A stretch of DNA of 64,000 bases from a phage. Location of the stretch: assembly GCA_024673055.1 (NCBI GenBank), contig GCA_024673055.1_4537.1; one strand, 5' to 3'. A model generated the notes under the pieces. The model worked only from the letters and a program-made list of their open reading frames with translations. It ran no database searches and was not told the origin of the DNA. Position 1 is the stretch's first letter. Every line of letters starts with the position of its first letter. Below are positions 1-64,000 of the stretch, one piece after another. The position numbers and the translations under genes were made by a program.

Positions 1-1
1 T

Positions 2-310
2 GCTATTGCTATAGCTCCTTTGGTAGATAATGATTTTAATAATTGTAAAAGTAATCTCAAAATCCTAGAAGCTGGAGCAAAGGGTATTCCGATTGTTTGT
101 TCTAAGGTATTACCTTATTTTAACCCTGTAGATGCTCGTGCTGTTGCTTACGCAGAGAACAAAGCAGAATGGCATTACGAAATTGTTAAGCTTCTTCGCA
201 ATCCAAACTATCGGGAAGATCGTGGCTTGTTCTTGGCTGAACATGTTCGAACACATTATAATCTGGCAGATGCAAATGAGTTGCGACGCCAGGTTATTGA
301 AAGTTTGTAG
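2..310 (+). CDS. Glycosyltransferase-like protein, C-terminal fragment (5' end lies outside window)
   Basis: Frame is open from the window edge (no stop upstream of 20). The ~100 aa C-terminus is clearly homologous to the C-terminus of the 318..1262 product (NNxKSNLKILEAGAKG ... VRTHY). Confidence 0.5.
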   Translation, partial: AIAIAPLVDNDFNNCKSNLKILEAGAKGIPIVCSKVLPYFNPVDARAVAYAENKAEWHYEIVKLLRNPNYREDRGLFLAEHVRTHYNLADANELRRQVIESL

Positions 311-317
311 GTGAAGT

Positions 318-1262
318 ATGGGACAAATAATTCTTGACAATCGTAACGGAATCAATTATAGTGTCTGCGATTTCCATAGGGTAGTGCTGCCTTACTCAAG
401 GCAGTTCTCTTCACAACCTAAATACAACGTTTTCGTTTTTAACGGAGTGCCAACAAAAGGTAAAGAGGGCTTTTTAGCCCTTAAAAACCTAGGCTTTAAA
501 ATGGTTATGGATTTGGATGACTCTTTAGTTATTCCAAAAGGACACATGTTAGAAGGTATTTTTGAATCAGGTATTCGTGAACATTTAAAATGGTTTTTAG
601 AGCACAGCGATCTTGTTACAACTACGACACCTGCTTTGCAAGTTGAACTTTCACAATACAATGATAATGTGCACATAATCCCTAATGGACTTCCTTACGA
701 TGAAGGTCAATTTGTGTTGACCCGTGATCGCTACTCCAAAACTCCATTAGTCTGGGCTGGAAGTGAAACACATAAACAAGATTTGGCTATCTTACCTGAT
801 TTTGGTAAAGATCTTACAATATGTGGTTTTCGTAGGGATTCTGAAGTTTTAAGTAGTCGTGAATGGTCTGTAATCAGAGAAAATGTAGCACCAACTTGTG
901 TTTATGAAGGTGTAAGACCATATGCCAACTACATGGAATCTTACGATGGTCATCAAATCAGTCTTGCGCCATTGATTGATAACGTGTTTAATAATGCAAA
1001 AAGCAATCTTAAAATTCTTGAGGCAGGTGCTAAGGGTTTACCTTTGATCTGTTCTCCTCGTGAGAATTATCATACGCAAGAGTTTAAAGATTTGTTATTC
1101 TTTGCTGAAACACCTTCCGAGTGGAAAGATATTACGGAATACTTATTAAGTGCTCCCGATGTTTGCATGGAGAAAGGATTAGCATTAGCTAAGTATGTCA
1201 GGACTCATTATCACATTGATGTGTTGAATGAGCGTCGTAGACTTTTATTTGAGGAGCTATAA
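318..1262 (+). CDS. Putative glycosyltransferase (GT-B / group-1-like), paralog of upstream partial gene
   Basis: 314 aa ORF with a GT-like C-terminal segment (KSNLKILEAGAKGLPLI) and tight operon packing. Family assignment is inferred. Confidence 0.45.
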   Translation: MGQIILDNRNGINYSVCDFHRVVLPYSRQFSSQPKYNVFVFNGVPTKGKEGFLALKNLGFKMVMDLDDSLVIPKGHMLEGIFESGIREHLKWFLEHSDLVTTTTPALQVELSQYNDNVHIIPNGLPYDEGQFVLTRDRYSKTPLVWAGSETHKQDLAILPDFGKDLTICGFRRDSEVLSSREWSVIRENVAPTCVYEGVRPYANYMESYDGHQISLAPLIDNVFNNAKSNLKILEAGAKGLPLICSPRENYHTQEFKDLLFFAETPSEWKDITEYLLSAPDVCMEKGLALAKYVRTHYHIDVLNERRRLLFEEL

Positions 1263-1540
1263 TGATTAACACTTTTGATTTTGAATACACCACTCGTAAC
1301 GGGAAAGCTTTAGTCGTGGAGGTGGATTACTATTATGAAGAGCCTAACCCGCTTTCTCGTGAAAGTGATTGGGATTACCACGGAGGGCTTTTAATTGACG
1401 GTATTCGTTTTTACGAAGGCTCTACAGAAGTTTTTGAAAAAGATTTAAATGTAACTGTAGCAGAAATTGCTTTCCAATTTAGAAAGCACATGGAAGAACT
1501 AGAAGCAGAATATATGATGGAGACTAACGAACCATTTTAA
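1262..1540 (+). CDS. Hypothetical protein
   Basis: 92 aa ORF whose start overlaps the upstream stop (ATAATGA); same-strand operon context. Confidence 0.5.
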   Translation: MINTFDFEYTTRNGKALVVEVDYYYEEPNPLSRESDWDYHGGLLIDGIRFYEGSTEVFEKDLNVTVAEIAFQFRKHMEELEAEYMMETNEPF

Positions 1541-1552
1541 CAGGAGAACAAA

Positions 1553-3331
1553 GTGTCGCACATTATAACTAAATATGGATTTGATGTTGATCTTAGCAAG
1601 GAAGGGCATACAGGTTGTCCGCGCTGCATGAAAAATGGCAAGGATCGCTCTCGTAATAACCTGATGGTTTATGGATTAGATTCTAATGGAGAGCATAAAG
1701 GTGCTAAGTGCTTTGCGTGTGAATACACTATTCCTAGCGTAGAATGGTTACGAGAAAATGGTGAAGTTTTAGAAGAAGAGGAGGAGATTGTGGGTTCGGA
1801 ATTTAATAAACAGATTCATCGTAAAATTGTTCAAGAAACATCAACCAACCCACGTGGTTATCGAGGCATTAAAGAAAAAGTTTCATCTTTCTATGGTGTT
1901 CGTTATGAATACCGTCAGGAAGGGGATCAGATGGTAGTAGAAAGTTGTTTATATCCAACTACTATCGGTAAAGAATTGGTTGGTTTTAAGCGTCGTATTC
2001 ATCCTAAAGATTTCAGTAAACCTATTGGTCAAGTAGGTAAAGATGTAGATCTTTTTGGACAAATTCGTTTTGCAGACCGTTCTCATACTGTGGTAATTAC
2101 AGGTGGTGAACACGATGCTCTGGCAGCTTATCAAATGCTGTCTGAAAACTTGGACAACAAATATGAACTTCCAGCAGTAGTTAGTGGCACAACTGGTGAA
2201 ACCAGTATGTATAAACAAGTTCAGGCACAATATCCTTTTTTTGAAAAATTTAAGAAGATTATTGTTTGCATGGATAATGACAAAGCAGGTAATGAGGCAT
2301 TTGAAAATATTGTTAAGGTGCTGCCTCGTAACAAAGTCTACCGTATGCAGATGGATCTTAAGGATGCCAATCAGTATCTGGAAGAAGGTCGTGCAAAGGA
2401 TTTCGTAAAAGCTTTTTGGAGTGCTCGTCTATACACCCCAGCAGGTGTTTATGCTTCTAATGTCTTGTATGAAGCTGCATTAGAATGCTTGGAATCCAAG
2501 ATGATTACCTTGCCTCCTTTTATGCGTGTTGCTGCAAATATGCTGGGTGGTGGTTTAGTAGAGGAAGAGATTACAGTCATCCTGGCAAAGACCAGTATCG
2601 GTAAAACTTTGATGGTGAACGAGATCACCAAACATATTATTGTTGCGCACCCAGAACATACCCTAGGTATTCTGTCCTTGGAAGCAACTTATAAGAAATA
2701 TTCTCGTAACCTGTTGTCCTCGTTCCTGCATATTCCTCTACACAGGAAAACACCGGAAGAGAAATTTCAAATCTTGGAAGAGAATAAAGAAAAAATCCTA
2801 GATTTTTACGAAAGAGAAGATGGATCACCACGTTTTTATGTATGTGATGATCGTGGAGCAGATGTGGAGTCTATCAAAGAAAAAGTTTTGGAGATGATCA
2901 TCTATTTTGGAGTAACAATTCTTGTTATCGACCCTTATTCTGATTTGCTTTCTGGTATGGATGTTCAAGCCCAGGAAGAGTTAGCAACATGGTTGAAGCG
3001 CATCATGAAAGAGTATGCTATAACTATTATCGTCATCTCACACGTTAAGAAATCGGCTAATGGTGGCAATGAACACTTAACAGAGGACGATGCAATGGGT
3101 AGTAGTTTCTTGGCTAAAGGTGCTGGTATTACCTTGGCTTTGGAACGAGATAAAGCCGCTGAAGACCCTGTAGAACGCAATACGACTCATTGCTTTATCC
3201 TAAAAAACCGTGAGTTTTCGGAAACTGGTCCGGCAGGGCAGTTTTACTATGACATTAGAACTGCAACTCTGCATGACAAAGAGCAGTATTTCAACAATCC
3301 TGCTAATTTGCCTACGGATAGCAACTATTAA
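1553..3331 (+). CDS. DNA primase/helicase (T7 gp4-like)
   Basis: N-terminal Cys4 zinc ribbon (CPRC...CFAC), TOPRIM-like segment (VVITGGEHDALAAY), DnaB-type Walker A (ILAKTSIGKT) and Walker B (LVIDPYSDL). GTG start preceded by CAGGAGA. Confidence 0.85.
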   Translation: MSHIITKYGFDVDLSKEGHTGCPRCMKNGKDRSRNNLMVYGLDSNGEHKGAKCFACEYTIPSVEWLRENGEVLEEEEEIVGSEFNKQIHRKIVQETSTNPRGYRGIKEKVSSFYGVRYEYRQEGDQMVVESCLYPTTIGKELVGFKRRIHPKDFSKPIGQVGKDVDLFGQIRFADRSHTVVITGGEHDALAAYQMLSENLDNKYELPAVVSGTTGETSMYKQVQAQYPFFEKFKKIIVCMDNDKAGNEAFENIVKVLPRNKVYRMQMDLKDANQYLEEGRAKDFVKAFWSARLYTPAGVYASNVLYEAALECLESKMITLPPFMRVAANMLGGGLVEEEITVILAKTSIGKTLMVNEITKHIIVAHPEHTLGILSLEATYKKYSRNLLSSFLHIPLHRKTPEEKFQILEENKEKILDFYEREDGSPRFYVCDDRGADVESIKEKVLEMIIYFGVTILVIDPYSDLLSGMDVQAQEELATWLKRIMKEYAITIIVISHVKKSANGGNEHLTEDDAMGSSFLAKGAGITLALERDKAAEDPVERNTTHCFILKNREFSETGPAGQFYYDIRTATLHDKEQYFNNPANLPTDSNY

Positions 3332-3350
3332 GGGCTTCGGCCCTTTTATT
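3331..3350 (+). terminator. Rho-independent terminator after primase-helicase
   Basis: Hairpin GGGC-TTCG-GCCC followed by TTTTATT immediately after the stop codon. Confidence 0.55.
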
Positions 3351-3361
3351 AAAAATACCTG

Positions 3362-3390
3362 TTGACAACTTTACGGAAGGGACTTATACT
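3362..3390 (+). promoter_or_regulatory. Sigma70-like promoter
   Basis: TTGACA, 17-bp spacer, TATACT; followed by an RBS (AGAGGAG) and ATG at 3423. Confidence 0.55.
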
Positions 3391-3422
3391 TGTCTCATCA
3401 ACCAAACAAGAGGAGAAGTAAA

Positions 3423-3854
3423 ATGCGTATGACAATCGATCTGAATGCAAAAGTTAAAGCTGCTGGTGCTCTGGGTGCTGGTGTTATTAAACACAAACAA
3501 GCGTTGGCATTTGCCATCCCACATATGATTGTTGAGGATCATCCTGAAGAGTTTGCTGTAAAAGTTGTTGAGAATAATGTCTCTGTTATTGAACATCTTC
3601 CAACTGGACGTTCTTACCGTGTTGTTTCTTCTAAAGGTTTCCGTTTCGATGTAAGCCCTTCTTTCACAAAAGGTGCTGGTCGTAGTAAAGTGGGTATTCT
3701 TTCTTACAAATATTATATCGATAAAGTTGCAGATGGTGTTGCCTTCTGTCGTGTAAGTGAAGGTAAAGTAGATATCATCTTTAAAAATACCAAAAACATG
3801 GTTATTTCTGACGATGGTAAAGTTGACCTCACTATTGAGTTCGCTAACAACTAA
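3423..3854 (+). CDS. Hypothetical protein
   Basis: ORF track frame 3390..3854; the ATG at 3423 with an upstream AGAGGAG RBS is preferred because the track start overlaps the -10 box. Confidence 0.5.
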   Translation: MRMTIDLNAKVKAAGALGAGVIKHKQALAFAIPHMIVEDHPEEFAVKVVENNVSVIEHLPTGRSYRVVSSKGFRFDVSPSFTKGAGRSKVGILSYKYYIDKVADGVAFCRVSEGKVDIIFKNTKNMVISDDGKVDLTIEFANN

Positions 3855-3863
3855 GGAGGACTA

Positions 3864-4658
3864 TTGAGCAAGTTGAACACACTTGATCAATATTACACTA
3901 ACCCCGCTTATGCGGGGTTCTTATGTGATAAGATCAAAGAAATTTTTGGAGAGGAAGCTAACTACGTAGAACCATCTGCGGGAGAAGGAGCTTTCTCTTC
4001 TTGTTTTAAAAACATAACTTCTTTTGATATTGACCCTAAGTTTGAAGATTGTATTGAGGCAGATTTTTTAGCTCAATCTGTTGAGTCTGTTGGTAGTGTA
4101 ACTGCTTTTGTCGGTAATCCCCCGTTTGGAAAAAATGCTAGTCTTGCCATTAAGTTCTTTAACCATTGTGCTGAAATGTTGGATAACGAAGGTGGTATTT
4201 GTTTTATCTTGCCTCGCACATTTCAAAAAATCTTTTTTGCACACAAACTAAATCCCCACATGCATCTTCTTTACGAAGAAGAATGTCCAAAAGGATCTTT
4301 TATTCTTCATGGAGAACCTTGGGATGTTCCTTGCGTATTCCAGATATGGATTAAACGCAATGAGAAGCGTTCTCCCGTTGTTTTAGGAGAGAATCGACTG
4401 TTCGTATTAGGTAACAGTAAAGACTACGATATAGCCGTTAGGAGAGCGGGAGCAAGTGCAGGTAAAGTGTTATCAGAAGAAGATTCTTTATCTGAAGCAT
4501 CCACCTATTTTTTAAAAGCCTTGACTTCTGATCTTAAAACGCGTATCATTGAGGCTTACCCGTTACTTAAAGCTGAAGCTAGTAAAACTGCGGGAGTAAG
4601 AAGTTTAAGTTTAAAAGAACTTCAGTGGGTTCTGGAGAACATTAGAAAGGAGGAATAG
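3864..4658 (+). CDS. DNA N6-adenine (or N4-cytosine) methyltransferase
   Basis: SAM-binding motif I (VEPSAGEGAF) followed closely by catalytic motif IV (GNPPFGKN); motif order I then IV suggests gamma-class. TTG start after AGGAGG. Confidence 0.8.
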   Translation: MSKLNTLDQYYTNPAYAGFLCDKIKEIFGEEANYVEPSAGEGAFSSCFKNITSFDIDPKFEDCIEADFLAQSVESVGSVTAFVGNPPFGKNASLAIKFFNHCAEMLDNEGGICFILPRTFQKIFFAHKLNPHMHLLYEEECPKGSFILHGEPWDVPCVFQIWIKRNEKRSPVVLGENRLFVLGNSKDYDIAVRRAGASAGKVLSEEDSLSEASTYFLKALTSDLKTRIIEAYPLLKAEASKTAGVRSLSLKELQWVLENIRKEE

Positions 4659-7600
4659 TGAGTAAGTTTACATGGGATATTGAAGCAAACGGATTGTTGA
4701 ATAATGACACTATTGATTATTTAGCTAGTCCTTATCGTCTCAAAGACACATTTCAAATGCACTGTATTGTCTTAGAGAACCATGAAACAGGAGAAATAGT
4801 AGCTTTCCACGATGGCCCTAAATACATCTTTGATGGGCGTCCTTATGAAGAGTCAGATGGTAAATACACATATGTTCTTAAAGAGTATGTGGCGCAAGAT
4901 TACACACATTTTCAACTAAAAGATTTCCCAGACTTTATTAATCATGAAGGTTATTTTAAAGATAAGCCTGAATATCTGGTTGAAATGGCTGTGGCTCACA
5001 ACGGTATCAACTACGACTGGTTGGCTACAAAACTGTTTTATGGCTTAGATTACAGTGTTAAATATAACACGTGGGGCAAAAATAAGGTAAAACTTATTGA
5101 CTCCTTGATTTTGAGTAAAGTGTTAAACCCAGATCGAAAGATTGAGGGCAAATCAGGACATAGTTTGGCAGCACTTTCTCGAAAGGCAGGTGGTGATGTA
5201 AAAATAGATTTCCGTAAAGAGATTCCAGAAGAAGATCGATTTAAGACTTTTGCTGCGGATATGCTTTATTACTGTATTTATGACAACAAAGCCAATACGA
5301 GCGTATATAATTACCTTATGGAAGAATGGGGCGATTATGATAAATGGGAAGGTCCATTTGAACTTGAACAACGTGTAGCAGACATTATTACACGCCAGGA
5401 ACACCGTGGGTTTGCTTTTAACATGAAGCAAGCAGAAGAGAACCTTGCTTTTTTGGATGCAGAAATGGAGCGTCTTCGTTTACTCGTTGAGCCTATTTTG
5501 CCACCTAAACCAGCAACAAAAGGTTATCTTAAGGCTTTTATTCCACCTAAGTTGCAAATTAAAAAGAACTTAGAGCCAACTAACCATATGATCAATTTTG
5601 CTAAGAAACATGATGGTCATTTGGAAGAGAGGGATGGCGATTGGTGGTTAGTTATGTTGGGGAAAGAGTGGAAACTGCCAGTTGCAGCAGATGAGCCTCT
5701 ATGTGATCCTAACATTCCTGCAACATTGAACGATACAACCCATATTAAAAACTGGCTCGTAGGATTAGGTTGGGTACCGTCTGAATATAAAGATAAAGAC
5801 TTGACGCTTAAATCTGGCACCAAAATTAAAAAGAGCGAGGAAGAACTTCAGAAAGGTATTAGAGCTTACGTTGAGCAAACTCTATCTTCTAATTTTTGTC
5901 AGGATCGTTGTGATCATCTGGAGTGCACACCGGAAACTTTGGAAAGGAAGATTCAAGAGCGTATAGCAAAAGGTAAAGGTCGCGGTCTTAAAGTATTGAC
6001 TAACCCATGTTTTACCAAAGGTCAGGAAAAAGAAATTTGTCCTAACCTGCAAGCTTTGGGTGAGAAATTTCCTTATGCTACACAGATTGTAGAATACTTA
6101 ACGTATAAGCATCGTAGGAACTCTATTTTAGGTGGCGGTGCTGATTGGGAAGAAGATGAAGAAGATCAAGAATACGATAAAGGTTTCTTAGCCGCAGTAA
6201 GGGCGGATGGGCGTATTCCTACACCAGCCGCTACATGTGATGCTGCAACCTCTCGTATGAAACATAGATCTGTAGCTAATATTCCTCGTGTCACATCTTT
6301 GTTTGGATGGGAGATGCGTAACTTGTTTGGTGTAGAGGTTCCTAAATACTTCCAGATTGGCTACGACTTCGACTCTTTGGAAGCAAAAATTGAATCGCAT
6401 TACTGTGTGCCGATGGATGCTCAAGCTTTGACTCGTAAAGGTTGGGTAGGATATCACGACCTGAAGGAAGGGGATGAGATTTTAGGGTACAATGCTGAAA
6501 CAGGTCTGAAAGAATGGACTAAAGTAAAAGGTAAGGTCTTCTATAAAAATAGTAAGACGTTTGAGATTAAAGGGAAATCACACACTTACCGTGCAACAGC
6601 AGATCACCGTTGGTATGTTAATACCCGTAGTAAAGGGAATACTTATGTGCCTAAAGTCAGAACAACTGCCGAGCTTTGCACAGGAGATAACATTATTTGT
6701 AATGCTCCATTTAACATGGAACAAGATCAGGTAAATAGTTTAACTTCTGTTCAACAGGGTAAATGGGATGTTCCGTGGGTAGAACGTGTAGTTAATATGT
6801 CTCATGCCGAGCGTGTAGCTTTCTTGGAAGGTTTCTTGATTGCAGATGGTTACTGGCACGAACATAAACAAAAACCTGTTTGGCGTTGGGCGCAGAACCC
6901 AGGTGAACTTTTTGAAGCAGCTTTAACTGCCTCGTACCTGGTGCATGGAGGCAATATCTCTGTAGCTTTCAATACAAAAGAGCAGAAAGTAAAAGTGGCA
7001 ACATTGACTAACCGCTCTCACATTCCTGTTCAAAGTTTGACTATTGAAGAGTGGGGTGTAGAAGATGTTTGGTGTCCACAAACAGAACTTGGTACGTGGG
7101 TCATGCGTCAGAAAGACTGCATTACCATCACAGGAAACTGTTGGCGGTACGAGCCGGAGCCACACGAATATTGTAACGCTCTGTTGTTAGAGAAACCTAA
7201 TGATGTTCACACAATGATGGCAAAACGTATCACTGAAACTATTGGACGTAAATTTGAACGTAGTCCTGCTAAATCTGTTAAGTATGGTATTACCTATGGT
7301 GCACAAGCCGACAAGGTTGCTAAAACAATTGGTAGCGACAAGTTTACAGGTCAATTGGTGTTCGATGCTTTCTGGGAAGCTGCATTCCCATTGGCGCGTC
7401 TTAAAGAACGTTTAAACGATTTCTGGGTTAAGACTGGTAAACAATATGTTTTGGGTATTGACGGTCGTAAGGTTCCTACTCGTTCTGCTCACGCGATTCT
7501 TAACTCTCTGTTCCAAAGCGGTGGGGTTATCTGTGCTAAACGTGCAATGGTTATTTATGATGACATGATCGAAGAAGAAGGGCTAAGTGTTGACTTCTTT

Positions 7601-7990
7601 AAAGATGACTGGAAGAATAAAGACTTCGTGCAACAAATGATTGCATATCACGATGAAGCCCAGCTTGAAGTTTCTCGTAACCTTGTAGAATTCAAATGGT
7701 TTTCACCGGAATCATTAGGTTGGAAGAAAGTAGACGATCCTGAAGAACAAAAGAAAATTGATAAAGAATGCCTTGCTAAAGTTGAAGAATGGAAGCATAA
7801 TAAGGAAAAAGAGACAGGGCAAATTTGGGCTAACATTCATGAATCTCCCAAAGGTGGATGGTTTACAGCTTATAGTCGGGCAGGTGAACTTGCTGCTTTA
7901 GCTGTTACTAAGGCTGGAGAATTTTACAATCTTAATGTTCAGCTTACTGCTGGATATGACGTGGGGAATTCCTGGGCCAGTTGTCACTGA
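4658..7990 (+). CDS. DNA polymerase, family A with 3'-5' exonuclease domain, interrupted by an intein
   Basis: Exo I (DIEANGL), Exo II (HNGINYDW) and Exo III (YYCIYD) motifs. Pol motif A (DFDSLEAKIESHY) is separated from motif B (KSVKYGITYGA) by a 245 aa insert with intein and LAGLIDADG signatures. Confidence 0.9.
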   Translation: MSKFTWDIEANGLLNNDTIDYLASPYRLKDTFQMHCIVLENHETGEIVAFHDGPKYIFDGRPYEESDGKYTYVLKEYVAQDYTHFQLKDFPDFINHEGYFKDKPEYLVEMAVAHNGINYDWLATKLFYGLDYSVKYNTWGKNKVKLIDSLILSKVLNPDRKIEGKSGHSLAALSRKAGGDVKIDFRKEIPEEDRFKTFAADMLYYCIYDNKANTSVYNYLMEEWGDYDKWEGPFELEQRVADIITRQEHRGFAFNMKQAEENLAFLDAEMERLRLLVEPILPPKPATKGYLKAFIPPKLQIKKNLEPTNHMINFAKKHDGHLEERDGDWWLVMLGKEWKLPVAADEPLCDPNIPATLNDTTHIKNWLVGLGWVPSEYKDKDLTLKSGTKIKKSEEELQKGIRAYVEQTLSSNFCQDRCDHLECTPETLERKIQERIAKGKGRGLKVLTNPCFTKGQEKEICPNLQALGEKFPYATQIVEYLTYKHRRNSILGGGADWEEDEEDQEYDKGFLAAVRADGRIPTPAATCDAATSRMKHRSVANIPRVTSLFGWEMRNLFGVEVPKYFQIGYDFDSLEAKIESHYCVPMDAQALTRKGWVGYHDLKEGDEILGYNAETGLKEWTKVKGKVFYKNSKTFEIKGKSHTYRATADHRWYVNTRSKGNTYVPKVRTTAELCTGDNIICNAPFNMEQDQVNSLTSVQQGKWDVPWVERVVNMSHAERVAFLEGFLIADGYWHEHKQKPVWRWAQNPGELFEAALTASYLVHGGNISVAFNTKEQKVKVATLTNRSHIPVQSLTIEEWGVEDVWCPQTELGTWVMRQKDCITITGNCWRYEPEPHEYCNALLLEKPNDVHTMMAKRITETIGRKFERSPAKSVKYGITYGAQADKVAKTIGSDKFTGQLVFDAFWEAAFPLARLKERLNDFWVKTGKQYVLGIDGRKVPTRSAHAILNSLFQSGGVICAKRAMVIYDDMIEEEGLSVDFFKDDWKNKDFVQQMIAYHDEAQLEVSRNLVEFKWFSPESLGWKKVDDPEEQKKIDKECLAKVEEWKHNKEKETGQIWANIHESPKGGWFTAYSRAGELAALAVTKAGEFYNLNVQLTAGYDVGNSWASCH
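6404..7138 (+). mobile_element. Intein with LAGLIDADG homing-endonuclease-like domain, inserted after Pol motif A
   Basis: Insert begins with Cys (CVPMDAQALTRKGW...GDEILGYN, block A-like), has a TxxH block B (TADHRWYV) and a LAGLIDADG-like motif (FLEGFLIADGYW), and ends ...ITGN with Cys at +1. The flanks rejoin into a contiguous Pol A motif region. Confidence 0.7.
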
Positions 7991-8009
7991 TCTAACGTAT
8001 TGTTTTATA

Positions 8010-8030
8010 AGGGGCTTCTGCCCCTTTATA
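8010..8030 (+). terminator. Terminator-like hairpin after DNA polymerase
   Basis: GGGGC-TTCT-GCCCC followed by TTTATA; the T-tract is short. Confidence 0.45.
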
Positions 8031-8039
8031 GGAGAAGAT

Positions 8040-8231
8040 ATGAGTTACGATTTAGATTGTTTTGGTATGCCTTATCTACCAGATGAATTTGAAGGTGAAG
8101 AAGAACGTGAATGGGACGATGGGGATATCCGTTGTTGGTCTTGTGGCAAAGATATGTCTTATGAACAACATATGCACAATGATGGTTTCTGCATACATTG
8201 TTATAATGAAATTGATCTGGAGGAAGATTAA
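8040..8231 (+). CDS. Small acidic Cys-rich (zinc-ribbon-like) protein
   Basis: ATG at 8040 after AGGAG. CxxC...CxxC pattern (CWSCGK...CIHCYNE) in an Asp/Glu-rich protein. Confidence 0.5.
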   Translation: MSYDLDCFGMPYLPDEFEGEEEREWDDGDIRCWSCGKDMSYEQHMHNDGFCIHCYNEIDLEED

Positions 8232-8398
8232 TGGGAAATGGTATCATGATTTGCTATAAAATTGTGCGTATTGTCGGAGACGAAATTACCACTCGGTATT
8301 TTATGATAGAGTCTCAAGCCGATGAGGTTTACAATGACTGGCTTGAAAAAGGTGGGTACGATTTTGTATCTAAAGAAACTTTCCGTTTAGAAGTATAA
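8231..8398 (+). CDS. Hypothetical small protein (56 aa)
   Basis: ORF not in the track (below 60 aa). Start overlaps the upstream stop (TAATG) and it fills an operon gap. Confidence 0.35.
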   Translation: MGNGIMICYKIVRIVGDEITTRYFMIESQADEVYNDWLEKGGYDFVSKETFRLEV

Positions 8399-8408
8399 GG
8401 AGAAAACA

Positions 8409-8627
8409 ATGCGTAAATTAGTGAGCTTTAATGTTTCAATTTTTGTTGATGAACAAAATGAAGATGTTATTAAGGGTCTTGCAAATAAGATTGCAGGTGG
8501 AATGACGGAAGCTGAAGTGTGGGAAGAATGTGCTCGACTTTATGAGGAAGGTGTTATTGAGGTCTTGGGGGATGAGATTAATATGGACGATGTTGTAAAA
8601 GTAACTGTGGAGCGTATCAATGACTAA
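8409..8627 (+). CDS. Hypothetical protein
   Basis: 72 aa ORF preceded by a GGAGAAAA RBS. Confidence 0.5.
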   Translation: MRKLVSFNVSIFVDEQNEDVIKGLANKIAGGMTEAEVWEECARLYEEGVIEVLGDEINMDDVVKVTVERIND

Positions 8628-9213
8628 ATCAAAACAAATCAATATTGCCAAAGAAATTCTTACCGTATTAAAGATCGCTGATCCTAATTCTGTCTTGGCT
8701 GGCGGTGCTGTTCGTGATTGGCGTATTCTTGATATTGCTGGACGTGATCTGGATTTCTATACATCCCTTCCTGCACATCGGACTGAAGAACAAATACAAG
8801 GATTAATTGCATCTGCTTTAATGGGAACCAATATTCGTAAACTAGGAAACAAAGAGGCTTCTGACAATTATGAAGGTGTTACTGGTCTTAAACACGTTTT
8901 TGAGTTTGAACGTGATGGTCAGCTTTGCAACCTTATGATTATGGAACCAAGCGTAATGACAACCTTTCTAAATGAGTTCGATCTGTCCATCTGCCAAGCT
9001 GCATTTGATGGGAAGGATTGTTATTATTCTAAAGATTTTGAAACAACCTTGGAAACAGGGATCTGCTTCTTGCACAAAGACGTTAGAGAAGATGCCAAAC
9101 ACGTTATTAAAATTGCTACACGTTTCCCATATCTTCGTTTTGTGAAAGAGGTTAAGGTTCCACGTCCACCTCAAGTAGATACCAGATTGGAAGAAGATGA
9201 TATTCCTTGGTAA
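8620..9213 (+). CDS. Pol-beta superfamily nucleotidyltransferase (CCA-adding / poly(A) polymerase head-domain-like)
   Basis: GGAVRD motif followed by DxD (LAGGAVRDWRILDIAGRDLDFY). The C-terminus ends EEDDIPW, resembling the SSB tip DDDIPF. Confidence 0.6.
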   Translation: MTKSKQINIAKEILTVLKIADPNSVLAGGAVRDWRILDIAGRDLDFYTSLPAHRTEEQIQGLIASALMGTNIRKLGNKEASDNYEGVTGLKHVFEFERDGQLCNLMIMEPSVMTTFLNEFDLSICQAAFDGKDCYYSKDFETTLETGICFLHKDVREDAKHVIKIATRFPYLRFVKEVKVPRPPQVDTRLEEDDIPW

Positions 9214-9220
9214 TTAAAGC

Positions 9221-9250
9221 TTGACAATATTAAACATTTTATGATAGGAT
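9221..9250 (+). promoter_or_regulatory. Candidate sigma70-like promoter
   Basis: TTGACA, ~18-bp spacer, TAGGAT, upstream of the ATG at 9259. Confidence 0.35.
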
Positions 9251-9258
9251 AGCATTCA

Positions 9259-9651
9259 ATGACTGAACGTTCTAAGATAGCTGTTGAAACTGTTTATGGA
9301 AACTATACCAGTTTGACACTAGTTGAGAAAAATGTTGTAGGTCTTGACAACTCTTTTTATTTTCAAATTTTGGTTATTCAAGGTGGAAACAAGAAGCTAA
9401 CTGCTCGTGTTGAAACATCTGAAATAATTGAAACCACTGTTACAAACAAAGAATTCATTTCACTGCAAGATACAATCCGAAACGTTATAGACGAAGAAGG
9501 CAAAGCTGCCACAATTAAACTCGGAGGTTTTCCAGTGCAAATAGTTCATTTCCCTAATGGTGAAATTGGAGTTGGAATAGGTAAAGGTAAATACCTGTTA
9601 GAGCAAGATGATATGGAAAGACTCCGCTCTTTCTGTGCAAAATTAATGTAA
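9259..9651 (+). CDS. Hypothetical protein
   Basis: 130 aa ORF in operon context. Confidence 0.5.
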   Translation: MTERSKIAVETVYGNYTSLTLVEKNVVGLDNSFYFQILVIQGGNKKLTARVETSEIIETTVTNKEFISLQDTIRNVIDEEGKAATIKLGGFPVQIVHFPNGEIGVGIGKGKYLLEQDDMERLRSFCAKLM

Positions 9652-9667
9652 TGTAGAGGAGATAATA

Positions 9668-10600
9668 ATGTCCGTAATTAATACTGAAACTGATCGTAAA
9701 GGCAAAACCGTAACTTATGCAACTGGTATCGTAGACTACGTTAAACTGGATAAATTCGCTGAACCTAAAACTTTTCATTGGGAAGGAAAAACGATTGTTT
9801 CAACTCACCGAGCTTCTCTTGTTCTGAAAGAGAAAGGTGCTAAACCAGATGAGAAAGGTGTTTGGATTTCTCTTGGTGACATTGAACTGAAAGAAGGTTA
9901 TGAAAACCTGCAAGTCAAAGAAGGTGATAATTGGATCACTATTGAAAAAGGTGTAGAAGTAAGTATTGATATTGATCGCGTTGATAATAAAGGCGGTAAA
10001 ACTTACTACAATACTAAAAAATCTCGTATTACAGTATTGTCTACCGATGGTGTTCAGAAGTCTAACAAATCTTCTGGCAATAAAGGTTCCAACGATGCTG
10101 CTCCTAAGCAATCCTATAAAAAACGTGATACTGTAGGTCTGGAAACTGGTCACGCAGTAAATGGTGCACTGGAACTGATTCGTAATGGTGTTAAAGGCGA
10201 TGCTTTCGATATCGCTGGGGTTGTTCAATCTGCAACTGTCACGCTGAAATCGGAAATTGCTGAATCTCGTGGCGTTGATATTAATGATTATGATCTTGGG
10301 GCATCTGTTGGTCACGCTATTCTTAATGCTTGTAAAGACCATACCATTAAGACTGTATCTGTAGAAGATCTGATTGACTCTGCTCGTAAAGTTCTAGCTC
10401 TGTCTGATAAAGTTGCTGCTGCCATTCGTGGTTCCGCAGAACAACCTAAGAAAGAAGAGAAGAAAGAAGTTAAAAAGCCTGAACCACAACCAGAACCAAC
10501 TCCAAGTAATCAAGAAGAACCTCCAATGGACTTCGACGATGATATTCCATTTGCTCCTATTGGACTGCAATATGGTCGAAACTTCCTGCATTGCTTCTAA
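9668..10600 (+). CDS. Putative single-stranded DNA-binding protein
   Basis: Acidic C-terminal region containing the E. coli SSB-type motif DFDDDIPF, Lys-rich linker, position in the replication module. Assignment is inferred. Confidence 0.45.
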   Translation: MSVINTETDRKGKTVTYATGIVDYVKLDKFAEPKTFHWEGKTIVSTHRASLVLKEKGAKPDEKGVWISLGDIELKEGYENLQVKEGDNWITIEKGVEVSIDIDRVDNKGGKTYYNTKKSRITVLSTDGVQKSNKSSGNKGSNDAAPKQSYKKRDTVGLETGHAVNGALELIRNGVKGDAFDIAGVVQSATVTLKSEIAESRGVDINDYDLGASVGHAILNACKDHTIKTVSVEDLIDSARKVLALSDKVAAAIRGSAEQPKKEEKKEVKKPEPQPEPTPSNQEEPPMDFDDDIPFAPIGLQYGRNFLHCF

Positions 10601-10640
10601 GGTTTGTTTCAAGTGTGTGAGGTTGAACGCTGAATAAAAG

Positions 10641-10670
10641 AAAGGAGCCATTTGGCTCCTTTTCTTATTT
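10641..10670. terminator. Bidirectional rho-independent terminator at the convergence of plus and minus gene blocks
   Basis: Perfect 9-bp inverted repeat AAAGGAGCC / GGCTCCTTT with a 4-nt loop, flanked by A-run and T-run; lies between the stops of convergent genes. Confidence 0.6.
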
Positions 10671-13337
10671 ATAATTGGAAGGAATGTTGTTATAATCAGA
10701 AAGTTTTGTGCAATACCTGAATAGGTAACTATTAGCTACTCCGCCTAATGTATTTGTTAATGTTGTTCCTGTTCCTGTAAGATTTGTGCATCCACTAAAG
10801 AAAGAAGATAATGCTCCACGTTTACCACAAACAGTTAACCCTGGGTTGTCATTAAAGATTTTATTAAAATCTGTAAGTGCTAAACAACCTTGGAATGTGG
10901 CTGTTAAAGAGGTCACTTTCGTTGGAATATTATCAAACATTCCTGCTGGAACTTCTGCAAGAGAGGTGCAATCTTTAAAGGTGTAAGAATATCTTGTAAC
11001 TTTTGATAGATTCTTAAATAAATCTGAAGGAATAGATGTTAAAGATGTACAACCTTCAAACGTGCTTGACATTGTTGTCATTGAAGGAAATAAAGCATCA
11101 CTGAATAATCCTTCAGGGATAGCTGTCAAACTTGTGCAGCCAGAGAAGATACCGCTTATAGATGTTCCGGTGTAAGATGTGTTACTAAAACAATCAGAAG
11201 TTATTCGTCTTAAGTTAGCACAACCTTTTAAGAATTGTGAGGCTGGGCTTGTAGAATAACCAATTCTGTTGCCGCCCCATAATTCTAAAAGATCTGGATT
11301 TGCTTCCATAGACACATCAACACTATTCACTACTGAAGCACTTGCAAATTCAATAGCCAGTCTATATTCTCCTGCTGGATAACTATCCACTGTAGAGAAA
11401 GCTTTATTTCTAAATATTACTTTATTTGAAGGTATTACAACGTCATCCACCTTAACTACAAAGTTAGCTGGTGTGACAGTACCCGATAAAATTGGGAACG
11501 TAATTGCCCCATCTGCCGAGTGGTTGAAATATCCGTTTAGAACCGTTAAACTACTACTCGGAGATGGAGCTAACTCCTTTCCCGCAACAGCGTTCACCGT
11601 TAAATAAGAACTATCAGAAGCGGTAACAACACCTTGATATGTAGCTGTGCAACCAATCCTACAACCACCATCACCAACACCAGTTATTACACCAGTTGTA
11701 GGATCTACTGTAGCAACACTAGGATCTGTAGTTGTATACTCAACAACCATACCAGGTAAGCTTGCTGCTCCTGTTGGTGTTATTTCTGCTACCATTGTTT
11801 GTGTTGTTCCTACATCCATCGCAGATAAGCTAGGGGTGTAAACACTCAATGTTGAAGCATACCCTCCAGAGGTATCTGATAAAGTTGTTCCTTCAGCGTT
11901 TAAGGCTGTCATACCTGCATCAAAACCACCTTCTGCATGGAAAGTCATTAAACCAGTAGATGATATTGTCATGTTTGCAGGGGCAGAAGAAGTGTATTTA
12001 ATATTGAAAAGTTTACCTCCTTCTGGGCTAACAGAATGTGTCAACTGTTTAGTTCCACCTACAATACAAATTCCTAAAGAATCTGTAGTTAAGCTAGTTG
12101 CCAGCACATCTCCCGTAATCACAGAGCTTGCTATCGGTGTGAATTTATTATAATTTAGACCACTGTTGAACAGATACGAGGCTTTCCCATCTTTCCAAAT
12201 ACCGGAATAATACATATCCCCGTTATAAACGAAAAAGGTTCCTTGATAACCTAATTGGTTAGTAATATCCATATTCAGCGTATGAACGCTTGTGAGCTTG
12301 TTTATATCCCAGGAACCCACTCCTTCAGGTTTAACTGGTTTTCCCACTTGGAGTGGATCTCCGCTCGCAGAATCATACCCCAAACCTAAGTTTGCAGTGT
12401 AGTTCTTACCAATAGCCCACAAGGAATTATTGATCCCAACGAAAAAAGAGTGGCGGCTTGGTGGAAATTTCCATGTTGAGAAACCTGCTGCAAAGGTGTC
12501 CAGTTTAGTGTAGGTTGTTTCTGTATTAGACCTAACATATAAGTAGTTTACTGTACCCGTGCCGCCGGAGGTATCTCCTACAACTATTGTCTGGGAAACT
12601 GTATTGATGTAATCTTTGACATACACTGTTTCAGTAGTGGATATCGTGGCATTGACAAAAGCGGTTGTTGTGTTATTATTACCTGCTAAACCTTTACTAG
12701 CTCCACAAACACGCAAGGTTCCCACATTGTTGACATAAGAGCATTGGTTGTAACCTGCATCAAAAGCAACTGCTGAACTTGTTATCTGACGAGGAGTAGA
12801 AACTTCGTTAGTAGTGCTTGCACCTAAACTACCTACTGTGTTTTGACCCGATCCATAAAGAACACCACTATTCATTAACCAGAGAGTATTGTTATACCCT
12901 CCTTTAACCTCTTTAAGATTGGCTAAAGAAATAGTCCCTGTTATTACAGATGGAAAGCTGGTCCAAGTAGTTACACATGCATCCGTACCACCTGCTGCTA
13001 TAGATCCTACCAACCCTGCTGTCAATCCTGAATATTGCCATCCCCCACTATTAGTTTTAATAACAAAACAACGATCTGCGGTAAACACATCCGCTACTAC
13101 AGTAGAAGCTAAGTGGAAATTATTGAATCGTGCACTACGAGTTCCATCTGCAATCTCACCAAAGAGGTTTGCGCCTTGAGTAAACAATCTACCATCATTA
13201 AGCAAAATTGCTAAACTACTGTTAGAATTACCAGCGTTATCTGGGTAATCTAAAGTAATTACTTTTTTAACAATACCTGCTGGCAGAGGAACGACACCAG
13301 TACTGGTCATAATAGTAAATATTGGAATTGGAAACAT
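10665..13337 (-). CDS. Receptor-binding tail protein with Ig-like (Big_2-like) and BspA-type leucine-rich-repeat C-terminal domains
   Basis: C-terminal tandem repeats F-x-GC-TSLT-x-IP-x-x-LF (five or more copies), a Big_2-like segment (VAEITPTGAASLPGMVVEYTTTDPSVATVD) and N-terminal RCC1-like G-x-N-x-x-G-x-LG motifs. Confidence 0.6.
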   Translation of the reverse strand: MFPIPIFTIMTSTGVVPLPAGIVKKVITLDYPDNAGNSNSSLAILLNDGRLFTQGANLFGEIADGTRSARFNNFHLASTVVADVFTADRCFVIKTNSGGWQYSGLTAGLVGSIAAGGTDACVTTWTSFPSVITGTISLANLKEVKGGYNNTLWLMNSGVLYGSGQNTVGSLGASTTNEVSTPRQITSSAVAFDAGYNQCSYVNNVGTLRVCGASKGLAGNNNTTTAFVNATISTTETVYVKDYINTVSQTIVVGDTSGGTGTVNYLYVRSNTETTYTKLDTFAAGFSTWKFPPSRHSFFVGINNSLWAIGKNYTANLGLGYDSASGDPLQVGKPVKPEGVGSWDINKLTSVHTLNMDITNQLGYQGTFFVYNGDMYYSGIWKDGKASYLFNSGLNYNKFTPIASSVITGDVLATSLTTDSLGICIVGGTKQLTHSVSPEGGKLFNIKYTSSAPANMTISSTGLMTFHAEGGFDAGMTALNAEGTTLSDTSGGYASTLSVYTPSLSAMDVGTTQTMVAEITPTGAASLPGMVVEYTTTDPSVATVDPTTGVITGVGDGGCRIGCTATYQGVVTASDSSYLTVNAVAGKELAPSPSSSLTVLNGYFNHSADGAITFPILSGTVTPANFVVKVDDVVIPSNKVIFRNKAFSTVDSYPAGEYRLAIEFASASVVNSVDVSMEANPDLLELWGGNRIGYSTSPASQFLKGCANLRRITSDCFSNTSYTGTSISGIFSGCTSLTAIPEGLFSDALFPSMTTMSSTFEGCTSLTSIPSDLFKNLSKVTRYSYTFKDCTSLAEVPAGMFDNIPTKVTSLTATFQGCLALTDFNKIFNDNPGLTVCGKRGALSSFFSGCTNLTGTGTTLTNTLGGVANSYLFRYCTKLSDYNNIPSNYK

Positions 13338-13344
13338 TTAAACC

Positions 13345-13376
13345 CTCCATAAAAAGAAAGCCCCTTTCGGGGCTTC
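13345..13376 (-). terminator. Rho-independent terminator (minus strand)
   Basis: AAGCCCC-TTTC-GGGGCTT hairpin with a T-run on the minus strand, downstream of the collagen-like fibre gene. Confidence 0.45.
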
Positions 13377-13378
13377 TG

Positions 13379-15403
13379 TTATCGTGTTACAACAACCATG
13401 TCCACGACATTACCCACACCAGGATACGTTAATTGCAAAATTGTTACTGCGTTAGCAGTAGTTGCTATTTCTGTATCATTCAGTGCTCCATAAGACGCAT
13501 CTAGTGTAACCGTGTGTCCCGTTGTATCTTGAATCAAATAAATCATTGCTGAAAACGCTTTAGGCTTTGTAGAGCCAGTGACACCAGGCCATGCTCCAAC
13601 TGTTAAAGCATCGGTTACTGTAACAACATACATATTGGAAGTTCCAGAAGGAGTCCAAGATGCTCCAGAGTTGGCAGTAGTTGTTTCAAGTTCCATGAAA
13701 CCTGCTGTAACTCTAGTTGGTGTTATAGCTTCCGTAGGATCTGATCCTGATATTTCAATCCAGTTCCCATCAGAACGACCATACGTCAAGCCGTCTTGAG
13801 GTGCTTCTGGTATACTAGGAAGAGTTCCTATAAGTGTCCAAGTAGAAGAATCTGTTTTCTTGAACACTGCTCCAGTGGTAGTATTGAAGGCGTAATCATT
13901 GATAACACCGTCTCCTGCGACTGGATTAGTTGTTGCTACAAACCACTGTGCGCCGTCCTTACCGTTGGTCCCATCAGTACCGTTGGTTCCGTTTGTTCCA
14001 GGATCACCCTTATCTCCTTTATCCCCTTTTTCACCTTTGTCGCCTTTAATACTTCCCATGTCAATAAAAGATGCGGAATTGGTGTCTTGATCGTAGGTAT
14101 AGATGTAAAGATTACTAGTGTCTTCAGTTAAATAGGCATCGCCATAGTTATTATAAACAGGGAGAGCTTCACTGTTCGGAACATGACCTTTAGCTGTAAT
14201 TGATGTTCCTCCAAGACTGCCAACATTCATCCATTCCGTAGCATCTTGAACCCAAACATATAAATCATTATTAATTTTATATGCATCACCCACTTCTCCG
14301 GTAGGAGGAAGTTCAGCTTCACTGTTCAGAACCCCGATAATATCTAAGCCTGATCCTGTTGCACCCACTGGTCCTTGTGGACCTAGTTCACCTTGTGGAC
14401 CTCGCTCTCCTTGATCACCCTTGTCTCCTTTTGGACCTTTAAGTGAGGCAATAAAATCTACTTCTGTCCCTTCATTACCAGCATCCAGCCAACTTTGATA
14501 TGCAGATTTCCCTTCATCTCCATCTGTTCCATCAAGACCGTCTTTACCTGCCTCACCTTGTGGACCTTGAGGACCAACAATATTACCCATGTTGACCCAA
14601 GCTGTCCCATTAGAAACATAAAGATTACCATTGATAGAATAAGCTTGACTTACGTTTTCAGAGTTTGGTTGTGGTAAGTTACTTGTAGAAGGCAAATCCC
14701 CACGATAATCAAAACCGTTGGCGTTAACACCAGGTGCTCCCTGTGGCCCTGTAGGACCAACATCACCTTTATCACCTTTTATAGAGGTAAGAAAATCATA
14801 AACAGATCCTGTATTACCATCTGCCAACCATACCTCGTAAGCTGATTTACCTTCTGGCCCAAGAGAAGAAATAAGTTTCCAAACAGAACCATCCCAAGCG
14901 TAGATTACATCACCTACGATATAACCATCCCCTGCAACGTTACCTGTGGATGGTAGTTCACTAGTGCTTGCTAATGATCCTTTAATATTAAGTTGAGCAC
15001 CAGTATCCCCTTTCAAAGAAGCAAGCCATTGTGCTTCTGTTCCAACAAAACCATTATCAAGCGCGATCTGATAAGCCGATTTACCAGCTTCAGGTATTGT
15101 TTCCGACAGATCATCAATCTGTTGCTGCATTGCCGTAAACTTGGCATTGATAATTGCTATATCATCAGCGGTCCCAACACTTTGCCATGCAAGGGAAGAA
15201 ATACCACCTGTGGTGGCTGGCGTAGAGTTTGCTGGAACAACTTTAGGAAAAGTTCCTTTCCATTGGTAATAATTCCCTTCTGCTGCTAACAGCAAAACTT
15301 CACGGGAATTACGTAATGTAAAACCTGCCTCAAAGCTGCGACGTTTTCGATAAGTAGCTTCTACCAGATCGGCTATCGCACTATTAGGTCTTGTTAAATT
15401 CAT
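13379..15403 (-). CDS. Tail fibre protein with collagen-like Gly-X-Y repeats
   Basis: Several G-X-Y runs (GPQGPQGEAGKDGLDGTDG; KGDKGEKGDKGDKGDPGTNGTNGTDG), a thrice-repeated module KSAY..WL..G..G...DF..SLKG, and a conserved fibre N-terminal motif (YQWKGTFPKVVPANSTPATTGG). Confidence 0.7.
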   Translation of the reverse strand: MNLTRPNSAIADLVEATYRKRRSFEAGFTLRNSREVLLLAAEGNYYQWKGTFPKVVPANSTPATTGGISSLAWQSVGTADDIAIINAKFTAMQQQIDDLSETIPEAGKSAYQIALDNGFVGTEAQWLASLKGDTGAQLNIKGSLASTSELPSTGNVAGDGYIVGDVIYAWDGSVWKLISSLGPEGKSAYEVWLADGNTGSVYDFLTSIKGDKGDVGPTGPQGAPGVNANGFDYRGDLPSTSNLPQPNSENVSQAYSINGNLYVSNGTAWVNMGNIVGPQGPQGEAGKDGLDGTDGDEGKSAYQSWLDAGNEGTEVDFIASLKGPKGDKGDQGERGPQGELGPQGPVGATGSGLDIIGVLNSEAELPPTGEVGDAYKINNDLYVWVQDATEWMNVGSLGGTSITAKGHVPNSEALPVYNNYGDAYLTEDTSNLYIYTYDQDTNSASFIDMGSIKGDKGEKGDKGDKGDPGTNGTNGTDGTNGKDGAQWFVATTNPVAGDGVINDYAFNTTTGAVFKKTDSSTWTLIGTLPSIPEAPQDGLTYGRSDGNWIEISGSDPTEAITPTRVTAGFMELETTTANSGASWTPSGTSNMYVVTVTDALTVGAWPGVTGSTKPKAFSAMIYLIQDTTGHTVTLDASYGALNDTEIATTANAVTILQLTYPGVGNVVDMVVVTR

Positions 15404-15437
15404 TTATCTCTCCTATCATTAGACCATTCTATTGGAA

Positions 15438-15460
15438 GAAGAGGGGGAATCCCCCCTCTA
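15438..15460 (-). terminator. Terminator-like hairpin (minus strand)
   Basis: AGAGGGGG / CCCCCTCT inverted repeat between the tailspike and fibre genes. Confidence 0.35.
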
Positions 15461-15465
15461 TTCCA

Positions 15466-18400
15466 TTAGGTTGTTGGCACATCTACTACTGGCGTTGGGC
15501 GAATAACCGCAGTATTACCTACAGAAACATTACTGGAATCATTAGGTATGGTTTTAATTCTAACTCCAGCACTTGTAGGCGTTACAATTGGATCTGCAAT
15601 GTCTATTTTAACTGGGTTAGTCCACGTATCATTATCTTGATAAGGTGCACGAGTAATAACTGTGTCCAAATCTGCTCCACCTACACCAGCGCCAGGAATA
15701 CGGATACGTGTCCCTGCTGACAGAGGGTAATGATACAACCAAGAAGCATTTGTTGCTGTCCCGTTAGGAGTCAAGTTCTGTGTCAGGAAGGTATCTCCTG
15801 CCTGTGTAGCTCGAATACCGAAAGCTGGAATATCTGGAATATATGCCCCACTTGTTGTTACAAGGAAGAACGTATTATCCGCCTTGACTATCATATCACC
15901 TTTGTCAAACTCTTTCCCTGTTGGGAAATGCATTCCATCAATGTTTCGACTAGGATTAGGCTCTAAGTAATAAACTTTGCCCGTTGTCCCTACAATAGCT
16001 CCAATACCACCTGCGATATTGGTATACATATTAGCTTCAACATTACAGTTGACACGATGAATATCCGAGTAACGGCAACGGCTCCACTGTGGACGACCAG
16101 TAACCATCGTCTTGCCATCTGGGTAACAGTTTACGTTAACCATTTCAAGAACAGATTTTTCTCTACGGAAGAATCCATCATAAAATGTCCCTGGACCAGA
16201 TTCAGGTTGACCAACACAATCGAAGATATTACAGGTGATATTAGACATTGAAAGCCAAGAAGCTATACCGAACAACTGCAATGCAGCGCAACGAATATTT
16301 TCAAAGCTAACTCTGTTTTCATAACCTGGCCCAGCGGAAACTCCCGCAAAAACACGCCCAGTTTTGGTGTGAATGTTACGAACAGAATAGTTAAAACATG
16401 GATTTGAAGGTCTGCCCTGTGCCGGAACTACCGGATTACCCTCTTCGTCCAGAACTGCGTTAGTTCCCCACTCCAAATAAATCATACGGATATTACTTGC
16501 AAGTGTGCTACCGTCTGTTTTAGGCTCTCCATAAACACCGTCAATCGTAAAATCTTTACTTCCGTACATTACAACTGCGCCAGTTGCCAAACCTGTCCCA
16601 ACAGATACAGTCTGATCTGGATCGCCATGAATGTTTTCGATAGAGATATTACGACCAACTTCTACGTGGACAATCTGACGACAACGTTTTGCAAAAACGT
16701 TACGAATTGTAATATTCTTGCAATATTGATCATCAGGGATTCCGTAACCATATGGTCCTTTACCAGCTACACCGATACCGATACCCCAGTTGGACAGAGG
16801 AATAGGAGCGTTAGTCCCATCGATATTAGACAGGTAAATATTCTCAATCACACAACCATCGTCATAATGTTTATTGATGACGTTCAGTTCTATTGCATCA
16901 CCTTGCATGTCCATGAAGGTAAGGTTACGGAAGACACCACGTGTTACTGGTTCCCCTGTTCCTTGTTGAAGGATGCCATACAACCCGTTTTTAAAAGTAC
17001 AGTTATCAATTTCAAAAGTACCTGATATTGGGTTGCCTTGGAATACCAAGCTACCAACTTGACCTGCGCGAGGAGCACCGTCCCACAAACAATCGAACAT
17101 GCGCACAGCACCACCCCAATACATAACACGAGAGTTACGGAAAGTTGTGCCTTCTACTGTAGCATTTTGCACACGATAGTCGCGTTGACCACGGAACACA
17201 CCCCCACGCAAAGTGATACCTTGAATATCAAAAGAGCTTGTCGTGAAAGTCATATCGCAACCGTAAGCATCGAGAATCTTGCTTTTCGAAGCTTTTGCTG
17301 CTAACAGTGCCGCTTGGAAAGCTGCTTCTGGTGTGGTATAGGTAGTTGTATTGTTAGCAAATTCGGACAAGTAGACAACATCGAATAAATCGTTGTATGT
17401 TCCACCACGAGGGGTTAACAGTCCTTCTGTATTAGTCAGAACCCATGCATTTGGACCTAATCCTCCGCTCGTCTCCAAGGTATCGGAAGCCAAAATACTT
17501 TTTGGTAAACTTCCAGCCCAACGATAACGACCAGCGCCACGTCCAATCGTCTGATTTTTAGCTGTCAGAGTTACATTATTACCAAAGCTTGTAGGCAAAT
17601 GAACAAACTGTCCACGCTCAACAGCCAGTGCAGAAAGGTCTACAGATCCTCCAGAATAAGTCATTACTCCAGAAATAGACAAGGATGTTAAAGTGCCTGT
17701 AATGTTAGGAGGTAATGTGTAGGAAGACTGCGCTACCGGATCATACAGAGCTTTAATCCCTGTTAACGATTGACCTGCTGTTGCGTAAGCCACCTCATCA
17801 TCTAACAAACCATACTTACGAGCAATAGTTTGCAGAGGGACTTTATCCATGCTTTCTGTTAGTTCTTCCGTTTTTGTTTCTAAACTAACAAGACGGTTCT
17901 CTAGATTAGGATCTGTATCTGCTGAAGCTACGATTTTGCCAATATAAGCAAAAAGTTTGTTTGGCAGTCCTGTTGCAGGATCGTGTCCCAAAGGTTCAGA
18001 TAAGATGATCTTACTATCTTCTATACGGAAAGCTTCCCCCAGAACCTGAATAACACCATTGATCGTAACAATAGCACTATCAAAGATGTAAGGAGGACTA
18101 ATTACTGTTTCATAACCAGTTGCACCAGAATATACCCAAGGGGTGACTTCTGTTGCCAATTGTTCTGTCTTCAGTCCCCACAATACCCAGTTGTTATCTC
18201 CTACTGGAGTCCCTTGCATAGGGATTGGGTTAACCAATGTAGCGTTAGGGGCATAGTAATAACCGCTCAATACTCCATTCTGGAAATAACGAAGTTGGTT
18301 AAAAACTGTTTCGTTTGTGCCTTGCGCCCAATCCAATGGGCTTTTAAAGAAAAAGTTGTCAACAAGGGCTTTTCTCAGGGTTGGTATCAACCCTGATTCT

Positions 18401-18519
18401 GTTTCAATACTCTCTGTAGCACTTCCATTAATAACATCATGGAGTTGGTTAGATGAGAAAATAACCAGGTCTACGCCCTGTTCGAGAGACGTTGCTGGAT
18501 ATGTTGGGAATGTTGCCAT
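15466..18519 (-). CDS. Tailspike / depolymerase-like protein (right-handed beta-helix-like)
   Basis: 1017 aa with repetitive N/G/T-rich beta-helix-like segments (NITIRNVFAKRCRQIVHVEVGRNISIENIHGD). Fold is inferred. Confidence 0.6.
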   Translation of the reverse strand: MATFPTYPATSLEQGVDLVIFSSNQLHDVINGSATESIETESGLIPTLRKALVDNFFFKSPLDWAQGTNETVFNQLRYFQNGVLSGYYYAPNATLVNPIPMQGTPVGDNNWVLWGLKTEQLATEVTPWVYSGATGYETVISPPYIFDSAIVTINGVIQVLGEAFRIEDSKIILSEPLGHDPATGLPNKLFAYIGKIVASADTDPNLENRLVSLETKTEELTESMDKVPLQTIARKYGLLDDEVAYATAGQSLTGIKALYDPVAQSSYTLPPNITGTLTSLSISGVMTYSGGSVDLSALAVERGQFVHLPTSFGNNVTLTAKNQTIGRGAGRYRWAGSLPKSILASDTLETSGGLGPNAWVLTNTEGLLTPRGGTYNDLFDVVYLSEFANNTTTYTTPEAAFQAALLAAKASKSKILDAYGCDMTFTTSSFDIQGITLRGGVFRGQRDYRVQNATVEGTTFRNSRVMYWGGAVRMFDCLWDGAPRAGQVGSLVFQGNPISGTFEIDNCTFKNGLYGILQQGTGEPVTRGVFRNLTFMDMQGDAIELNVINKHYDDGCVIENIYLSNIDGTNAPIPLSNWGIGIGVAGKGPYGYGIPDDQYCKNITIRNVFAKRCRQIVHVEVGRNISIENIHGDPDQTVSVGTGLATGAVVMYGSKDFTIDGVYGEPKTDGSTLASNIRMIYLEWGTNAVLDEEGNPVVPAQGRPSNPCFNYSVRNIHTKTGRVFAGVSAGPGYENRVSFENIRCAALQLFGIASWLSMSNITCNIFDCVGQPESGPGTFYDGFFRREKSVLEMVNVNCYPDGKTMVTGRPQWSRCRYSDIHRVNCNVEANMYTNIAGGIGAIVGTTGKVYYLEPNPSRNIDGMHFPTGKEFDKGDMIVKADNTFFLVTTSGAYIPDIPAFGIRATQAGDTFLTQNLTPNGTATNASWLYHYPLSAGTRIRIPGAGVGGADLDTVITRAPYQDNDTWTNPVKIDIADPIVTPTSAGVRIKTIPNDSSNVSVGNTAVIRPTPVVDVPTT

Positions 18520-18522
18520 TAA

Positions 18523-18858
18523 TTACCCCTTATTCTGTGTACGTTTAACTATGTCATCTAGCATCATTTGGATAGTCGCATTCTTGAGGTCCATAATCTT
18601 TTCAATTTTTTGCTCAAGGGTGTTATTATTTGCCATTAATGTAGAGTTAATTTGATTTAGCATCTGGGTAAGTTCGGCTTTAGTTGCATAAGTTGATTCA
18701 ACAAAGACCAACTTCTTCTCTAGCTCTCGACTTTTCTCCTCCATTTCCTCAAGATCAGAGCCGAATTTATCCATTTTTTGTTTGAAAAAGAACCAGATGA
18801 CTCCGATTAAAGGGATTATTGCATCCTTTGCAAGTCCCCATGCTTCTTGAAATTCCAT
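18523..18858 (-). CDS. Hypothetical membrane-anchored coiled-coil protein
   Basis: N-terminal hydrophobic helix (IIPLIGVIWFFF) followed by a charged coiled-coil-like region. Confidence 0.45.
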   Translation of the reverse strand: MEFQEAWGLAKDAIIPLIGVIWFFFKQKMDKFGSDLEEMEEKSRELEKKLVFVESTYATKAELTQMLNQINSTLMANNNTLEQKIEKIMDLKNATIQMMLDDIVKRTQNKG

Positions 18859-18867
18859 AGTGATCCC

Positions 18868-19413
18868 TTATTTTGTCGGTAATGTAGGCCAATCTATAGC
18901 GTAAGGATAGTCTTTTTGAAGCGGAACACGATTTAGTTTAACTACATAAACTTGAAGATTTTTAAGATAAGCTAATTCGTCTTCAGTAGCCATTTCTAAA
19001 TCTTTAGCATACTGTAAAGGTGTTATAAGTGCTACCGCTGTTTCTTGTAAAGAGCGAATTTTTGCACTAGCTTGTGTCATCAACTCTTCACGGGAATACT
19101 CTTTATCCTTAAGAGTTAAGGTTTCTAAATCCAGAACCTTGTTCCTAATATCCTCAAAAGTATCTATATTAAAGTCTACTTGTGCTATAGAAAGATCTTC
19201 AGGGCAAAGTAGTGTAGGATCAGTATTCCAAAACACAATACGATTTTGATCATCAAAAACGACTTTCATTTTATCGTTATTGAATTCTGTGCTACGTAAA
19301 TCATACCAATCGTAACCTTGATCGCAACGAAGAAAAAGAATGTTCTCTGCTTCTACCAATTCTTTTAGTTCAGGGTCTTCAGGAATATATTTTTTAAAGT
19401 TTGTAAATATCAT
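18868..19413 (-). CDS. Putative tail fibre assembly protein (chaperone)
   Basis: Lies immediately downstream of a tail fibre gene; Tfa-like C-terminus (YVVKLNRVPLQKDYPYAIDWPTLP). Confidence 0.45.
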   Translation of the reverse strand: MIFTNFKKYIPEDPELKELVEAENILFLRCDQGYDWYDLRSTEFNNDKMKVVFDDQNRIVFWNTDPTLLCPEDLSIAQVDFNIDTFEDIRNKVLDLETLTLKDKEYSREELMTQASAKIRSLQETAVALITPLQYAKDLEMATEDELAYLKNLQVYVVKLNRVPLQKDYPYAIDWPTLPTK

Positions 19414-20475
19414 TTAGCCTCCAATATCGTACCAGTTTCCGTTAACGTTGCGCTGGAGGCGTTTGAAGTAAACCCCACCGATGTTATCCGCAGAGCTACG
19501 TCCTGTTTCCTGTACGATAATACCAGAAAGAACATAACCAGAAGAACAGATATAAGTCCAAGAAACTTCGTTCCCTGGTGGATAATACACACCTTGGCTA
19601 GTATAACGAATATCTCTTACAAAGGTTCCGTTAGCATAATTGTAGTTATTTGTAATCTGATTTTGATGATTACTTTCTACATTGTTTATACGGGAAGAGA
19701 GGTTGCTGTTAACACTATTCAGGTTGTTTTGAACAGTGTTAATATTCGTCTGCAATGTGTTCTGAAGAGAAGTCAAACGAGAATTCAGATAATCTAAGCG
19801 AACTAAAGCGTTTCCGTTAGAAGTATCTTGTCCACTGTTTGATCTTGGACTGTCTATTAGAACATAACCTGCATCATATAAACGAACACCTGCCGATACA
19901 TTACCTGTGCTAGGATTTCTACGATAGATGTAAAGCTGACCTCCGCTTTGATACTCGGCAGAAATCTCACCATTTGTTTGTCCTGCGAAGTTTTTGAAGA
20001 ACAGTGTTGCAGGATCTGTTGTGGAAGTACCGTTAACATAAACATCGCCACCATAAATAGCACCACCCGCATCACGTTTTACCAGCACGTTTGGTGTTAC
20101 TGTTGAACTAGTGGCATCTGTAATGTTTGCCGACAAGTGATTATGACTGTTATCTTGAACCTGGATAGATAAAGTAACTTCTTTGTTACCGTTCCAAGTA
20201 GCCTCACCAGTAGCATCACCTGCCATTGTAATCTTAGTTCCCACTAAAGGCAAGTAAGTATCAGGTAAAGTTGGAAGAAAGTCATCCACCAAATAGCGAA
20301 TCCATAAACCGATATTATTAAGAATCCAGTTCATTTCTTCGCAAGTCATGATTTGACCATAATCCATACCAACTGTGCGGATGGTTTCTTTAGGTCTAAT
20401 TTTGTTTGTGTTTAAAGTTCCTGGGAGCGTTACAGTTTGTGTAGCCCAGTCAGGATAATATATTGGCTTCGCCAT
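19414..20475 (-). CDS. Tail fibre protein
   Basis: 353 aa with an N/Q/S-rich coiled-coil-like segment (LQNTLQTNINTVQNNLNSVNSNLSSRINNVESN); sits between baseplate genes and the assembly chaperone. Confidence 0.5.
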   Translation of the reverse strand: MAKPIYYPDWATQTVTLPGTLNTNKIRPKETIRTVGMDYGQIMTCEEMNWILNNIGLWIRYLVDDFLPTLPDTYLPLVGTKITMAGDATGEATWNGNKEVTLSIQVQDNSHNHLSANITDATSSTVTPNVLVKRDAGGAIYGGDVYVNGTSTTDPATLFFKNFAGQTNGEISAEYQSGGQLYIYRRNPSTGNVSAGVRLYDAGYVLIDSPRSNSGQDTSNGNALVRLDYLNSRLTSLQNTLQTNINTVQNNLNSVNSNLSSRINNVESNHQNQITNNYNYANGTFVRDIRYTSQGVYYPPGNEVSWTYICSSGYVLSGIIVQETGRSSADNIGGVYFKRLQRNVNGNWYDIGG

Positions 20476-20484
20476 TTAAACTCC

Positions 20485-21114
20485 TTAATCTATTTGCTTG
20501 AGAAGCGTACACATGCGTCCTGTTTCATCCCCAGTAGATTCCATGTACAGGGAACCTAAACCACCAATACCATGAGGCGGTTTGGTAGCATAATAAGAAC
20601 TAAAACCAAAAGCTGATCCTGCTTTTGCTCCAAGACGGTAGCTACTAATAATAGGGAAAACACTTAGCAACTGCTCTAAAGCTTGATCAGATTGAAGACA
20701 CAGGTTGTAGAAAAACACATCAAAGGTTTTATTCAAACCTACGTAAGTATTAAGCGTTTCACGTTCTGTTCCTGTGAAACGGGCGAAGATATCAATTATG
20801 TCACCACGAGTCCCCGATGAGGCTACGCGGTAAGCCCTGATTTTTAATATTGTTCTATACTCTTCATCATCAGAGCCATTACGTTCGATCCCCATTTCTT
20901 CCCCTAGAATATCTAGGTATTTGCCTGTGGCTGTAGAGATCAAGCGGTGTTTAGCAAGATAGATCATTGCCTGATCTATCTTTTGCTTTTCACTGGATAC
21001 GATGTAGAGGAGCTTGACAATGTTAGGAGAAGATTTAAAATCTTCAATCAGAAGGTTTTTAACGTCTTCATTGATACTGGCCCAAGTTGTTACATGGTCA
21101 ACACTCACTGCCAT
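20485..21114 (-). CDS. Putative baseplate / tail protein
   Basis: Position between the baseplate J-like gene and the tail fibre gene (P2 gpI-like slot). Confidence 0.35.
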   Translation of the reverse strand: MAVSVDHVTTWASINEDVKNLLIEDFKSSPNIVKLLYIVSSEKQKIDQAMIYLAKHRLISTATGKYLDILGEEMGIERNGSDDEEYRTILKIRAYRVASSGTRGDIIDIFARFTGTERETLNTYVGLNKTFDVFFYNLCLQSDQALEQLLSVFPIISSYRLGAKAGSAFGFSSYYATKPPHGIGGLGSLYMESTGDETGRMCTLLKQID

Positions 21115-21116
21115 TT

Positions 21117-22604
21117 TTACACTCCATACTCGTAAGAAATGTTATCAAGGTCAAAAGAAGGGACAACATTATAAGCAGGAACTATATTATTCTCTGTATA
21201 TTTACTGTCATCCTCAGTATTAAGTTTAACATAAACACGAAGAGAAGTCAAGCGTCCAAAAGCAAGTGCTGCATAAATAACACCTTTGATTTGATCGTTC
21301 GTTACTGAAGAACCTAATTCAAAGTAAGCTTGCAGGTTTTGTAAAGCTTCTACGATGTTTTGTTTTTCTGTTCCACTTAAAGTTGTTCCGTTGACAGTTT
21401 GATAAACAAGTTTTACAGAATACATAGCAGAAGCACCAGGAGAGAAGCGAATAATTTCTTGTCCTCCATCTTCTGTTGTAACTGTTATGTTAGTTGTTCC
21501 GTGTGTCAAAGTGTTGATTGGTTTGGTTTTATAGATAACATTTGCAATTTCTTCTGCACTGCCACCATAAACTATGGTCTGGAAAGTCATAGCTGGAGCA
21601 TGTTCTTGATCGTGTAATGTGGGGTTATCGTAGATTTTCACTTTGGTAACACCATCTGTAAGCAGTAGTGCTTTCACAATAGCTGCTCGTGTCCCCGCAT
21701 TAGCTTCATCAACGTTGTCATTGAAACGAGAGCGGAATTCTGCGTCTGTCTCAACATCCCGACCAGGAGAAAATGAATAAAAGTTACCACTGTCAAGATA
21801 ACCTGTAAAGGTAGAAGATATCCCTGTAATAGACTCCACACCAACAGGATTGTATCCTTTCTCTGCTGCAACTACTGGAATTTCACTCCATTTGGTTCCA
21901 ACTGGAACACTGGCATAAAATTTGATAGGAGTTACTAGTCCCACTGGAGTATCGCTGGTTAAAGAAGTAAAACCAATTGATAAGTTACCTGAATCAGAAA
22001 ATACAAGACTACGATCAGCTTCTGTTAAATTCGCCTTGATAAAAGTTTCAAGATCGGCTATAAATGTAGAAGAACCAGGTGCAAGTGTTTTACTGTTTAA
22101 TCCTCCGTCTACCGCACTTTGTGCATAAAAAGTAATATTTGGAACACCTGTAGCAGTTGCATTAGCACGAGAGATTTGATAAGCTGCAATCTTAGCATTC
22201 AACATAGTTGGTGTGCTAACATAGTAGTTCATATCACTGTCAGAGTTGAAGTAAATATCCGTGCCTAGTTCATAAGTCCAAGCTGCTTTGTTATTACTCT
22301 TAACATATGCATAACCTGTACTTGCTGCTGCACCTGCTCGATAGAAACCGCGTTTAGAAAAGATTTCATCAAGATAAATACCTTCTGCACCATCCAGTGT
22401 TTGAGTATTATAAACACCTTGCATACCTTCCCACAATGTGTAATCTGTGTATGCAATTATTCTAAACAGTTGTCCGATCACAGTATCTTCCGAAGTGGCT
22501 GCATCTGCACCAAATGTGTTTTTTACTGCTGTCATGTAGTTGTTTAAAACATCGTCAAAAGTCGGGATTACAAATCCCGCATCTGTCAAACCATATTCGT
22601 CCAT
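21117..22604 (-). CDS. Putative baseplate J-like protein
   Basis: 495 aa; size and position are typical of baseplate wedge (gpJ / gp6 family). Inferred. Confidence 0.4.
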   Translation of the reverse strand: MDEYGLTDAGFVIPTFDDVLNNYMTAVKNTFGADAATSEDTVIGQLFRIIAYTDYTLWEGMQGVYNTQTLDGAEGIYLDEIFSKRGFYRAGAAASTGYAYVKSNNKAAWTYELGTDIYFNSDSDMNYYVSTPTMLNAKIAAYQISRANATATGVPNITFYAQSAVDGGLNSKTLAPGSSTFIADLETFIKANLTEADRSLVFSDSGNLSIGFTSLTSDTPVGLVTPIKFYASVPVGTKWSEIPVVAAEKGYNPVGVESITGISSTFTGYLDSGNFYSFSPGRDVETDAEFRSRFNDNVDEANAGTRAAIVKALLLTDGVTKVKIYDNPTLHDQEHAPAMTFQTIVYGGSAEEIANVIYKTKPINTLTHGTTNITVTTEDGGQEIIRFSPGASAMYSVKLVYQTVNGTTLSGTEKQNIVEALQNLQAYFELGSSVTNDQIKGVIYAALAFGRLTSLRVYVKLNTEDDSKYTENNIVPAYNVVPSFDLDNISYEYGV

Positions 22605-22846
22605 TAGTCATCCTCTTTGGTAGATTGTGATCTGCCCCAGCGTAAATCAATAAGATTTTTCATGAGGCGAGAAGGAGTTATCATGAAAACAAAAGCCCAA
22701 CCCATCCATTCAGGAATTTCTTTTTCTATTCCTAAAAAGATAAACATGCCTGTCATAACCGACATGCCTACAGCGTTCCAGACTTTCGTAGAACTGACTT
22801 TATTATCAGGATATGTACAGAACATACCTATTAAAAATTTTCTCAT
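22604..22846 (-). CDS. Small membrane protein (two predicted TM helices)
   Basis: Hydrophobic segments (VMTGMFIFLGI; WMGWAFVFMITP); start overlaps the adjacent gene. Confidence 0.4.
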   Translation of the reverse strand: MRKFLIGMFCTYPDNKVSSTKVWNAVGMSVMTGMFIFLGIEKEIPEWMGWAFVFMITPSRLMKNLIDLRWGRSQSTKEDD

Positions 22847-23151
22847 AGTGCGTTCCCATTACTTTTTAAATCACGAGATACAGCTAATTCCCCAAGGTCT
22901 ACAGAACCCGCTGAATGCACAAGTACAGCAGCACTAAGACTAATGGCAGTAATACCTGAGGCAATATCAGCAGGTAGGGAATACGCCCTTTGCGTCTCCT
23001 TATCATAGATAACCTTATACCCACCCAAATCCACACCAACTGAGAAGTAAACAACCTCAGATTGTTTGACTCCAAAGTAACGGGCTACTGCTTGTTTATT
23101 GGTTAAGATTCCGGTTGAACCTTTACCACCTTGGGAGAACATTTCGTTCAC
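22843..23151 (-). CDS. Hypothetical structural protein
   Basis: 102 aa ORF in the late operon. Confidence 0.4.
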   Translation of the reverse strand: MNEMFSQGGKGSTGILTNKQAVARYFGVKQSEVVYFSVGVDLGGYKVIYDKETQRAYSLPADIASGITAISLSAAVLVHSAGSVDLGELAVSRDLKSNGNAL

Positions 23152-23390
23152 AACAACCTCTTTGTTTTTCTAAGTAAGCCCCTCTTTGGAGGGGCTTGCA
23201 GTGGTAGTGACAACACTTTGAGTTAGTACGATAGTAACTAAAGACAAGATTAACCCTGCTACGATATGTTTTCATCATTTTATCACATGGCGATGAGATT
23301 CGCTTGCAGGACATAGTTTGTGTGAGTCGTAATGAAGTCCATGATGTCACATTTATAATTTCCCCGCCGAAGCGGGGTTATTGTTTGCTC

Positions 23391-25490
23391 TTACATACTG
23401 CTTATGAACTCAAGCTCGTAAAGCTGAACACGGTCTGTTGTGATATTTGCCTCAAAGTACGTTCCATCGTAGCTAGCAAGTTTCACATCATTTATATGCC
23501 CAGCATAGGCATCATCATACATAAAAATAACCTGACCTGTTCCTTTACCTACATACTTACACGTCCAGGTTCCTAGGGTTGTAGTGTTATTCGCCAGAGC
23601 GATTGTTGTCTCTACACCGCCTGTAGCGATAACTCCATATGCAGTGTTAGCTACATATTTAATACCAAAGTAGTTACCTGACGCGACAGAGCCACAAACC
23701 AGATAACCCGCTAAGGCTGTGACACCTGATGGTATGGCAAATGCCACTGCAAATCCAAGGTAGTTAGAGTTCTCAAACTGCCTTACCAAACGACGCTCTC
23801 GCTTATATCTCTGGATTGCAGTACCCCCAGCAGTACCAGCTCGAACAACTAAGCCACCTTCTACATAGTATTCGATACCAGATCCAGTACCGGTTACAGT
23901 ATTGGTGAACTTGTCATAATCCTGAAATTGCGTATGGTGGCGGGTGGTATCTAGTCTGAAAGAGGATGTCACACCGTTGATGGATTTGGTGGCTGTTTCT
24001 ATAATGACTCCAGCCTGTACACCATCAACCCGTGATTGTGCCACTTTACCTATTGCCATACCAAGGTCATTAGCGATTATTGTCCCGCCGATAGCCACTG
24101 CTACCCACGATTTGAGCACACCAGACATAGGAGCTAAAGCACTACCAATGCGAGTGGAGTTTGACATGATGGTCCCACCATGTTTAACCACCATACCCTT
24201 GTCATTTATATCTGTCCCAAAATCACAACCTTCAACACTGATAGTAGAGTTATATGCCTCTATACACTTGTCGACTCCAACACCATTGAAAGAGCATTTA
24301 TTAACGGCCCCGCTAGTGCAACCGTAAAATTCAACTGAACAATTCTCGTCGCTGTGGGTTCGATTGGTAAAGTTCAGGTTTTCTAAGTTAGGTGAGTAAG
24401 GCGTACCACCGCAAGAAAATACTTGTGCAGATCTGTAACTTACTTTTGTGCGGTCTTTGGATTTACTGGTAATAACCAAAATAGCCTGTTGACCGGACTC
24501 AGGCGGGAAGTTTGGAGTACACCCTCGTTTATTACGAATCACAAGGTCTTCATCGTAGGTTCCATCGGAAACCTGAATAGTAATAAATTGCCAGTAGTTG
24601 TCCGGCACCGCGTCAATGGCGGCCTGCATAGTAGGGTAGTCCTCTGGCACGTTTACCGTAACGTTGTAGGTGTAGACGCCAGGGACGGTAGAGGAATCAA
24701 CCCCGTATTGTTTGATATAGTTACGATACGGATCACCCCCGCCAATTGAGTTGATAAAACCCTCAATGCGAACTTTATTTGTTGTTGAGTATATATATCC
24801 GTTTTCACCTACATCTACGCGGAAAAGACGCGGGATTGTCAAATCCTCTTTAATCTCAACAGGGACATTAATGTAAACGCGACCACGACCACTTGCTATA
24901 GCTCGCTTTAATGCCTGAGTATAGTCTGGAGCGATGGGATCGCCGTCTCTAACGTAAGCACGAATGTCATCGTTAACTTCATCTCGCCCACCTATAAGGG
25001 TGAATCCTTTGCTGCTAGTTAATTCGTTTCGCAATGAAGCATTACCAACACTAACCCATGCACCTGTTCCAACACCACCTGTTGATGTAGGGGTTGAGTC
25101 AGCGGGAACAGCTTTAGGGAAAGCACCATCCCATGTATAGCACTGTCCACCAGCAATGTGCCAAACAGCATCGGTTGAACTATTGGCTGTCGCCCCTTCT
25201 TCAAAGCTACCATCAACAAGAGTTAACCCAGCCTCGGCAAGACTACGACACCACTGTTCACGATCATTAAGAAGATTGTTATTCAACTCTTCCTGAACAG
25301 TATTACCATTTGAGGATTGTATTAAATCTGCTCCATCTGTATCTTTCAACTGGGTGGCTAAAACCACCCCAGTGTCAGTAAGAAATTTGGAAACTGTGCT
25401 TTTAACAGTCTTATCAGGTTGGTCTAAAACCAGGTAATCAGAATCATTAACTTTTGATGTTTCGGGTAAATTAGTAATTGTAGTTGACAT
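23391..25490 (-). CDS. Tailspike / tail fibre protein
   Basis: Shares the motif Y-x-W-x-G-x-FPK-x-VPA-x-STP-x-x-TGG...AW-x-SVG with the 13379..15403 fibre; 699 aa with beta-rich repeats. Confidence 0.6.
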   Translation of the reverse strand: MSTTITNLPETSKVNDSDYLVLDQPDKTVKSTVSKFLTDTGVVLATQLKDTDGADLIQSSNGNTVQEELNNNLLNDREQWCRSLAEAGLTLVDGSFEEGATANSSTDAVWHIAGGQCYTWDGAFPKAVPADSTPTSTGGVGTGAWVSVGNASLRNELTSSKGFTLIGGRDEVNDDIRAYVRDGDPIAPDYTQALKRAIASGRGRVYINVPVEIKEDLTIPRLFRVDVGENGYIYSTTNKVRIEGFINSIGGGDPYRNYIKQYGVDSSTVPGVYTYNVTVNVPEDYPTMQAAIDAVPDNYWQFITIQVSDGTYDEDLVIRNKRGCTPNFPPESGQQAILVITSKSKDRTKVSYRSAQVFSCGGTPYSPNLENLNFTNRTHSDENCSVEFYGCTSGAVNKCSFNGVGVDKCIEAYNSTISVEGCDFGTDINDKGMVVKHGGTIMSNSTRIGSALAPMSGVLKSWVAVAIGGTIIANDLGMAIGKVAQSRVDGVQAGVIIETATKSINGVTSSFRLDTTRHHTQFQDYDKFTNTVTGTGSGIEYYVEGGLVVRAGTAGGTAIQRYKRERRLVRQFENSNYLGFAVAFAIPSGVTALAGYLVCGSVASGNYFGIKYVANTAYGVIATGGVETTIALANNTTTLGTWTCKYVGKGTGQVIFMYDDAYAGHINDVKLASYDGTYFEANITTDRVQLYELEFISSM

Positions 25491-25498
25491 TTTTACTC

Positions 25499-27652
25499 CT
25501 ATATATAAAATTTTTGTGTTGTTACTAAATCTTCTCCAGATTTAGTAGCTAATGTAATTCCACTTATGGTAGCAATCTCAACATTTGCTTGTTTAAGAGT
25601 GATATCTTGCAAATAACAATTCAAAGGCACATTACCCATATAGAAAACTTGGGATTGAGAATTAACTACCGTGATAGAATCGTGCATTATTTGAGGATAG
25701 GCCCATATATATTGTGTAAGTCCATTGAACTTATTGGCGTTCAACACTATGTTACCTATAATCATTTTCCAAAGATACGTGCGGTAGTTTGATTCAGGAT
25801 CAAAGCCATACAAAGGTGCAAGAGTAGCATCTGGAACAAAACCTGCAAGATAGTGAATATCAGAATATTCAAAACCTAATTTTTCATGTGGTATGGTAAT
25901 TGCATCAAATGCTTTCATCATTTTACCTTCCAGAAGCCAGTCGTAACACTCCGAACAGTAAAAATCAAAAGCTTCAGGAATGTAGTAATCAGACGGAAAG
26001 TTAACTTTCTCCATCAATCCGTTGCCAATAATTGATGGTAAGAATGGAAGCAATGTTACTTTAGCTCCTGGATAAGTTGCTCTGGTGTCTGTTGCAAACT
26101 TTGTAACTCTTAACCCTAGTTTACGAGACAAAAATGCATAGTATTCGTCAAATGGTGTTCCTGTTTTATAATTATCTATTGTTCCTGCATCTTGTGCAAA
26201 TAAGCCTGTTTCTGTATTGAATGCCAGTTTGGTAGTGTAATCATATATACAAGGCATTTTACTTGCTGTATTATACCACCACCAAGGTTCACCAATTTGA
26301 ATTACGACTGGAATATTGTTAGCTTGAGAAATAGATGCTATTTTGTTAATAACATTTTGCAAATATTCCATGCCTTCGTCAATAGTTGGAGACAACACGT
26401 AACTAGGAGGCTTATACCCTGTTGCTGCAAGAGCATCGTTCCAATCATGCTGGACCCATTCAACAGGACAAACTGTGCTCATCAACTCAAAACTTAAAGA
26501 GTTCATTATTGTGTAACCCTTCTCGTTCGCTATAGAATGGAAACTATTTAGCCAAGCTTCTGTAGCTGGATTCAGGAAGACAGATCTATTTAAAGCCCAA
26601 GATGTTCCGTTCCATGAGAACTCATAATAGTGAGACATTCCGTTGTAATGGTTAATCATTCCACGATAACCTAGTGCATATGTATTATAAATAACTCTCT
26701 CTGGAGTCAGGTTATACATATCATCATAAGATGTGCACATGCGAATATCATGTTCAGGCTGGACAAGGTTGCTGACTTTCATCATACTGTAACCAGAAGT
26801 AGGTTCAAGAAGAGTGAAAGTAAACCAAGCCTCTTGACTGGCAATAGGTACAATCTCTTCTATTTCTTCATACCTTGCTGTAATCAAAGAGAAGAAAATA
26901 TTATCTACAGCACTCATATCCAAAGGAATATCATTATTAGGGCCAGAAAAGATATTACCAAAATCTAACTTTATTGTGGCTGTTTTACCATCTTCTGAAA
27001 TATCTGAAGCGTAGAATCCTAAACTGACATAATGAACACTTTTATCCAGGAGAGTTACAGTCAAAGTCGGCACCAAAGGTTCTTCTTTAAAACCTGGCAT
27101 GTTTTGACTAATTTCCATTTTAAACCAAAGTTTCTCTGAACTTAAATCTGTGTGAGGCAAATACCCAACACCTTTATGGTCATATTTGTCAACTGTACTC
27201 CAGATAACCCCTGCCAAACCTGCTGTTGTTCTGTTTACAAATCTTGCAGTAAAAGAGTCTCCATGAGATACAATAGAACAACTTTCCGTTGCTTGAGAAT
27301 CTATTGTCCAATACATAGGAGAGAACATTTTAACGTCTTTTGTAGTCCAAGTTATTGGAGTAGTATTTTCTTGGATAGTAGTTATAATACAATTGATGGT
27401 TGTTTCAACCATCATGTTATTTTGACTAATCCCTGAAACTTGGAGGGAGAAGTTAAGATCTATTGAGTTCTTTGGTCGTTCAAATACTTCAACCACAATA
27501 GTAGCAGAATCAGCATCATCAGGGAACACAAGTGTTCCCGATTTTGCAATATAATCTCTACCAGCGACTGCTGTTCCGTCAACAGTCGTGTAGTTAAATG
27601 AACTCGCATTTACTCTCTTGTCTCGCGTGACAGTAAATATAGCTTGTTTCAT
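25499..27652 (-). CDS. Large structural protein, possible polysaccharide-degrading tail protein
   Basis: 717 aa in the baseplate/fibre region; aromatic-rich segments (GEPWWWYN). Function inferred. Confidence 0.4.
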   Translation of the reverse strand: MKQAIFTVTRDKRVNASSFNYTTVDGTAVAGRDYIAKSGTLVFPDDADSATIVVEVFERPKNSIDLNFSLQVSGISQNNMMVETTINCIITTIQENTTPITWTTKDVKMFSPMYWTIDSQATESCSIVSHGDSFTARFVNRTTAGLAGVIWSTVDKYDHKGVGYLPHTDLSSEKLWFKMEISQNMPGFKEEPLVPTLTVTLLDKSVHYVSLGFYASDISEDGKTATIKLDFGNIFSGPNNDIPLDMSAVDNIFFSLITARYEEIEEIVPIASQEAWFTFTLLEPTSGYSMMKVSNLVQPEHDIRMCTSYDDMYNLTPERVIYNTYALGYRGMINHYNGMSHYYEFSWNGTSWALNRSVFLNPATEAWLNSFHSIANEKGYTIMNSLSFELMSTVCPVEWVQHDWNDALAATGYKPPSYVLSPTIDEGMEYLQNVINKIASISQANNIPVVIQIGEPWWWYNTASKMPCIYDYTTKLAFNTETGLFAQDAGTIDNYKTGTPFDEYYAFLSRKLGLRVTKFATDTRATYPGAKVTLLPFLPSIIGNGLMEKVNFPSDYYIPEAFDFYCSECYDWLLEGKMMKAFDAITIPHEKLGFEYSDIHYLAGFVPDATLAPLYGFDPESNYRTYLWKMIIGNIVLNANKFNGLTQYIWAYPQIMHDSITVVNSQSQVFYMGNVPLNCYLQDITLKQANVEIATISGITLATKSGEDLVTTQKFYI

Positions 27653-27660
27653 TTTACCCC

Positions 27661-30537
27661 TTACTCGGTAACGTCCACACTAATGTTTGCCATTGTCAAA
27701 ACAGTAAGTGCAGGAATATTGCTCGAATCCAAAACAGGTGATGCATTTTGGGGATTAAGTTTTTTGTATAAAGCATACAACCCAAAACCACGTAACAACT
27801 CTCCAGCGTGGAAGCCAAAGAAGACTCCGTTATCACTGTCTGGTCTAGGAGCAGCACTCCAACAACCATTCATAACGTGATTAGGACCAAGAACAATATA
27901 GTTTTCCTGAATAAGTTCAAAACAGCGGTCTGCTACTATTTTAATGTTAGGAATTTCTGAATCATATCCAGCCATCCCCATTATAGCACATCCCGCCATA
28001 AAGAGCGCAGACATGTGACTTGTAAAGTCATCTACAGGCGCAGCCACTTCTCCGTTGGGATAAAATATTGTTGGTGTTCTTCCTTCGTTGTTATCTTGGA
28101 ACCACTTCAGGTAGTTGATCCAGTTTTTACAAACTGTTAAAAGTTTTTCAGGAACTTCGGCTCCTCGTCGCTTTAGTTCGTATACCGTATGACACGCACA
28201 GAAGAATGCTCGTGCTTCATAACCATCCCAAGCTTTATCGTTCCAATGATACATTGTGAACTCATTTTTGTTTCCATATTTATGAGCATCCCAACGATCC
28301 CAAACATAAGCTTGTGCCATTGGCCCAGGCATTACAGGGGCAAACTTATTATAAAACCACATTTGTGAATCATATAAAAAGTCTATACTGTTGTTCATAC
28401 GAACCCAGTCAATATCTCTCCCTTTAAAACAATATAAGGATGGGTATTGATAACCTGGGTAAGGAATACCACGCCAACCGTCATATAATGCTGTGTTAGG
28501 ATCACTAATATTGGAAAATGGAATGATTCCTGGAGTATAATTCAAACTGTCAAGTTTGTAGTCCAGTATTGTACAATCTCCAAGTTTTGCTGTATAAGGA
28601 TTTTCAGATGAAACTGTAACCCTGAAATACATTGTGTAATCATCACCAGCGGCTGAAGAATACAAAGATGGGATATCGTTAACACAATAAAAATCGATTG
28701 CCCCTGTCAAGCCATTTGCAGGTTCAGAATCCAATGCAATGTTGATCTGATCAACAGCAGTCAGGTTTATTGACGAAGGTTTTGTCTCTGTGTCGTTATG
28801 ATCGGGTTGCCAAGTGCTTAATTTGAAATCAGCAGGACTTAAAGCTTTAGTAACCCATGTAGAATTTGTTTTTTCTAACATGGCCCACCATCTCCAACCT
28901 GCGGAATCCGTAATAGTGATGTTAAAATCATCTGCGTATGAACGATATGTAATAGATTTTAAATTGGCTGTTTTAGTTGGTGTTAACCAAAACCCAACAG
29001 TAAAACCACCATCTGAATCCATATTAGCAGAAACTATCTGATCACTATTTGTCCCAGCAATACCAGTTGCATATTTATATTGTATCACAGTATTGCTTCC
29101 CCAGTCAACAATAATTCTGGGTTCAGCAATAATATATACACCACCTCCAGGAGGTTCTGTGCGCATAAAACTAGATAAAGGTATATCCATCTTAGTCATA
29201 TTAGCTGCACCAAGAGGTAAGCCACAACGATATGTCACTGTGTCTGTTTCACTCTTAGTTTTGCTTAATTCTAGCTCTGGACGGAAAAGAACACCTTCCC
29301 CTGCATCATCTACACCTTGAAACTCAATACGCAGTTTTGAATTCTGATCTACTCTGAACCAAACTGCCTGTTGTTCTAGAGTTGTTTGTGCTGAAACATC
29401 TTGGCGAATTACTGTGTATCCTAATTCGTCACGAGAATATTTAGGTATTGCTGTAGATGGGTATGAGTAATCATACGAGATACCATCTGTAAAAGGAATT
29501 ATTGCTGTCGTAGATCTACGGAAGAATTTATCAAACATATCGATGTTTGAGTAGTCTTGACACAACAATAAAGAAGATTGCCAGCAAAGCCAGTATTTTC
29601 TCTCTCCTGTGATCTGATACATCAAGTAGTTTGCATCACACCACCACGTTTCAGCATCGGAAGCATTATCTTGATAACCTAACCCTACCGGAACGTTTAC
29701 AGGACGGTTATGCCACATCTCATTACGCTTAAGCAGATATCCACCGTGTTCTACAGGGTTGCATGTAGCGTAGTTGAATTTATAATCACCGTTCACAGAA
29801 GCATTTTTAAGTTGCACTGTTCCATATTCTGCGAAGCTGTGACCTGTAGATAAAATGTTACCATCCCAATCAACTTTACGTCCTAGACGATCTATAATCC
29901 ATTCAACGTCCCACTGATCTCCGTATTCTTTCCAGTTGGTTGAACCATCTGGATTAGTTGCATAAACTGTTGCGTTAACGGAGTTCCAACCAAGATTGCC
30001 ATTGAAAGCAAACCAAGCTTTATCTAAGTATTCCCCCCAATGCGGTGCACCTTTAGGAATAACAGTCCTTCCGTTAATCCAAGTCATCATGCTACCTTTG
30101 AACCCACCGTGCGTAGGATACCCATCATCTGTGAGAGGGTAATGTGCTAAACGTGGTTCTTTACCATTGATGATCCAGTTGGGACGATACTTAGCCGGAG
30201 GATCAGGAATAGGTTGGCCCCCGAAGAAGTGATCTATATAGGCTTGCCAATACTTCTCGGCAGATTCAAGATATTTTTTATCCCCTGTAGCCAAATATGC
30301 ATAAGCAAAACCAGTGATAAGCACAGATTGACCTTCGGTAGTAGCGTCACCGTTTGGTTGCCCTTCCTGCGCTGTCCAGTTAATAAAGTGTCTGTTGTTC
30401 GCCAATACGTTTTGTGGGTTGATAATGTAATGCTGAACCGTAGGATCTATGGTAAGCCCAGTATTTCTTTCCAAAAACTGAACCAACCCTTCAATCAACT
30501 GAAACGTGTTGTCAATATTGTGCTTAACTCTTGACAT
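27661..30537 (-). CDS. Large structural protein with (alpha/alpha)6-like glycoside hydrolase signature
   Basis: 958 aa; segment ITGFAYAYLATGDKKYLESAEKYWQAY resembles six-hairpin glycosidase cores. Inferred. Confidence 0.4.
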   Translation of the reverse strand: MSRVKHNIDNTFQLIEGLVQFLERNTGLTIDPTVQHYIINPQNVLANNRHFINWTAQEGQPNGDATTEGQSVLITGFAYAYLATGDKKYLESAEKYWQAYIDHFFGGQPIPDPPAKYRPNWIINGKEPRLAHYPLTDDGYPTHGGFKGSMMTWINGRTVIPKGAPHWGEYLDKAWFAFNGNLGWNSVNATVYATNPDGSTNWKEYGDQWDVEWIIDRLGRKVDWDGNILSTGHSFAEYGTVQLKNASVNGDYKFNYATCNPVEHGGYLLKRNEMWHNRPVNVPVGLGYQDNASDAETWWCDANYLMYQITGERKYWLCWQSSLLLCQDYSNIDMFDKFFRRSTTAIIPFTDGISYDYSYPSTAIPKYSRDELGYTVIRQDVSAQTTLEQQAVWFRVDQNSKLRIEFQGVDDAGEGVLFRPELELSKTKSETDTVTYRCGLPLGAANMTKMDIPLSSFMRTEPPGGGVYIIAEPRIIVDWGSNTVIQYKYATGIAGTNSDQIVSANMDSDGGFTVGFWLTPTKTANLKSITYRSYADDFNITITDSAGWRWWAMLEKTNSTWVTKALSPADFKLSTWQPDHNDTETKPSSINLTAVDQINIALDSEPANGLTGAIDFYCVNDIPSLYSSAAGDDYTMYFRVTVSSENPYTAKLGDCTILDYKLDSLNYTPGIIPFSNISDPNTALYDGWRGIPYPGYQYPSLYCFKGRDIDWVRMNNSIDFLYDSQMWFYNKFAPVMPGPMAQAYVWDRWDAHKYGNKNEFTMYHWNDKAWDGYEARAFFCACHTVYELKRRGAEVPEKLLTVCKNWINYLKWFQDNNEGRTPTIFYPNGEVAAPVDDFTSHMSALFMAGCAIMGMAGYDSEIPNIKIVADRCFELIQENYIVLGPNHVMNGCWSAAPRPDSDNGVFFGFHAGELLRGFGLYALYKKLNPQNASPVLDSSNIPALTVLTMANISVDVTE

Positions 30538-31010
30538 TAAATAACTCCTGCTAAAACTAAGCTACCTGTCCAAGTTGCACCATTATCATAACTGATAAAC
30601 TCAAAAGTGTCTGTTGCACCTTGACGATAACTCAAAACTGGGGAACGACCAAAACTCCATTTTACAGAAGAAGGCCATACGACTTTATTTGCGCCACTTC
30701 CTTGACGCAAAGCTAAAGTAAAGTTTAAAACTGCATTCGTTGCTACTGGAATATTAGTAAAACTAATTGTGCATGTTGCAGAAGATAAAGTTGCCGAAAA
30801 ATATTCTGCTGAACTAATATCTAATGCCAAGGTGCTAGTTACTGTTCCACGTGCATTTAAACGGTTTCTAGTTACCCCTGCACCACTCAACAGCACTTTC
30901 AAAGAAGTCTTCTTTGTTATTCCAGCCTGATCTGTTACAAAGAAATCTGTATCAGATACAGAGGTTGTTTGTGTAAGATCAGAAACTTTGATCGTAGTTA
31001 AATCTGCCAT
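30537..31010 (-). CDS. Hypothetical tail/baseplate protein
   Basis: 157 aa ORF with overlapping stop/start in the late operon. Confidence 0.45.
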   Translation of the reverse strand: MADLTTIKVSDLTQTTSVSDTDFFVTDQAGITKKTSLKVLLSGAGVTRNRLNARGTVTSTLALDISSAEYFSATLSSATCTISFTNIPVATNAVLNFTLALRQGSGANKVVWPSSVKWSFGRSPVLSYRQGATDTFEFISYDNGATWTGSLVLAGVI

Positions 31011-31636
31011 TATTCTTCTACTCCTGTCATAGCTGTTATACCGAAATTATTGTTTGTAGCTAATGCATCACCTTTTTCGTTAACCATGATTCTTTCCCCT
31101 GCTGACTCTGTAGACCATTCATTCCACCAAGTAGAGTAGGTATCACGTGGCAAACCAACAAAGTTGATAAAGCGATAAAGTCTATTCGAATTCTCAACAA
31201 TACTGTAAGCTTCACAAATGATCGCTGCATTGTCTTCACCAGCTTCAGGGTAAATAAACTCTTCAGAAGGTTGAGTATTGAATATGGATGTTACTGTATC
31301 TGCTCCAACTGTCACCATAACTGTCATTGAGTAATAACGTTGGTCCATGTCATAAGCAGATTTATAACTGTTTATTGTATCTATGTAAACGTTTTTGGCA
31401 ATCTCCGCTAAAAATATTCTGTCTACAATATCTTTCTTTCTAGCAACACCAATAATCTCTTGTAAGTAAGGAACACCGAAGTTAGTATTTAAAAACCACT
31501 CTCCACGATACGTGTTCAGAGTTATCCCAAGAGTTTGTGCTGCAATTTCTGTTCTGGTTGTGGTGAGGACCAAATCCCCATCATCCATGATGAGGTCGTT
31601 GTTTGGTCCAAGTTTTAAGTCAAAAGGGATTCCCAT
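31010..31636 (-). CDS. Putative baseplate protein
   Basis: 208 aa; adjacent to the spike gene. Confidence 0.4.
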   Translation of the reverse strand: MGIPFDLKLGPNNDLIMDDGDLVLTTTRTEIAAQTLGITLNTYRGEWFLNTNFGVPYLQEIIGVARKKDIVDRIFLAEIAKNVYIDTINSYKSAYDMDQRYYSMTVMVTVGADTVTSIFNTQPSEEFIYPEAGEDNAAIICEAYSIVENSNRLYRFINFVGLPRDTYSTWWNEWSTESAGERIMVNEKGDALATNNNFGITAMTGVEE

Positions 31637-31637
31637 G

Positions 31638-32372
31638 TTAGGCTCCTGTTGGTTTTAAGGACTCGGCACTTGAGCTACCGCTCTGAATGTTACGAACCGT
31701 GTGCGTGTGAGTATGGAATCCGATGCCATTACCATCTGTCATCAAACCGTTCTGATCTATTTTAAGACCATTGATATCTGCTACGCCGCCTTTGAAAGTT
31801 AAATTACCACCTTTTAGATCCAAAGTCCCTGTGCCATCTGTAATAGTAATACCAGAGGTAGTAATATCTATTTTCATCCCTTGACTATTCCATATTGAAA
31901 TATTACCTGTAGGGTCGAAAGAAGCGTACGTGTTTTTGTTATTAGAAATAACTACCTTTTCAGAATCTACAGCTTCTGTTGAATCTGTTCCTGTAGCTAT
32001 TTTGGGAATAAAACAAATAGGGTATAATCCACAAGGCTGCATAAAAGTGGATGATGAAGAGGTTTCCCCACTAGTTTGCAGTGCATTAGAAGGATCTCTT
32101 TCAGAAAATATAACAGTTCCTAAATCACCAGCTTTAATAGGGAATGAGATTCTTCCTGTCCCCCCGCCATTAACCATAAAAGGAACATCTTCAAAAGTAG
32201 GGTAATCTATTTCATCTTCACTAGATCGTGTGTTTTTAACAATAGATTCTAAAGTGACAGTTTTAGCACCATAATTAACGCCAGTCACACGGACTGGCAA
32301 GGCTGTATGGACTTCTGCTAATTGTTCTGTCATTAAGCCACGCATTGCTGTGACAAAATTCAATGCATCCAT
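31638..32372 (-). CDS. Putative baseplate central spike protein (gpV / gp5-like)
   Basis: C-terminal Gly-rich beta-helix-like repeats ending in an HTHTHT (HxH) motif, typical of metal-binding spike apex. Confidence 0.5.
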   Translation of the reverse strand: MDALNFVTAMRGLMTEQLAEVHTALPVRVTGVNYGAKTVTLESIVKNTRSSEDEIDYPTFEDVPFMVNGGGTGRISFPIKAGDLGTVIFSERDPSNALQTSGETSSSSTFMQPCGLYPICFIPKIATGTDSTEAVDSEKVVISNNKNTYASFDPTGNISIWNSQGMKIDITTSGITITDGTGTLDLKGGNLTFKGGVADINGLKIDQNGLMTDGNGIGFHTHTHTVRNIQSGSSSAESLKPTGA

Positions 32373-33382
32373 TATTTCTCCTTAGTCATTATTTCAGACA
32401 CGGATACACACTCCACTTCAGTAACCCACTCTTTACCCTCTTTATCACCATTGTGAGAAACAGAGACAACTTTAAATGGACCATCATAATCTCGGCTTTT
32501 TAACCAGATTGTTTTTTCTGGTAAAATTGCACCGTTCATTTGGCATTTAAATTTAACACCATCTGTAGGTTTCTTTGCCTTCTTAGAGGACTTGGTAACT
32601 TTTTTAGTAGGTTTTATATCGTTGTGGAATGGTTCTGGACTTCCTATCAGACCAGTTTCAGGGCTAATATAGGCGCTACGTGCACTAGACATTTGTGAAC
32701 GAGGAGTGACATAAACAGATCCATCTTGTATTGACACATTGTGATCAATACTTTTACAAATATGTTCTAGGTAATGTGAAGTGTTTCCACACATAGCTGT
32801 TGCTGAGGATAAGGTTTGATCATTATCTACGTGTATATTACCTTCTGTAGTTCCTAAATCCTTTACCAAATCTGTCACAACACGTTTGATTTTAGTTCCT
32901 TTTGGATAACTGCGGCTTGTTCTTGCTTCTGCAATGTTAATACCGCCATCCAAACAGTGTAAAGTGGTTTTCCTGTCTACCGAGTCAAAAGTATCACTAA
33001 CCCACTGGATAGTTCCTTTGAAGACCATAACCAACTCTTCACCTTCGTATCCTACCGCTAAAGCAACAGCCAAGTTATTTCGGATACCACGGTTTATATA
33101 GTTAACAGTATCATCCGAAAGGTTATAAACTACAATCTCTGCTTGGTTAGGATCTTTGTTATTATCTTTCTTAATACTGAAGGTTATTTGATGGTCTTGC
33201 AACAAATACAAATTAGAAGAGGATTTTTCTGTTGTTCCTAACTTGGTATCCAAATCTACTGTAGATTTAAATGCCGAGTTCTTAGTTCTCTTCTGTATTG
33301 TGTTTGTGGCAGAACCAATTAATAATTTGTATGCCCTGTTTAAATTAGGGGCAGGAGCTTTTGTATACTCTCTTTCTGCCAT
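32372..33382 (-). CDS. Hypothetical tail protein
   Basis: 336 aa ORF in the late operon. Confidence 0.4.
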   Translation of the reverse strand: MAEREYTKAPAPNLNRAYKLLIGSATNTIQKRTKNSAFKSTVDLDTKLGTTEKSSSNLYLLQDHQITFSIKKDNNKDPNQAEIVVYNLSDDTVNYINRGIRNNLAVALAVGYEGEELVMVFKGTIQWVSDTFDSVDRKTTLHCLDGGINIAEARTSRSYPKGTKIKRVVTDLVKDLGTTEGNIHVDNDQTLSSATAMCGNTSHYLEHICKSIDHNVSIQDGSVYVTPRSQMSSARSAYISPETGLIGSPEPFHNDIKPTKKVTKSSKKAKKPTDGVKFKCQMNGAILPEKTIWLKSRDYDGPFKVVSVSHNGDKEGKEWVTEVECVSVSEIMTKEK

Positions 33383-33391
33383 ATTATCTCC

Positions 33392-33805
33392 TTACGCCTG
33401 ATTAGGTTTGTTATCAATATAAACCAATACAAAACGTTTATCTCGACCTGTAGTTGTATACCCAGGACGACCATTAATCTTAACTGTATCTACTATATAC
33501 AATTGACCATCTGGCACACTTTCAAGATATTTATAAGGTTTAAGAAGATCTAAACCATTTGTAACTTTGAAACTTATACTTGGATCATCTCCAGATAATC
33601 CCATCTGACATTGCCAAGATTCGTCCCTAGTGTTCCACCTTAAACGAATGTCATAATCAACTCCATCCAATGTAACTGTATATGTTTGATCAGGATACTC
33701 TTCAGTTTTCAGATACCATGCAAAATAAGTAGAATGGTCCTCCAGATAAACTGCACTGTAGCCTGTATTACTTGTAGACCTTGTTGTTTTAGAATAAGTT
33801 GTCAC
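33392..33805 (-). CDS. Hypothetical tail protein
   Basis: 137 aa ORF in the late operon. Confidence 0.45.
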   Translation of the reverse strand: MTTYSKTTRSTSNTGYSAVYLEDHSTYFAWYLKTEEYPDQTYTVTLDGVDYDIRLRWNTRDESWQCQMGLSGDDPSISFKVTNGLDLLKPYKYLESVPDGQLYIVDTVKINGRPGYTTTGRDKRFVLVYIDNKPNQA

Positions 33806-33807
33806 TA

Positions 33808-34509
33808 TTAACCTCCGTTGTTTGTTGGGGTATTAGTAGCTTCAGCAGTTCTTACTGTAATATCTGACTTAGGACCATTCGAAGCAACTTGACCTTTCAC
33901 ATCACCACCAGTTGACTTATTTGGTGCTGTTTTTACAGCAATAGCGTTAGTAGTGGCCTTAGAAACGAGACGGATTTGTTCAAACTCTAAATCAAATTGC
34001 ATAGCAAATTCAGATTTATAATCATACGAATAACCTTTGAGAATAACATTTTCAAAAGTTCTGTGTTCTGTCAAAAGAACTATTGGTTGTCTTGACTCAA
34101 ATATTTGATCTAGATACTCTATTGCTTGAGAAATCCTAGCACCATTTACACCTGCACTGTATAATTGATCTCGCATAAGCCGAATTGGTGTTTCGGTAAT
34201 TATACCTGAAAGTTTAAATCTGTTGTTTTTTATTTGAACGTGGTCACTTACATCCGATCCTGATTCTACTGGAAAACTTGTGACATCTGCCTCACGAGTT
34301 ACACCTATTTCAGGGACTGAATCGAAAGTAATTGCTTTAAAGTTTTGAATGTATTGATCACTTGAACTATTATAAACACTTGCTAAAATGCAGAAACCAT
34401 TATCACCCTTTACAGTAGATGCCGAGGTATTTTTATTCTCGGTAGAGTTGATTTCCTGTTCTGCCTTATAGACGGCTCTCACCGACTGTTGTGGAGTCAT
34501 TGCTGCCAT
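33808..34509 (-). CDS. Hypothetical tail protein
   Basis: 233 aa ORF; first gene after an internal promoter. Confidence 0.45.
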   Translation of the reverse strand: MAAMTPQQSVRAVYKAEQEINSTENKNTSASTVKGDNGFCILASVYNSSSDQYIQNFKAITFDSVPEIGVTREADVTSFPVESGSDVSDHVQIKNNRFKLSGIITETPIRLMRDQLYSAGVNGARISQAIEYLDQIFESRQPIVLLTEHRTFENVILKGYSYDYKSEFAMQFDLEFEQIRLVSKATTNAIAVKTAPNKSTGGDVKGQVASNGPKSDITVRTAEATNTPTNNGG

Positions 34510-34539
34510 GATAACCTCGTAGTAATGATAATGCCAAAA

Positions 34540-34558
34540 GGAAGATGCAAGATCTTCC
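34540..34558 (-). promoter_or_regulatory. 5'-proximal stem-loop in leader (stabiliser or attenuator candidate)
   Basis: GGAAGAT-CTTGC-ATCTTCC hairpin then UUUUGG, between the predicted transcription start and the RBS of 33808..34509. Confidence 0.35.
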
Positions 34559-34568
34559 CATATTGATT

Positions 34569-34598
34569 ATTGTAACACATATAGAAACTTCGTGTCAA
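34569..34598 (-). promoter_or_regulatory. Sigma70-like promoter (minus strand)
   Basis: On the minus strand TTGACA, 17 bp, TACAAT, immediately downstream of the tape-measure terminator. Confidence 0.55.
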
Positions 34599-34600
34599 GG

Positions 34601-34628
34601 GAAACGAAAAAACCCCGCCGAAGCGAGG
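34601..34628 (-). terminator. Rho-independent terminator (minus strand) after tape-measure gene
   Basis: On the minus strand CCUCGC-UUCG-GCGGGG followed by UUUUUUCGUUUC. Confidence 0.6.
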
Positions 34629-34635
34629 TATTTTA

Positions 34636-36624
34636 TTAACCACCAGTGTTAGATTGTCCACTTAGAGTTGAAAGAGACAAACGTTGGAAAATGCTATTTC
34701 CGCTATTTTGAATTCTTGCATCAAGAATATTTCCAAACTCGGAAGAAGGACTGATCGTAACTTTGATAAGATCACTTGGTATTGCTACCGTATTCTCAAC
34801 AACAGGTTGATTACGAGCCAAACTTACGTTAGGTGTATAGGCTGATTCACGTAAATCTTCAAGAGGATTACCAAATCCAAAAGCACGTGTCCTTGTTTGT
34901 TCTCCTCTCCACATACGACCAATATCTTGTGTATCAATGCCTGTTAAATTGTACAACCAATCTGCTACAGGATTGCTGTCTCCACTTTGCGTTGCCTCGT
35001 ATGCTTTTTGTGCCATAGATTTATTAGGATCTGTGTTGTCTCCGAATGTATCTGGGAATGTTTCTTTAAGCCAATTGGTAAAAGATCCGAAACCATCTCC
35101 CAATTCTTTAGCAAAACCTCCTAATTGAACTGTTGTCTTACCGAGTTCTTCACCTAAATCTTTGGCAAACTGATCTAACACTTTAACGTTATCCAACCAA
35201 GAATCATCTTTAGGTAACGCTTTCACAAAACCCTCTAAGAAGTGGTTCTGCATACCTTGACCTACAAGCTGAACTGTTGCAGCAAAACGAGTAAACTCCT
35301 TAGAAGCATCTATTTGTTCTTGAGTTAATGTTGCACCTGTTCTTTGAAGCATTTTCAATACTTCATTGTATCCTTCGCCGTTTTTACTAAACATACGTTG
35401 GTAGTGCATAAGGTCATCACCAAGGTTTTCAAGAAGTCGCCCGATTTGAGCAGAGTTCATACCTCGACGCTCACCTTCATTAACAGTAGCCTGAATAAAA
35501 GCTAAAGGATCGTTCTGTAAAGGTTTAAGCTGTTCTGGATTCCATCCAAACAAGTTCATAATGTCAGTTATGCCATTATCACCGCCTTTCCACTTCCCTT
35601 CTTTCTCATTCCACTTTGCAGCTAAAACGGTATTACCAAGACGTTCACGAACGTCTTTAATATTATCTATTGATTTAATAATATTTGCAGAGTCTACACC
35701 GTTCTGTTCACCCCAAGCTGTCATTGCCAAAATAGCGTTGGCGTTTGTCTGAACGTTTTCAGCGCCACGACTTACAAGCTTAATTCTTTCGTTAGTATTC
35801 ATCAACGTGTTACCAACTACAGAACCACCTGCAAACAACCCAGCACCTATTAAAGAGGATGCAATCATGCGTGGATTAAGACCTGCTGCACCTTCTTTTA
35901 ATTGTCCGTATCTACGATCACGATCACGTTTTTGTTGCGCTAATTCACGCTTACGGTTGCGTTCTATATCTCTAAGTTCACGATTTCGCATACGTATACG
36001 CATTTTAGCTTCTGCTTCTAGCTCTCTACGAATACGGCGACGACCGCGAACCTCGTCTTCTATTTCAGCATTCTTTTCACGATGAGATCTGCGTAAGGCA
36101 TCTAACTGGTGAGCAAGAGCTTGGTTCATACGTTGAAGAGTTATTTCACCCTTTTTGTATTGCTCTACAGCTTTACCCATAACGTCTCTAGCTTCTTGCA
36201 TAGCGCCAGGACTAGCTTTACTAAATGCTCTTGCTCGATAGTTAAAGTTCTGCAAACGAAGATTACCTAAATCTTCCCTACGTGCTGCTGCTTTAGCTTC
36301 GCGTTCAGCAGCTTTACGAGCTTTTTCTTCTTCTCTTCCTTGCGGGGTTTTAGGAGTTCTAGGTCTACCAGATCCACCTACAGGAGCACCCGCTCCAGCG
36401 GGAGTAGGTGCTCGCATAGGTTTTTGACTTTGAGTTTGAGCTTTCTTAAGTTCACGCTCAATCTCTTTCATTTGTTGTCTAAACTTGGTCATGTTCATAG
36501 TGGGTTGCATTTTATTTGCAAACTTCTGAACACTCAACACGGCATCTTTTGCTTCCTTGAGACTGTTCTTGTCCACCTTAAACGTAACCACGTTACTAAT
36601 TTTGGAGGCGTTAATTTCTAACAA
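34636..36624 (-). CDS. Tail tape measure protein
   Basis: 662 aa, extended Arg/Lys/Glu-rich coiled-coil regions, Gly-rich hydrophobic segment (LIGAGLFAGGSVVGN); follows the chaperone genes. Confidence 0.6.
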   Translation of the reverse strand: MLEINASKISNVVTFKVDKNSLKEAKDAVLSVQKFANKMQPTMNMTKFRQQMKEIERELKKAQTQSQKPMRAPTPAGAGAPVGGSGRPRTPKTPQGREEEKARKAAEREAKAAARREDLGNLRLQNFNYRARAFSKASPGAMQEARDVMGKAVEQYKKGEITLQRMNQALAHQLDALRRSHREKNAEIEDEVRGRRRIRRELEAEAKMRIRMRNRELRDIERNRKRELAQQKRDRDRRYGQLKEGAAGLNPRMIASSLIGAGLFAGGSVVGNTLMNTNERIKLVSRGAENVQTNANAILAMTAWGEQNGVDSANIIKSIDNIKDVRERLGNTVLAAKWNEKEGKWKGGDNGITDIMNLFGWNPEQLKPLQNDPLAFIQATVNEGERRGMNSAQIGRLLENLGDDLMHYQRMFSKNGEGYNEVLKMLQRTGATLTQEQIDASKEFTRFAATVQLVGQGMQNHFLEGFVKALPKDDSWLDNVKVLDQFAKDLGEELGKTTVQLGGFAKELGDGFGSFTNWLKETFPDTFGDNTDPNKSMAQKAYEATQSGDSNPVADWLYNLTGIDTQDIGRMWRGEQTRTRAFGFGNPLEDLRESAYTPNVSLARNQPVVENTVAIPSDLIKVTISPSSEFGNILDARIQNSGNSIFQRLSLSTLSGQSNTGG

Positions 36625-36644
36625 AGTATGTTCCTCGTGTTGGA

Positions 36645-36863
36645 TTAAACAAGTTTCTTAAACAAATCTGACATTTTATTTGTCTGGTTTTGATGTTTTC
36701 TCTTTATTGAAGTGTCTTTAACATACATGGCTTCAACATACTCTTCGTATGTTAAATACTCATATAGTTTTAAAAGATAATCTACACCGTAGTTATCCAA
36801 TGTTTTCAGTGTTTCCGAGGTATCTTTAACGACTTTGCAAAGAATAACCTCATACCACTTCAA
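36645..36863 (-). CDS. Tail assembly chaperone, frameshift-extension ORF
   Basis: The -1 frame after a slippery site in 36911..37393 reads through without a stop into this ORF. Confidence 0.5.
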   Translation of the reverse strand: MKWYEVILCKVVKDTSETLKTLDNYGVDYLLKLYEYLTYEEYVEAMYVKDTSIKRKHQNQTNKMSDLFKKLV

Positions 36864-36910
36864 AGTAAGGGTTTTCGTTGCTGTGTCGATAGCATGTTCA
36901 ATCGCAGGTG

Positions 36911-37393
36911 TTAATTTGCTGCTAAACTCGTCATCGCCTGAAGCTGTGTGAACAGTTTTCCGAAACCTCGTTTGAAAAAAGGGCCGTAGTTTACCTCCAG
37001 AACTTTAGCAGTAAGATCTAACACTAGTTCTGGGTGAGCCATAAATAATTCATCAAAATTTTCTGCAACGTTATAACCGTCTTGAGTATAAACCTCATCT
37101 AAAATTTTACGCAAAAAGACAGTTAAATTCTTTTCTTCCAAACCTGCAAAAAGTTGGATCAGTGCCATAGCAATACGCGACTCAAGGTCTTCGTCTGCGG
37201 ACATTGTTGCTGTGCTATACATAGTCATAGGAACAACCAGAACACTACCTAATTCTGGAATCCTGTCAAACACTTTAGATGGACTCCACTTCATAATACG
37301 GAAAGTAACAGATCTGTTTCCATCTAACGGAATCTCAACTACTTCTTCTGGTCGAGCATATTTTTGAATTGTGTTATCTTGTTCTTGTGACAT
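36911..37393 (-). CDS. Tail assembly chaperone
   Basis: 160 aa acidic protein between the tube gene and the tape-measure gene, with a frameshift signature. Confidence 0.5.
   Translation of the reverse strand: MSQEQDNTIQKYARPEEVVEIPLDGNRSVTFRIMKWSPSKVFDRIPELGSVLVVPMTMYSTATMSADEDLESRIAMALIQLFAGLEEKNLTVFLRKILDEVYTQDGYNVAENFDELFMAHPELVLDLTAKVLEVNYGPFFKRGFGKLFTQLQAMTSLAAN
36974..36980 (-). other. Candidate programmed -1 ribosomal frameshift site (slippery heptamer U UUU UUC)
   Basis: In-frame codons CCU UUU UUC about 25 codons before the chaperone stop; the -1 frame is open into the downstream 72 aa ORF. Confidence 0.45.
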
Positions 37394-37411
37394 ATTTTCC
37401 TCTCTAATGAT

Positions 37412-37435
37412 AAAAAGGGCATTTCTGCCCTTTAT
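37412..37435 (-). terminator. Rho-independent terminator (minus strand) after tail tube gene
   Basis: AGGGCA-TTTC-TGCCCT hairpin with a T-rich tract on the minus strand. Confidence 0.5.
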
Positions 37436-37438
37436 TTA

Positions 37439-37918
37439 TTATTGAATTGTCAGAGCAGAGATTGAGTTAAGGGTGCTCAAACCTACACCAACTTCATTAC
37501 GCAGAAGGCTTGCATCTTTAAGACCAATAACCCATTGGTTCTCTGTAATCATTTCGCCAATAGTATCTTCAGGCTGACTTTGAATCCATCCAATCGTGCT
37601 AATGTAATAGCCACGTGGGTCTTCTAAATAAACACTGAACGCTACTTGACGAGTAGAATACATTGTTTGTGCATATGTTGCAAGTACTTCGTTAGCTGGA
37701 GATGTGCGTTGCAAAGACATTGTGAGTGTTCCCAAACGGTTACGACTCAAAGCTAGTGAAACGTCGCCATCAGTCCCTGCATAAGGGTTGATAATATCGT
37801 TAGATTTAGCAATAACGATTTTAGTATCAGCCGCAAAACCCCACGGTTCCCAACCACCTAATGAAAGGATAACTTGAGATGGGTCGTAGGCCATTACGCC
37901 AGTAAGCATTTTATCCAT
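37439..37918 (-). CDS. Putative tail tube protein
   Basis: 159 aa ORF directly after the sheath-size gene and followed by a terminator. Inferred from synteny. Confidence 0.4.
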   Translation of the reverse strand: MDKMLTGVMAYDPSQVILSLGGWEPWGFAADTKIVIAKSNDIINPYAGTDGDVSLALSRNRLGTLTMSLQRTSPANEVLATYAQTMYSTRQVAFSVYLEDPRGYYISTIGWIQSQPEDTIGEMITENQWVIGLKDASLLRNEVGVGLSTLNSISALTIQ

Positions 37919-37964
37919 TATAGATCCTCTTTATTTTGATAACGGGGGCTTAACCCCCGCCGTA

Positions 37965-39338
37965 TTAGTTTGCAGTACGGTTAGTCAGGACGTTGACCTG
38001 AACTTTAACGTAATGGAAGAAGCCAGCGTAAACATATTCAATCTTCATCCCATCTACCAGACGAGCATTGATTTGCGCATCAGTCATATCGGCACGAGAA
38101 GGAATATAAACAATAGGTTTCAGATCGACACGCAAACCAGTCTCTTCAGAAGTAACAACTTCATTAGCGATGGAACCGTTGAGGATACCTACTTGGATCG
38201 GGTTAGCCAGAACAGCTTGTCGAATCAAAGCCAGACCGTTTGAAGTAGCACGAACACCACCACCCAGCATAGACTGTTGTTTAAACAGTGTAAACAGTGA
38301 TTCTTCTGTGCGAGCTTTAAACCACAAAGCATGAACAACATAGTCAACAAAGAAACCGCTAACCATCAATCCATCACGATAGAACAGAGTTCCATGCTCT
38401 TTACGATAGATGTTACCGTTCTGTTGAACAATATTGTTTTCCGAAGTCTGATCCAGTTTCTCGATCTCTACACCTACCAGTGTTTTACCGTGAAGAGTAG
38501 TTAAACCAGGTTGACGAGAACAGATTGCACCAACAACTGCTGCTTCTGGGAATACAGAATCTGCATCGGTCATCCACAAAGCAAAGCAAGTGTTATTATA
38601 ACCGAGGTCATTCAGTCGTTCCAGAACGTTATCTTCTGCTTTCGTTTTAATTCCAGGTTCAGAGCTAGAGAAGAAGTAAACTTTATCATTCTCTTCTACC
38701 CATGCAGCCAAAGCTAGAACATCTTCTGTTTCATGGGAATCTGAAAGGGTCCAGAACCAGCTACTATCAATATCATGCAGAGCAGCGATATCTTCCGTAA
38801 TAGCATTAGCATAGACAGTTTCTTGAGTGAAACCTGTGCTGTCAATAGAACCAAACTTACCTTCTACTGGAGTGAAAGTCATTGCAGCGCCGTTGTTAGC
38901 TACTGTAAACAGTGGGCCATAAACAAGATCTGCATTGATCATTTCAGTCAGACCAACTACAATCTCTTGTGCAGTTGCAGTGTCATCAGCAATGAATTTA
39001 AATTCTTTTTTCTTGGTACCATTTTTGATGGTAATTGTGTAAGTTGCACTATCTTCTACGATTGGAGTTAGAGTAAAGTTTGTAACTTCACGCTTACCAA
39101 CCATAACTTGATCTGGTGGGAACAAACCGTTAAACAGTTTGACTGCCATAATATACGCTGGATCATTTAATCCATAACCTGCTTCCAAAAGTGCATCGGA
39201 AGAAGAGTAATATTGAATCGCTTCGCCAGTTACGTTCTGACCTGTAAGGATCAGGGGAATATCGAACTGGGTTTCACGAATTGATGTAGCACCATACAGT
39301 AAAGTTACGGTTGCTACCTTTTCACGAAAAGTTGCCAT
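37965..39338 (-). CDS. Putative tail sheath protein
   Basis: 457 aa ORF upstream of tube/chaperone/tape-measure genes. Inferred from synteny. Confidence 0.4.
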   Translation of the reverse strand: MATFREKVATVTLLYGATSIRETQFDIPLILTGQNVTGEAIQYYSSSDALLEAGYGLNDPAYIMAVKLFNGLFPPDQVMVGKREVTNFTLTPIVEDSATYTITIKNGTKKKEFKFIADDTATAQEIVVGLTEMINADLVYGPLFTVANNGAAMTFTPVEGKFGSIDSTGFTQETVYANAITEDIAALHDIDSSWFWTLSDSHETEDVLALAAWVEENDKVYFFSSSEPGIKTKAEDNVLERLNDLGYNNTCFALWMTDADSVFPEAAVVGAICSRQPGLTTLHGKTLVGVEIEKLDQTSENNIVQQNGNIYRKEHGTLFYRDGLMVSGFFVDYVVHALWFKARTEESLFTLFKQQSMLGGGVRATSNGLALIRQAVLANPIQVGILNGSIANEVVTSEETGLRVDLKPIVYIPSRADMTDAQINARLVDGMKIEYVYAGFFHYVKVQVNVLTNRTAN

Positions 39339-39372
39339 TTATGCTCCTGTTAGAAACTTAATTCCAATGAGT

Positions 39373-40032
39373 TTATTCGGTAGGGTTGTTAAATAATGAT
39401 CCATTTTGATTGACTGACGAGTATTCGCCTGGAACCAAAGTAATTGCATAAACCCTGTTTAGAATTAAATCTAAAGGGATAGGATCATTGTAACTATCTC
39501 TGAATGAACGGATGTGCATGTTGATTGCTTCTATTGGTGTAGTAGCAATATCTTCAATACTCATACGAGTGTTGAACGTCATAACCATACGCGCTCTTAA
39601 TTCAGTCTTATCTCCGTCTACAATTGTATTGGCTTGAGCTATATTGGAGGCTCCTAAAAAACCAAGACCTTTAGAATAGAGATGTTTGTATTTTAATTCC
39701 TCTGCACCACGGAGAGCAGCCAGAACATAGCTCATCAAAGTGGTAGGTCTTCCACGATAGGCTACAAGTTCAATCTCGTAGGTATTATCCATCTCGTAGG
39801 AATACATGTCATTTTGAATAGAGCTTCGGTAAGACCAACCTCCAGAATCGCTGGAAGTGATAATACGTAGTGCTAGGTAAGGAGTATCCGGTTTAATGAA
39901 TGGCTTATCCATAACATAGACTGGCAACCCCACTAATTCTTGAAGGAAGCCACCTATATTTAAGTAGATGGCATTTTCGTATGCTTCTATTTGTTGGTAA
40001 ATATTAGCCAAAGTTCCCTCCTTCTGTTCCAT
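39373..40032 (-). CDS. Hypothetical head-tail joining / tail completion protein
   Basis: 219 aa ORF between capsid and sheath genes. Confidence 0.45.
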   Translation of the reverse strand: MEQKEGTLANIYQQIEAYENAIYLNIGGFLQELVGLPVYVMDKPFIKPDTPYLALRIITSSDSGGWSYRSSIQNDMYSYEMDNTYEIELVAYRGRPTTLMSYVLAALRGAEELKYKHLYSKGLGFLGASNIAQANTIVDGDKTELRARMVMTFNTRMSIEDIATTPIEAINMHIRSFRDSYNDPIPLDLILNRVYAITLVPGEYSSVNQNGSLFNNPTE

Positions 40033-40453
40033 AAGACCAGGAGTTGTTTTGATCGTCTAATATTGCAACACAGTGATGATGGACTAAGAAAGATGTTCTG
40101 GTCCAATCTTTAAGGGAATAAACAGAATACCATTTACCATCTATCAATATTTGATCTGATAACTGTTCTGTTCCTTGTTGTAACCCCTTCATTTCTGTTT
40201 TAGTCCAGAAACTATATTGAGCCTTAGATCTGTAACCTTCGGGTAGTGCATTCAGTGTTTTACCAGATATCGGTTGTAAGCTTGCCGCTTCAATAGTAAA
40301 TGGTTCATATTCTACACTACTTTCTAAGTTAGCAATAACTGAACCAACAGCCTCTTTGTAGACTCGTCTACGACCTTGGTATTCAGTTAGATCAAGGAGA
40401 GTAAATTGATCTAGTAACACTTGTATCTCCTTTTTAGTATACATCAAAAACAA
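40004..40453 (-). CDS. Hypothetical head-tail joining protein
   Basis: 149 aa ORF; small overlap with the downstream gene. Confidence 0.45.
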   Translation of the reverse strand: MFLMYTKKEIQVLLDQFTLLDLTEYQGRRRVYKEAVGSVIANLESSVEYEPFTIEAASLQPISGKTLNALPEGYRSKAQYSFWTKTEMKGLQQGTEQLSDQILIDGKWYSVYSLKDWTRTSFLVHHHCVAILDDQNNSWSYGTEGGNFG

Positions 40454-40465
40454 AGTTTATGCAAG

Positions 40466-40954
40466 TTATTTTTTAGACTTGCTTTTTGTGATTTTTGTTT
40501 CGATTGCATTTATCATGTGTGCCGTATCTATTAAGATATGATTAGAATAGTTGCCTTTATCTTGTCGTATCTTAATTGTCACAGGAGATAAAGGACGATA
40601 ACGTTGCATTGCAATCGCTTGAGCTATTCCTTCTCTAGAGGCTCTCGCTATAGGCTCAAAAACAGCTAACCCGACATTATTCATTAAGTAATTTGCAAAC
40701 ACCTGCTTCATCTTTTTAGCGATATTGTTCTGTGAGATAACAGCACCATCTGTTATAAAAGGGCGAGCAGGTATGTTATTTGTTTCATTACCATATTGTT
40801 GAATAGCTGCTATTGCAGGAATAGTGAGATCTGATTCAGGATGCCTTTTGTTTGTTAAAAAACCAGCTTCGATTTGAACTTGTTCAAGGTCCATCATCTT
40901 TTTGATAATGGTTTCCCAATCTGTATCGTCACCTGGTAAGATCTCACTTTCCAT
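40466..40954 (-). CDS. Hypothetical head-tail joining protein
   Basis: 162 aa ORF. Confidence 0.45.
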   Translation of the reverse strand: MESEILPGDDTDWETIIKKMMDLEQVQIEAGFLTNKRHPESDLTIPAIAAIQQYGNETNNIPARPFITDGAVISQNNIAKKMKQVFANYLMNNVGLAVFEPIARASREGIAQAIAMQRYRPLSPVTIKIRQDKGNYSNHILIDTAHMINAIETKITKSKSKK

Positions 40955-41502
40955 TATTTGTCCCTACGATAAAAAGAAACAGGTCCGTAATTTCGCAAAT
41001 AATTAACGTTGCGTGTATTACGATCAACACTTGCAACATTACCAAGACCATTTACAGAGTTAGGATCACTGTTTACTCGATCAATCTCACGAGCATCAAC
41101 ACCACCAATAAGAACTTTACTGGTTGCTCCTCGTCCTGCCGTGCACCCAGGGATCACCATAAGACCATTTAAATAGTTATGATAGATATCTTCCCACGGA
41201 GATTTATAAGTGACTTGACCGTTGTTAAATTTAACTTCAACTTCGACTTCACCCATCTTTTCTCTGCGGGACATAGCTCCTCCTGTTTGAGTATTGTTGT
41301 TAAGAACATCGTTGTTCCATAAATACTCTAAAACAGAAATCAAGCTGTTCCACAATACTGCACACTTATCCTTATCTTCATTCCCTATAATATCAATCCA
41401 AGTTTGGATGATCTGAATCAGCATTGCATCTGGCAATACTTCTTGAGAAGGGTTATAAACAAGAATTCGGATCAGTGGTGCCAACTCTACCGCATTCAGC
41501 AT
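40954..41502 (-). CDS. Hypothetical head-tail joining protein
   Basis: 182 aa ORF with overlapping start/stop. Confidence 0.45.
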   Translation of the reverse strand: MLNAVELAPLIRILVYNPSQEVLPDAMLIQIIQTWIDIIGNEDKDKCAVLWNSLISVLEYLWNNDVLNNNTQTGGAMSRREKMGEVEVEVKFNNGQVTYKSPWEDIYHNYLNGLMVIPGCTAGRGATSKVLIGGVDAREIDRVNSDPNSVNGLGNVASVDRNTRNVNYLRNYGPVSFYRRDK

Positions 41503-41511
41503 AAGCCCACC

Positions 41512-41910
41512 TTATTTTTTACGAAGGGAACGTTTTTTAGCTGGAGTGTCTACCGCTTCTACTTTTAAAACTTCTTCTTTGATTTTTACAGGTGCATAGT
41601 CTTCGTAACTTACAAGATAGTAACCCATGTGTTCTTCACTTGCAAAAGGATGCACAAGAATACCTGTTTCTTCTCTCAAACGCGTGAGGAAGTGAATGAA
41701 GTTTCCACCTAATGCAATACGACCATCTTTCAGATAGAAAGACATTGGTGGCGCAGATACTAATGTTTTATCAGCATCAATCAGTGGTGAAAGCGATTCG
41801 AAATCACGAATCATTTCGTGATAACTAAAGTAACGTTTCAATTCTGGGTTTGACATATCAATCTCCTCATTGTAAACTCTTATTGTAAACAGAAAAGGCT
41901 CGCCCATCAC
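41512..41910 (-). CDS. Hypothetical protein
   Basis: 132 aa ORF downstream of the capsid gene. Confidence 0.45.
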   Translation of the reverse strand: MMGEPFLFTIRVYNEEIDMSNPELKRYFSYHEMIRDFESLSPLIDADKTLVSAPPMSFYLKDGRIALGGNFIHFLTRLREETGILVHPFASEEHMGYYLVSYEDYAPVKIKEEVLKVEAVDTPAKKRSLRKK

Positions 41911-41920
41911 GGACGAGCCT
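41896..41920 (-). terminator. Terminator-like hairpin after major capsid gene (minus strand)
   Basis: AGGCTCG...CGAGCCT inverted repeat followed on the minus strand by UUUUCUGUUU. Confidence 0.45.
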
Positions 41921-41940
41921 CTAATATTAACAGAGTTCTA

Positions 41941-42942
41941 TTAAGCCGTAGTCAGTTTAACTACCAGTTCTGGACGGGTGTTAACTGCGAGCAGCGAGAA
42001 TTCAGACTGAAGCTGAATAGTGCGGTGCTGGCTGATCATGAAGGTATACAGTTCACGAGCCTGGGTGTTAGCCAGTTCTGGAGTATCCGCAGGAGCGTAG
42101 TGCGCCTGGAACATACCTTCGATACCCATAGGCAGAACATATGCTTCACCAGCAGGGATGTTACCGTGGATATCTTCAATGTAAGTTACACCGTTCCATT
42201 CGAACACCTGAACATCCATGTTACCGCTAAGGCGGTCACGCAGAAGGTTAGGAGTTCCCTGGAAATACTGATATGCCTGGCGAACAAATGGAGAGTTAAC
42301 CAGAGATGCGAAAAATTCACGAGAACACAGAGCTACGATACGGGTAGCGGTAGAGCCATCTTGTTTAGTATCGATGATGTAAGCACGAGCTTCTTGTTCG
42401 ATAGTGGCTGCTGGAGAAACAGTGGTAGAAGCAAAGTCTACAGCAACAGATTTCTGGGTAGCACCCCATTCGGTATACCAGTTGTATGCAGAGTTAGCTG
42501 CACCACCTACGCCGTTATAGGCACGACCCATAACTGCTTCTGCAAAGATTTTCTCTTTGGTTTTTGCTACGTCACGCAGAATCTGGGACATATAGCGGTT
42601 AACAACTTCAGCGTCTGTGCGCAGAGAGTCATTGATTCCTGCCATTGCAAAGCTACGGAAAGATTGAATATCTTGAGCTTTGATGTTTTTATCCAGAGGG
42701 AAGAACGGAATGCGGAACGCTTTCAGTTCTGGATTTTTCATGGTCAGGAAGTTACGCTCACCACCACGCTCACGAGCGGAGATCAGAGCATCTTCAGCTT
42801 TTTCTTTACCGATTTCAATAGCGGTAGTTGAATGATAGTCAACACTGAACAGATTCAGGCTGGCAATCAGTGTATCAGGGGAATCCTGAAGTTCGATCAT
42901 AGGGCTGAAATCTACAACCTGATCTAAAATTACTGCTGGCAT
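41941..42942 (-). CDS. Major capsid protein (lambda gpE-like family)
   Basis: 333 aa, C-terminal NTQAR motif region resembling lambda gpE, follows a decoration-like gene, high GC and codon bias. Confidence 0.7.
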   Translation of the reverse strand: MPAVILDQVVDFSPMIELQDSPDTLIASLNLFSVDYHSTTAIEIGKEKAEDALISARERGGERNFLTMKNPELKAFRIPFFPLDKNIKAQDIQSFRSFAMAGINDSLRTDAEVVNRYMSQILRDVAKTKEKIFAEAVMGRAYNGVGGAANSAYNWYTEWGATQKSVAVDFASTTVSPAATIEQEARAYIIDTKQDGSTATRIVALCSREFFASLVNSPFVRQAYQYFQGTPNLLRDRLSGNMDVQVFEWNGVTYIEDIHGNIPAGEAYVLPMGIEGMFQAHYAPADTPELANTQARELYTFMISQHRTIQLQSEFSLLAVNTRPELVVKLTTA

Positions 42943-42963
42943 TATATTAATCTCCTATTAAAA

Positions 42964-43362
42964 TTAAGAAGTGAAAACGACTTTTTCGGTCAGTTTCAGA
43001 TCATGTGTTTCCAGTGCTGCTACGCCAGCGTCATCTACCAGGGAGCCATCTTTGTAGTATACTGCAAAGCGGTTCAGAGTAAGATCACGTACGCCAACAA
43101 CTGCGGTGAAAGTGTCACCTACTGCTACATCGTCAATACCGAACAGAGCATCAGTCCAAATCAGAACTTTAGCAGCATCGGCAGCTTCAGCTTTAGCAGC
43201 TTCAGTGTTGTCAGCTTTCAGGATAGAACCAATTTTCATGGTTGCTGTTTTAACCAGGTTAACTTCACGTACACAGTGTCCAAGGTCAGAGCTAAACACT
43301 CCACCCAGAACCAGGTGTCCGAATTCCTGGCGAGAGTTAGATAAAGTAATTCCTTTAGCCAT
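42964..43362 (-). CDS. Putative head decoration protein (gpD-like)
   Basis: 132 aa ORF immediately upstream of the capsid gene in the lambda D-E order. Confidence 0.4.
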   Translation of the reverse strand: MAKGITLSNSRQEFGHLVLGGVFSSDLGHCVREVNLVKTATMKIGSILKADNTEAAKAEAADAAKVLIWTDALFGIDDVAVGDTFTAVVGVRDLTLNRFAVYYKDGSLVDDAGVAALETHDLKLTEKVVFTS

Positions 43363-43381
43363 TTAATTTAATCTCCTAAGA

Positions 43382-44497
43382 TTATTGTTTCTGGGCTTTT
43401 TTAAGTTCAGCAGCTTTCTGACTAATCAGTTCAGAAGAAGATTTAGCTACAGGTTGAGTATTGATCACGTCAACACCACGTTCTGTTCCAAATTCTTTCT
43501 TAACTGCGTCCACTTCTGCACGTGCTTTTTCGAATGCTTTGACGATAGTTTCAGCAATATCTTTATTGTCTACCAGATATTTAACGAGAGCTTCAACTTT
43601 GTCTTCTTCTACGAAAGAATAGGATTTAACAACAGTTGTATATTCTTCTTCGATACGAGCTTGTTCAGCTTTACGAAGTTCTTCTGCTTCCTGTTCTGCC
43701 TTAGCGATTTTTTCCTGTGCTTCAAGTTCTGCGGCTGCACGTGCATCTGCTGCTGCTTTTTCTACAGCTTCAGCGATCTGTGCTTTCATCAGTTCTTGGA
43801 ATTCAGCAGATTTCAGGAATTCTTCTTTGTTGATATTTTCCAAAGGGGTTTCTCCTTTATTGATTCCAGTTGTGTTTGCAGATTTATCACCTGCGGGGTT
43901 AGCCTCTGCATCCACAGAGTTTGTATTAGCTTTAGCGTGAGCTTTCACTAAATAATCTTTAACTTGACTTTGTTTCAAGGAACTCTTAACGAGATTACTC
44001 AAAGCATCGTCTAAAACGTCCTCAAAGAAATCAATGGAGATCATTACATCACCATCAACAACTTGATAATCAGTAACACGAACAACAGGTTTAGCAACCT
44101 CTTCAACTTCAACATTCAGTCCGTCAACTTTAAAGCCAACAGAGAACATACCGTTATCTGAACAGAAAATTGCAACGTTCGCATCGAAGTCAGCATCAAT
44201 AACGTAAACCCAATCCCAACCAGCTTCAAATTTTTCACGCACTTTTTCAGAAATGCGATCCATCACTTGTTGAATATAGCTTTTACGTAACTCTGTAACA
44301 TCTTCTCCCATTTTAGTGAGAGCTTCTAACTTTTCAAAAGTTATGTCTGGAGATCCGTCTGACTTAAATAAAAGGGGGGTATTATAACCAGATGCCGCTC
44401 CACCTTGAAAATCAAAAGTGTAAGCAATATGAGCACCTAGTGACTCTTCCGTAGCTTTTCCAGAAAAGTCTACGTTAGTTAAATATGTATTTGCCAC
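43382..44497 (-). CDS. Putative head scaffolding protein
   Basis: 371 aa with a long Ala/Glu/Lys-rich coiled-coil C-terminal half (AAADARAAAELEAQEKIAKAEQEAEELRKAEQ). Confidence 0.45.
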   Translation of the reverse strand: MANTYLTNVDFSGKATEESLGAHIAYTFDFQGGAASGYNTPLLFKSDGSPDITFEKLEALTKMGEDVTELRKSYIQQVMDRISEKVREKFEAGWDWVYVIDADFDANVAIFCSDNGMFSVGFKVDGLNVEVEEVAKPVVRVTDYQVVDGDVMISIDFFEDVLDDALSNLVKSSLKQSQVKDYLVKAHAKANTNSVDAEANPAGDKSANTTGINKGETPLENINKEEFLKSAEFQELMKAQIAEAVEKAAADARAAAELEAQEKIAKAEQEAEELRKAEQARIEEEYTTVVKSYSFVEEDKVEALVKYLVDNKDIAETIVKAFEKARAEVDAVKKEFGTERGVDVINTQPVAKSSSELISQKAAELKKAQKQ

Positions 44498-44499
44498 GA

Positions 44500-44979
44500 T
44501 TAGTCCTTCTTGACTTTAACGCCCATTGCGCCTATACTCAAACCTTTAAGAACGCCGTCTTTACGAGCTTGATATAATTCAGGGTCGTTGAATTGGATTT
44601 TAACGAGGGGAGTTCCTTCCACAACGAGTTCGTCACCAATGTAACAATCGACTTCATTTACCCAAGCTTTAATTGGAGAAAACTTATCGGTGTTCTTCAT
44701 GTGACCAAGATTACCACTAATGTTGGTAATATTCTCATTGAAGTTGTCAACCATCTTCCTGATTTCCAAATCAGACATGCGCTCTCCGTGGAGATCGTCT
44801 TCTTCAGGTGGACAATACAAGACCTCAATAACCTGCATCTTTTCTTCATCAAATTTATTTTGTTTGACTAGAGTTTCAGGTTTTTGAGATGGTATAGAAT
44901 CTTGTTGGGATTCAGAATTCTCTTTAAAACCAGCGAAGGTTTTGAAGAGTTCCCACAGTGTATCTTTATTGAGTTCCAT
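44500..44979 (-). CDS. Hypothetical head morphogenesis protein
   Basis: 159 aa ORF between the portal and scaffold genes. Confidence 0.45.
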   Translation of the reverse strand: MELNKDTLWELFKTFAGFKENSESQQDSIPSQKPETLVKQNKFDEEKMQVIEVLYCPPEEDDLHGERMSDLEIRKMVDNFNENITNISGNLGHMKNTDKFSPIKAWVNEVDCYIGDELVVEGTPLVKIQFNDPELYQARKDGVLKGLSIGAMGVKVKKD

Positions 44980-45015
44980 TTGAAACCTCTTAAAAACAGA
45001 TATCCCATAAATCTT

Positions 45016-45044
45016 AGTCTACAGGATATTTGTTGTTTTGTCAA
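45016..45044 (-). promoter_or_regulatory. Sigma70-like promoter (minus strand) upstream of head genes
   Basis: On the minus strand CTATTGACAA (-35), 17 bp, TAGACT; shares the AACTATTGACAA-type -35 with the tRNA promoters. Confidence 0.45.
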
Positions 45045-45072
45045 TAGAAAAATTAAAAAATATTAAATATTT

Positions 45073-46638
45073 TTAATTCGACAGATTTTGTGCTGAAGGA
45101 TCTAAAGCAGAAACAGTATCAGACGTTCCAGTTCCCGCTGTAGCTAAACCATCTCCTGATCGTGAAGTTTTGTCAGGCATATAGTTATCCATGAATTCAA
45201 AGAATTTCTCTTTATTGGCAACAATATCGTCAGGGATACGATATTCAAAACCAATTTTTTCAAGGAACTCGTTAATAACTTCTGGGGTTAAAGGTATTGC
45301 ACCAGAGGCTACCAACTGCTGAATAGCTTTAGCATTTACTTCAATATCAGGATCACCCATTTCACCACTGACAAACTTAGGCATATCTTCATCAGAAAGG
45401 AAGATATTGTTTAGTCGTAGTGTTTGAGGGATCAGTTGAGAGTTTATAGCTTCTACAACAATATCTACATCTCGCTCAATAAAATGAGACAATAGTGTTT
45501 GTTTGTTGTCAGAAAGCGCAAAACTTCCTGCATCACCATCACCCATAATCAACACACCCGCACCAAAGCGGTTATAAATATCTAGCTTGCGTTGTTTGAT
45601 TAGTGCTTGAGTGTCAAACTGTTTACCTGTGCCATCAACACCTTGGAATACAAGATCGTATTGACGCATCACTGTGCCTTCATAAACGTCTGAAGGCAAC
45701 ACCATGTAGGCTTGCTCACCAGAGTGCAGGTTAGCGATGTTGGCTTGGAGAACTCGAAGAGATTGTGCTTCATCCCCCGCAGGATCTAAAGATGCCCTGT
45801 TTAGAATGTCACTTGGAACCTTAAGAACTGGCATACCGCCTAAATCTTTAGATACCCCAATAACCTCAAATTCCTGAATAAGAGATTTTTCACGCCAGCT
45901 ACGATATACAGCTAAAAGCGGACTAACTCCTAATGGGTTATTCTCTGTAATGTTGCTACCAACAAATAAAACTTTACTGAAAGGAATTTCTTTAATACCC
46001 GTTTCTAAAGTTGTATTACCTGGAGCTAACATCGTATTGGTGATATTCTGGTTAACAGATAGAATAGAACGTCCGTCTGCCGAATATGTAAAAGGTTGAG
46101 CCATGTGAAGAGTGTCTTGTGGTCTAAAAGCCAGTTTGGTTAATCGCCAATACCCAAAGTAAGGACTTTTAGGATCTTCATCCAACTCATAAACTTTCTC
46201 TGCGAATGCAAAACCATATTGCTTATATGTCAAAAGTGATCTAACATATTGACGTAGAGGGGCTTGCATATTGCGCAACATGTAATCAATAAACTTAGCA
46301 GCTTTTCTTGACTTTGCCGAGTTTACATTGTATTTTATCTTGAAATCAAAGAATGCTCTATCTACAAAGATATATGTAGCGTCAAGAGCAGTAGCTACAT
46401 CAGGGTCTTCACCCATCTCTTTAAAAGTGCGAATACATTCTGGGAAACGAGTCTCATAAGGTTGCATGAAATTCGTAAATGCTTTGATTGAGTTTAATCC
46501 GATCGTTCCTATTTCAGGTGACAGGAGTAACGTTTTCTCTTTCTCTGCTTCTTTTGTTGGAGAGAGAGCAGCTTTATTTGCAGCACCTTTGTCCCAGTAT
46601 TCTGACTTTTTAGTGTACGTTCTTTTTCCTGTTGACAC
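45073..46638 (-). CDS. Putative portal protein
   Basis: 521 aa ORF immediately downstream of the large terminase gene. Confidence 0.55.
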   Translation of the reverse strand: MSTGKRTYTKKSEYWDKGAANKAALSPTKEAEKEKTLLLSPEIGTIGLNSIKAFTNFMQPYETRFPECIRTFKEMGEDPDVATALDATYIFVDRAFFDFKIKYNVNSAKSRKAAKFIDYMLRNMQAPLRQYVRSLLTYKQYGFAFAEKVYELDEDPKSPYFGYWRLTKLAFRPQDTLHMAQPFTYSADGRSILSVNQNITNTMLAPGNTTLETGIKEIPFSKVLFVGSNITENNPLGVSPLLAVYRSWREKSLIQEFEVIGVSKDLGGMPVLKVPSDILNRASLDPAGDEAQSLRVLQANIANLHSGEQAYMVLPSDVYEGTVMRQYDLVFQGVDGTGKQFDTQALIKQRKLDIYNRFGAGVLIMGDGDAGSFALSDNKQTLLSHFIERDVDIVVEAINSQLIPQTLRLNNIFLSDEDMPKFVSGEMGDPDIEVNAKAIQQLVASGAIPLTPEVINEFLEKIGFEYRIPDDIVANKEKFFEFMDNYMPDKTSRSGDGLATAGTGTSDTVSALDPSAQNLSN

Positions 46639-46707
46639 TTGTTCCTCCAGTCAGGTATAAAATCGTTAAGGCAAGGCTGTATTATATACAACCTCACCTA
46701 TCTAGTT

Positions 46708-46736
46708 ATAATACACTTTAAAGTGACTTTTGTCAA
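46708..46736 (-). promoter_or_regulatory. Sigma70-like promoter (minus strand) upstream of portal gene
   Basis: On the minus strand TTGACA, 17 bp, TATTAT, in the terminase-portal intergenic region. Confidence 0.5.
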
Positions 46737-46739
46737 CAA

Positions 46740-48815
46740 TTATCTTTTACGGACACTATACGGTTGGTGAAATCCGCTGTTCATTCTACTGTATCCTGTA
46801 GGAGCATTTGTTGTTGTAGGGATAGCTACTGCTTTGAAAGTATTCTCTTTTGACAGAGTATTAAAACAAGAGGCAGCAGCATCGGGAATGTCATCTTTAA
46901 TAGTGGCTGTAGATCTTTCACCATTGAAAGATTCCAATTCTTTATAAAAGTGGGTTAAAGTTTCCACATTAGGGAAAGAATCTTCAACAATATAAACAAA
47001 ACCGTTTTGACACGCACTACTAAAAGGCATAAAACGCTGAAGCTTTTTCTTGTTACCTGGCATAGCATCTGGTTTAACAACAAAACCTTCTAGAATAAGT
47101 TTCTTTGCAGACTCTGTGTATTCTATTGTCCCAGCACCAGATGGGTCTTTAGGAAGCACTACTGTAACTTCTGGTCCATCAATCTTACATTGATTTAGAA
47201 TCAGGTTATCCCTTTCCCCAGGTAGTCTTCGAAACCTTCCGAAAATTTTACTTTTCTCATCCACAGCATCATAATCATAGTCGCCAAAGATGTAGATATT
47301 ACCATCTTGATCTTTACCCATTTTGACAGATGTTGTATAGTCTGGATAACGGTAAGTTTCTGTAGGAACTGAAACAGCTTTATCCCATGCTCGCATTAGT
47401 TTAAGATTGTTAGGAACATCTTTATAAGATATTTTATGTAACCATTCACGTTGAAAGAAAGATTCTTTCTGGATACGTGCAAACCAACAACCGTCCAGAA
47501 GCTGTGCTCTTTTGATAGCTGTTTGTGATTTAAGCTGTGCTAAGTAATTAGGGTTAAGCCTAATGAGTTCTGGGTTATCAAATATTGTCCCACCAATAAA
47601 TACGAAAGTTTGTGGTTCAATAACAACTGTCTCCCCTGTATTAGGGTTTTCCATGAAACAGTTTTCTGGATATTTTTCTTTCAGTTCTTCAGGTGTGTCA
47701 GCAAAAACAGGTTCATCGTTAACAATGATGAAATATTTTTGTTTACCACACATATCTTCTCTAGGATAACCACCCTCATCAAGATAAGGTAACACCCAAT
47801 TCAAAACCCAACTATCTGCGTCAGGGTTACATGTGCACAACATGAAACTTGTTTCTGACTCTGAACGCATACGTCCCAGAAGATAGAGCATTTCATATTG
47901 TGTGAAGTGGGTTAACTCGTCAAAACCTACCATTGAATACTGTGTACCCTGATGGTTTGTTTCTGCTGTTACGTTATCATTTTCCAAATGGTCAAATTTG
48001 AGGGTTCCACCACCAGTGGCTTCAAAAATGATATCCATTGTACTTTCTTTTACGTGTGGTTGTAAAGGAAGATACAAACGTTTTGCTTCTGTAAACAGAC
48101 CACCTGGTTTACGGTGAGCAGTGGTGTTCTTACGGAAAAGTATTCCACCAAACAAAGGGTCTTTGTAGGCGTATTTTAAAGCTTTCAGCAATAGCAGACG
48201 AGACTTGCCGCTATTCCCAGTAACGAAGCAGTGATCGCCACGTCTAAAGACAATATAGCTGCTTGGAGTCTCAAAACAATATTTCTTATCATCTGTTGAA
48301 ATAACCTCGTGTATTTTTAAGTAAGTGCTCTTTTTACCAGGTATGTTAAAAGGAACACGTTTACCGAATGGATTTTCTACATAACCTTGCAGGGGTTTTC
48401 CTATTTGCTGTAATGCAATAAGATCTCCTACAAGAATCTCGAAATGTTTCTTTGATTTCTTTTTCTTATAGAATACAAAACGGTGTTCCATACTAAGTTC
48501 TTGGAATAATCCTACACCATTTGTTATTCTGTATAGGTTATCTCCATTTAAATCGTATTCTACAAAATAAGGTGTTACCAATTCTAAACGCTTATTCTTA
48601 GGATTGTATTGGTAAATATCCTCTCCCGAATATTCACTAATCTGCCTCCAACCATCTTTTGTAAGATATTCCGTTTCAGCAGAAACACATCCAGCGGCAC
48701 CACCATAAATCATAACTTCTGGCATTAAATCCATTGCAAGAGTCTGTTTACCTGGTTGAGCCTTTACCTCAATATCTACTCCAGCTAAACTACCTGCTGC
48801 CTTTTTCTTTGCCAC
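46740..48815 (-). CDS. Terminase large subunit, interrupted by a mini-intein in the Walker A P-loop
   Basis: P-loop split as ...IYGGAAG [159 aa insert] SGKSRLL...; Walker B-like MVGFDELTHF; GTG start. Confidence 0.85.
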   Translation of the reverse strand: MAKKKAAGSLAGVDIEVKAQPGKQTLAMDLMPEVMIYGGAAGCVSAETEYLTKDGWRQISEYSGEDIYQYNPKNKRLELVTPYFVEYDLNGDNLYRITNGVGLFQELSMEHRFVFYKKKKSKKHFEILVGDLIALQQIGKPLQGYVENPFGKRVPFNIPGKKSTYLKIHEVISTDDKKYCFETPSSYIVFRRGDHCFVTGNSGKSRLLLLKALKYAYKDPLFGGILFRKNTTAHRKPGGLFTEAKRLYLPLQPHVKESTMDIIFEATGGGTLKFDHLENDNVTAETNHQGTQYSMVGFDELTHFTQYEMLYLLGRMRSESETSFMLCTCNPDADSWVLNWVLPYLDEGGYPREDMCGKQKYFIIVNDEPVFADTPEELKEKYPENCFMENPNTGETVVIEPQTFVFIGGTIFDNPELIRLNPNYLAQLKSQTAIKRAQLLDGCWFARIQKESFFQREWLHKISYKDVPNNLKLMRAWDKAVSVPTETYRYPDYTTSVKMGKDQDGNIYIFGDYDYDAVDEKSKIFGRFRRLPGERDNLILNQCKIDGPEVTVVLPKDPSGAGTIEYTESAKKLILEGFVVKPDAMPGNKKKLQRFMPFSSACQNGFVYIVEDSFPNVETLTHFYKELESFNGERSTATIKDDIPDAAASCFNTLSKENTFKAVAIPTTTNAPTGYSRMNSGFHQPYSVRKR
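48213..48689 (-). mobile_element. Mini-intein (159 aa) inserted in terminase P-loop
   Basis: Insert starts with Cys (CVSAETEYLTKDGWRQISEYSGEDIYQYN, block A-like), has an (S/T)xxH block B (SMEHRF), ends ...FVTGN with Ser at +1; excision would restore GGAAGSGKS. Confidence 0.75.
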
Positions 48816-48824
48816 ATTCCCTCC

Positions 48825-49169
48825 TTATTCAGCAATAATACCTTTTTCTTGCAGTGTTTTAATATATGTTTGTAAACCTAAAACCTTTCGTCTATCTTGC
48901 TCCCAAAGAGCATTGTTTTGAGTTTGGTTGTTAACAACTTCAGATCTACTAACCCCTTTTGCAATTTGATTTTTAGTGTATGGCACAGGTGTCGATACTT
49001 TATCCATCAAGTCCGAATCTGGACCTTTAACCTTTTCTATGGCTACAGCCTTACACTCATCAATAAGAACTGGGGAAACTTTTGTTGATGATGAACAACC
49101 CGTCATCATTAGGGGCAAAGCAAGACATACTGCCAGAATTAGTTTTTGCATAATTCGTTGTATCCTCAT
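48825..49169 (-). CDS. Putative o-spanin (outer-membrane lipoprotein, Rz1-like)
   Basis: Signal peptide with lipobox (LPLMMTGC); overlaps the 3' part of the upstream coiled-coil membrane protein gene. Confidence 0.55.
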   Translation of the reverse strand: MRIQRIMQKLILAVCLALPLMMTGCSSSTKVSPVLIDECKAVAIEKVKGPDSDLMDKVSTPVPYTKNQIAKGVSRSEVVNNQTQNNALWEQDRRKVLGLQTYIKTLQEKGIIAE

Positions 49170-49452
49170 TGATCGTTTGTTTCTTCTTCTCTAAATCTGC
49201 TTTTAATTGTGCATTGTTTTTAGACAAGTTGTTTATTTGAGTATTTAATAATGCTCTTTCTTCATCTGCTCTTTTTTGAAGAACATCAAAATCTTGTTTT
49301 GCTTTTGCTTGGGCTGCTTGATATACTTGCGTTTGATAGGCAACACCATCTTTGTAGCCAGACTCACGTATCTTGTTATAAGCAAACATTCCGGCAAGAA
49401 TAAGAACAACAATTAAAACAAAACTTAATACAGTTTTAGTCTTTAGATTCAT
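49060..49452 (-). CDS. Putative i-spanin (Rz-like)
   Basis: N-terminal TM helix (VLSFVLIVVLILAGMFAY) and coiled-coil periplasmic domain; 110-nt out-of-frame overlap with the lipoprotein gene. Confidence 0.55.
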   Translation of the reverse strand: MNLKTKTVLSFVLIVVLILAGMFAYNKIRESGYKDGVAYQTQVYQAAQAKAKQDFDVLQKRADEERALLNTQINNLSKNNAQLKADLEKKKQTINEDTTNYAKTNSGSMSCFAPNDDGLFIINKSFPSSY

Positions 49453-49651
49453 TATCTTCTACTTCCTCATAAAATTTTATTTTAGGAAGAGAAGGGGCGT
49501 TGTTAACTATCTTCTTCACTTCCATCGGTTGAGCCTCCGCTAGGATCTCTTCCCACGTCTTCTCTGTCATCATAAAGTTCTTCCTCCAAGTTCCAAGCCC
49601 GTGTGTAATCATTCTTTTTATCTTTATGATAAGAAGAACGGTTAAAATCAT
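49436..49651 (-). CDS. Hypothetical protein (uncertain frame)
   Basis: Track ORF of 71 aa; an alternative 56 aa ORF in another frame (49503..49673) has a stronger RBS (GAGGAGG). Confidence 0.3.
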   Translation of the reverse strand: MILTVLLIIKIKRMITHGLGTWRKNFMMTEKTWEEILAEAQPMEVKKIVNNAPSLPKIKFYEEVEDNESKD

Positions 49652-49694
49652 TTTTAACTACAAAATTGCGCATATTTTATCCTCCTCATATCTG

Positions 49695-49724
49695 ATCTTA
49701 TCACAAAATGATATACAATTGCAA
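49695..49724 (-). promoter_or_regulatory. Candidate sigma70-like promoter (minus strand) for the lysis/packaging operon
   Basis: On the minus strand TTGCAA, 18 bp, TAAGAT, followed by a GAGGAGG RBS. Confidence 0.4.
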
Positions 49725-49730
49725 GCATTA

Positions 49731-49764
49731 AAAATAAAAAAGCCCCTAACCTTTCGGAGAGGGG
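49731..49764 (-). terminator. Rho-independent terminator (minus strand)
   Basis: On the minus strand CCCCUCUCC-GAAA-GGUUAGGGG hairpin followed by CUUUUUUAUUUUU; a second GGGGC-AAA-GCCCC hairpin is adjacent. Confidence 0.5.
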
Positions 49765-49813
49765 TGTTAAAAATAACAAGGAGGAGGGGCAAAGCCCCAA
49801 GAGAGGAGAGGGA

Positions 49814-50110
49814 TTAGATTACGATCTTTTTAGGAACGTCATCTGTATTCTGCACGGCAGGGGTTTCTTCTTCCATAGCTTCATAATGTTCTTCTAACCA
49901 TTCTTCTACTTGCTCTTTAATAGCTTTAGCTGCTTGGAAGCGGAGAGGTTTTGCTGCATCCTTATCATTAACAAGTTCAACAATATACCGCATAGCTTCT
50001 AAATAATGCTCTGCAAATAATTCTTTTACACTTGCTTGCGCCGCATCCATTGCGTAAATCTGTTGCATTTCGGCTGTTGGTCTTCCACGACCACGTTTTA
50101 GTTTAGGCAT
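49814..50110 (-). CDS. Putative DNA-binding protein, possible terminase small subunit
   Basis: N-terminal KRGRGRPT motif (AT-hook-like, common in TerS N-termini), acidic helical remainder, own promoter and terminator. Confidence 0.3.
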   Translation of the reverse strand: MPKLKRGRGRPTAEMQQIYAMDAAQASVKELFAEHYLEAMRYIVELVNDKDAAKPLRFQAAKAIKEQVEEWLEEHYEAMEEETPAVQNTDDVPKKIVI

Positions 50111-50131
50111 AATAAAATCCTCCTAAACTTT

Positions 50132-50160
50132 ATCTTAACATATAAAAAATAATAAGTCAA
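50132..50160 (-). promoter_or_regulatory. Sigma70-like promoter (minus strand)
   Basis: On the minus strand TTGACT, 17 bp, TAAGAT, then a TAGGAGGA RBS. Confidence 0.5.
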
Positions 50161-50176
50161 GTTTTATTCAATAGAT

Positions 50177-50202
50177 AGCAAAAAGCCTCCAATAAGGAGG
50201 CT
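50177..50202 (-). terminator. Rho-independent terminator (minus strand) ending the tRNA operon
   Basis: On the minus strand AGCCUCC-UUAUU-GGAGGCU followed by UUUUUGCU. Confidence 0.55.
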
Positions 50203-50315
50203 AATAAATACTGTTAATTTGAAATGCTTTATTATAATTGTGCGTTAAGGAGTCGCACCCCTCCCTCTTAGAAGGAACCAGGCAAGGTCTTCAAAGATAC
50301 CGCTGGCGCGATATT

Positions 50316-50394
50316 TGGAGGCGGGAATCGGATTCGAACCGATGATCTCCAGCATATGAAACTGGCGAGGACGACCAGACTCCTCTATCCCGCT
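50316..50394 (-). tRNA. tRNA-Met (anticodon CAT), CCA encoded
   Basis: Hand-folded cloverleaf: T-arm ATCGG-TTCGAAT-CCGAT, anticodon stem CCAGT/GCTGG with loop TTCATAT, D-stem GAGG/CCTC; the 1-72 pair is A-C (unpaired). Confidence 0.6.
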
Positions 50395-50400
50395 ATTATG

Positions 50401-50470
50401 TATCCCGTGCTGGATTCGAACCAGCATCACAATAAGTTGTGGAACTCTTATCCTGTAAGTCTAACGGGAA
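50401..50470 (-). tRNA. tRNA-like element with aberrant anticodon arm (possible pseudo-tRNA)
   Basis: Good T-arm (GCTGG-TTCGAAT-CCAGC) and near-complementary acceptor, but the anticodon region folds only as CACAA-CTTA-TTGTG (4-nt loop). Confidence 0.3.
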
Positions 50471-50472
50471 AC

Positions 50473-50546
50473 TGGTTGTTTCGACAAGAATCGAACTTGT
50501 GTCTCACGATTATCAGTCGTGGGTTCTACCATTGAACTACGAAACA
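50473..50546 (-). tRNA. tRNA-Ile (anticodon GAT), CCA encoded
   Basis: Acceptor TGTTTCG/CGAAACA, D-arm GTTC-AATGGTA-GAAC, anticodon stem CACGA/TCGTG with loop CTGATAA, T-arm ACAAG-TTCGATT-CTTGT. Confidence 0.7.
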
Positions 50547-50552
50547 TTTGAT

Positions 50553-50629
50553 TGGTCGGAATTGCAGGATTCGAACCTGCGACCCTACGCTCCCAAAGCG
50601 TATGCTCTACCAAACTGAGCTAAATTCCG
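50553..50629 (-). tRNA. tRNA-Pro (anticodon TGG), CCA encoded
   Basis: Acceptor CGGAATT/AATTCCG, D-arm GCTC...GAGC, anticodon stem TACGC/GCGTA with loop TTTGGGA, T-arm GCAGG-TTCGAAT-CCTGC. Confidence 0.7.
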
Positions 50630-50634
50630 TTATA

Positions 50635-50710
50635 TGGCTGGTCTGTCTGGATTTGAACCAAACCTACGACAGTCAAAGTGTCGTGTGCTACCGGACTACA
50701 CTACAAACCA
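50635..50710 (-). tRNA. tRNA-Gln (anticodon TTG), CCA encoded
   Basis: Acceptor TGGTTTG/CAGACCA (one GU pair), anticodon stem CGACA/TGTCG with loop CTTTGAC, T-arm TTTGG-TTCAAAT-CCAGA. Confidence 0.65.
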
Positions 50711-50808
50711 ATAAATCATTTAATGAAGGGCAACCAGAAGAGGTGTGAGAGAAGGAGAAAACCATGAGTAAAAGAGAAAGTTTTCTGGCAACCCTTTATT
50801 AAATAATT

Positions 50809-50882
50809 TGGAGCGTTCTACGAGGATCGAACTCGTGCCGCCGACTTGGAAGGACGGAATGCTACCGCTACACCAAGAACGC
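50809..50882 (-). tRNA. tRNA-Gly (anticodon TCC), CCA encoded
   Basis: Acceptor GCGTTCT/AGAACGC, anticodon loop CTTCCAA (stem has one U-U mismatch), T-arm ACGAG-TTCGATC-CTCGT. Confidence 0.6.
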
Positions 50883-50893
50883 CCTACATCTTT

Positions 50894-50923
50894 ACTATAC
50901 TACATTTTACTATTGGTTGTCAA
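50894..50923 (-). promoter_or_regulatory. Sigma70-like promoter (minus strand) for downstream tRNAs
   Basis: On the minus strand AACTATTGACAA, 18 bp, TATAGT, just upstream of tRNA-Gly. Confidence 0.5.
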
Positions 50924-51383
50924 TAGTTTTATTGAGTGGGACAGTGACGAGTATCCCGTTGGGTGACTAGCCCTACGTTCGGTAAGCTAACTTAAAATAA
51001 TACAAAACCAAAGTCAAATATTATTCTTCGTTGCTGTCGATGGGAGAGCCGCTTCTTCTTTTGCCCCATCCAACCCTACTCCGGTCAAGTTTCAGGTAAC
51101 TCTTTTTGTGATCAACACAATACTAAGAACACTGTCTTTCGAGCAGACCTTGTGCACAGGATACGACGATCAATCACAGTGCTCTTAATGTTGTGTTGTG
51201 AATACTAACCTCGGAACTCATTACCGCGTTTTGGCTCGACCTTACTACAGGTTAGTGAATGTCTTTCGTCCGCTTACATTCAATAAGTTTGCTTTCTTCA
51301 CAACGATAAGAACACTTAACAGAAGATAGGTCTGATTGCCTCGGATGATTTCTCAGTAGCCTAAATGTTCTTACCTGTTATGT

Positions 51384-51458
51384 TGGTGCTCCCACTCTGA
51401 ATCGAACAGAGATCCACGGATTACAAAACCGTTGTAATAGCCATTATACTATAGGAGC
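51384..51458 (-). tRNA. tRNA-Thr (anticodon TGT), CCA encoded
   Basis: Acceptor GCTCCTA/TGGGAGC, anticodon loop TTTGTAA (stem with one U-U mismatch), T-arm CTCTG-TTCGATT-CAGAG. Confidence 0.55.
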
Positions 51459-51464
51459 AAAGCT

Positions 51465-51541
51465 GGGACTCGGCAGGATTCGATACCTGCAATTTCAGAA
51501 GCCTCTTGGCGACTGGGGGTTTACCTTAACTCTACAAGTCC
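51465..51541 (-). tRNA. tRNA-like element, non-canonical (8-nt T-loop, no foldable anticodon arm)
   Basis: Acceptor GGACTTG/CGAGTCC and T-arm-like GCAGG-TATCGAAT-CCTGC, but no 5/7/5 anticodon arm could be found by hand. Confidence 0.3.
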
Positions 51542-51548
51542 ATAATTC

Positions 51549-51634
51549 TGGCGATGAGTATAGGATTTGAACCTATATCGTTCTTTCGAACACGGATTAA
51601 CAGTCCGCCGCTTAAACCATTCAGCCAACTCATC
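51549..51634 (-). tRNA. tRNA with anticodon GTT (Asn codons) on a long-variable-arm, Tyr-like body; CCA encoded
   Basis: Perfect acceptor GATGAGT/ACTCATC, anticodon arm GCGGA-CTGTTAA-TCCGT, 15-nt variable arm (GTTC-GAAA-GAAC), T-arm ATAGG-TTCAAAT-CCTAT; lies adjacent to tRNA-Tyr. Confidence 0.5.
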
Positions 51635-51640
51635 TTAATT

Positions 51641-51728
51641 TGGTGGTGAGTGATGGAGTCGAACCACCCGAATCGCAATGATAACAGATTTACAGTCTGC
51701 CCCGCTACCCCTACGGAATTAACTCACC
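51641..51728 (-). tRNA. tRNA-Tyr (anticodon GTA), type II, CCA encoded
   Basis: Acceptor GGTGAGT/ACTCACC, anticodon arm GCAGA-CTGTAAA-TCTGT, long variable arm, T-arm GGTGG-TTCGACT-CCATC. Confidence 0.65.
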
Positions 51729-51858
51729 TAAATACTAATATTTAAATTCTTTTTAAAATAGCCAGTGTTCACACCACTAACTATGAGTTATCGGTAAGAT
51801 GGTGGGGGCCATCTGCCGAAAGTTTACTCTATTAAAGTAAGCTATATTAAAAAGAACT

Positions 51859-51944
51859 TGGCGGTAGATGTAGGACTCGAACCTACATGCCGTTTCCGAC
51901 TACAGTTTAGCAAACTGTCGTGGCTACCATTTCACCAATCTACC
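51859..51944 (-). tRNA. tRNA-Ser (anticodon GCT), type II, CCA encoded
   Basis: Acceptor GGTAGAT/ATCTACC, anticodon arm ACAGT-TTGCTAA-ACTGT, long variable arm, T-arm GTAGG-TTCGAGT-CCTAC. Confidence 0.65.
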
Positions 51945-51948
51945 AATC

Positions 51949-52039
51949 TGGCGGAAGGAGGGAGAGTCGAACTCCCAAGGCTCTTTCAAGCTCGGCGGTT
52001 TTCAAGACCGTTTTCGTCGCCACGTCGATTTGCCCTTCC
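51949..52039 (-). tRNA. tRNA-Ser (anticodon TGA), type II, CCA encoded
   Basis: Acceptor GGAAGGG/TCCTTCC, anticodon loop CTTGAAA, long variable arm, T-arm GGGAG-TTCGACT-CTCCC. Confidence 0.55.
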
Positions 52040-52047
52040 ATACTTAT

Positions 52048-52077
52048 AATCTAACATAAAATAATGTTAGTTGTCAA
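52048..52077 (-). promoter_or_regulatory. Sigma70-like promoter (minus strand) inside the tRNA cluster
   Basis: On the minus strand AACTATTGACAA, 18 bp, TAGATT, upstream of tRNA-Ser(TGA). Confidence 0.45.
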
Positions 52078-52273
52078 TAGTTTTTTAAAACATTTTACCA
52101 TGAATGGTGACTCCACCAACCCCCGTTCTCAACGAACGGTGCTCTTCGAGCATTTATGTCTTCTAATATAACCGTGGCCTTTGTTTATAATGTCTGACAT
52201 ACTTGCCTCATTCTCTGCCACCATGATCAGTAGTGGGTTCAAATCACTTGAGCTAATTCATGTTAAAATGTTC

Positions 52274-52348
52274 TGGTGTCTTTACAAGGAATCGAACCTT
52301 GACTAAGAGTTTAGAAGACTCCTGTGCTATCCATTACACCATAAAGAC
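52274..52348 (-). tRNA. tRNA-Arg (anticodon TCT), CCA encoded
   Basis: Acceptor GTCTTTA/TAAAGAC, anticodon arm GGAGT-CTTCTAA-ACTCT, T-arm CAAGG-TTCGATT-CCTTG. Confidence 0.7.
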
Positions 52349-52350
52349 GT

Positions 52351-52425
52351 TGGTGGCCCTGGCTGGTTTCGATCCAGCTACCTATCGGTTATGAGCCGAC
52401 AGCTCTCCCATTGAGCTACAGGGCC
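52351..52425 (-). tRNA. tRNA with anticodon CAT (Met, or Ile if lysidine-modified), CCA encoded
   Basis: Acceptor GGCCCTG/CAGGGCC, D-arm GCTC-AATGGGA-GAGC, anticodon arm GTCGG-CTCATAA-CCGAT, T-arm GCTGG-ATCGAAA-CCAGC. Confidence 0.65.
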
Positions 52426-52630
52426 ATAAATGTGGTAACAGAGACGCTGACGATTGTAGAGAACCGCTACATTCTCTAAGACCAAGCCCAACTTTCAGCG
52501 TAAAAGTTCTTGAGCCGAGACTATTCCTTTTCCTCTTTGGTAGCTAACCTCTGAAGAAGTAGTCTCTAACACTACCGCAGTGCAAGCCCCTCTTAACAAA
52601 AGTCAACGACCCTGTTACCACACTTGATGA

Positions 52631-52664
52631 ACGTATCCTAACATATGAAGGATACGTTTGTCAA
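52631..52664 (-). promoter_or_regulatory. Sigma70-like promoter (minus strand) for the tRNA cluster, overlapped by a 9-bp perfect inverted repeat
   Basis: On the minus strand AACTATTGACAA, 18 bp, TAGGAT; palindrome ACGTATCCT-N9-AGGATACGT (52631-52657) covers the -10 and spacer. Confidence 0.5.
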
Positions 52665-52671
52665 TAGTTAT

Positions 52672-52986
52672 TTAAGCATATTCTGCTACTTCTTCACTAT
52701 CTTTCTTTTCCAGAAGAGCAACAACCAAAGCTTCTGCGTTAAAAGTATTAATTTCAAGATCCATCTCTCGCATCAGAGCCAAGAAATCAATAACTTTAAC
52801 ATCTTTAGTGATTACAATAGAAGTTGTACCATTGTTTTCAGATGTGTATTTTTCTGGATGGAAAAGAAAAACTGCATTGCCGTTACCATCTTCAAACACG
52901 TGTTTTTCTAATAGAGACATTGTTCCTCCTAATCTGTTAGTTGTTCGTCCTCTACCAAGTTTGACACGAGAACGTCTGTTATACAT
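52672..52986 (-). CDS. Hypothetical protein
   Basis: 104 aa ORF upstream of the tRNA promoter in the minus-strand block. Confidence 0.45.
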   Translation of the reverse strand: MYNRRSRVKLGRGRTTNRLGGTMSLLEKHVFEDGNGNAVFLFHPEKYTSENNGTTSIVITKDVKVIDFLALMREMDLEINTFNAEALVVALLEKKDSEEVAEYA

Positions 52987-53180
52987 TGATGCTGATAAAC
53001 CCTTTCGGGACTATCATCAAAAGCCAAACCTGTGCAAATAGAACAGAGGTCTGATTCCTTGATGACTCCATTTTTATCACGTCTGGAGTGGTTTGTCAAA
53101 TGCCTATTACAAGCACGGCACCTAAAATAAAAGCTATTTTGCATATATCCTTCGAACCCCAAATGGGGAGTGATCGGCAT
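52929..53180 (-). CDS. Hypothetical Cys-rich (zinc-ribbon-like) protein
   Basis: 83 aa with CRAC...CSIC pattern. Confidence 0.4.
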   Translation of the reverse strand: MPITPHLGFEGYMQNSFYFRCRACNRHLTNHSRRDKNGVIKESDLCSICTGLAFDDSPERVYQHQCITDVLVSNLVEDEQLTD

Positions 53181-53217
53181 CTCCTCACTTCTAGTTTAGC
53201 ACGAAGGATATCTTAAG

Positions 53218-53403
53218 TCAACTAGGAATAATTTTATCCTTTTTGGTTTCATAACCAGTCCAATCTAAATCCTCCCAGCCTTCATCATCGTCTAACACAT
53301 TGTCATCATCGTAAGATGCAATGTTATAAATAGAACGTGGATTACAAGACATACAATCTTTAATAGGCACATGATGCCATTTGCACGGATTCTCGCTAAT
53401 CAT
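53218..53403 (-). CDS. Hypothetical small protein
   Basis: 61 aa ORF; first gene of the minus-strand block, preceded by a GGAGGTG RBS. Confidence 0.4.
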   Translation of the reverse strand: MISENPCKWHHVPIKDCMSCNPRSIYNIASYDDDNVLDDDEGWEDLDWTGYETKKDKIIPS

Positions 53404-53430
53404 TGCACACCTCCATTCTTGTTAAGATGT

Positions 53431-53632
53431 TCCGTACTGTACTTCATACTGATCTATAGATCAAGTATTATTTATAATAATTTATTATTTTATTTTTAAT
53501 TGATAGAAGTTGATCTGTACGTACCAGTTCTGATACACTGTACCTGTTTGTTAGATCTAATAATTATTTATTATTAATATTTAATAATTATTAATCTAGT
53601 ACAGAGTACAGTACTTGAGTACAGAGTACTAC
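53431..53632. repeat. AT-rich divergent control region with clustered GATC/GTAC palindromes and direct repeats (origin or operator candidate)
   Basis: 14-bp palindrome TGATCTATAGATCA, GTACGTAC, inverted pair GTACTGTAC / GTACAGTAC about 170 bp apart, direct repeat AGTACAGAGTAC x2, long A/T runs; no ORF. Confidence 0.5.
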
Positions 53633-53884
53633 ATCAACAACCTAAAACCTTAACTCGCTGCGCTCGTTAATAGATTTCTAGGGTAGCATACTTCGAACAC
53701 AAAAGTCAAGAGTTTTATTAAAAATTATTTTCTGTGTGCAAAAACCTTGCTTAAACAGGTAGCAATAGTATAGCCTATAACATAAGCTTCATAAGAGGCT
53801 CGTAGAGCAAGTTCACTTACTAGGTAAGGTGATTTATCATCTTATATATAAAAAGTGCGTCAGAGACGCGTTTAGGAGGCTAGA

Positions 53885-54208
53885 ATGAGATTTACAAGAC
53901 AAGAGGTAGTTGTGCTGGACGAAGCAATGACAATGATCGTCTTTTACTATGAGGATATCTTCTGTGCAGCATATCATTTAAATGACATTCAGATTGAATG
54001 GCAGCAGATAGCATTCCTGTTGGACAAGAGTAATCATTTGGATGGTTTTGAGTATTTGGAGTGGGATGGTGCAAAGGAAGTTAAAATTGTAGGGTTAAAT
54101 CACGATCAGATTGTTGACATGCAATGTAAGTTGTGTCATTATCAGTTCTCAAACAAAGTCAAACTCGAAAGGCAATTGGAGGTGGTTAAAGATGATAGCA
54201 CTAATTAG
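53885..54208 (+). CDS. Hypothetical early protein
   Basis: 107 aa ORF after a TAGGAGG RBS; first plus-strand gene after the divergent region. Confidence 0.5.
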   Translation: MRFTRQEVVVLDEAMTMIVFYYEDIFCAAYHLNDIQIEWQQIAFLLDKSNHLDGFEYLEWDGAKEVKIVGLNHDQIVDMQCKLCHYQFSNKVKLERQLEVVKDDSTN

Positions 54209-54308
54209 TGAGAATCCAGTCCTGACAACAATTGTTCTGATTTTTGCCATGTGTGTGGTTCACGATATTCTGGTAAGTTATTTTGACAACAAAGGAGGTA
54301 AGAAATGA
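54192..54308 (+). CDS. Hypothetical small membrane protein (39 aa)
   Basis: Internal ATG with GGAGGTGG RBS in the track frame 54111..54308; single hydrophobic helix. Confidence 0.3.
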   Translation: MIALISENPVLTTIVLIFAMCVVHDILVSYFDNKGGKK

Positions 54309-54499
54309 AAGACGTTATTCAAATGGTATTCCGTGTAACTCTAGATGGTATACACGTTGTTAAAGGCACACAGAACTACACAGAAGCGAAAGAACACTTC
54401 TTAGAGTGGATTGATACACTGAAGACACAAGATGTGTCCTACAGCCGTGTTACGCTTACTGGCGACCATACCCCAATCATGGAGTACGTAAAGAAATGA
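54305..54499 (+). CDS. Hypothetical early protein
   Basis: 64 aa ORF, RBS AAGGAGG, overlapping stop/start. Confidence 0.5.
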   Translation: MKDVIQMVFRVTLDGIHVVKGTQNYTEAKEHFLEWIDTLKTQDVSYSRVTLTGDHTPIMEYVKK

Positions 54500-54735
54500 G
54501 CAACTATCCAATTACAGGCGTAACCTATTCTTGTGTAGCAAAAGGTGGTTTATATACAGTAGTGGAATTTCCAAAACCTGCCGGAATATCTAAAGTGTTT
54601 GATCCTGTGGTTATCTATGAAGATCTTAGAACAGGTCAACGTTACTGGAGATTTGTGAATGACTTTTTAGATCGTATGGAGGTAGTAAGTGGCGAAAACA
54701 CCGAAGAAGTTATCAAAGCCAAAGAACGTTACTAA
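54496..54735 (+). CDS. Hypothetical early protein
   Basis: 79 aa ORF in the operon. Confidence 0.5.
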   Translation: MSNYPITGVTYSCVAKGGLYTVVEFPKPAGISKVFDPVVIYEDLRTGQRYWRFVNDFLDRMEVVSGENTEEVIKAKERY

Positions 54736-55042
54736 GAAACCGAAAAACGAGGTTCTCAAAGTAGCTAAATCAGTTCCTAAGAAAGATAAATTTGATACGG
54801 AGGCATTCGTCTTTGACACACCAATCGAGAAGATTGAAGAAGCGTTGCAACGTCTTGAGGAGCAGGAGGCAGATCCAATGGCTGAACCACTCACGGCAGA
54901 CCAAATTTATTGGTTCGGATGGTGGACACTCAATCTTCCAGAAGCAAAAAGAAGAGGAATGACTTCAGTTCCTACTTGTGCAAAAGAAGCGGCTGTGTTA
55001 GGTTTGTATGAGAAATCTAAAAAGAGGAGCAAAAAGAAATGA
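54689..55042 (+). CDS. Hypothetical Lys-rich protein (possible nucleic-acid binding)
   Basis: GTG start after GGAGGT; N-terminus highly basic (KTPKKLSKPKNVTKKPK). Confidence 0.45.
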   Translation: MAKTPKKLSKPKNVTKKPKNEVLKVAKSVPKKDKFDTEAFVFDTPIEKIEEALQRLEEQEADPMAEPLTADQIYWFGWWTLNLPEAKRRGMTSVPTCAKEAAVLGLYEKSKKRSKKK

Positions 55043-55320
55043 TCAAGACTTTTCTGAAGTGTGTAAAAGCAACAGATAATGAGTGGTACTCTGGATTATT
55101 CACTGCTGGCAAGAAATACGAGATCCTCAACGGGACAGGCAAGAAGTTTTCTCTCGTTGTAAACGATGAAGGCACGAAGCAAATGGTATTTGCTGAAAGT
55201 TCTGTTTATGGTATCTTTGAAGTAGTGCAAGAAGGCTCTCCAATGATTCTGGAGTATCATGGCACTAATAAACCATATACTGCTATGGATGTTATCAACA
55301 ACAAGAGGAATGCAAAATGA
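55039..55320 (+). CDS. Hypothetical early protein
   Basis: 93 aa ORF. Confidence 0.5.
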   Translation: MIKTFLKCVKATDNEWYSGLFTAGKKYEILNGTGKKFSLVVNDEGTKQMVFAESSVYGIFEVVQEGSPMILEYHGTNKPYTAMDVINNKRNAK

Positions 55321-55499
55321 TTTTACTCTATTCCGGTAAGGCAAAATACATGCAAGGTGTTAAACGTGTAGAGGTTACTAAGACAGTAACAATCGGGAAA
55401 TCTTTTATCGTTTATTATTTCCTTGTTAATGGGAAGGAGTATGCTGTAGCAAAGACCTTGGTTGATAAGGGTAAAACGTGGAAAGTGGAGGCACTATGA
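55317..55499 (+). CDS. Hypothetical early protein
   Basis: 60 aa ORF with overlapping stop/start. Confidence 0.45.
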   Translation: MILLYSGKAKYMQGVKRVEVTKTVTIGKSFIVYYFLVNGKEYAVAKTLVDKGKTWKVEAL

Positions 55500-55702
55500 T
55501 CCCTGTAGCTGGGTGGGTGGTATTGGCAACACTTAATGGGAATGTTACTGTGGAGACTAAAACCATCTTCAAAGCACCAGAAGATTGCTATAACTCCTTG
55601 GTAACTTGGCCTCGTGATGAGGATGATAAGGCAGAGTATCAGTGTTTTTACATTGAGGGTAAGCCTGTAGAATTTGAGGTTAAAGTGAAGGAGGAAAAAT
55701 GA
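55496..55702 (+). CDS. Hypothetical early protein
   Basis: ATG at 55496 (ATGA overlap with upstream stop) after GTGGAGG; in-frame part of track ORF 55478..55702. Confidence 0.45.
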   Translation: MIPVAGWVVLATLNGNVTVETKTIFKAPEDCYNSLVTWPRDEDDKAEYQCFYIEGKPVEFEVKVKEEK

Positions 55703-56169
55703 GAATTAAAGTAACTAAAGCTTACGATGATAACCCGAAGTTTATCTCTTTGAATAAGAGTTATGGTGTCGAAAACGGCGATGAGTTCGAGGTTATCGAT
55801 CTTTTTGAGGATCACGGGTATATTGTCAAAGCCCCAATCACAGAGCAGGCTATTATCATCTTACGCACAGAGGCTGTTGAGGTAGGTTCTGATGAACCTC
55901 AATATGACAGCCCATACATGACAGAGTGGATTGTGGCTGTAGATGTTGGAGGCAGGGTTTCTGTATTGAAAGCTCCTAATCTCCATCCTAGTTTTACAGA
56001 GAACGGTTTGACAGCTTTGGATTATGGGTTGCCAGAAGATGTTGAGAATACACCGCCAGGTATGTACCGTTGGATTTGCTCTTTCCATGAAGAGAAGGAT
56101 TGGGAATCAGGACTTGTTGATGATTGGCATTTTGAAGTGGAAAGTTCTTTTTTGATCATGCCAGCTTAA
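55699..56169 (+). CDS. Hypothetical early protein
   Basis: 156 aa ORF. Confidence 0.5.
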   Translation: MRIKVTKAYDDNPKFISLNKSYGVENGDEFEVIDLFEDHGYIVKAPITEQAIIILRTEAVEVGSDEPQYDSPYMTEWIVAVDVGGRVSVLKAPNLHPSFTENGLTALDYGLPEDVENTPPGMYRWICSFHEEKDWESGLVDDWHFEVESSFLIMPA

Positions 56170-56179
56170 AGGAGGCTAT

Positions 56180-56524
56180 ATGAAAGTTTGGATAGATGAT
56201 ATGCGGAACCCAGCCGACTATGGACAGGAAGATGCAATTTGGTTTAAAACGTCACAAGAAGCTATGGCCTTTCTCAATGATCCTGCTAAACTGTATCGAA
56301 GAGTAACCGAGTGGTCTTTTGACAATGATTTAGGTATGGAGTCAGACCAAGATGGGTATGATGTTTTCCTGCACCTGGAAGAACTTCTGGCGTTTGGTAA
56401 ACCTTGCTTTGGTTCACCTACCATTTTCGTGCATACTTCTAATCCCGCCGCTGGGGATAAATTCATGCTTGCAAAAGAATCCATGCTGCGTTATGGTATT
56501 AAAATGATTCGTGTGCACTACTAA
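56180..56524 (+). CDS. Hypothetical early protein
   Basis: 114 aa ORF after an AAAGGAGG RBS. Confidence 0.5.
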   Translation: MKVWIDDMRNPADYGQEDAIWFKTSQEAMAFLNDPAKLYRRVTEWSFDNDLGMESDQDGYDVFLHLEELLAFGKPCFGSPTIFVHTSNPAAGDKFMLAKESMLRYGIKMIRVHY

Positions 56525-56533
56525 GGAGAAAAC

Positions 56534-56677
56534 ATGCATCATTCGGTTTGGTCGGAACAAGAAGAGGACGAAGGTTACTTTATCTACCGAGAAGAAGAGG
56601 ATTGGCCCGACACAAGTAATGATCTTTTACTTCCAGACACTAGTTTTTTCGAGGATAACTTAAGAGAGGAGGATTAG
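56534..56677 (+). CDS. Hypothetical small highly acidic protein (47 aa)
   Basis: Not in the track (below 60 aa); RBS AAGGAGAAAAC; about 40% Asp/Glu. Confidence 0.35.
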   Translation: MHHSVWSEQEEDEGYFIYREEEDWPDTSNDLLLPDTSFFEDNLREED

Positions 56678-56683
56678 GAAACA

Positions 56684-57040
56684 ATGAGTGGTATTGAAAA
56701 CAACATTTGTTACCAACCTCTTACCTGGATTGGTGAGGGTCATTATGCGCAACGTGTTATCGTCTGTGCTGCGAATAAGTATATTTTGAATAATGGTGAA
56801 GAGTTAATTATTCCTTGTGTTCGACATGCAAATCCTGTACTATATGCACAGTTAAGCGTGTTGAAAGAAGCAGGTGTAATCAACAAAACTTTGTGCACAC
56901 CAGATAATCAAGGCTTTATCGATCAGTATTACAATTGGTGGAGTCGTGCGGATGCTTACATCATCGCGGAAAATGCTGACCAGATCGACCATGAGCGTAA
57001 TGGTCACGACCATGAATTATTTAGCGAGGGATTATACTAA
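56684..57040 (+). CDS. Hypothetical protein
   Basis: 118 aa ORF immediately upstream of the RNA repair cassette. Confidence 0.5.
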   Translation: MSGIENNICYQPLTWIGEGHYAQRVIVCAANKYILNNGEELIIPCVRHANPVLYAQLSVLKEAGVINKTLCTPDNQGFIDQYYNWWSRADAYIIAENADQIDHERNGHDHELFSEGLY

Positions 57041-57591
57041 TGTTTATTACAAGCGATTTGCATTTTATGCATAAACGTATTCGAGAGTTTGCTCCTGAAT
57101 ATCGTCCGTGGGAAGATATGGACCACATGACAGAAGCCTTGATCGAAGCATGGAACAAATGTGCTACTACTCCTGGTGTTAAGATGTGGCATTTGGGCGA
57201 CTTCTGTTTCGGAACTGAAGAAGATACCCGTAAAATTGCTTCCCGTCTCCAAGGAGATATCACCTACTGTGTTGGGAACCATGACTACAGCAAACACCGA
57301 GAAGTGCTTGCAGAGTATGGAGAAGTGGTGTATTATGACGAAGTGAAATATCAGAAGCTGTTCTTCGTCTTAAGCCATTACCCTATGGCCTCCTGGAATA
57401 AACAAGGTCGTGGATCAATCATGCTACACGGGCATTCCCACGGATCTTTCCCTGATGAAGCTTATGGTAAAATGTTAGATGTGGGTTGGGATGCACACGG
57501 AAAAATCTTGCATTTTGATGAGATAATTTCTATGATGAGTAAACGAGATATCGTGACTGTAGACCATCACAAAATAATCAAAGGAGAATAA
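57040..57591 (+). CDS. Calcineurin-like metallophosphoesterase (candidate RNA 3'-end healing phosphatase)
   Basis: Motifs DxH (TSDLHF), GD (HLGDFCFG), GNHD (CVGNHDYS) and GHxH (LHGHSHG) in canonical order. Confidence 0.7.
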   Translation: MFITSDLHFMHKRIREFAPEYRPWEDMDHMTEALIEAWNKCATTPGVKMWHLGDFCFGTEEDTRKIASRLQGDITYCVGNHDYSKHREVLAEYGEVVYYDEVKYQKLFFVLSHYPMASWNKQGRGSIMLHGHSHGSFPDEAYGKMLDVGWDAHGKILHFDEIISMMSKRDIVTVDHHKIIKGE

Positions 57592-57592
57592 T

Positions 57593-58525
57593 GTGGCTAA
57601 ATTTAATTGCGACGATTTGGTTGAAAAAGGTTTAGTTCATAAGAAAACATATAAAGAAGGAGAGTATTCTGGTCTATCTGTTCTTAAGTATAAGAACAAA
57701 GTTTTCTGGGATAACTTATGGAGCATTGATTCTCGTCTTCTAGAATGTCGCGGAATCGTTGTTGATGCTGATGACAATGTTGTTATTTGGCCTTTCACTA
57801 AGATTTTTAATCGTTTTGAGAATGGCACAGATCTACCAGCGGATGAACTTGTAGATGTGGTTCGTAAAGTAAATGGTTTTATGGCCTCTGTAGGTGTATA
57901 TAAAGGTCAACTTATTGTATCGACAACAGGAAGCCTTGAATCAGATTTTGCAAGTATTGCAAAGAATCATATTGTTTCAGAGTGTGATGACATAGAACAT
58001 TTCATCAAATGGACAGAGAGTGCAAAAGCAACTTTCCTTTTTGAAATCTGTGATCCTTCTGATCCGCATATTGTCGAAGAAGAACCAGGTGCATACTTAA
58101 TTGGTGCCAGAATTCAAAATCCTGATGGGACAAGTTTTATGTTACCTGAAGGTGCTCTTGATGGAATTGCTTCTGTCACCAAATTTAAGCGTCCTGAAGT
58201 TCATCCAATGGTTAAGTTTTCAGATGTTGTTGAAATGTCTAAACATTGTAAACACGAAGGGTTTGTAGTTCGTGAAACAAACTATCCGTTCAACTTACTT
58301 TTAAAAATTAAATCACCACACTATCTTACTAAGAAGTTTCTTATGCGCGGTGGAGATAAAAAGTGGGATCTGATTTGGGATAATCCAAAAAATGCCAAAC
58401 AAATGGTTGACGAAGAATATTACGCTTTGTTAGAATGGATTCGAAATAATTTTACGAAGATTCAATGGGCTGCTTTAAATCAGCAAGAGCGACGTGAAAA
58501 AATCGAAAACTTTTTTGGAGGATAA
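57593..58525 (+). CDS. Putative RNA ligase (covalent nucleotidyltransferase superfamily)
   Basis: Motif I-like KVNG (VRKVNGFMASV), motif IV EGFVVR, motif V LLKIKSPHY; flanked by phosphoesterase and polynucleotide kinase genes. Confidence 0.6.
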   Translation: MAKFNCDDLVEKGLVHKKTYKEGEYSGLSVLKYKNKVFWDNLWSIDSRLLECRGIVVDADDNVVIWPFTKIFNRFENGTDLPADELVDVVRKVNGFMASVGVYKGQLIVSTTGSLESDFASIAKNHIVSECDDIEHFIKWTESAKATFLFEICDPSDPHIVEEEPGAYLIGARIQNPDGTSFMLPEGALDGIASVTKFKRPEVHPMVKFSDVVEMSKHCKHEGFVVRETNYPFNLLLKIKSPHYLTKKFLMRGGDKKWDLIWDNPKNAKQMVDEEYYALLEWIRNNFTKIQWAALNQQERREKIENFFGG

Positions 58526-58930
58526 ATGAAACAACTTATCATTTTACGTGGTGTTTCAGGTGCTGGTAAATCTACAGTAGCAGAAATTATTTCTGAAGGT
58601 TATTGGCCTATCTGTGAGGCAGATCAATATCATTACACAGAGAGTGGTGTTTACGATTGGAAGCCAGAAAATGTAGGTAAAGCACACGCATGGTGTCAGG
58701 GTATTGTTCGTGATGCTATGGCATCTAATCTTAACAAGATTATTGTTTCTAATACTTCAACCACAGAGAAAGAACTTAAACCTTATCTAGCTCTTGCTGA
58801 AGAGTTTGGTTATCAAGTTATCTCTTTAGTTGTTGAAAATAGGCACGGTAATGATTCAATTCACGAGGTTCCACAATATATCCGTGATCAGCAAGAGAAA
58901 CGTCTTCGTGGTTCACTTAAACTTCAATAA
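58526..58930 (+). CDS. Polynucleotide 5'-kinase (T4 Pnk kinase-domain-like)
   Basis: P-loop LIILRGVSGAGKST; overall pattern parallels the T4 Pnk kinase domain (IIVSNTST; LAEEFGYQV). Confidence 0.7.
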   Translation: MKQLIILRGVSGAGKSTVAEIISEGYWPICEADQYHYTESGVYDWKPENVGKAHAWCQGIVRDAMASNLNKIIVSNTSTTEKELKPYLALAEEFGYQVISLVVENRHGNDSIHEVPQYIRDQQEKRLRGSLKLQ

Positions 58931-58939
58931 GGAGAAATA

Positions 58940-59266
58940 ATGCAGATTTATACAGATGATCGTAAATATGAGACAATTTTAGATGAAGATACTGGACGAA
59001 TTACCGTTCTCCGTCACGGTGAAGAGTGGCGTGATGAAACGGGAGACAATTATATCTTGTCTCTGATTCATCTTATTGAACAAATGCGTGATGATTACGC
59101 TGAACTGCATTATGAAAATGAGGCTAATAAAGTAAAATTTGAAAATGAATTAGAAGAGAAAGAATCCGAAATGGTATATCTAAAAGAAGAGATCTCCCGT
59201 TTGGAGGAAGAGATTGATGCTCTTCAAGAAGAGATTTACGAACTCAACAACGAACTTAACGCTTAA
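58940..59266 (+). CDS. Hypothetical coiled-coil protein
   Basis: 108 aa; C-terminal heptad-like region (YLKEEISRLEEEIDALQEEIYELNNEL). Confidence 0.5.
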   Translation: MQIYTDDRKYETILDEDTGRITVLRHGEEWRDETGDNYILSLIHLIEQMRDDYAELHYENEANKVKFENELEEKESEMVYLKEEISRLEEEIDALQEEIYELNNELNA

Positions 59267-59275
59267 GGAGGGATT

Positions 59276-59467
59276 ATGAAAAAAGATATCGTTGTTGTTG
59301 GTTGGCTGACTTGCCCTTGTGGTAGTAATGACATAACTGTAAACACAGAGGGTGATAAAAATTATTTATTCTACGGGGATAAAATCACTTGCAATACCTG
59401 CGGACGTGTTGGTATTATAGAAACCGATGATTGTTGTGCTTTTGAATCTTGGGATGAAGAAGAATGA
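59276..59467 (+). CDS. Hypothetical zinc-ribbon protein
   Basis: 63 aa with CPCG...CNTCG Cys pairs. Confidence 0.45.
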   Translation: MKKDIVVVGWLTCPCGSNDITVNTEGDKNYLFYGDKITCNTCGRVGIIETDDCCAFESWDEEE

Positions 59468-59685
59468 GTACTGCATTTTATGTTCGTAGCGGAGACGAGG
59501 ATTTTTTAGCTACTTTTGATGACGGTGATCTTGAAGATATGTATGAAGATATGCTTGACTATGCCAAAGGGCAAGGTTTCACAAGCATTGATTACATGTT
59601 GGCAACATCTACAACGTTACTCGACGCAGATTTGGATGAAGTGTGTAACAGATTGAAAATTTCAGTTTTTAAATGGGAGGACTAA
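59464..59685 (+). CDS. Hypothetical acidic protein
   Basis: 73 aa, Asp/Glu-rich. Confidence 0.45.
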   Translation: MSTAFYVRSGDEDFLATFDDGDLEDMYEDMLDYAKGQGFTSIDYMLATSTTLLDADLDEVCNRLKISVFKWED

Positions 59686-60800
59686 TGCAACAAACAAATC
59701 AAACGCTGTATGGTAAAGATTCAAAAGGAAAACTTAAACAGTGGACAGTGTATACAGATGGTGCAGTTGTTACTGTAGCTCATGGAAGAGTAGGTGGAAA
59801 AATCACAGAAAAATCTTATACAGCAGAAGCAAAAAACATTGGTCGCTCCAATGAAACAACACCGGAAGAACAAGCTGAACTTGAAGCTTTTGCCAAATGG
59901 ACAAAACAGTTAAAGAATGGTTATTATAAAACAAAAGAAGAAGCTGAAAACCATGTTCCTTCCACACCAATGAAATGCCAGGATTATAAAGATTATCCTG
60001 AAAGGGTTGTGTTCCCTGGTTATGCACAATACAAACTGAACGGGTTACGTTCTATGATTAACATGAAAGGAGAGTGTTTATCAAAAGCTGGGGAAGTGTA
60101 TAACCTGCCACCTCATTGGAAAGGTATTCCAAACTTTATTAGTGAAGTTGTTGGTCATCCTCTTGATGGTGAAGTGTTTGCTGGGTTAGGTGTCCTTAGT
60201 CTGCAACAAATTAACAGCGCCTGGAAGAAGCATAATGCAAATACACCTTTGCTGAATTATTACGTATACGATATTCCAGTTCCAGATCTACCGTTTGAAA
60301 AACGTGTTGATGTTCTTGCTGCTCTTAAGGCAGTAGTTGAAGATTATGGTCTTAATGAGCTTATTTGTGTAGTTCATACAGAGTATATTGAAAACCAAGA
60401 ACAGTTTGATGCTTTCTATGAAAAAGCTTTACTTGAGAAAGCTGAAGGTGTAGTATATCGTAATGCTCACGGAGTTTACGAATTTGATAAACGTTCTTAT
60501 GACGTTATTAAACGTAAGCCTCGCCATACCCTTGAAGTTAAAGTAACAAATTCAAAAAGTGATAAAAATGGCGATGGAGTGTTGACAGGTGAGATGGAAA
60601 ATGGTAAAGTAGTCGAATTCTTAATGCGTAAAGATGCTCATGAGACTATCAATTATCGTAAAGCAGAGAATGCTTCTACCTTGATTAATCAGTTTGTTGA
60701 AATAGAGTATGAAGAATTTTCAGATGAAGGTATTCCAACAAAACCTGTTGGTGTTCGTATTCGAGAAATGATCCCAGGCACTTGGGAACCAGCAGAATAA
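59685..60800 (+). CDS. ATP-dependent DNA ligase
   Basis: Motif I KLNGLR, motif III PLDGEVFAG, motif IIIa YVYDI, motif IV EGVVYR, motif V VIKRKP; ATG at 59685 after GGGAGGA. Confidence 0.75.
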   Translation: MQQTNQTLYGKDSKGKLKQWTVYTDGAVVTVAHGRVGGKITEKSYTAEAKNIGRSNETTPEEQAELEAFAKWTKQLKNGYYKTKEEAENHVPSTPMKCQDYKDYPERVVFPGYAQYKLNGLRSMINMKGECLSKAGEVYNLPPHWKGIPNFISEVVGHPLDGEVFAGLGVLSLQQINSAWKKHNANTPLLNYYVYDIPVPDLPFEKRVDVLAALKAVVEDYGLNELICVVHTEYIENQEQFDAFYEKALLEKAEGVVYRNAHGVYEFDKRSYDVIKRKPRHTLEVKVTNSKSDKNGDGVLTGEMENGKVVEFLMRKDAHETINYRKAENASTLINQFVEIEYEEFSDEGIPTKPVGVRIREMIPGTWEPAE

Positions 60801-60809
60801 GGAGGAAAA

Positions 60810-61004
60810 ATGTTCTTAGCCATTTTAATCGTTTTCAGTGTGCTTTCTTTTTATTGTATGAATGCTTCGGAAAGCTTTCCTAAGAATTCAAAGAAAAGAA
60901 CCGTATGTATTGCGATTGATTCATGTATGTCTGGAGTTGGGTATGCGGTAGTTTCTTGTTTCTTAGCTTATCATTGTGCAAAATACCTGGAGGCATTTTT
61001 ATGA
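60810..61004 (+). CDS. Hypothetical small membrane protein
   Basis: 64 aa; N-terminal hydrophobic helix (FLAILIVFSVLSFY). Confidence 0.4.
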   Translation: MFLAILIVFSVLSFYCMNASESFPKNSKKRTVCIAIDSCMSGVGYAVVSCFLAYHCAKYLEAFL

Positions 61005-61183
61005 TAATTTTAGCAACAATTCTTATGATGTTGATAGCCATTGCTATTGTAATTCTGGCATCTTTTCCGGCGGATAAATGGTATTTCAATATTCCACGTA
61101 TGCTTGTTTTCGGTTTCGCAGGAATTTACATGGGTGAGACTGTAGTAAATATTAGCAACTTTCTAGAAAGCTATTTTAAATAA
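61001..61183 (+). CDS. Hypothetical small membrane protein (two TM helices)
   Basis: ATG at 61001 after CCTGGAGG; hydrophobic segments IILATILMMLIAIAIVILA and LVFGFAGIYMG. Confidence 0.4.
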   Translation: MIILATILMMLIAIAIVILASFPADKWYFNIPRMLVFGFAGIYMGETVVNISNFLESYFK

Positions 61184-61192
61184 GGAGTTATA

Positions 61193-61918
61193 ATGATCGA
61201 GAATTTTTTTAAAGATATTAAATTCGATACTGAATTTTTCAAAAATGCAGCAAAGCACGTAATTGATTGGAATGCCAAAGCACGAGGTGGTGAACAACCT
61301 GAATTCACTCAAGAGTTATTTATGTCCCAAATCGGGTTCGTTCGTGAAGAGCTTAAAGAGTATGAAACAGCCGCGAAAGTAAACGATCATGTAGAACTCT
61401 TGGATGCAGCAGCGGATATTTTTGTAGTATCTAGTTATCTTACTTACATGTTCTTTGGTGAAGAACATACGCTGAATTTCTTGGACTATGCTGTAGGCGA
61501 TGTTTTTACTCCAACTGTGTATACCGATTTCGATGCTTTGGAACAAACATTTACAGAGCCAGTTCAAATGGCGCTAATGGCTGCTGGTATTATGCGTATG
61601 TCTCGTGACACTCTGATCCGTTCAAAATATCCAGAAAAGAAAGTTATTAAAGAGGTATTGAAAAGTAATGATTCCAAGTATCCAACTAAACAACAGTTGC
61701 TGAAAACTTGGAAAACTTCAGATATCGATTCAGCCATTGCACAAGAATGCGCTGCAATTGAAGAACGAAATGCCAATCGTCCAGAAGGGGCATACACTGG
61801 TGTTCATGCCGTTTATAATGAAAAACAGAAAGTGTATGTGTTCTTTGATGATAAAGGTAAGATCATGAAGTGGTCAGGTTTCATTAAACCTAATATCGCA
61901 GGTATTATTAACAAGTAA
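61193..61918 (+). CDS. Hypothetical protein, possibly MazG-like NTP pyrophosphohydrolase
   Basis: Glu-rich helical motif (VREELKEYETAAKVNDHVELLDAAADIF) resembling the MazG EExxE...D core. Weak inference. Confidence 0.35.
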   Translation: MIENFFKDIKFDTEFFKNAAKHVIDWNAKARGGEQPEFTQELFMSQIGFVREELKEYETAAKVNDHVELLDAAADIFVVSSYLTYMFFGEEHTLNFLDYAVGDVFTPTVYTDFDALEQTFTEPVQMALMAAGIMRMSRDTLIRSKYPEKKVIKEVLKSNDSKYPTKQQLLKTWKTSDIDSAIAQECAAIEERNANRPEGAYTGVHAVYNEKQKVYVFFDDKGKIMKWSGFIKPNIAGIINK

Positions 61919-61974
61919 TGTTGTAAGCAGCCCTTTACGGGCGGTAATGTGAGATGTATTAAATAGGAGGAAAC

Positions 61975-62853
61975 ATGTTTGTAAAATCTTTTAAATCTGC
62001 TCTGCCTATGGTTGTTGGTGACGATGCTTCTGTAGCATCCCTTAACAGCATTACAGATATTCCTCTGGAATTTGTAACAGCAGAAGGCTCCCAGTCACAC
62101 ACTATCGGTCTTGTTCGTTTCGAAGATGACTCTAAATTTGTAAAAGAGTTTTCAGATCTTGAACTGCTTAATGTAGGTCAATCTGTGAAGAAGGTAGATA
62201 AAAAGAAAGTTAAACGTATTCTGAATGAACGTCTAGAAGAAATGCGTCAGGACATGGAGAGCGAAGGTAAAGAGTTTTATGTCGATAAAGAAGTAGTCAA
62301 AGCAATGAAGGAAGATATTGAATTTGCACTATTGCCTGAAACAGAACCTGAAGATTTCTTTAACTATGTTGTCTTGGATAAAACTACGAATCTTCTTTAT
62401 GTTCTTAATGGAAGTAAAAAGGTCGCAGAAGAGATTACTTCTTTCCTCCGTTCCGTTCTGGGGACTTTCCCTTCGGTAGGTTTTAGTGTGCACGAAGAAG
62501 CTATTGTAAAAGGTTTTGGTGAATTGCTGGAGAATCATGAAGCAGATCGTATTACTCTCGGAAATTATATCAAAATGGAGGATAGCGAGGGCGTTGTTGT
62601 TTGGAGTAAAGAATCCCTATACGAGTCTAAAGCTGTCGAACTAAAAGAGGATGGTAAAGATGTGGTTGCAATCGGTCTTGAATATGACGGTGTTGTAGAT
62701 TTTGTAGTGGATAAAGAGTTTAAACTTTCTAAACTACGTTTTCCGAAATATTTTGCAGACGAAGAAGGTAGTATTGAAGCTTCAGTCCTTCTGTGCTTCA
62801 ATGAGATTCGAGGTCTGATGGAAGATTTAACCAAAGCAACAATCCTTAAATAA
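61975..62853 (+). CDS. Hypothetical protein
   Basis: 292 aa ORF after an AGGAGGAAAC RBS. Confidence 0.5.
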   Translation: MFVKSFKSALPMVVGDDASVASLNSITDIPLEFVTAEGSQSHTIGLVRFEDDSKFVKEFSDLELLNVGQSVKKVDKKKVKRILNERLEEMRQDMESEGKEFYVDKEVVKAMKEDIEFALLPETEPEDFFNYVVLDKTTNLLYVLNGSKKVAEEITSFLRSVLGTFPSVGFSVHEEAIVKGFGELLENHEADRITLGNYIKMEDSEGVVVWSKESLYESKAVELKEDGKDVVAIGLEYDGVVDFVVDKEFKLSKLRFPKYFADEEGSIEASVLLCFNEIRGLMEDLTKATILK

Positions 62854-62857
62854 GTTC

Positions 62858-62886
62858 TTGACTTGCGGGATTAGTTATGATATTAT
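62858..62886 (+). promoter_or_regulatory. Sigma70-like promoter
   Basis: TTGACT, 17 bp, TATTAT. Confidence 0.55.
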
Positions 62887-62915
62887 GCCTACCTACTTAA
62901 TGAGGTAGGCTTTTT
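62887..62915 (+). promoter_or_regulatory. 5'-terminal stem-loop in leader (stabiliser or attenuator candidate)
   Basis: GCCTACCTAC-TTAATGA-GGTAGGC followed by TTTTT, lying between the -10 box and the AGGAGG RBS. Confidence 0.4.
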
Positions 62916-62925
62916 AGGAGGCGTT

Positions 62926-63135
62926 ATGAAAAAGATTCTGACAGTCGTTCTTTTAGCTTTTAGTTTCACAGTAGCAGCAGGTCAAATTACTTTAATCTTG
63001 TCTGATTCTGAAGTTAATGGCAACACAAAATATTGCTACTATTCTAACGCTAACCAAGATGAAGTTATAGCAATCCCGAAAAGTCGTCAATGTCCGTATA
63101 CTAAAACATTCTCAACAGAGGATGACGATGAATAA
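62926..63135 (+). CDS. Hypothetical secreted small protein
   Basis: 69 aa with N-terminal signal-peptide-like segment (MKKILTVVLLAFSFTVAAGQ). Confidence 0.5.
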   Translation: MKKILTVVLLAFSFTVAAGQITLILSDSEVNGNTKYCYYSNANQDEVIAIPKSRQCPYTKTFSTEDDDE

Positions 63136-63147
63136 TTAGGGGGAAAT

Positions 63148-64000
63148 ATTAGCGGTTATATTTTAATTAAACCTGAAGATCTTCATTTATATGTCAACGA
63201 AGAAACAATAGCTGCAATTGATTATGATCAGATCGCTTTCCAAGCAGCGTCTGCATTAGAGAAAAGAACAATCATTGCGAAGCACATCCCTTCAGGTGCT
63301 CAAAAGGAATTTAAAAATAAGACAGAGTTTTGGGGTAAAAGTAAGACTAAAATTGGAGGTTGGCTAGGAGATACAAATGCAGAAAGAGCCTCCAAAAACA
63401 AACGTCCCTTCACAAAGGAAGAGTTCGAAATTATTGATAAGCAATACCCGCCAGAAGATATCGGACACACCTTCCAAGCAGCTAAAACAAAAGTCTTAGG
63501 TATTCTAAAACATCTACGTTTAGAAAAATATTGCGGAGTTATTGGCGTAGGAAAAACTTTCAGACACGCCTTCAAAATGCCTGTAGAATATAAGTCTGAA
63601 CGATTAGATATCAAACCACTTCAGCTTTCAGAAACCAAAGATTATCTTGTGGAGTTCCACAATGGTGATGTTGTTACTGTAATAGAGGCTGACGATGAGT
63701 TAGAGAAGTATGGTTTCCAAGGTTATAAAGATTATAAAAGGACGGGTAAATTTTCTTATATCGTAGTGTCTATAGATAAAGATAGTTTACATACTCCTAG
63801 TATCCTTTTTAATTTCTACAAAGAGGATGGAGTATTTAAAAATCCAGATATAATTCTTATTGACGAGTCTATTGGCGACATATGGATCGTAGATAAAGGT
63901 AAAAAGAAAGAAGTTAAAGGTTGGGGAAGTTATTGGTTAGCCTATCAGATGCTAATGGGAGATAAAACAGATAGTATCCGACCTTATCAAGATTTTGATA
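63148..64000 (+). CDS. 5'-3' exonuclease / flap endonuclease (T4 RNase H-like), 3' end outside window; apparent non-ATG start
   Basis: Open frame from the upstream in-frame stop (63133-63135) to the window end, not in the track because it has no stop. Motifs parallel T4 RNase H (IAAIDYDQIAF; IEADDE; SIDKD; MGDKTDSI). Nearest plausible start is ATT at 63148 after GGGGGA. Confidence 0.55.
   Translation, partial: MSGYILIKPEDLHLYVNEETIAAIDYDQIAFQAASALEKRTIIAKHIPSGAQKEFKNKTEFWGKSKTKIGGWLGDTNAERASKNKRPFTKEEFEIIDKQYPPEDIGHTFQAAKTKVLGILKHLRLEKYCGVIGVGKTFRHAFKMPVEYKSERLDIKPLQLSETKDYLVEFHNGDVVTVIEADDELEKYGFQGYKDYKRTGKFSYIVVSIDKDSLHTPSILFNFYKEDGVFKNPDIILIDESIGDIWIVDKGKKKEVKGWGSYWLAYQMLMGDKTDSIRPYQDFD

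What the first reader, a model, noticed from the sequence alone, without database searches (positions are those of the whole stretch)
9668..10600. SSB-like protein with an internal DDDIPF motif followed by a 15-residue extension
The canonical bacterial SSB tip DDDIPF appears as ...EEPPMDFDDDIPF but is followed by APIGLQYGRNFLHCF before the stop. In SSBs the motif must be C-terminal to work, so this is either a distinct protein that borrows the motif, a regulated tail, or an upstream sequence change that moved the stop.
Basis: seen in the sequence. Interest (0 to 1): 0.4.

Follow-up and report, generated by a model that had tools for sequence, protein, structure and literature searches.

The report
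Capped SSB tail beside endonuclease scar
This phage's single-strand-DNA-binding-like protein carries the host-type DDDIPF docking tip buried under a 15-residue "cap"; the cap is one case of a conserved, laterally mobile tail module found on many phage and prophage SSBs, and here it arrived alongside a homing endonuclease gene that has since been deleted.

Summary
ORF 9668-10600 (310 aa) ends ...EEPPMDFDDDIPF-APIGLQYGRNFLHCF*. It is not an error: at least 11 phage records and a 110-member protein cluster carry the same form.

The window is a Phapecoctavirus. The protein belongs to the SSB-like family phrog_4477, which includes Bas52_0087, the DRT10 trigger. Its predicted layout is an OB-like beta domain, a four-helix domain and a disordered tail that copies the E. 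coli SSB tip.

The extension is not private to this phage. A 14-16 aa cap of the form F-AP[IV]GLQY-x2-3-h-[LI]-x-[CAV]-h, followed by a stop, follows DDDIPF in:
- all 52 viral-contig hits and 10 bacterial hits of a degenerate DNA scan (41 distinct caps);
- 28 of 120 homologues found by whole-protein similarity;
- classical SSBs, other SSB-like families and a DnaB-like primase-helicase.

Residues my search did not fix are still constrained, so the cap is selected as a peptide. Gain or loss is recurrent: at least 8 and at least 13 events in two subfamilies.

The window's "QYG" subtype is linked to an HNH/EndoVII-type endonuclease gene whose start lies inside the cap. The window keeps only a 66-nt scar (10572-10637) and shows a recombination breakpoint at 10478-10506.

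The cap's function is inferred, not shown. I found no published description.

The parts
9656..9661 (+). Ribosome-binding site GAGGAG, 6 nt upstream of the ATG
   Evidence: Read directly from the sequence.
9668..10600 (+). SSB-like protein gene, 310 aa, capped allele
   Evidence: ORF. phrog_4477 at E=3.4e-97. 99.5% DNA identity to vB_EcoM_DE16 and 100% protein identity to phage nieznany.
9668..10042 (+). N-terminal all-beta domain (aa 1-125), OB-like
   Evidence: AlphaFold2 pLDDT about 90 with 10 strands. The best PDB matches by Foldseek E-value, all E>=0.011, are mainly to OB-containing chains: MCM N-terminal domains, the Ta0387 OB domain 2k75 (prob 1.0, TMt 0.48) and Lys/Asp-tRNA synthetases.
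10133..10426 (+). Four-helix domain (aa 156-253)
   Evidence: AlphaFold2 pLDDT 92-97, helices 156-172, 179-201, 208-223 and 232-253. This domain is shared with the rV5-type and Seunavirus homologues (tblastn region 154-295/310).
10427..10534 (+). Disordered P/E/K-rich linker (aa 254-289)
   Evidence: pLDDT about 50.
10478..10506 (+). Interval containing the recombination breakpoint (ssb nt 811-839)
   Evidence: The window is identical to the uncapped ECO340P1 allele over ssb nt 1-839 but differs from nieznany at 11 sites up to nt 810. From nt 811 to 887 it is identical to nieznany and differs from ECO340P1 at 840, 870 and 885 onward.
10535..10552 (+). DDDIPF (aa 290-295), host-type SSB tip, here internal
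   Evidence: This is the C-terminus in the 295-aa alleles.
10553..10597 (+). 15-aa cap APIGLQYGRNFLHCF (aa 296-310), 'QYG' subtype
   Evidence: Identical in phi92-type phages. Near-identical in SSE121 (APIGLQYGRNFIHCI) and similar in rV5-type CM1 (APVGLQYGKSRIHAL). It fits the consensus of 41 distinct caps.
10572..10637 (+). Scar of an HNH/EndoVII-type endonuclease ORF (MVETSCIASKVCFKC|VRLNAE*), which overlaps the cap in another frame
   Evidence: Alignment with nieznany. Its intact 164-aa ORF at L002 3905-4399 starts at the same ATG and ends with the same GLNAE*. The window lacks 429 nt. The intact gene is also present in Mt1B1_P17, ZCKP1 and PsgM04F. The intact protein matches phrog_2340 'endonuclease' at 1.5e-48.
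10640..10663 (.). Bidirectional intrinsic terminator between ssb and the convergent tail-fibre gene
   Evidence: The same GGAGCC-loop-GGCTCC hairpin follows ssb in phi92, SSE121 and KP13-26.
10665..13337 (-). Convergent tail-fibre gene (890 aa); it forms the right flank of the mosaic junction
   Evidence: Its 3' end does not align with the nieznany or ECO340P1 flanks. Window 10621-10720 is 100% identical to AV125.

Best explanation
The ORF encodes the phage's SSB-like replication protein. Its layout is an OB-like domain, a helical domain and a disordered acidic tail that copies the E. coli SSB tip.

The 15 extra residues are one instance of a conserved, laterally mobile C-terminal 'cap'. Its consensus is F-AP[IV]GLQY-[GPA](R/K)x-h-[LI]-x-[CAV]-h, followed by a stop. 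Many phage, prophage and plasmid SSBs carry it directly after DDDIPF.

In Phapecoctavirus the cap came in by recombination at the 3' end of ssb, together with a free-standing HNH/EndoVII-type endonuclease gene whose start codon lies inside the cap (caaTATGg = Q-Y-G). In this window the endonuclease ORF was later deleted in frame, leaving a 66-nt scar and the cap.

Mechanistic inference: the cap removes the free alpha-carboxylate of Phe, which host SSB partners (ExoI, RecQ, PriA, chi) use for docking. It therefore changes what the tail can bind. The cap is itself selected as a peptide, and the DDDI residues remain strongly constrained beneath it. I therefore take DDDIPF plus cap to act as a composite docking motif that switches or gates partner choice. 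It is dispensable for phage viability, because most sister phages lack it.

Shown here: the anatomy, conservation, mobility, endonuclease linkage, scar and breakpoint.
Inferred: homing as the transfer mechanism, and any biochemical role of the cap.
For: Family and fold:
- phrog_4477 at E=3.4e-97.
- AlphaFold2 model with pLDDT 80.9. The best PDB fold matches, none significant, are mainly to OB-containing chains.
- A homologue, Bas52_0087, is predicted SSB-like with an FDDDIPF tip.

The cap is widespread:
- 28 of 120 homologues found by whole-protein similarity carry it, all sharing [AS]P[ILV]GL[QP]Y.
- All 52 IMG/VR hits and 10 of 31 bacterial hits of a degenerate DNA pattern are [DE]-rich-IPF plus a 14-16 aa cap and a stop.
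- There are 41 distinct caps, on classical SSBs, other SSB-like families and a DnaB-like primase-helicase.

Selection, measured on codons my pattern did not fix:
- DDI pN/pS = 0.08 and the seven tail codons 0.49, at saturated pS.
- The window and phi92 caps differ at 5 sites, all synonymous.

Mobility:
- At least 8 changes among 71 and at least 13 among 48 cluster representatives.
- Four allele states occur in Phapecoctavirus: uncapped; uncapped plus HNH; capped plus HNH; capped plus scar.
- The breakpoint lies at ssb nt 811-839.

Endonuclease linkage:
- QYG-type caps, 7 of 12 with an adjacent HNH, against 1 of 29 for other caps; Fisher p=2.5e-4.

Precedent:
- T4 segG sits beside and targets gene 32, with co-conversion (PMC2988022).
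Against: - No biochemical datum exists for any capped SSB, and no partner for the cap was identified.
- The AlphaFold2 model leaves the cap disordered and undocked.
- The OB assignment is weak: no PDB hit below E=0.01 and no Pfam SSB match.
- Homing by this endonuclease is not demonstrated. Ordinary recombination at a mosaic junction next to a variable tail-fibre end could give the same breakpoint.
- Most 14-aa caps have no endonuclease nearby, so the endonuclease cannot explain the cap's existence in general.
- The scar junction is not a clean junction of the nieznany sequence.
- The invariance of PFAP.GLQY among the L-loci is partly by construction of my search pattern.
Confidence: 0.55

Rival explanations
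1. Neutral hitchhiker. In this phage the cap is only the co-converted 5' arm of an endonuclease cassette. It is tolerated because the phage does not depend on a free SSB tip, and it has no function of its own.
For: - Most phapecoctaviruses end at DDDIPF with an otherwise identical protein.
- The last 8-9 cap codons double as the endonuclease's N-terminus.
- The QYG subtype is statistically tied to the endonuclease.
- The window retains a scar.
Against: - phi92-type and SSE121-type phages keep the same cap with only synonymous or conservative changes and no endonuclease ORF.
- Endonuclease-free 14-aa caps are conserved across saturated synonymous divergence, and their stop position is fixed.
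- The QYG tail preserves the same h-[LI]-x-[CAV]-h ending as endonuclease-free caps.
Confidence: 0.22
2. Pro-tail. The cap is a C-terminal pro-peptide removed by a host or phage protease between F295 and A296. Removal exposes a canonical DDDIPF-COOH at a controlled time or place.
For: - The DDDI residues stay under strong constraint beneath the cap (pN/pS 0.08).
- The most invariant cap residues (APIGLQY) lie immediately after the would-be cleavage site.
- The cap length is narrow, 14-17 aa.
- From general knowledge, the C-terminal extension of photosystem II D1 is removed by CtpA to free a carboxylate, which is an analogous case.
Against: No cytoplasmic C-terminal processing protease with such a site is known in Enterobacteria (my own knowledge). 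No protease gene co-varies with the cap: capped and uncapped phapecoctaviruses are otherwise near-identical at this locus. There is no direct evidence.
Confidence: 0.12
3. Not an SSB. The protein is a distinct protein that displays a host SSB-tail mimic as a decoy, to sequester or redirect host SSB partners such as ExoI/SbcB. The cap tunes that decoy.
For: - There is no Pfam SSB domain, and only the tail resembles E. coli SSB.
- The neighbouring nucleotidyltransferase also ends in an SSB-tip-like EEDDIPW.
- The Bas52_0087 authors suggest interference with SbcB.
Against: - The gene sits in the replication module next to the DNA polymerase gene.
- The model has an OB-like domain followed by a linker and a tip, which is the SSB architecture.
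- No classical SSB is encoded in the 64-kb window.
- A capped tip should be a poorer decoy for carboxylate-dependent pockets.
Confidence: 0.08
4. Artefact. A sequencing or assembly error, or a private frameshift, moved the stop codon.
For: None beyond the unusual look of the tail.
Against: The same 3' end appears in at least 11 independent genomes and in a 110-member cluster. The cap is conserved in distant genera.
Confidence: 0.01

Closest known systems
E. coli SSB C-terminal tip (SSB-Ct, ...PPMDFDDDIPF-COOH)
   Same: PPMDFDDDIPF is identical, preceded by a disordered linker.
   Different: Here the Phe is internal and followed by 15 residues. The free alpha-carboxylate used by ExoI, RecQ, PriA and chi (established structural knowledge) is absent. 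The DNA-binding body is not a PF00436 SSB.
Bas52_0087, the SSB-like protein of a Vequintavirus and trigger of the DRT10 defence (bioRxiv 10.64898/2026.04.29.721553)
   Same: Same protein family: the window protein hits 415-aa Vequintavirus-type homologues that share the helical domain and the tip. It is predicted to have an SSB-like architecture with an FDDDIPF tip.
   Different: The paper describes two OB domains and FDDDIPF as a C-terminal tip, and mentions no extension. I did not read the Bas52_0087 sequence itself. The window protein has one beta domain and a capped tip.
Free-standing homing endonucleases beside conserved phage genes, e.g. T4 segG between genes 32 and 59, which targets the SSB gene 32 (PMC2988022)
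   Same: An endonuclease ORF sits directly next to the phage SSB gene. Its presence is patchy among near-identical phages. There is a conversion-like tract in the SSB gene, and a promoter-less cassette is embedded in the upstream transcription unit.
   Different: This is an HNH/EndoVII-type enzyme (phrog_2340, phrog_1035), not GIY-YIG. Its start lies inside the SSB reading frame, and the cassette is associated with an altered SSB C-terminus. Cleavage and homing are untested.
T7 gp2.5 and gp4 acidic C-terminal tails ending in Phe
   Same: A shared acidic, aromatic-ended tail appears on both an SSB and a primase-helicase. Here the capped tail also occurs on a DnaB-like primase-helicase of KNP2-type phages.
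   Different: From general knowledge, the T7 tails need the terminal Phe. Here the Phe is followed by a conserved cap. There is no sequence relationship.
Beta-clamp-binding motifs (Q-phi-x-[LM]-[FL] and Q-phi-x-[LM]-x-[FL]; PMC11139829)
   Same: Both are short Gln-containing hydrophobic motifs at a disordered C-terminus.
   Different: QYPALL, QYRSIL and QYGRNF fail the required Leu/Met at position 4 and have Tyr at position 2. This is not a canonical clamp-binding motif.

Membership tests
Bacterial-type SSB (OB-fold SSB with SSB-Ct tip) | OB-fold ssDNA-binding domain | tested here: inconclusive
   AlphaFold2 gives a confident all-beta domain at aa 1-125. The best Foldseek PDB hits by E-value are mainly OB-containing chains, but all have E>=0.011. 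There is no PF00436 hit. A profile search of PDB sequences matches only the tail.
Bacterial-type SSB (OB-fold SSB with SSB-Ct tip) | Intrinsically disordered linker before the tip | tested here: met
   aa 254-289 are P/E/K-rich with pLDDT about 50.
Bacterial-type SSB (OB-fold SSB with SSB-Ct tip) | Acidic tip [DE]3-IPF at the extreme C-terminus with a free carboxylate | tested here: not met
   DDDIPF is at aa 290-295 of 310. The feature is met in the 295-aa sister alleles.
Bacterial-type SSB (OB-fold SSB with SSB-Ct tip) | Binds ssDNA and supports replication | not testable with these tools
   Needs biochemistry or genetics.
phrog_4477 / Bas52_0087-type phage SSB-like proteins | Full-length sequence similarity | tested here: met
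   phrog_4477 at E=3.4e-97. 237 homologues at E<=1e-3. tblastn hits in 331 phage records.
C-terminal 'cap' module on SSB tails (defined here) | [DE]-rich-[IV]PF followed by [AS]P[ILVFM][GT]L[QP][YF], then 7-10 residues ending h-[LI]-x-[CAV]-h (plus 0-2), then a stop | tested here: met
   APIGLQYGRNFLHCF aligns without gaps to 33 other caps. The identical cap occurs in phi92-type phages and in an unrelated 108-aa protein, P0153.
Free-standing homing endonuclease cassette | Intact endonuclease ORF | tested here: not met
   The window keeps only 21 codons (10572-10637). The ORF is intact in nieznany, Mt1B1_P17, ZCKP1 and PsgM04F, with phrog_2340 at 1.5e-48.
Free-standing homing endonuclease cassette | Presence/absence polymorphism among near-identical genomes at one site | tested here: met
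   Four allele states occur in Phapecoctavirus.
Free-standing homing endonuclease cassette | Co-conversion tract in the flanking gene | tested here: met
   The breakpoint at ssb nt 811-839 joins an ECO340P1-like body to a nieznany-like 3' end. This fits homing but does not prove it.
Free-standing homing endonuclease cassette | Site-specific cleavage of the endonuclease-free allele and super-Mendelian inheritance | not testable with these tools
   Needs an in vitro cleavage assay and mixed-infection crosses.
Beta-clamp-binding motif | Q-phi-x-[LM]-[FL] or Q-phi-x-[LM]-x-[FL] (PMC11139829) | tested here: not met
   In cap sequences position 4 is A, S, R or Q, and position 2 is Y.
ssrA-like C-terminal degron (…YALAA-COOH) | Terminal LAA-COOH or a similar fixed terminal residue pattern | tested here: not met
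   A few caps end YALA, YALYA or YAL, but most end CM, CI, AM, VI or CF, and extra terminal residues (S, A, P, YA) are tolerated. The resemblance is not general.

The most novel reading that the evidence does not exclude
The AP[IV]GLQY…h-[LI]-x-[CAV]-h cap is a dedicated, transferable device. Phages, prophages and plasmids would use it to gate the SSB tip. It could do this in either of two ways:
- by masking the free carboxylate, so that the phage SSB stays out of the host SSB interactome or out of reach of immune sensors that watch it;
- by turning DDDIPF into a longer composite motif for a different, still unknown partner.
A family of HNH endonuclease genes has specialised in homing into this very site while supplying a surrogate cap end. 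If so, this would be a new layer of regulation of one of the best-studied bacterial protein-interaction hubs.
Probability: 0.3. Interest if true: 0.75.

Novelty: new variant of a known kind. Interest (0 to 1): 0.55.

Why it matters
The free C-terminal Phe carboxylate of SSB is treated as indispensable for recruiting more than a dozen genome-maintenance enzymes, and it is a drug target. A widespread capped version of exactly this tip, selected at the peptide level, would have several consequences if it is functional:
- Mobile elements would have a simple way to switch the hub interaction off or redirect it.
- It gives a natural reagent (capped against uncapped isogenic phages already exist) for asking which phage processes need the host SSB interactome.
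- It bears on how defence systems triggered by phage SSB-like proteins (DRT10, retron Eco8) read their trigger.

The endonuclease linkage also gives a clean natural series (empty, invaded, decayed) for studying how a homing endonuclease can rewrite the end of an essential gene without destroying it.

Tried and rejected
1. Sequencing error or private frameshift: rejected.
2. Programmed frameshift giving an immediate stop after F295: reading the +1 and -1 frames after TTT shows no nearby stop.
3. The 295-aa allele as a 1-nt-insertion revertant of the capped allele (CCATTCTGATCTTATTGA against CCATT-TGCTCCTATTGGA): the resemblance is suggestive. However, nepoznato shows that TGATC... also follows an uncapped allele that has an endonuclease, so I do not rely on it.
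4. Clamp-binding motif: fails the published consensus.
5. ssrA-like or PDZ-type C-degron: the terminal residues are too variable.
6. Cap as escape from DRT10: unlikely. DRT10 restricts the BASEL Stephanstirmvirinae, and BASEL-named phi92-type phages EmilieFrey and JohannJBalmer carry capped forms. The trigger in those phages is not known.
7. Literature search for the motif strings APIGLQY, PIGLQY, IPFAPIG, DIPFAP and FAPIGL: none of these strings occurs in any paper; the only 3 hits were to 'GLQYP', and the 2 listed are unrelated.
8. Profile search with tail-only alignment A3: it returned only short fragments of 77 aa or less and was uninformative on families.
9. phmmer of the 42-aa tail against 1.84 billion representatives: only 17 hits passed. 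These were useful for extra variants but not for a census.
10. Foldseek against BFVD: only uncharacterized relatives.
11. Complex prediction with host proteins was not possible under the tool restrictions.

Full report
**Observation.** ORF 9668..10600 (+) encodes 310 aa and ends ...EEPPMDFDDDIPF-APIGLQYGRNFLHCF*. It has a GAGGAG ribosome-binding site 6 nt upstream. A bidirectional terminator at 10640-10663 separates it from a convergent tail-fibre gene. E. coli SSB matches the window only over this tail (88% over 17 aa). The same 310-aa form occurs in at least 11 phage records at 98-99.5% DNA identity and in a cluster of 110 sequences.

**What the protein is.** The window is a Phapecoctavirus (Stephanstirmvirinae), 99.5% identical here to vB_EcoM_DE16.
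- The protein has no Pfam domain but matches phrog_4477 at E=3.4e-97.
- It has 237 homologues in Stephanstirmvirinae, Vequintavirinae (rV5-type, about 415 aa) and Seunavirus-type phages.
- An AlphaFold2 model built on 69 homologues (pLDDT 80.9) shows a confident all-beta domain (aa 1-125), a disordered stretch, a four-helix domain (aa 156-253) and a disordered tail (aa 254-310).
- The best Foldseek PDB matches by E-value are mainly to OB-containing chains: MCM N-terminal domains, the Ta0387 OB domain, and Lys/Asp-tRNA synthetases. None is significant (E>=0.011), and the viral library returns only uncharacterized relatives.
- A 2026 preprint predicts that the rV5-type homologue Bas52_0087 is SSB-like with an FDDDIPF tip, and shows that it is needed to trigger the DRT10 defence.

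I therefore call the protein SSB-like. The OB fold is supported only weakly.

**The extension is a widespread module.** Most phapecoctaviruses encode a 295-aa protein ending exactly at DDDIPF*. Distant relatives nevertheless carry nearly the same extension:
- phi92: APIGLQYGRNFLHCF
- SSE121: APIGLQYGRNFIHCI
- rV5-type CM1: APVGLQYGKSRIHAL

Among 120 homologues found by whole-protein similarity, 28 have a 14-17 aa extension, and all share [AS]P[ILV]GL[QP]Y.

A degenerate DNA pattern for PF[AS]P[ILV]GLQY gave 52 IMG/VR loci. All of them are [DE]-rich-IPF followed by a 14-16 aa extension and a stop. Of 31 bacterial loci, 10 are the same kind: Sodalis, Providencia, Pseudoalteromonas, Oceanisphaera, Glaciecola, Vibrio (including a plasmid) and Parasphingorhabdus. 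The remaining bacterial hits are chance matches.

The carriers are classical OB-fold SSBs, two or three other small SSB-like families and the window's family. A 691-aa DnaB-like primase-helicase also carries the cap. Further variants include APVTLPFPRHAIHAI in E. coli and Klebsiella and APIGLPYPRHAIYVI in Proteus and Providencia.

There are 41 distinct caps, and they align to F-AP[IV]GLQY-[GPA](R/K)x-h-[LI]-x-[CAV]-h(+0-2).

One caveat applies. The invariance of PFAP.GLQY in the pattern-derived loci is by construction. The stop position, the hydrophobic ending and the acidic residues are not. For those unconstrained codons, pN/pS is 0.08 for DDI and 0.49 for the seven tail codons, at saturated synonymous divergence. 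The window and phi92 caps differ at five sites, all synonymous. The cap is therefore under purifying selection as a peptide, and the acidic tip stays constrained beneath it.

**Mobility and the endonuclease.** Mapping cap presence on neighbour-joining trees needs at least 8 changes among 71 representatives of the window's subfamily and at least 13 among 48 of the longer subfamily. Capped proteins are isolated tips among uncapped relatives.

Within Phapecoctavirus four states exist at this junction:
- **A:** uncapped, no endonuclease (the majority, e.g. ECO340P1).
- **B:** uncapped plus an endonuclease (nepoznato; AV125 matches the same right-hand flank but its ssb end was not read).
- **C:** capped plus an endonuclease (nieznany, Mt1B1_P17, ZCKP1, PsgM04F).
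- **D:** capped plus a scar (this window, DE16, 536P1, DIJ07P2, vB_Ec-G1, ECO340P2).

The endonuclease matches phrog_2340 'endonuclease' at 1.5e-48, with weaker matches to EndoVII and HNH families. It has an N-terminal CxxC...CxxC region and an HH...H...H nuclease motif (read from the translations). In state C its ATG lies inside the cap codons Q-Y-G (caaTATGg), so the last 8-9 cap codons also encode its N-terminus.

The window retains MVETSCIASKVCFKC|VRLNAE* (10572-10637), that is, the first 15 and last 5-6 codons, with 429 nt missing.

The window's ssb is identical to the uncapped ECO340P1 allele over nt 1-839, whereas it differs from nieznany at 11 sites up to nt 810. From nt 811 through the cap it is identical to nieznany apart from one silent change at nt 888, and it differs from ECO340P1 at 840, 870 and 885 onward. 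This places a recombination breakpoint at window 10478-10506. It is the pattern expected for co-conversion during homing.

Across all loci, caps of the 'QYG' subtype have an adjacent endonuclease in 7 of 12 types, against 1 of 29 for other caps (p=2.5e-4). In SSE121 the capped gene runs straight into the shared terminator with no remnant.

A precedent exists for an endonuclease gene beside and targeting a phage SSB gene: T4 segG and gene 32, with co-conversion.

**How it most likely works.**
- *Shown:* anatomy, conservation, patchiness, endonuclease linkage, scar and breakpoint.
- *Inferred (1):* the capped 3' end entered an ECO340P1-like genome by double-strand-break repair templated on an endonuclease-bearing allele, and the endonuclease ORF was later lost by an in-frame deletion.
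- *Inferred (2):* the cap abolishes the free Phe carboxylate that host SSB partners need (established structural knowledge on ExoI, RecQ, PriA and chi). It therefore changes the tail's binding repertoire.
- *Inferred (3):* both the cap and the DDDI residues are constrained, so the capped tail most likely acts as a longer composite docking motif or a gated tip. It is non-essential for the phage, because state-A phages thrive.

The QYG tail supplied with the endonuclease keeps the same hydrophobic ending as endonuclease-free caps. This suggests that the cassette must preserve cap function.

**Rivals.**
- A neutral hitchhiker (confidence 0.22) is weakened by conservation in endonuclease-free lineages.
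- A cleavable pro-tail (0.12) is attractive because of the constrained DDDI and the invariant residues just after F295, but no suitable protease is known.
- A non-SSB decoy (0.08).
- An artefact (0.01), already refuted.

**Rejected ideas.**
- The cap is not a canonical clamp-binding motif.
- It is not a general ssrA-like degron.
- There is no frameshift route to an early stop.
- It probably does not evade DRT10. That system restricts the BASEL Stephanstirmvirinae, and BASEL-named phi92-type phages EmilieFrey and JohannJBalmer carry capped forms.

**Novelty.** None of the cap-specific strings (APIGLQY, PIGLQY, IPFAPIG, DIPFAP, FAPIGL) occurs in any paper of the searched library. The DRT10 preprint describes FDDDIPF only as a C-terminal tip and mentions no extension. 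SSB tips and free-standing endonucleases are well known. A conserved mobile cap over the tip, and an endonuclease family tied to it, appear to be an undescribed variant. Interest is moderate to high for SSB and phage-defence specialists, and the hypotheses are directly testable because natural capped and uncapped sister phages exist.

Noticed in passing
window 8620-9213 (+): The nucleotidyltransferase-like gene (phrog_10174) two genes upstream ends in ...RLEEDDIPW*, an SSB-tip-like acidic tail with a terminal aromatic residue. The phi92 and KP13-26 orthologues lack it. This phage may therefore target a second protein to SSB-tip pockets.
   Followed up: partly
L018, L036 and L057 (KNP2-type Klebsiella phage contigs), 691-aa ORF: A DnaB-like primase-helicase (PF03796) ends ...GPDDDTPFAPIGLQYAKHAIYVI*, so it carries the same capped tail as SSBs. 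This recalls T7 gp4 and gp2.5, which share a tail.
   Followed up: partly
L050 (IMG/VR contig of 4,037 nt), ORF 2029-3934: An SU10-type portal ORF (PF23899, E=2.4e-178) reads without a stop into a Q-rich linker plus ...EFDDKIPFAPIGLQYRSILNCM*. That tail is otherwise the tail of a 176-aa SSB-like protein (L013, L021). It could be a real fusion or an assembly chimera.
   Followed up: no
L090 (phage nepoznato) 1086-1517 against L002 (nieznany) 3905-4399: The two endonucleases share a near-identical C-terminal nuclease half but have unrelated N-terminal zinc-ribbon regions. One sits after an uncapped ssb and the other after a capped ssb. This suggests a modular swap of the presumed DNA-recognition part.
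   Followed up: partly
window 10621-10720 and the 3' end of the tail-fibre gene 10665-13337 (-): The right flank of the junction is 100% identical to phage AV125 but does not align with nieznany or ECO340P1. The ssb/endonuclease site therefore abuts a mosaic boundary in the tail-fibre C-terminus, a possible link between endonuclease-induced breaks and host-range module exchange.
   Followed up: no
L011 (IMG/VR 56.6-kb contig), endonuclease ORF downstream of the capped 268-aa protein: The endonuclease frame (...SGVKQCFKCCETKPL...) is open upstream, but I found no ATG, GTG or TTG start between the previous stop and the zinc ribbon. This could mean an unusual start, a frameshift fusion or a pseudogene.
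   Followed up: no
window 9259-9651 (+): A 130-aa protein of unknown function (phrog_16560, E=1.1e-76) lies immediately upstream of the SSB-like gene, and the phi92 counterpart (gp157) occupies the same position. It is a candidate partner of the SSB-like protein.
   Followed up: no

Follow-up and report, generated by a model that had tools for sequence, protein, structure and literature searches.

The tail-fibre locus and its relatives

The window analysed here is a stretch of phage DNA of 64,000 nucleotides. All seven of the fibre-, spike- and depolymerase-like open reading frames announced by the earlier note are present on the minus strand between positions 10665 and 30537 (Table 1), the stop of an 890-aa frame and the start of a 958-aa frame. 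Interspersed among them are genes for two baseplate wedge subunits (495 and 209 aa) and for three small products: a membrane protein, a protein of 111 aa and a fragment of a tailspike, 102 aa long. A promoter scan returned sites no more numerous than in shuffled sequence.

Table 1. Genes of the tail-fibre locus (positions in the window; gp numbers are those of phi92)
Protein	Position	Strand	Assignment	Matches
p890	10665..13337	-	RCC1-like propeller, Big_2 Ig domains (gp152 equivalent), swappable C-terminal third
p674	13379..15403	-	collagen-like fibre, gp151	Tail_spike_N E=1.3e-19; Pfam Collagen E=7.5e-12
p1017	15466..18519	-	beta-helix tailspike of gp150 (colanic-acid-degrading enzyme) type	phrog_6117 E=2.7e-282; Tail_spike_N E=2.3e-9
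p111	18523..18858	-	small conserved protein annotated 'lipoprotein', gp149	phrog_15210 E=4.3e-70; 76% identity to gp149
p181	18868..19413	-	tail fibre assembly chaperone	Pfam Caudo_TAP E=3.2e-13; only 24% identity to gp148
p353	19414..20475	-	short tail fibre, gp147 (fibre III)	phrog_4465 E=8.6e-107
p209	20485..21114	-	baseplate wedge subunit, gp146	phrog_4056 E=6.8e-81; 87% identity to gp146
p495	21117..22604	-	baseplate wedge subunit, gp145	Pfam Baseplate_J E=3.9e-8; 80% identity to gp145
p80	22604..22846	-	small membrane protein, gp144	phrog_1322 E=1.8e-27; 81% identity to gp144
p102	22843..23151	-	separate gene for a truncated tailspike N-terminal module of TD1 type	GTG start, ATG in relatives
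p699	23391..25490	-	variable-slot tailspike at gp143 position	Pfam Tail_spike_N E=4e-22
p717	25499..27652	-	gp142 orthologue; Calx-beta, NCTSP_N and TIM barrel	77% identity to gp142
p958	27661..30537	-	gp141 orthologue; predicted (alpha/alpha)6 barrel resembling glycoside hydrolases, with insertions rich in beta structure
p157	30537..31010	-	gp140 orthologue at gp140 position, small fibre-like; just outside 10665-30537	phrog_9017 'tail fiber protein' E=1.9e-68

Judged from its sequence, the window comes from an E. coli phage in Phapecoctavirus (Stephanstirmvirinae), a myovirus resembling phAPEC8 and ESCO5. Across 87-91% of the region, its DNA shares 96-98% identity with that of about 60 phages besides EF1-1, dw-ec and ESCO5, and the gene order of the region is the same in phAPEC8, ESCO5, EF1-1 and other Phapecoctavirus. 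Orthology to phi92 was judged by blastp against the annotated phi92 record, where we found orthologues up to gp152. Nine genes are 60-87% identical to those of the translated phi92 locus, with order and gp140-gp151 positions kept, and the syntenic block is flanked by baseplate hub genes on one side and by replication genes on the other. By this orthology, the region is the tail-fibre and tailspike cluster that corresponds to the 'multivalent adsorption apparatus' or 'nanosized Swiss army knife' of phi92.

The description of this arsenal as unusually large does not hold. The locus is conserved in all Stephanstirmvirinae and Vequintavirinae, the present copy is close to identical with those of many phages, and the presence of multiple fibres is already known for the group; conservation of the 'Swiss army knife' locus in Vequintavirinae and relatives has been reported (PMC8594841; PMC11984140). 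The finding is thus real but ordinary, since phages of the phAPEC8/phi92 type are already known to carry several sugar-binding and sugar-cutting fibres at once. Two neighbours of the fibre genes have known or suspected roles in phi92: the gp145 wedge is the direct docking site of fibres I and III, and gp140, the counterpart of p157, is a candidate fibre (PMC13450770).

Conserved fibres and spikes

The 1017-aa protein had been called a beta-helix tailspike, and its residues 426-1000 are indeed homologous to the crystal structure of phi92 gp150 (PDB 6e0v, E=1.4e-79), in addition to the Tail_spike_N match. A conserved N-terminus (aa 1-215) is followed by TD1 (about aa 229-305), TD2 (aa 302-361) and the enzyme body. 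Phi92 gp150 is a demonstrated colanic-acid-degrading enzyme (PMC13450770). While the N-terminus of p1017 is 75% identical to that of gp150, its body reaches only 33%, so that the substrate may differ.

The collagen-like fibre is p674. Besides the Pfam Collagen match, it has 35 G-X-Y triplets in four runs; TD2 lies at its extreme N-terminus (aa 12-77), its C-terminal tip matches PDB 9cuy_g, and it is 60% identical to gp151. The predicted pair of short fibre and assembly chaperone was also recovered, as the adjoining p353 and p181. Residues 286-353 of p353 match the 'Short tail fiber' chain 9cuy_c (E=4.6e-23). Its 75% identity to gp147 is confined to aa 1-267, the C-terminal tip being unlike that of phi92, and the chaperone co-varies with this tip.

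The 890-aa protein was presented as an LRR/Ig receptor-binding protein. Both elements are there, with Big_2 Ig domains and, at aa 702-890, seven F-x-G-C-x-S-L repeats of BspA/DUF285-type LRR-like character (a weak match to DUF285 or BspA-type LRR, E=0.018, and one to the designed LRR 4psj, E=6e-6), but the protein also contains an RCC1-like propeller and is therefore more than LRR/Ig. Residues 411-584 are 67% identical to gp152. The protein is found in Phapecoctavirus and is absent from Justusliebigvirus, the phi92-like phages (PMC12695924). About half of the relatives, phAPEC8 included, have another C-terminal third.

N-terminal modules and the variable tailspike

Two proteins were reported to share an N-terminal motif. 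The motif is real, at aa 46-77 of p674 (YQWKGTFPKVVPANSTPATTGGISSLAWQSVG) and aa 118-149 of p699 (YTWDGAFPKAVPADSTPTSTGGVGTGAWVSVG), but a third, diverged copy at aa 332-363 of p1017 brings the number of proteins to three. It corresponds to Pfam Tail_spike_N, the 'TD2' module of CBA120. A TD1-like stretch occurs in p1017 and p102, and PDB searches gave matches to CBA120 TSP1, TSP2, TSP3 and TSP4.

The second spike of the earlier note, p699, carries Tail_spike_N together with a predicted beta-helix. We delineated an anchor (aa 1 to about 54), TD2/Tail_spike_N (aa 93-149), a low-confidence linker (aa 150-170), the beta-helix body and a C-terminal lectin-like beta-sandwich; CBA120 TSP1-4 are the best Foldseek matches of the AF2 model. 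The anchor is 93% identical to that of the phi92 endosialidase. The slot that p699 occupies, between the gp142 and gp144 orthologues, is variable: in nine related phages the spikes diverge after residue 54 or so, or after about residues 155-167. All nine share only the first 54 or so residues, and endosialidase alleles are devoid of the motif. The motif had been read as a common attachment domain with swapped distal domains. It does adjoin the swap junction, but the universal anchor is the stretch of residues 1 to about 54, kept even in the phi92 endosialidase. From these alignments, TD2 is a common module near the N-terminus, beside the swap junction, and is not the domain by which all variable spikes attach.

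The body of p699 had no megablast match in a collection of 50,697 phage records. Protein comparison gives 73% identity to P22-like prophage tailspikes that have the PF09008 head-binding domain, and 54% to phage CBA6. The lack of a DNA match, together with the likeness to P22-like prophage tailspikes, points to module exchange. Two further ideas on p699 were dropped. Assignment as a CE8-type esterase relied on a Pfam Pectinesterase match that is below threshold (19 bits, for a cut-off of 27). An N-terminus common to p157 and p699 was suggested by a weak match of phi92 gp140 to p699 (E=2.8e-4), and was discarded because the window's own p157 gives no alignment.

The 102-aa fragment is 43% identical to aa 230-302 of p1017 and matches the N-termini of phrog_7992 and phrog_18484. 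Five relatives have the same truncation point; the copy is frameshifted in SF1-1, internally deleted in ECGD1, and absent from phi92 and ESCO5. Is p102 a conserved adaptor under purifying selection? The dN/dS ratio is ambiguous: close relatives give about 1, the comparison with ukendt about 0.15. The damaged SF1-1 and ECGD1 copies favour a relic. We rejected the adaptor; p102 is probably a decaying relic.

The shared modules also raise the question of a branched complex of the CBA120 kind, in which p1017 would dock on the baseplate as a hub spike and receive p699, p674 and perhaps p102. The occurrence of TD2 in three proteins and of TD1 in two, the matches to the four CBA120 tailspikes, and the 215 or so extra N-terminal residues that p1017 conserves with gp150 all speak for such a hub. 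The assembly rules established for this complex in Ackermannviridae have TD1 domains binding gp10-like XD domains (PMC11414711). However, a Pfam scan at the sequence level, as permissive as E<=1, detected no XD domain in aa 1-313 of p1017 or aa 1-100 of p699, and TD1, which in CBA120 does the docking onto XD3, is missing from both p699 and p674. Moreover, the first 54 residues are common to variable-slot spikes with or without TD2, gp150 lacks TD1-TD2 and yet phi92 has the same fibre set, and fibres I and III of phi92 attach directly to wedge gp145 (PMC13450770). We thus consider a branched complex very unlikely here.

The gp141- and gp142-like proteins

The two remaining large proteins, of 717 and 958 aa, exist as announced, but the glycosidase-like core attributed to one of them turned out to have a counterpart in the other: both have glycan-enzyme-like cores. 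The predicted structure of p958 has the (alpha/alpha)6 barrel fold of GH8/GH76/GH105-like glycoside hydrolases. Invariant D/E residues are present in the family alignment, and a profile of the family gave nothing significant against PDB sequences.

Pfam matches of p717 are to PF23845 (the NCTSP TIM barrel, E=5.6e-79), PF23844 (E=2.2e-16) and PF03160 (E=9e-11); the two NCTSP domains, TIM barrel and NCTSP_N, score 266.1 bits and 60.1 bits, above the gathering cut-off of 27. The protein is homologous to the non-contractile sheath proteins of N4, gp64 (PDB 9lc0_M, E=2.8e-30) and gp65 (9lc0_I, E=1.8e-12). Its GMSHY motif (aa 338-342) aligns with the same motif of gp65. A preprint that does not list Phapecoctavirus (bioRxiv 10.64898/2026.04.02.716166) proposes this motif as a marker for binding to the N4 glycan receptor (NGR).

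Natural fusions connect p958-like proteins with the wedge protein on the one hand and, downstream, with p717-like or fibre modules on the other. They indicate that p958 and p717 belong to one assembly, and suggest that gp141-like proteins are baseplate-attached fibre bases carrying gp142-like modules. As a tentative extension, possible but doubtful at present, p958 and p717 may constitute a baseplate-attached lateral-fibre arm, with p958 as a hydrolase-like (alpha/alpha)6 'shoulder' on the wedge and p699 docked through its first 54 or so residues. Neither gp141 nor gp142 is among the candidates named by the 2026 cryo-EM study of phi92 (PMC13450770). If such an arm exists, it would assign a fibre density that still lacks a gene in phi92-type phages and would define a widespread family of phage fibre bases that has neither a Pfam entry nor a solved structure.

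A probable host-recognition module

The region very probably constitutes a host-recognition module with several glycan-directed fibres and spikes, orthologous to the phi92 adsorption apparatus. A glycan-binding or glycan-enzyme-like fold was found in every one of the proteins, contrary to what the earlier note would have expected of internal components devoid of enzymatic or receptor-binding domains. Recognition of multiple receptors by co-encoded fibres and spikes was described for phi92 (Schwarzer 2012, as cited in PMC8594841, PMC11984140 and PMC13450770), and tail fibre homologues were detected in rV5 by virion proteomics (PMC3606486).

The multi-receptor or multi-capsule reading of the locus agrees with this accepted view of the group, but seven genes do not amount to seven receptors. 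Display of several fibre types on a single virion is known only from cryo-EM of phi92, which resolved three co-expressed sets of fibres, with gp147 as fibre III, while fibre II is without assignment and gp141, gp142, gp150 and gp151 were not placed in density (PMC13450770). With three fibre types, the seven genes probably build fewer assemblies.

Are all these proteins then receptor-binding? A rival explanation holds that, p699 and p353 aside, the large proteins p958, p717, p890 and p674 mostly belong to a conserved scaffold of baseplate or fibres, with inactive glycan-enzyme-like folds and no independent receptor recognition, the phage being effectively mono- or bivalent. It gains from the conservation of p958 and p717, which keep 43-55% identity across phages of many host genera and show no allelic variation within Phapecoctavirus, from the fusions that present p958-like proteins as a base for other distal modules, and from the BASEL study, which reports most of the locus as conserved and these phages as possibly monovalent in effect on any one host, for example K-12 (PMC8594841). 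However, many acidic and aromatic residues are invariant in the p958 family, and the hydrolase-like barrel predicted for p958 is a well-formed one; p717 and the N4 receptor-binding protein gp65 have the GMSHY stretch in common; gp150 has its demonstrated enzymatic activity; and relatives have exchanged the C-terminal third of p890, a pattern expected for a receptor-binding tip. A largely structural role for these four proteins is therefore unlikely in our opinion.

Taking the region as a host-recognition module, we can propose how it would work, by extrapolation from phi92 and N4. The p495/p209 wedge would carry several sets of trimeric fibres. The short fibre p353, folded with p181, would act as fibre III does in phi92, where it binds the LPS core irreversibly and triggers contraction. 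The exchangeable tailspike p699 would cap an L-shaped fibre, which in phi92 is fibre I, its body being presumably a beta-helix of the O-antigen- or capsule-specific type gained by module exchange. In the same scheme, the ligand of p717 would be a conserved glycan on the cell surface, probably the N4 glycan receptor; p1017 would be an exopolysaccharide depolymerase spike of gp150 type, p674 and p890 may be further adhesin-like fibres, and p958 would be the baseplate-attached base that bears distal modules. Enzymes and adhesins together could allow passage through different glycan layers on different hosts, with strain specificity set by the variable slots, namely the p699 body, the p890 C-terminal third and the p353 tip.

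Broad host range makes such phages candidates for therapy and biocontrol, and their exchangeable tailspike slot lends itself to host-range engineering. What the window itself adds to a known scaffold is of limited practical value: a further tailspike allele, probably specific for O-antigen and also present in P22-like prophages. The more useful by-product is the indirect evidence on which conserved genes form the fibre base.

Comparison with known systems

Like N4 gp64 and gp65, p717 has NCTSP_N and TIM-barrel_NCTSP domains, and it aligns to gp64 as well as to aa 346-416 of gp65, GMSHY included. Unlike them, it consists of one 717-aa chain that begins with a Calx-beta domain; its phage has a contractile tail, and the protein cannot form a non-contractile tail sheath. 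With CBA120 and other Ackermannviridae, the locus shares TD1/TD2 N-terminal modules, beta-helix bodies and body exchange at the TD boundary. However, neither gp10-like XD domains nor a TSP4-type anchor were detected here, the spikes have their own lineage-specific N-termini, and their genes are dispersed among baseplate genes instead of forming one tsp cluster.

The tail loci of other Phapecoctavirus, phAPEC8, ESCO5 and EF1-1 among them, are 96-98% identical in nucleotide sequence over about 90% of the region; the p699 body, lacking any DNA match in the phage collection, sets the present phage apart from them, as does the p890 C-terminal third, which differs in about half of the relatives. Finally, phi92 (Justusliebigvirus) has the same gene order over gp140-gp152, 60-87% identity for gp141, gp142, gp144-gp147, gp149 and gp151, and the same variable-spike anchor (aa 1-54, 93%) and gp150-type spike N-terminus. 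Its variable slot, in contrast, contains an endosialidase where the present phage has a beta-helix tailspike. The body of the gp150-type spike is only 33% identical and is preceded here by an inserted TD1-TD2, the short fibre ends in a different tip and has a diverged chaperone (24% identity), the 102-aa TD1 fragment is present here but not in phi92, and the 202-aa gp152 has grown to 890 aa, a propeller and an LRR-like tip included.

Identity of the region and its relatives

The seven fibre, spike and depolymerase-like proteins described in the earlier note are all present, and the ends of the region coincide with ORF ends. They belong to a long minus-strand block of late genes. Megablast against 50,697 phage records returned 203 matching 10665-30537, 64 of which cover at least 80% of this query. 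The best matches (EF1-1, dw-ec, DE16, ESCO5, Ro121c4YLVW and others) share 96-98% identity across 87-91% of its length, and relatives having a taxonomy belong to the genus Phapecoctavirus (Stephanstirmvirinae). The annotated EF1-1 and ESCO5 records have their genes in the same order, which is also unchanged in phi92, the type phage of Justusliebigvirus, a sister genus. Public data include 100% copies of p699, the variable tailspike (proteins are designated here by their length in aa): one lies on a 151-kb contig deposited as part of an E. coli assembly, the other on a 144-kb Logan contig, flanked by the same genes. The window therefore comes from a phage genome already public and absent from the phage collection searched. 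The arsenal had been called unusually large; within this phage group it is not, as many sequenced relatives carry the same locus. The region is a conserved feature that has already been published, and many sequenced genomes are nearly identical to this one.

Elsewhere in the window (50316-52425, minus strand) lies a cluster of 10 tRNA genes according to ARAGORN, or 11 according to Rfam, including two tRNA-Met genes as well as Ile, Pro, Gln, Gly, Thr, Asn, Ser and Arg. Such tRNA clusters are known from several large lytic phages.

Coordinates of selected features
Feature	Sequence	Position	Strand	Description
p102	window	22843-23151	minus	TD1-type tailspike N-terminus alone, between p699 and a membrane-protein gene
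p890	window	10665-13337	minus	RCC1-like beta-propeller, Big_2 Ig, seven repeats
P0220	L011, Logan SRR10874396 contig	6691-11364		p958-like + p717-like NCTSP fusion, SU10-like podovirus tail gene cluster
P0206	L012, ENA ERZ1755730 contig	7001-10294		P2 gpI-type wedge + p958-like fusion, directly after gpJ

Anchor and body of the variable tailspike

Two of the proteins were said to share an N-terminal motif, taken as a common attachment domain. The motif, which corresponds to Pfam PF18668 (Tail_spike_N), the 'TD2' module of Ackermannviridae tailspikes, is indeed found in p674 (aa 46-77) and p699 (aa 118-149), the pair being 51% identical over 57 residues, but a diverged third copy lies at aa 332-363 of p1017. 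The Tail_spike_N matches span aa 12-77, 93-149 and 302-361 of these proteins, respectively.

We compared the spikes encoded at the position of phi92 gp143 in nine phages (EF1-1, Ro121c4YLVW, ukendt, nieznany, PaulScherrer, ECGD1, ESCO5, SF1-1 and phi92). The first ~51-54 residues (MSTTITNLPETSKVN...ATQLKD) are common to all nine. Similarity to p699 is kept to residue ~155-167, TD2 included, in five phages, and the other four diverge right after residue ~54: nieznany, and the endosialidase-type N-termini of phi92 gp143, ESCO5 and SF1-1. The first ~54 residues are thus the universal anchor of the slot. TD2 does adjoin a swap junction; it is an optional neck module beside one of two such junctions, not the common attachment domain.

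In an AlphaFold2 model of p699 (mean pLDDT 71.6), a lectin-like sandwich forms the C-terminal part after a beta-helix, and the low-confidence linker at residues 150-170 falls at the swap junction beside TD2; the best Foldseek matches of the model are the four CBA120 tailspikes. Megablast of the p699 body (about 23391-24990) against the phage collection gave no match, the best record there covering 43% of a 22600-25500 query, and the closest phage match by tblastn was phage CBA6 (54% identical). A search of a large protein database with the body gave 80-86% identity to metagenome-contig proteins carrying Tail_spike_N, and 73% to a cluster of E. coli proteins labelled 'phage tailspike protein' with the P22-type head-binding domain PF09008; similar proteins also occur in Citrobacter. 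One and the same receptor-binding body thus circulates with at least three different N-terminal anchors. This is a case of classical tailspike module exchange and suggests O-antigen or capsule as candidate target. A Pectinesterase assignment was discarded, the Pfam match being below threshold.

The short ORF p102 is 43% identical to p1017 aa 230-302 and strongly matches the N-termini of several tailspike PHROGs. The same truncation point is found in EF1-1, nieznany, ukendt, Ro121c4YLVW and PaulScherrer; SF1-1 has a frameshifted copy and ECGD1 one that lacks about 50 internal codons, and ESCO5 and phi92 gave no match at the DNA level. Close relatives differ by 7-8 non-synonymous versus 1-3 synonymous changes. 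The start codon is GTG in the window and ATG in relatives. Most likely, p102 is the remnant of a second tailspike gene that lost its body. A Shine-Dalgarno-like AAAGAGG precedes its GTG. The 239-nt spacer after the p699 stop (23152-23390) holds two GC-rich hairpins, CCCCGC-TTCG-GCGGGG (23362-23377) and AAGCCCCTC-CAAA-GAGGGGCTT (near 23175-23200), both without a clear T-tract on the coding strand.

Other fibres and spikes

The 'LRR/Ig' label given to p890 is right but incomplete. Besides Big_2 Ig domains (Pfam E=2.9e-9), the protein has an RCC1-like propeller, for which Pfam WD40_RLD and RCC1 scored below or near cut-offs and PDB matches to RPGR, HERC2 and UVR8 lend support. Its LRR-like repeats (aa 702-890; seven of 27-29 residues, form F-x-G-C-x-S-L) match DUF285 weakly (E=0.018) and a designed LRR protein; related alleles carry a precomputed DUF285 assignment. 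The whole gene is common to 34 of 68 matching records; in the others, phAPEC8 included, the match starts at query nucleotide 923 with nothing before. Among Phapecoctavirus genomes, the C-terminal third (10665-11587) is dimorphic: about half of the records do not match it at the DNA level, although the remainder of their gene stays 95% identical. Protein relatives have different C-terminal thirds, or none. This third is a second variable element, as would be expected if a receptor-binding tip sat on a conserved base.

Domain matches identify p353 as a short fibre and p181 as its Caudo_TAP chaperone. p674 contains four G-X-Y runs (35 triplets in total), and p1017 matches the phi92 gp150 crystal structure (6e0v, E=1.4e-79).

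A glycosidase-like core had been ascribed to one of the two further large proteins; both p717 and p958 have glycan-enzyme-like cores. p717 combines Calx-beta, NCTSP_N and an NCTSP TIM barrel (Pfam E=5.6e-79). Sequence and profile searches with p958 (phrog_2871, 27661-30537) found no Pfam family and no solved structure; its predicted model is confidently (alpha/alpha)6 hydrolase-like. The family is moderately widespread: among 1.84 billion proteins, clustering at 50% identity leaves 182 representatives with E<=1e-3, 73 of them with E<=1e-30. Relatives at 43-55% identity are named Salmonella or Stenotrophomonas phage proteins, or lie in Enterobacter and Pseudomonas assemblies, probably in prophages.

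Several relatives are gene fusions. In P0220 (1557 aa), residues 13-960 are p958-like (44%) and 968-1552 p717-like (51%); its gene adjoins SU10-type capsid and adaptor genes, upstream of Gp10_C proteins. P0206 (1097 aa) joins a P2 gpI-type wedge domain to a p958-like protein, and its gene directly follows gpV, gpW and gpJ homologues in a P2-like prophage, the normal site of gpI and the tail fibre gene. In P0209 and P0213 (about 1620-1634 aa), the p958-like part is followed by a fibre shaft containing repeats and then by a tip rich in glycine. From such fusions, it seems that p958-like proteins sit on the wedge and bear distal modules for receptor binding; p717 would be one of these in the window's phage. 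The seven proteins should not be taken as seven independent receptors.

In N4, gp64 and gp65 build a non-contractile sheath, gp65 being the receptor-binding protein (PMC13434306). p717 aa 361-606 aligns with N4 gp64 114-367 (E=2.8e-30), and N4 gp65 aa 346-416 also aligns with p717, GMSHY (p717 aa 338-342) being identical in both. A phi92 gp142-type short domain, with GMSHY as a perfectly conserved feature, was put forward as candidate determinant of N4 glycan receptor binding in Vequintavirus and Justusliebigvirus (bioRxiv 10.64898/2026.04.02.716166). [quoted passage not shown]

Comparison with known systems

In Ackermannviridae, docking onto the gp10-like XD domains that hub spikes carry is the role of TD1 and not of TD2 (PMC11414711). 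No domain of this XD type turned up in the N-terminal parts of p1017 and p699, so that the sequences do not support membership in a CBA120-style branched complex; structurally, such a complex would be possible but unlikely.

Identity of window proteins to the translated phi92 locus (blastp)
Window protein	phi92 protein	Identity
p958	gp141	83%
p717	gp142	77%
p80	gp144	81%
p495	gp145	80%
p209	gp146	87%
p353	gp147	75%, first 267 residues only
p181	gp148	24%
p111	gp149	76%
p1017	gp150	75% over aa 1-215; 33% over enzyme body
p674	gp151	60%
p890 aa 411-584	gp152	67%

The other two-thirds of p890 lack a phi92 counterpart, in agreement with the reported absence of this protein, named 'TfpM1', from Justusliebigvirus (PMC12695924). 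In the short fibre the shaft is conserved (75% identical), whereas the tip (p353 aa ~268-353) and the chaperone differ; tip and chaperone (18868-20475) co-vary relative to phi92.

The p958 fusions bear on the assignment of genes to fibres in phi92-type phages. For phi92 itself, cryo-EM published in 2026 resolved three fibre types on the wedge: gp147 was assigned to fibre III, the tip of the L-shaped fibre I was inferred to be gp143, and fibre II was left without assignment (PMC13450770). Virion proteomics of rV5 detected several homologous tail fibre proteins (PMC3606486). phi92 has been described as bearing a 'multivalent adsorption apparatus', and the whole group as having a 'nanosized Swiss army knife', a set of fibres and spikes that are expressed together and contain glycan-hydrolysing domains (PMC8594841; PMC11984140). 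Multi-receptor or multi-capsule recognition, the general interpretation proposed for this region, agrees with this established view.

What the first reader, a model, noticed from the sequence alone, without database searches (positions are those of the whole stretch)
10700..11390. BspA-type leucine-rich repeats at the tip of a phage receptor-binding protein
The C-terminal ~230 residues of the 890 aa tail protein contain at least five tandem copies of F-x-GC-TSLT-x-IP-x-x-LF, a BspA-like LRR pattern typical of bacterial surface adhesins, preceded by a Big_2-like Ig domain and RCC1-like propeller motifs. LRR-tipped receptor-binding proteins are uncommon in enterobacterial-type phages.
Basis: partly seen in the sequence, partly recalled or inferred. 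Interest (0 to 1): 0.5.

Follow-up and report, generated by a model that had tools for sequence, protein, structure and literature searches.

The report
LRR-tipped modular phage tail adhesin
The last gene of the tail-fibre cluster of a phAPEC8-like coliphage encodes a propeller–Ig–Ig protein whose exchangeable C-terminal cassette really is a seven-repeat leucine-rich-repeat domain of the BspA/DUF285 adhesin type, most likely one of the phage's several host-binding tips; this is an unusual but not unprecedented tip, and its ligand is unknown.

Summary

The window is a Phapecoctavirus, and this is the terminal gene of its tail-fibre/tailspike cluster ('TfpM1'). Residues 1-584 are conserved. The cassette after 'SSYLxVNAV' is swapped among near-identical phages: this LRR, an unrelated ~300-aa module, PKD plus canonical DUF285, another module, or none. 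The syntenic genes in rV5-, 4MG- and phi92-like phages share only an N-terminal MxPIP peptide and Ig domains.

The receptor-binding role is therefore well supported by inference but unproven, because virion presence, ligand and oligomeric state were not testable. The same LRR type is abundant in metagenomes (18,345 representatives), on Bacteroidota fimbrillin/BACON proteins and on P2 gpI tail proteins. It is a new member of a known kind, of moderate interest.

The parts
10665..13337 (-). Complete CDS, 890 aa plus stop. It is the terminal gene of the tail-fibre/tailspike cluster ('TfpM1', annotated 'tail protein').
   Evidence: ORF list. It is 96-99% identical in DNA over its full length to 34 Phapecoctavirus records. 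It corresponds to Mt1B1_P17 gp118, the last gene after the tail fibre and colanidase genes. phrog_11922 'tail protein' matches end to end. It is the 890/891-aa TfpM1 of PMC12695924.
13278..13337 (-). Conserved N-terminal peptide, aa 1-20 (MFPIPIFTIMTSTGVVPLPA). It is a candidate virion-docking element (inferred).
   Evidence: M[FYLI]P[IF]P... is kept in nearly all family members. It is also kept in the syntenic genes of 4MG, rV5-like MaxBurger and phi92-like Eryne/phiWec187, although their architectures differ. pLDDT is low for aa 1-6.
12138..13277 (-). Seven-bladed RCC1-like beta-propeller, about aa 21-400.
   Evidence: PF00415 scores 23.8 bits (cutoff 21.7). PF25390 scores E 7e-11 but is below its cutoff. 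The AF2 model has pLDDT mostly 85-94. Foldseek against the PDB finds UVR8, RCC1/2, HERC2 and RPGR at E 1e-12 to 1e-8 with TM(target) about 0.7.
11853..12116 (-). Big_2 Ig-like domain 1, about aa 408-495.
   Evidence: Pfam Big_2 gives two stretches. The AF2 model shows a beta-sandwich with strands 414-494.
11589..11852 (-). Big_2 Ig-like domain 2, about aa 496-583.
   Evidence: The best PF02368 stretch covers aa 505-565, E 1.9e-13. The AF2 model shows strands 497-581.
11586..11612 (-). Cassette-exchange junction, aa 576-584 (SSYLTVNAV). Everything C-terminal of it is replaced in relatives.
   Evidence: P0128-P0130 are 97-98% identical over the first 66% and then unrelated. The alternative C-termini start right after 'SSYLxVNA(V)'. 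pLDDT drops below 50 at aa 584-587.
11259..11576 (-). Small beta-sandwich domain, about aa 588-693. It is the first half of the swappable cassette.
   Evidence: The AF2 models show strands 597-685. No Pfam family matches. Weak Foldseek hits go to CBM-like and Ig-like sandwiches. Stand-alone homologues have a PKD-like domain in this position.
10668..11231 (-). LRR solenoid, aa 703-890. Seven repeats: R1 11148-11231, R2 11061-11147, R3 10980-11060, R4 10896-10979, R5 10800-10895, R6 10722-10799, and R7 with the C-terminal cap 10668-10721.
10640..10663 (.). Bidirectional intrinsic-terminator-like hairpin, 1 nt after the stop codon. It is shared with the convergent SSB gene.
   Evidence: The terminator scan finds it on both strands. 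Sequence read directly.
13344..13376 (-). Upstream control region: a terminator-like hairpin (13357-13376) after the preceding fibre gene, then the Shine-Dalgarno GGAGG (13344-13348) 6 nt before the ATG.
   Evidence: Terminator scan. Sequence read directly.

Best explanation
The gene encodes an adhesin-like accessory tail fibre of a Phapecoctavirus, a phAPEC8-like myovirus that carries several different fibres and spikes. The protein is built like beads on a string. It has a short conserved N-terminal MFPIP peptide, a seven-bladed RCC1-like propeller, two Big_2 Ig domains as a stalk, and then an exchangeable C-terminal cassette (aa 585-890). The cassette consists of a small beta-sandwich and a seven-repeat leucine-rich-repeat solenoid of the BspA/DUF285 (PARCEL) class, closed by a conserved C-terminal cap.

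Shown here: the domain folds, the repeat, the gene's position, and the cassette swapping at a fixed junction.

Inferred: the conserved N-terminal part docks the protein on the baseplate/fibre network, and the LRR is the distal ligand-binding tip. The tip would give the phage one of its alternative host-surface specificities, probably reversible primary adsorption. Host range at this locus would then be changed by replacing the whole cassette rather than by point variation. The chain is probably not a classical trimeric fibre, because it has no coiled-coil, beta-helix or collagen-like segments. The ligand is unknown.

For: 2. Tail context. This is the last gene of a cluster holding baseplate wedge, short fibre plus chaperone, colanidase spike and fibre genes. 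It has its own GGAGG ribosome-binding site. The position is syntenic in rV5-like phages (a 1875-aa 'lateral tail fiber protein with intimin domain'), in Seunavirus 4MG and in phi92-like phages.

3. Signature of a receptor-binding protein. Residues 1-584 are 97-98% identical in phages whose C-termini are unrelated. At least four alternative cassettes, plus a cassette-less form, start at the same junction. In phi92-like phages the cassette is homologous to the N4 gp65 receptor-binding sheath protein, PDB 9lc0_I, E 2e-25. In phiWec187 two cassettes are stacked.

4. The same LRR type sits at the end of other adhesive or tail proteins. These include P2 gpI baseplate proteins of Klebsiella prophages and P0292, Mfa-like fimbrillins and BACON proteins, and a roughly 320-aa stand-alone protein in the structural module of a Bacteroidota-type temperate phage.

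5. Phages that differ in this cassette differ in host factors needed. phiWec188/190 carry the LRR and need yhaH. phiWec179/181/186 carry module b and need flhD (PMC12548472).
Against: No direct evidence shows that the protein is in the virion. The only proteomic data for a syntenic relative, rV5 gp27, are three poor, non-tryptic peptides covering 3.1%. RCC1-like proteins found in W70 virions are not shown to be orthologues.

Seunavirus orthologues stop after the second Ig domain (565-573 aa). The propeller may therefore itself be a functional binding domain, and the C-terminal cassette is dispensable in some lineages.

The host-factor correlation is confounded, because TfpL also differs between the Wec groups. 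YhaH is an inner-membrane protein, and phiWec187 carries module b without needing flhD.

The LRR is no more variable than the rest of the protein among orthologues (0.79 against 0.72-0.80). The query itself fails the Pfam LRR_5 and DUF285 thresholds.
Confidence: 0.68

Rival explanations
1. The propeller is the real binding or functional domain, and the C-terminal cassette, LRR included, is an accessory that modulates or extends it. It might act as a second, optional lectin or as a spacer, rather than as the receptor-binding tip.
For: Seunavirus-type orthologues have only the propeller and two Ig domains, with no cassette. The propeller is conserved across Vequintavirinae and Stephanstirmvirinae. 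From general knowledge, beta-propellers serve as receptor-binding platforms in some phage receptor-binding proteins, such as staphylococcal phi11 Gp45.
Against: phi92-like phages have lost the propeller but kept the N-terminal peptide, the Ig pair and a cassette related to a known receptor-binding protein, N4 gp65. Cassette turnover between phages that are 97-98% identical in aa 1-584 is the pattern expected of the specificity-determining part.
Confidence: 0.12
2. The protein is a virion-borne adhesin for something other than the infection receptor, such as mucus glycoproteins, biofilm matrix or non-host surfaces. This would be Hoc-like 'adherence to mucus' behaviour: it would improve encounter rates but not determine which strains are infected.
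For: The Ig-stalk plus LRR architecture resembles bacterial surface adhesins. The closest LRR relatives sit on Bacteroidota fimbrillin-like and BACON proteins of gut bacteria. The LRR shows no elevated variability among orthologues. From general knowledge, BspA-family LRR proteins bind host matrix proteins.
Against: The gene lies in the tail-fibre cluster, not the head module. Its alternative cassettes include an N4 gp65-like receptor-binding module. The same LRR type is fused to the P2 gpI baseplate protein, where a role in host contact is the natural reading.
Confidence: 0.1
3. The protein is not a virion component. It would be a late-expressed non-structural protein, for example released at lysis, that merely sits next to the fibre genes.
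For: A terminator-like hairpin separates it from the upstream fibre gene. The N-terminus has no recognisable trimeric fibre or spike adaptor domain, unlike its neighbours. Proteomic support in rV5 is very weak.
Against: Terminal-gene synteny is conserved across three phage subgroups. The gene shares orientation with the late structural genes and has a strong ribosome-binding site. Its cassette content is typical of receptor-binding proteins. PHROG families for it are all in the 'tail' category.
Confidence: 0.07
4. The repeat is not an LRR but another beta-solenoid, or a compositional artefact.
For: Pfam LRR_5 gives no hit and DUF285 is below threshold. Foldseek against the PDB gave only E>=0.14 with TM about 0.2.
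Confidence: 0.03

Closest known systems
BspA/TpLRR-type leucine-rich repeats (Pfam LRR_5, PF13306). Solved examples: Bacteroides ovatus BACOVA_04585 (PDB 4fs7), 4gt6, 4h09 and T. pallidum TpLRR (6mlx).
   Different: The query itself does not hit PF13306. Its repeat period is 27-29 residues (range 26-32), against about 23-24 in the classical type. It has a distinctive C-terminal cap, C..LsDY..IP..[WY]K.
[quoted passage not shown]
   Same: This is the nearest curated family by E-value. The repeat length is similar. hhalign of this family against canonical DUF285 repeats gives 97.4% probability, E 1e-11, in repeat register. A canonical DUF285 cassette is an alternative allele at this same locus in related phages (P0141-P0145, E 7e-39).
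   Different: The scores are below the curated cutoffs (16 against 25 bits; 17.4 against 30 bits). The hallmark 'FNQ(D/P)IS.W(D/N)vS.V' half of the DUF285 unit is replaced here by 'LT.IP..LF'.
P2 gpI-type baseplate proteins with C-terminal LRR arrays. Examples: Klebsiella Peduoviridae prophage ST16-OXA48phi5.4 gp35, 1008 aa, and metagenomic P0292 (Tail_P2_I + Big_2 + LRR_5).
   Same: A phage tail or baseplate protein of an enterobacterial phage carries the same FxGCxSLxxIP repeats and the same type of cap (…CAGLDDYDDLPGNW), 33% identical over 91% of the query. In P0292 a Big_2 domain also precedes the LRR.
   Different: The N-terminal anchor is the well-defined gpI wedge domain. The array is much longer, about 25 repeats. 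The phage is temperate and P2-like rather than a large virulent myovirus.
Syntenic terminal fibre genes of related myoviruses: rV5 gp27 / MaxBurger bas54_0041 ('lateral tail fiber protein with intimin domain'), 4MG_038, and phi92-like Eryne CDS0033 / phiWec187 BDU13031.
   Same: All occupy the same position at the end of the fibre cluster. All share the N-terminal M-x-P-I-P peptide and Big_2 domains, and all but the phi92-like genes share the propeller.
   Different: The C-termini differ. rV5-like has a long Ig array with another tip. 4MG has nothing. phi92-like has an N4 gp65-like module (PDB 9lc0_I, E 2e-25), with module b stacked behind it in phiWec187. None of these carries the LRR.
Multivalent 'Swiss-army-knife' adsorption apparatus of phi92 and relatives (Schwarzer et al. 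2012, as cited in PMC10844046 and PMC8594841).
   Same: Both are large myoviruses expressing several different fibres and spikes from one locus, which is thought to explain their broad host range. This gene adds one more blade.
   Different: The described blades are mostly trimeric glycan-degrading spikes or fibres. This one is non-enzymatic by prediction and looks like a monomeric adhesin. PMC12695924 reports it absent from phi92-like phages, although a partial homologue sits at the same site.

Membership tests
Leucine-rich repeat superfamily (Pfam clan LRR) | Tandem 20-30-residue repeats with a conserved hydrophobic / Asn-or-Cys ladder pattern | tested here: met
   Seven repeats with the [FL]xxCxxL core and period 26-32. 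None of 20,000 shuffles reached seven.
Leucine-rich repeat superfamily (Pfam clan LRR) | Curved solenoid fold with one short beta-strand per repeat | tested here: met
Leucine-rich repeat superfamily (Pfam clan LRR) | Sequence-profile homology to established LRR proteins | tested here: met
   The profile of A3 against PDB sequences returned 67 hits, all listed ones LRR proteins, the best at 2e-22. hhalign against DUF285 repeats gave 97.4%.
BspA-type LRR, Pfam LRR_5 (PF13306) | Score above the PF13306 gathering threshold | tested here: not met
   No LRR_5 hit for the full protein or for the isolated C-terminus, even at E<=10. However, 15 of 31 homologues do hit it, and LRR_5-type structures 4fs7 and 4gt6 are found by the family profile.
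BspA-type LRR, Pfam LRR_5 (PF13306) | TpLRR-like unit of about 23 residues, 'LxxIxIPxxVxxIgxxAFxxCxx' (from general knowledge of the family) | tested here: inconclusive
   The 'F..C..L..IP' core is present in R2-R4, but the unit is 27-29 residues. Homologues mix periods of 23-24 and 26-27.
DUF285 / PARCEL repeat (PF03382; TIGR02167) | Score above curated cutoffs | tested here: not met
   PF03382 scores 16 bits (E 0.01) against a cutoff of 25. TIGR02167 scores 17.4 bits against 30. It is related at profile level.
Phage receptor-binding / tail fibre protein | Encoded within the tail/baseplate morphogenesis module | tested here: met
   It is the terminal gene of the fibre/spike cluster and is co-oriented with the baseplate genes. 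The position is syntenic in three related phage groups.
Phage receptor-binding / tail fibre protein | Conserved virion-proximal part with a variable, horizontally exchanged distal part among close relatives | tested here: met
   Residues 1-584 are 97-98% identical in phages with unrelated C-termini. Five states are seen at one junction.
Phage receptor-binding / tail fibre protein | Physically present in the virion | not testable with these tools
   Only indirect evidence exists. rV5 gp27 was found with 3 poor peptides, and RCC1-like proteins were found in W70 virions. No Phapecoctavirus virion proteome was found.
Phage receptor-binding / tail fibre protein | Binds a host surface receptor and determines adsorption or host range | not testable with these tools
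   Only a confounded correlation exists: LRR-allele phages need yhaH and module-b phages need flhD.
Phage receptor-binding / tail fibre protein | Homotrimeric fibre or spike architecture (typical, not universal) | not tested
   Only monomer prediction was available. The domain set (propeller, Ig, Ig, sandwich, LRR) has no trimerisation-type segment, so a monomeric chain is inferred.
RCC1-like beta-propeller | Pfam RCC1 repeat above threshold and a seven-bladed propeller fold | tested here: met
   PF00415 scores 23.8 bits against 21.7. Foldseek finds UVR8, RCC1 and HERC2 at E about 1e-12, TM(target) 0.65-0.70. The whole-domain model PF25390 is below its cutoff (42.5 bits against 150).
Big_2 bacterial Ig-like domain (PF02368) | Score above the gathering threshold | tested here: met
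   The score is 37.2-50.6 bits against a cutoff of 22.8, in two stretches.

The most novel reading that the evidence does not exclude
The protein is a new class of myovirus receptor-binding device: a monomeric, intimin/fimbria-like adhesin. It would be plugged into the baseplate by nothing more than a 15-20-residue N-terminal MxPIP peptide. Its LRR tip, imported from the gut Bacteroidota and phage adhesin pool, would recognise a protein rather than a glycan on E. coli, one whose surface display depends on YhaH. The locus would then be a plug-and-play socket that accepts unrelated, even stacked, binding cassettes.
Probability: 0.15. Interest if true: 0.65.

Novelty: new member of a known kind. 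Interest (0 to 1): 0.4.

Why it matters
Phapecoctaviruses have among the broadest host ranges of the E. coli phages being developed for therapy and biocontrol: AV125 and AV126 lysed 84 and 65 of 198 ESBL/AmpC strains. Yet which gene makes which fibre, and which receptors they use, is still described as unknown.

This work assigns a fold and a modular logic to one of those genes. It has a fixed scaffold and a precise junction at aa 584/585, and it takes at least four natural alternative tips, two of them LRRs. That gives a ready design for cassette-swap engineering and for receptor hunting, for example by comparing LRR-allele and module-b phages on yhaH and flhD mutants.

It also links a coliphage tip to an adhesin repeat that is very abundant on gut Bacteroidota surface proteins and their phages. 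No phage ligand has been defined for that repeat.

Tried and rejected
1. Direct Pfam and NCBIfam scans gave no LRR_5 hit and only sub-threshold DUF285 and PARCEL hits. Direct family membership could therefore not be claimed, and the case rests on structure, profile and homologue evidence.

3. phmmer of the full protein against PDB sequences gave weak LRR hits, biased by repeats (best 6e-6, a designed LRR). This was suggestive only.

4. Literature searches found no paper describing an LRR-tipped phage receptor-binding protein, only annotation-table entries in a jumbo Vibrio phage. The searches were Phapecoctavirus + tail fiber; DUF285 + phage; LRR + RBP + tail fiber; and BspA + phage + tail. 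The phi92 paper (PMC3457257) is not held.

5. Evidence for virion association was sought without success. No Phapecoctavirus proteome was found. rV5 gp27 peptides are few and of poor quality.

6. I considered a tidy rule of 'cassette equals host factor': LRR with YhaH, module b with flagella, and gp65-like with NfrB. I rejected it as unproven. TfpL co-varies between the Wec groups, YhaH is an inner-membrane protein, and phiWec187 carries module b without flhD dependence.

7. I suspected an esterase in the phi92-like cassette from a 'WGQGEND' motif. Pfam gave no support. The module is instead homologous to the N4 gp65-type protein.

8. I looked for hypervariability of the LRR ligand face among orthologues and found none.

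9. My initial guess that the window was T5-like was wrong. It is a Phapecoctavirus.
Full report
**What the window is.** The 2,673-nt ORF at 10665..13337 (minus strand, 890 aa) is 96-99% identical in DNA over its full length to 34 records of phAPEC8-like myoviruses. These belong to genus Phapecoctavirus, subfamily Stephanstirmvirinae, with genomes of about 150 kb, and include ECO340P2, Mt1B1_P17, ESCO5 and tuntematon. In the annotated relative Mt1B1_P17 it is gp118, 'tail protein'. It is the last gene of a co-oriented block holding baseplate wedge, short fibre plus chaperone, colanic-acid-degrading spike and tail-fibre genes. It lies convergent to the SSB and DNA-polymerase genes. PHROG scans of the window's neighbours agree with this. 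A 2025 paper calls this gene TfpM1 (890/891 aa) without describing its domains.

**Check of the observation.** The motif [FL]xxCxxL occurs at aa 703, 731, 760, 787, 815, 847 and 873, with spacings of 26-32. Shuffling the last 190 residues gives 0.15 motifs on average, and none of 20,000 shuffles reaches seven. The others are degenerate, and the last is a cap (FRYCTKLSDYNNIPSNYK). The units are only 31-64% identical in DNA, so they are ancient. The repeats lie at nt 10668-11231. Big_2 (two stretches, E 1.9e-13) and RCC1 (above threshold) are confirmed.

**Is it an LRR?**
- Direct scans are weak. There is no Pfam LRR_5 hit. DUF285 scores 16 bits against a cutoff of 25, and TIGR02167 ('PARCEL repeat-containing surface protein') scores 17.4 against 30.
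- Indirect evidence is strong. The word-indexed search found 243 homologues of the C-terminal 213 aa, many precomputed as LRR_5 and/or DUF285. Of 31 aligned members, 15 hit LRR_5 and 11 hit DUF285.
- The family consensus is F-x-G-C-T-S-L-T-S-I-P-x-x-L-F-x-x-x-x-x-V-T-x-F-x-x-x, closed by C-x-G-L-S-D-Y-A-x-I-P-x-x-W-K. The window protein shares this cap.
- A profile of the family hits only LRR proteins among PDB sequences: 5a5c at 2e-22, the Bacteroides BspA-like 4fs7 at 1e-17, 4gt6 at 6e-13 and TpLRR 6mlx at 3e-5.
- AlphaFold2 models were made of the whole protein (mean pLDDT 85.7, LRR region 90-97) and of aa 583-890 (pLDDT 81.6, pTM 0.83). Both show a solenoid with one short strand per repeat.
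- hhalign of this family against the canonical DUF285 repeats found in related phages gives 97.4% probability in repeat register.

The domain is therefore an LRR of the BspA/DUF285 lineage with an unusually long unit of 27-29 residues. It is not a threshold-passing member of either Pfam family.

**Rest of the protein.** The model shows five parts:
- an N-terminal peptide;
- a seven-bladed propeller, about aa 21-400, with Foldseek hits to UVR8, RCC1 and HERC2 at E about 1e-12 and TM(target) about 0.7;
- two Ig domains (aa 408-583);
- a flexible linker at aa 584-587;
- a small beta-sandwich (aa 588-693), followed by the LRR.

**Why it is probably a receptor-binding device.** A full-length search shows that residues 1-584 are conserved while the remainder is exchanged at one junction, right after 'SSYLxVNAV'. 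Five states exist:
- (a) this sandwich plus LRR (P0121-P0127, P0132, P0134, P0135);
- (b) an unrelated module of about 300 aa ending GLKYYD, present in phages 97-98% identical upstream (P0128-P0130) and in phiWec181;
- (c) PKD plus canonical DUF285, E 7e-39 (P0141-P0145);
- (d) another module (P0140);
- (e) nothing, giving 565-573 aa as in Seunavirus (P0147-P0155; 4MG_038).

About 36 of roughly 67 Phapecoctavirus or 'Wecvirus' records carry the LRR allele. The syntenic terminal gene has these forms in other groups:
- In rV5-like phages it is a 1875-aa 'lateral tail fiber protein with intimin domain' that shares the first 195 aa.
- In phi92-like phages it lacks the propeller but keeps the N-terminal peptide and the Ig pair. 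These are followed by a module homologous to the N4 gp65-type receptor-binding sheath protein, PDB 9lc0_I, E 2e-25.
- In phiWec187, module b is stacked behind that.

The only elements common to all are the peptide M-[FYL]-P-I-P-x-[FL] and the Ig domains. I therefore infer that the N-terminus is the virion-proximal end and the cassette the distal, specificity-giving end. Among diverged LRR-allele orthologues, conservation is flat across domains (0.72-0.80), so diversity arises by cassette replacement and not by hypervariation.

**Where the LRR module comes from.** An exhaustive phmmer search finds 18,345 cluster representatives at E<=1e-3 and 950 at E<=1e-30, many of them giant multi-repeat proteins. 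The near relatives carry BACON or viral BACON domains, Mfa-like fimbrillin, or Kelch plus fn3. One carries Tail_P2_I + Big_2 + LRR_5. Stand-alone proteins of about 320 aa, built as sandwich, LRR and cap, sit in the structural module of a Bacteroidota-type temperate phage next to a BACON protein, and in another phage-like contig.

Among 50,697 cultured-phage records only 60 match. Of these, 36 are this phage group and 16 are Klebsiella P2-like prophages whose gpI baseplate protein ends in about 25 such repeats. The rest are a few jumbo phages, a cyanophage, Bacillus phage G and a Butyrivibrio phage. The tip is thus rare in cultured enterobacterial phages but common in nature.

**Experimental hints from the literature.** In PMC12548472, phiWec188 and phiWec190, which carry the LRR allele, lose infectivity on a yhaH mutant. 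phiWec179, 181 and 186, which carry module b, lose it on an flhD mutant. All five need waaT. This fits a cassette-dependent secondary receptor, but it is confounded in three ways. TfpL also differs between the groups. YhaH is an inner-membrane protein. phiWec187 carries module b without needing flhD.

Virion presence is unproven. rV5 gp27 was listed with only three poor peptides. RCC1-like proteins were detected in W70 virions, but orthology is not shown.

**Expression signals.** A terminator-like hairpin (13357-13376) follows the upstream fibre gene. A GGAGG ribosome-binding site (13344-13348) precedes the ATG. A bidirectional terminator (10640-10663) follows the stop codon.

**Verdict.** The caveats are that 'BspA-type' holds only in the broad sense and that the receptor-binding role is inferred. 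This is a new member of a known kind, a modular phage adhesin or receptor-binding protein using a known adhesin repeat. It is of moderate interest mainly because it offers a clean, testable cassette system in therapeutically relevant broad-host-range phages.

Noticed in passing
window 4658-7990 (+), insertion at about nt 6407-7138: The DNA polymerase ORF is 1110 aa, against 865 aa in Mt1B1_P17. The two flanks (aa 1-583 and 828-1110) are 100% identical, and the extra 244 aa begin with C (CVPMDAQ…) and end …ITGN followed by C. This is the signature of an intein, absent from the close relative.
   Followed up: partly
window about 22830-25498; ORF 23391-25490 (-), 699 aa: This is an extra tailspike-like gene whose N-terminus matches tailspike adaptor PHROGs. 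It has no counterpart in Mt1B1_P17, while its neighbours are 96-99% identical. It is a second variable receptor-binding locus in the cluster, and probably the 'specific putative RBP' difference noted between AV125 and AV126.
   Followed up: partly
window 10601-10664, compared with L001 17701-18108: Mt1B1_P17 has a 408-nt 'endonuclease' gene between this tail gene and the SSB gene. The window has only a 64-nt spacer with a bidirectional terminator. This is likely presence/absence of a homing endonuclease.
   Followed up: no
L010 6956-8842 (Eryne) and L011 2456-5275 (phiWec187): phi92-like phages are reported to lack TfpM1, but they have a partial homologue at the same site: the MYPIP peptide, two Big_2 domains (58-59% identical) and a module homologous to the N4 gp65-type 'non-contractile tail sheath' protein (PDB 9lc0_I, E 2e-25). 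phiWec187 adds module b behind it, giving 939 aa. The same paper reports phiWec187 failing on a K-12 nfrB deletion.
   Followed up: partly
L002 3547-6573 (Klebsiella phage ST16-OXA48phi5.4 gp35): This P2 gpI-type baseplate protein is extended to 1008 aa by about 25 FxGCxSLxxxP LRR units and a DDYDDLPGNW cap. The same gene recurs in 16 Klebsiella prophage records.
   Followed up: partly
window 13357-13376 (-): A GC-rich hairpin with a T-run lies between the stop of the 674-aa fibre gene and the ribosome-binding site of this gene. It may attenuate read-through and set a lower copy number for this protein.
   Followed up: no
hit tables: Nearly identical Phapecoctavirus genomes are deposited as 'Campylobacter phage B15/A150/A141', 'Pseudomonas phage PsgM04F', an Acinetobacter phage and 'Klebsiella phage ZCKP1'. 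Either the host range is extraordinarily broad or, more likely, some hosts are mis-assigned or the preparations were contaminated.
   Followed up: no
L005 7388-8975 (metagenomic temperate phage, SU10-like capsid): A 324-aa stand-alone protein built as sandwich, LRR and cap (P0013) lies directly after a BACON-like protein in the structural module of a Bacteroidota-type prophage with integrase and S24 repressor. It is a likely natural reservoir of the cassette.
   Followed up: partly
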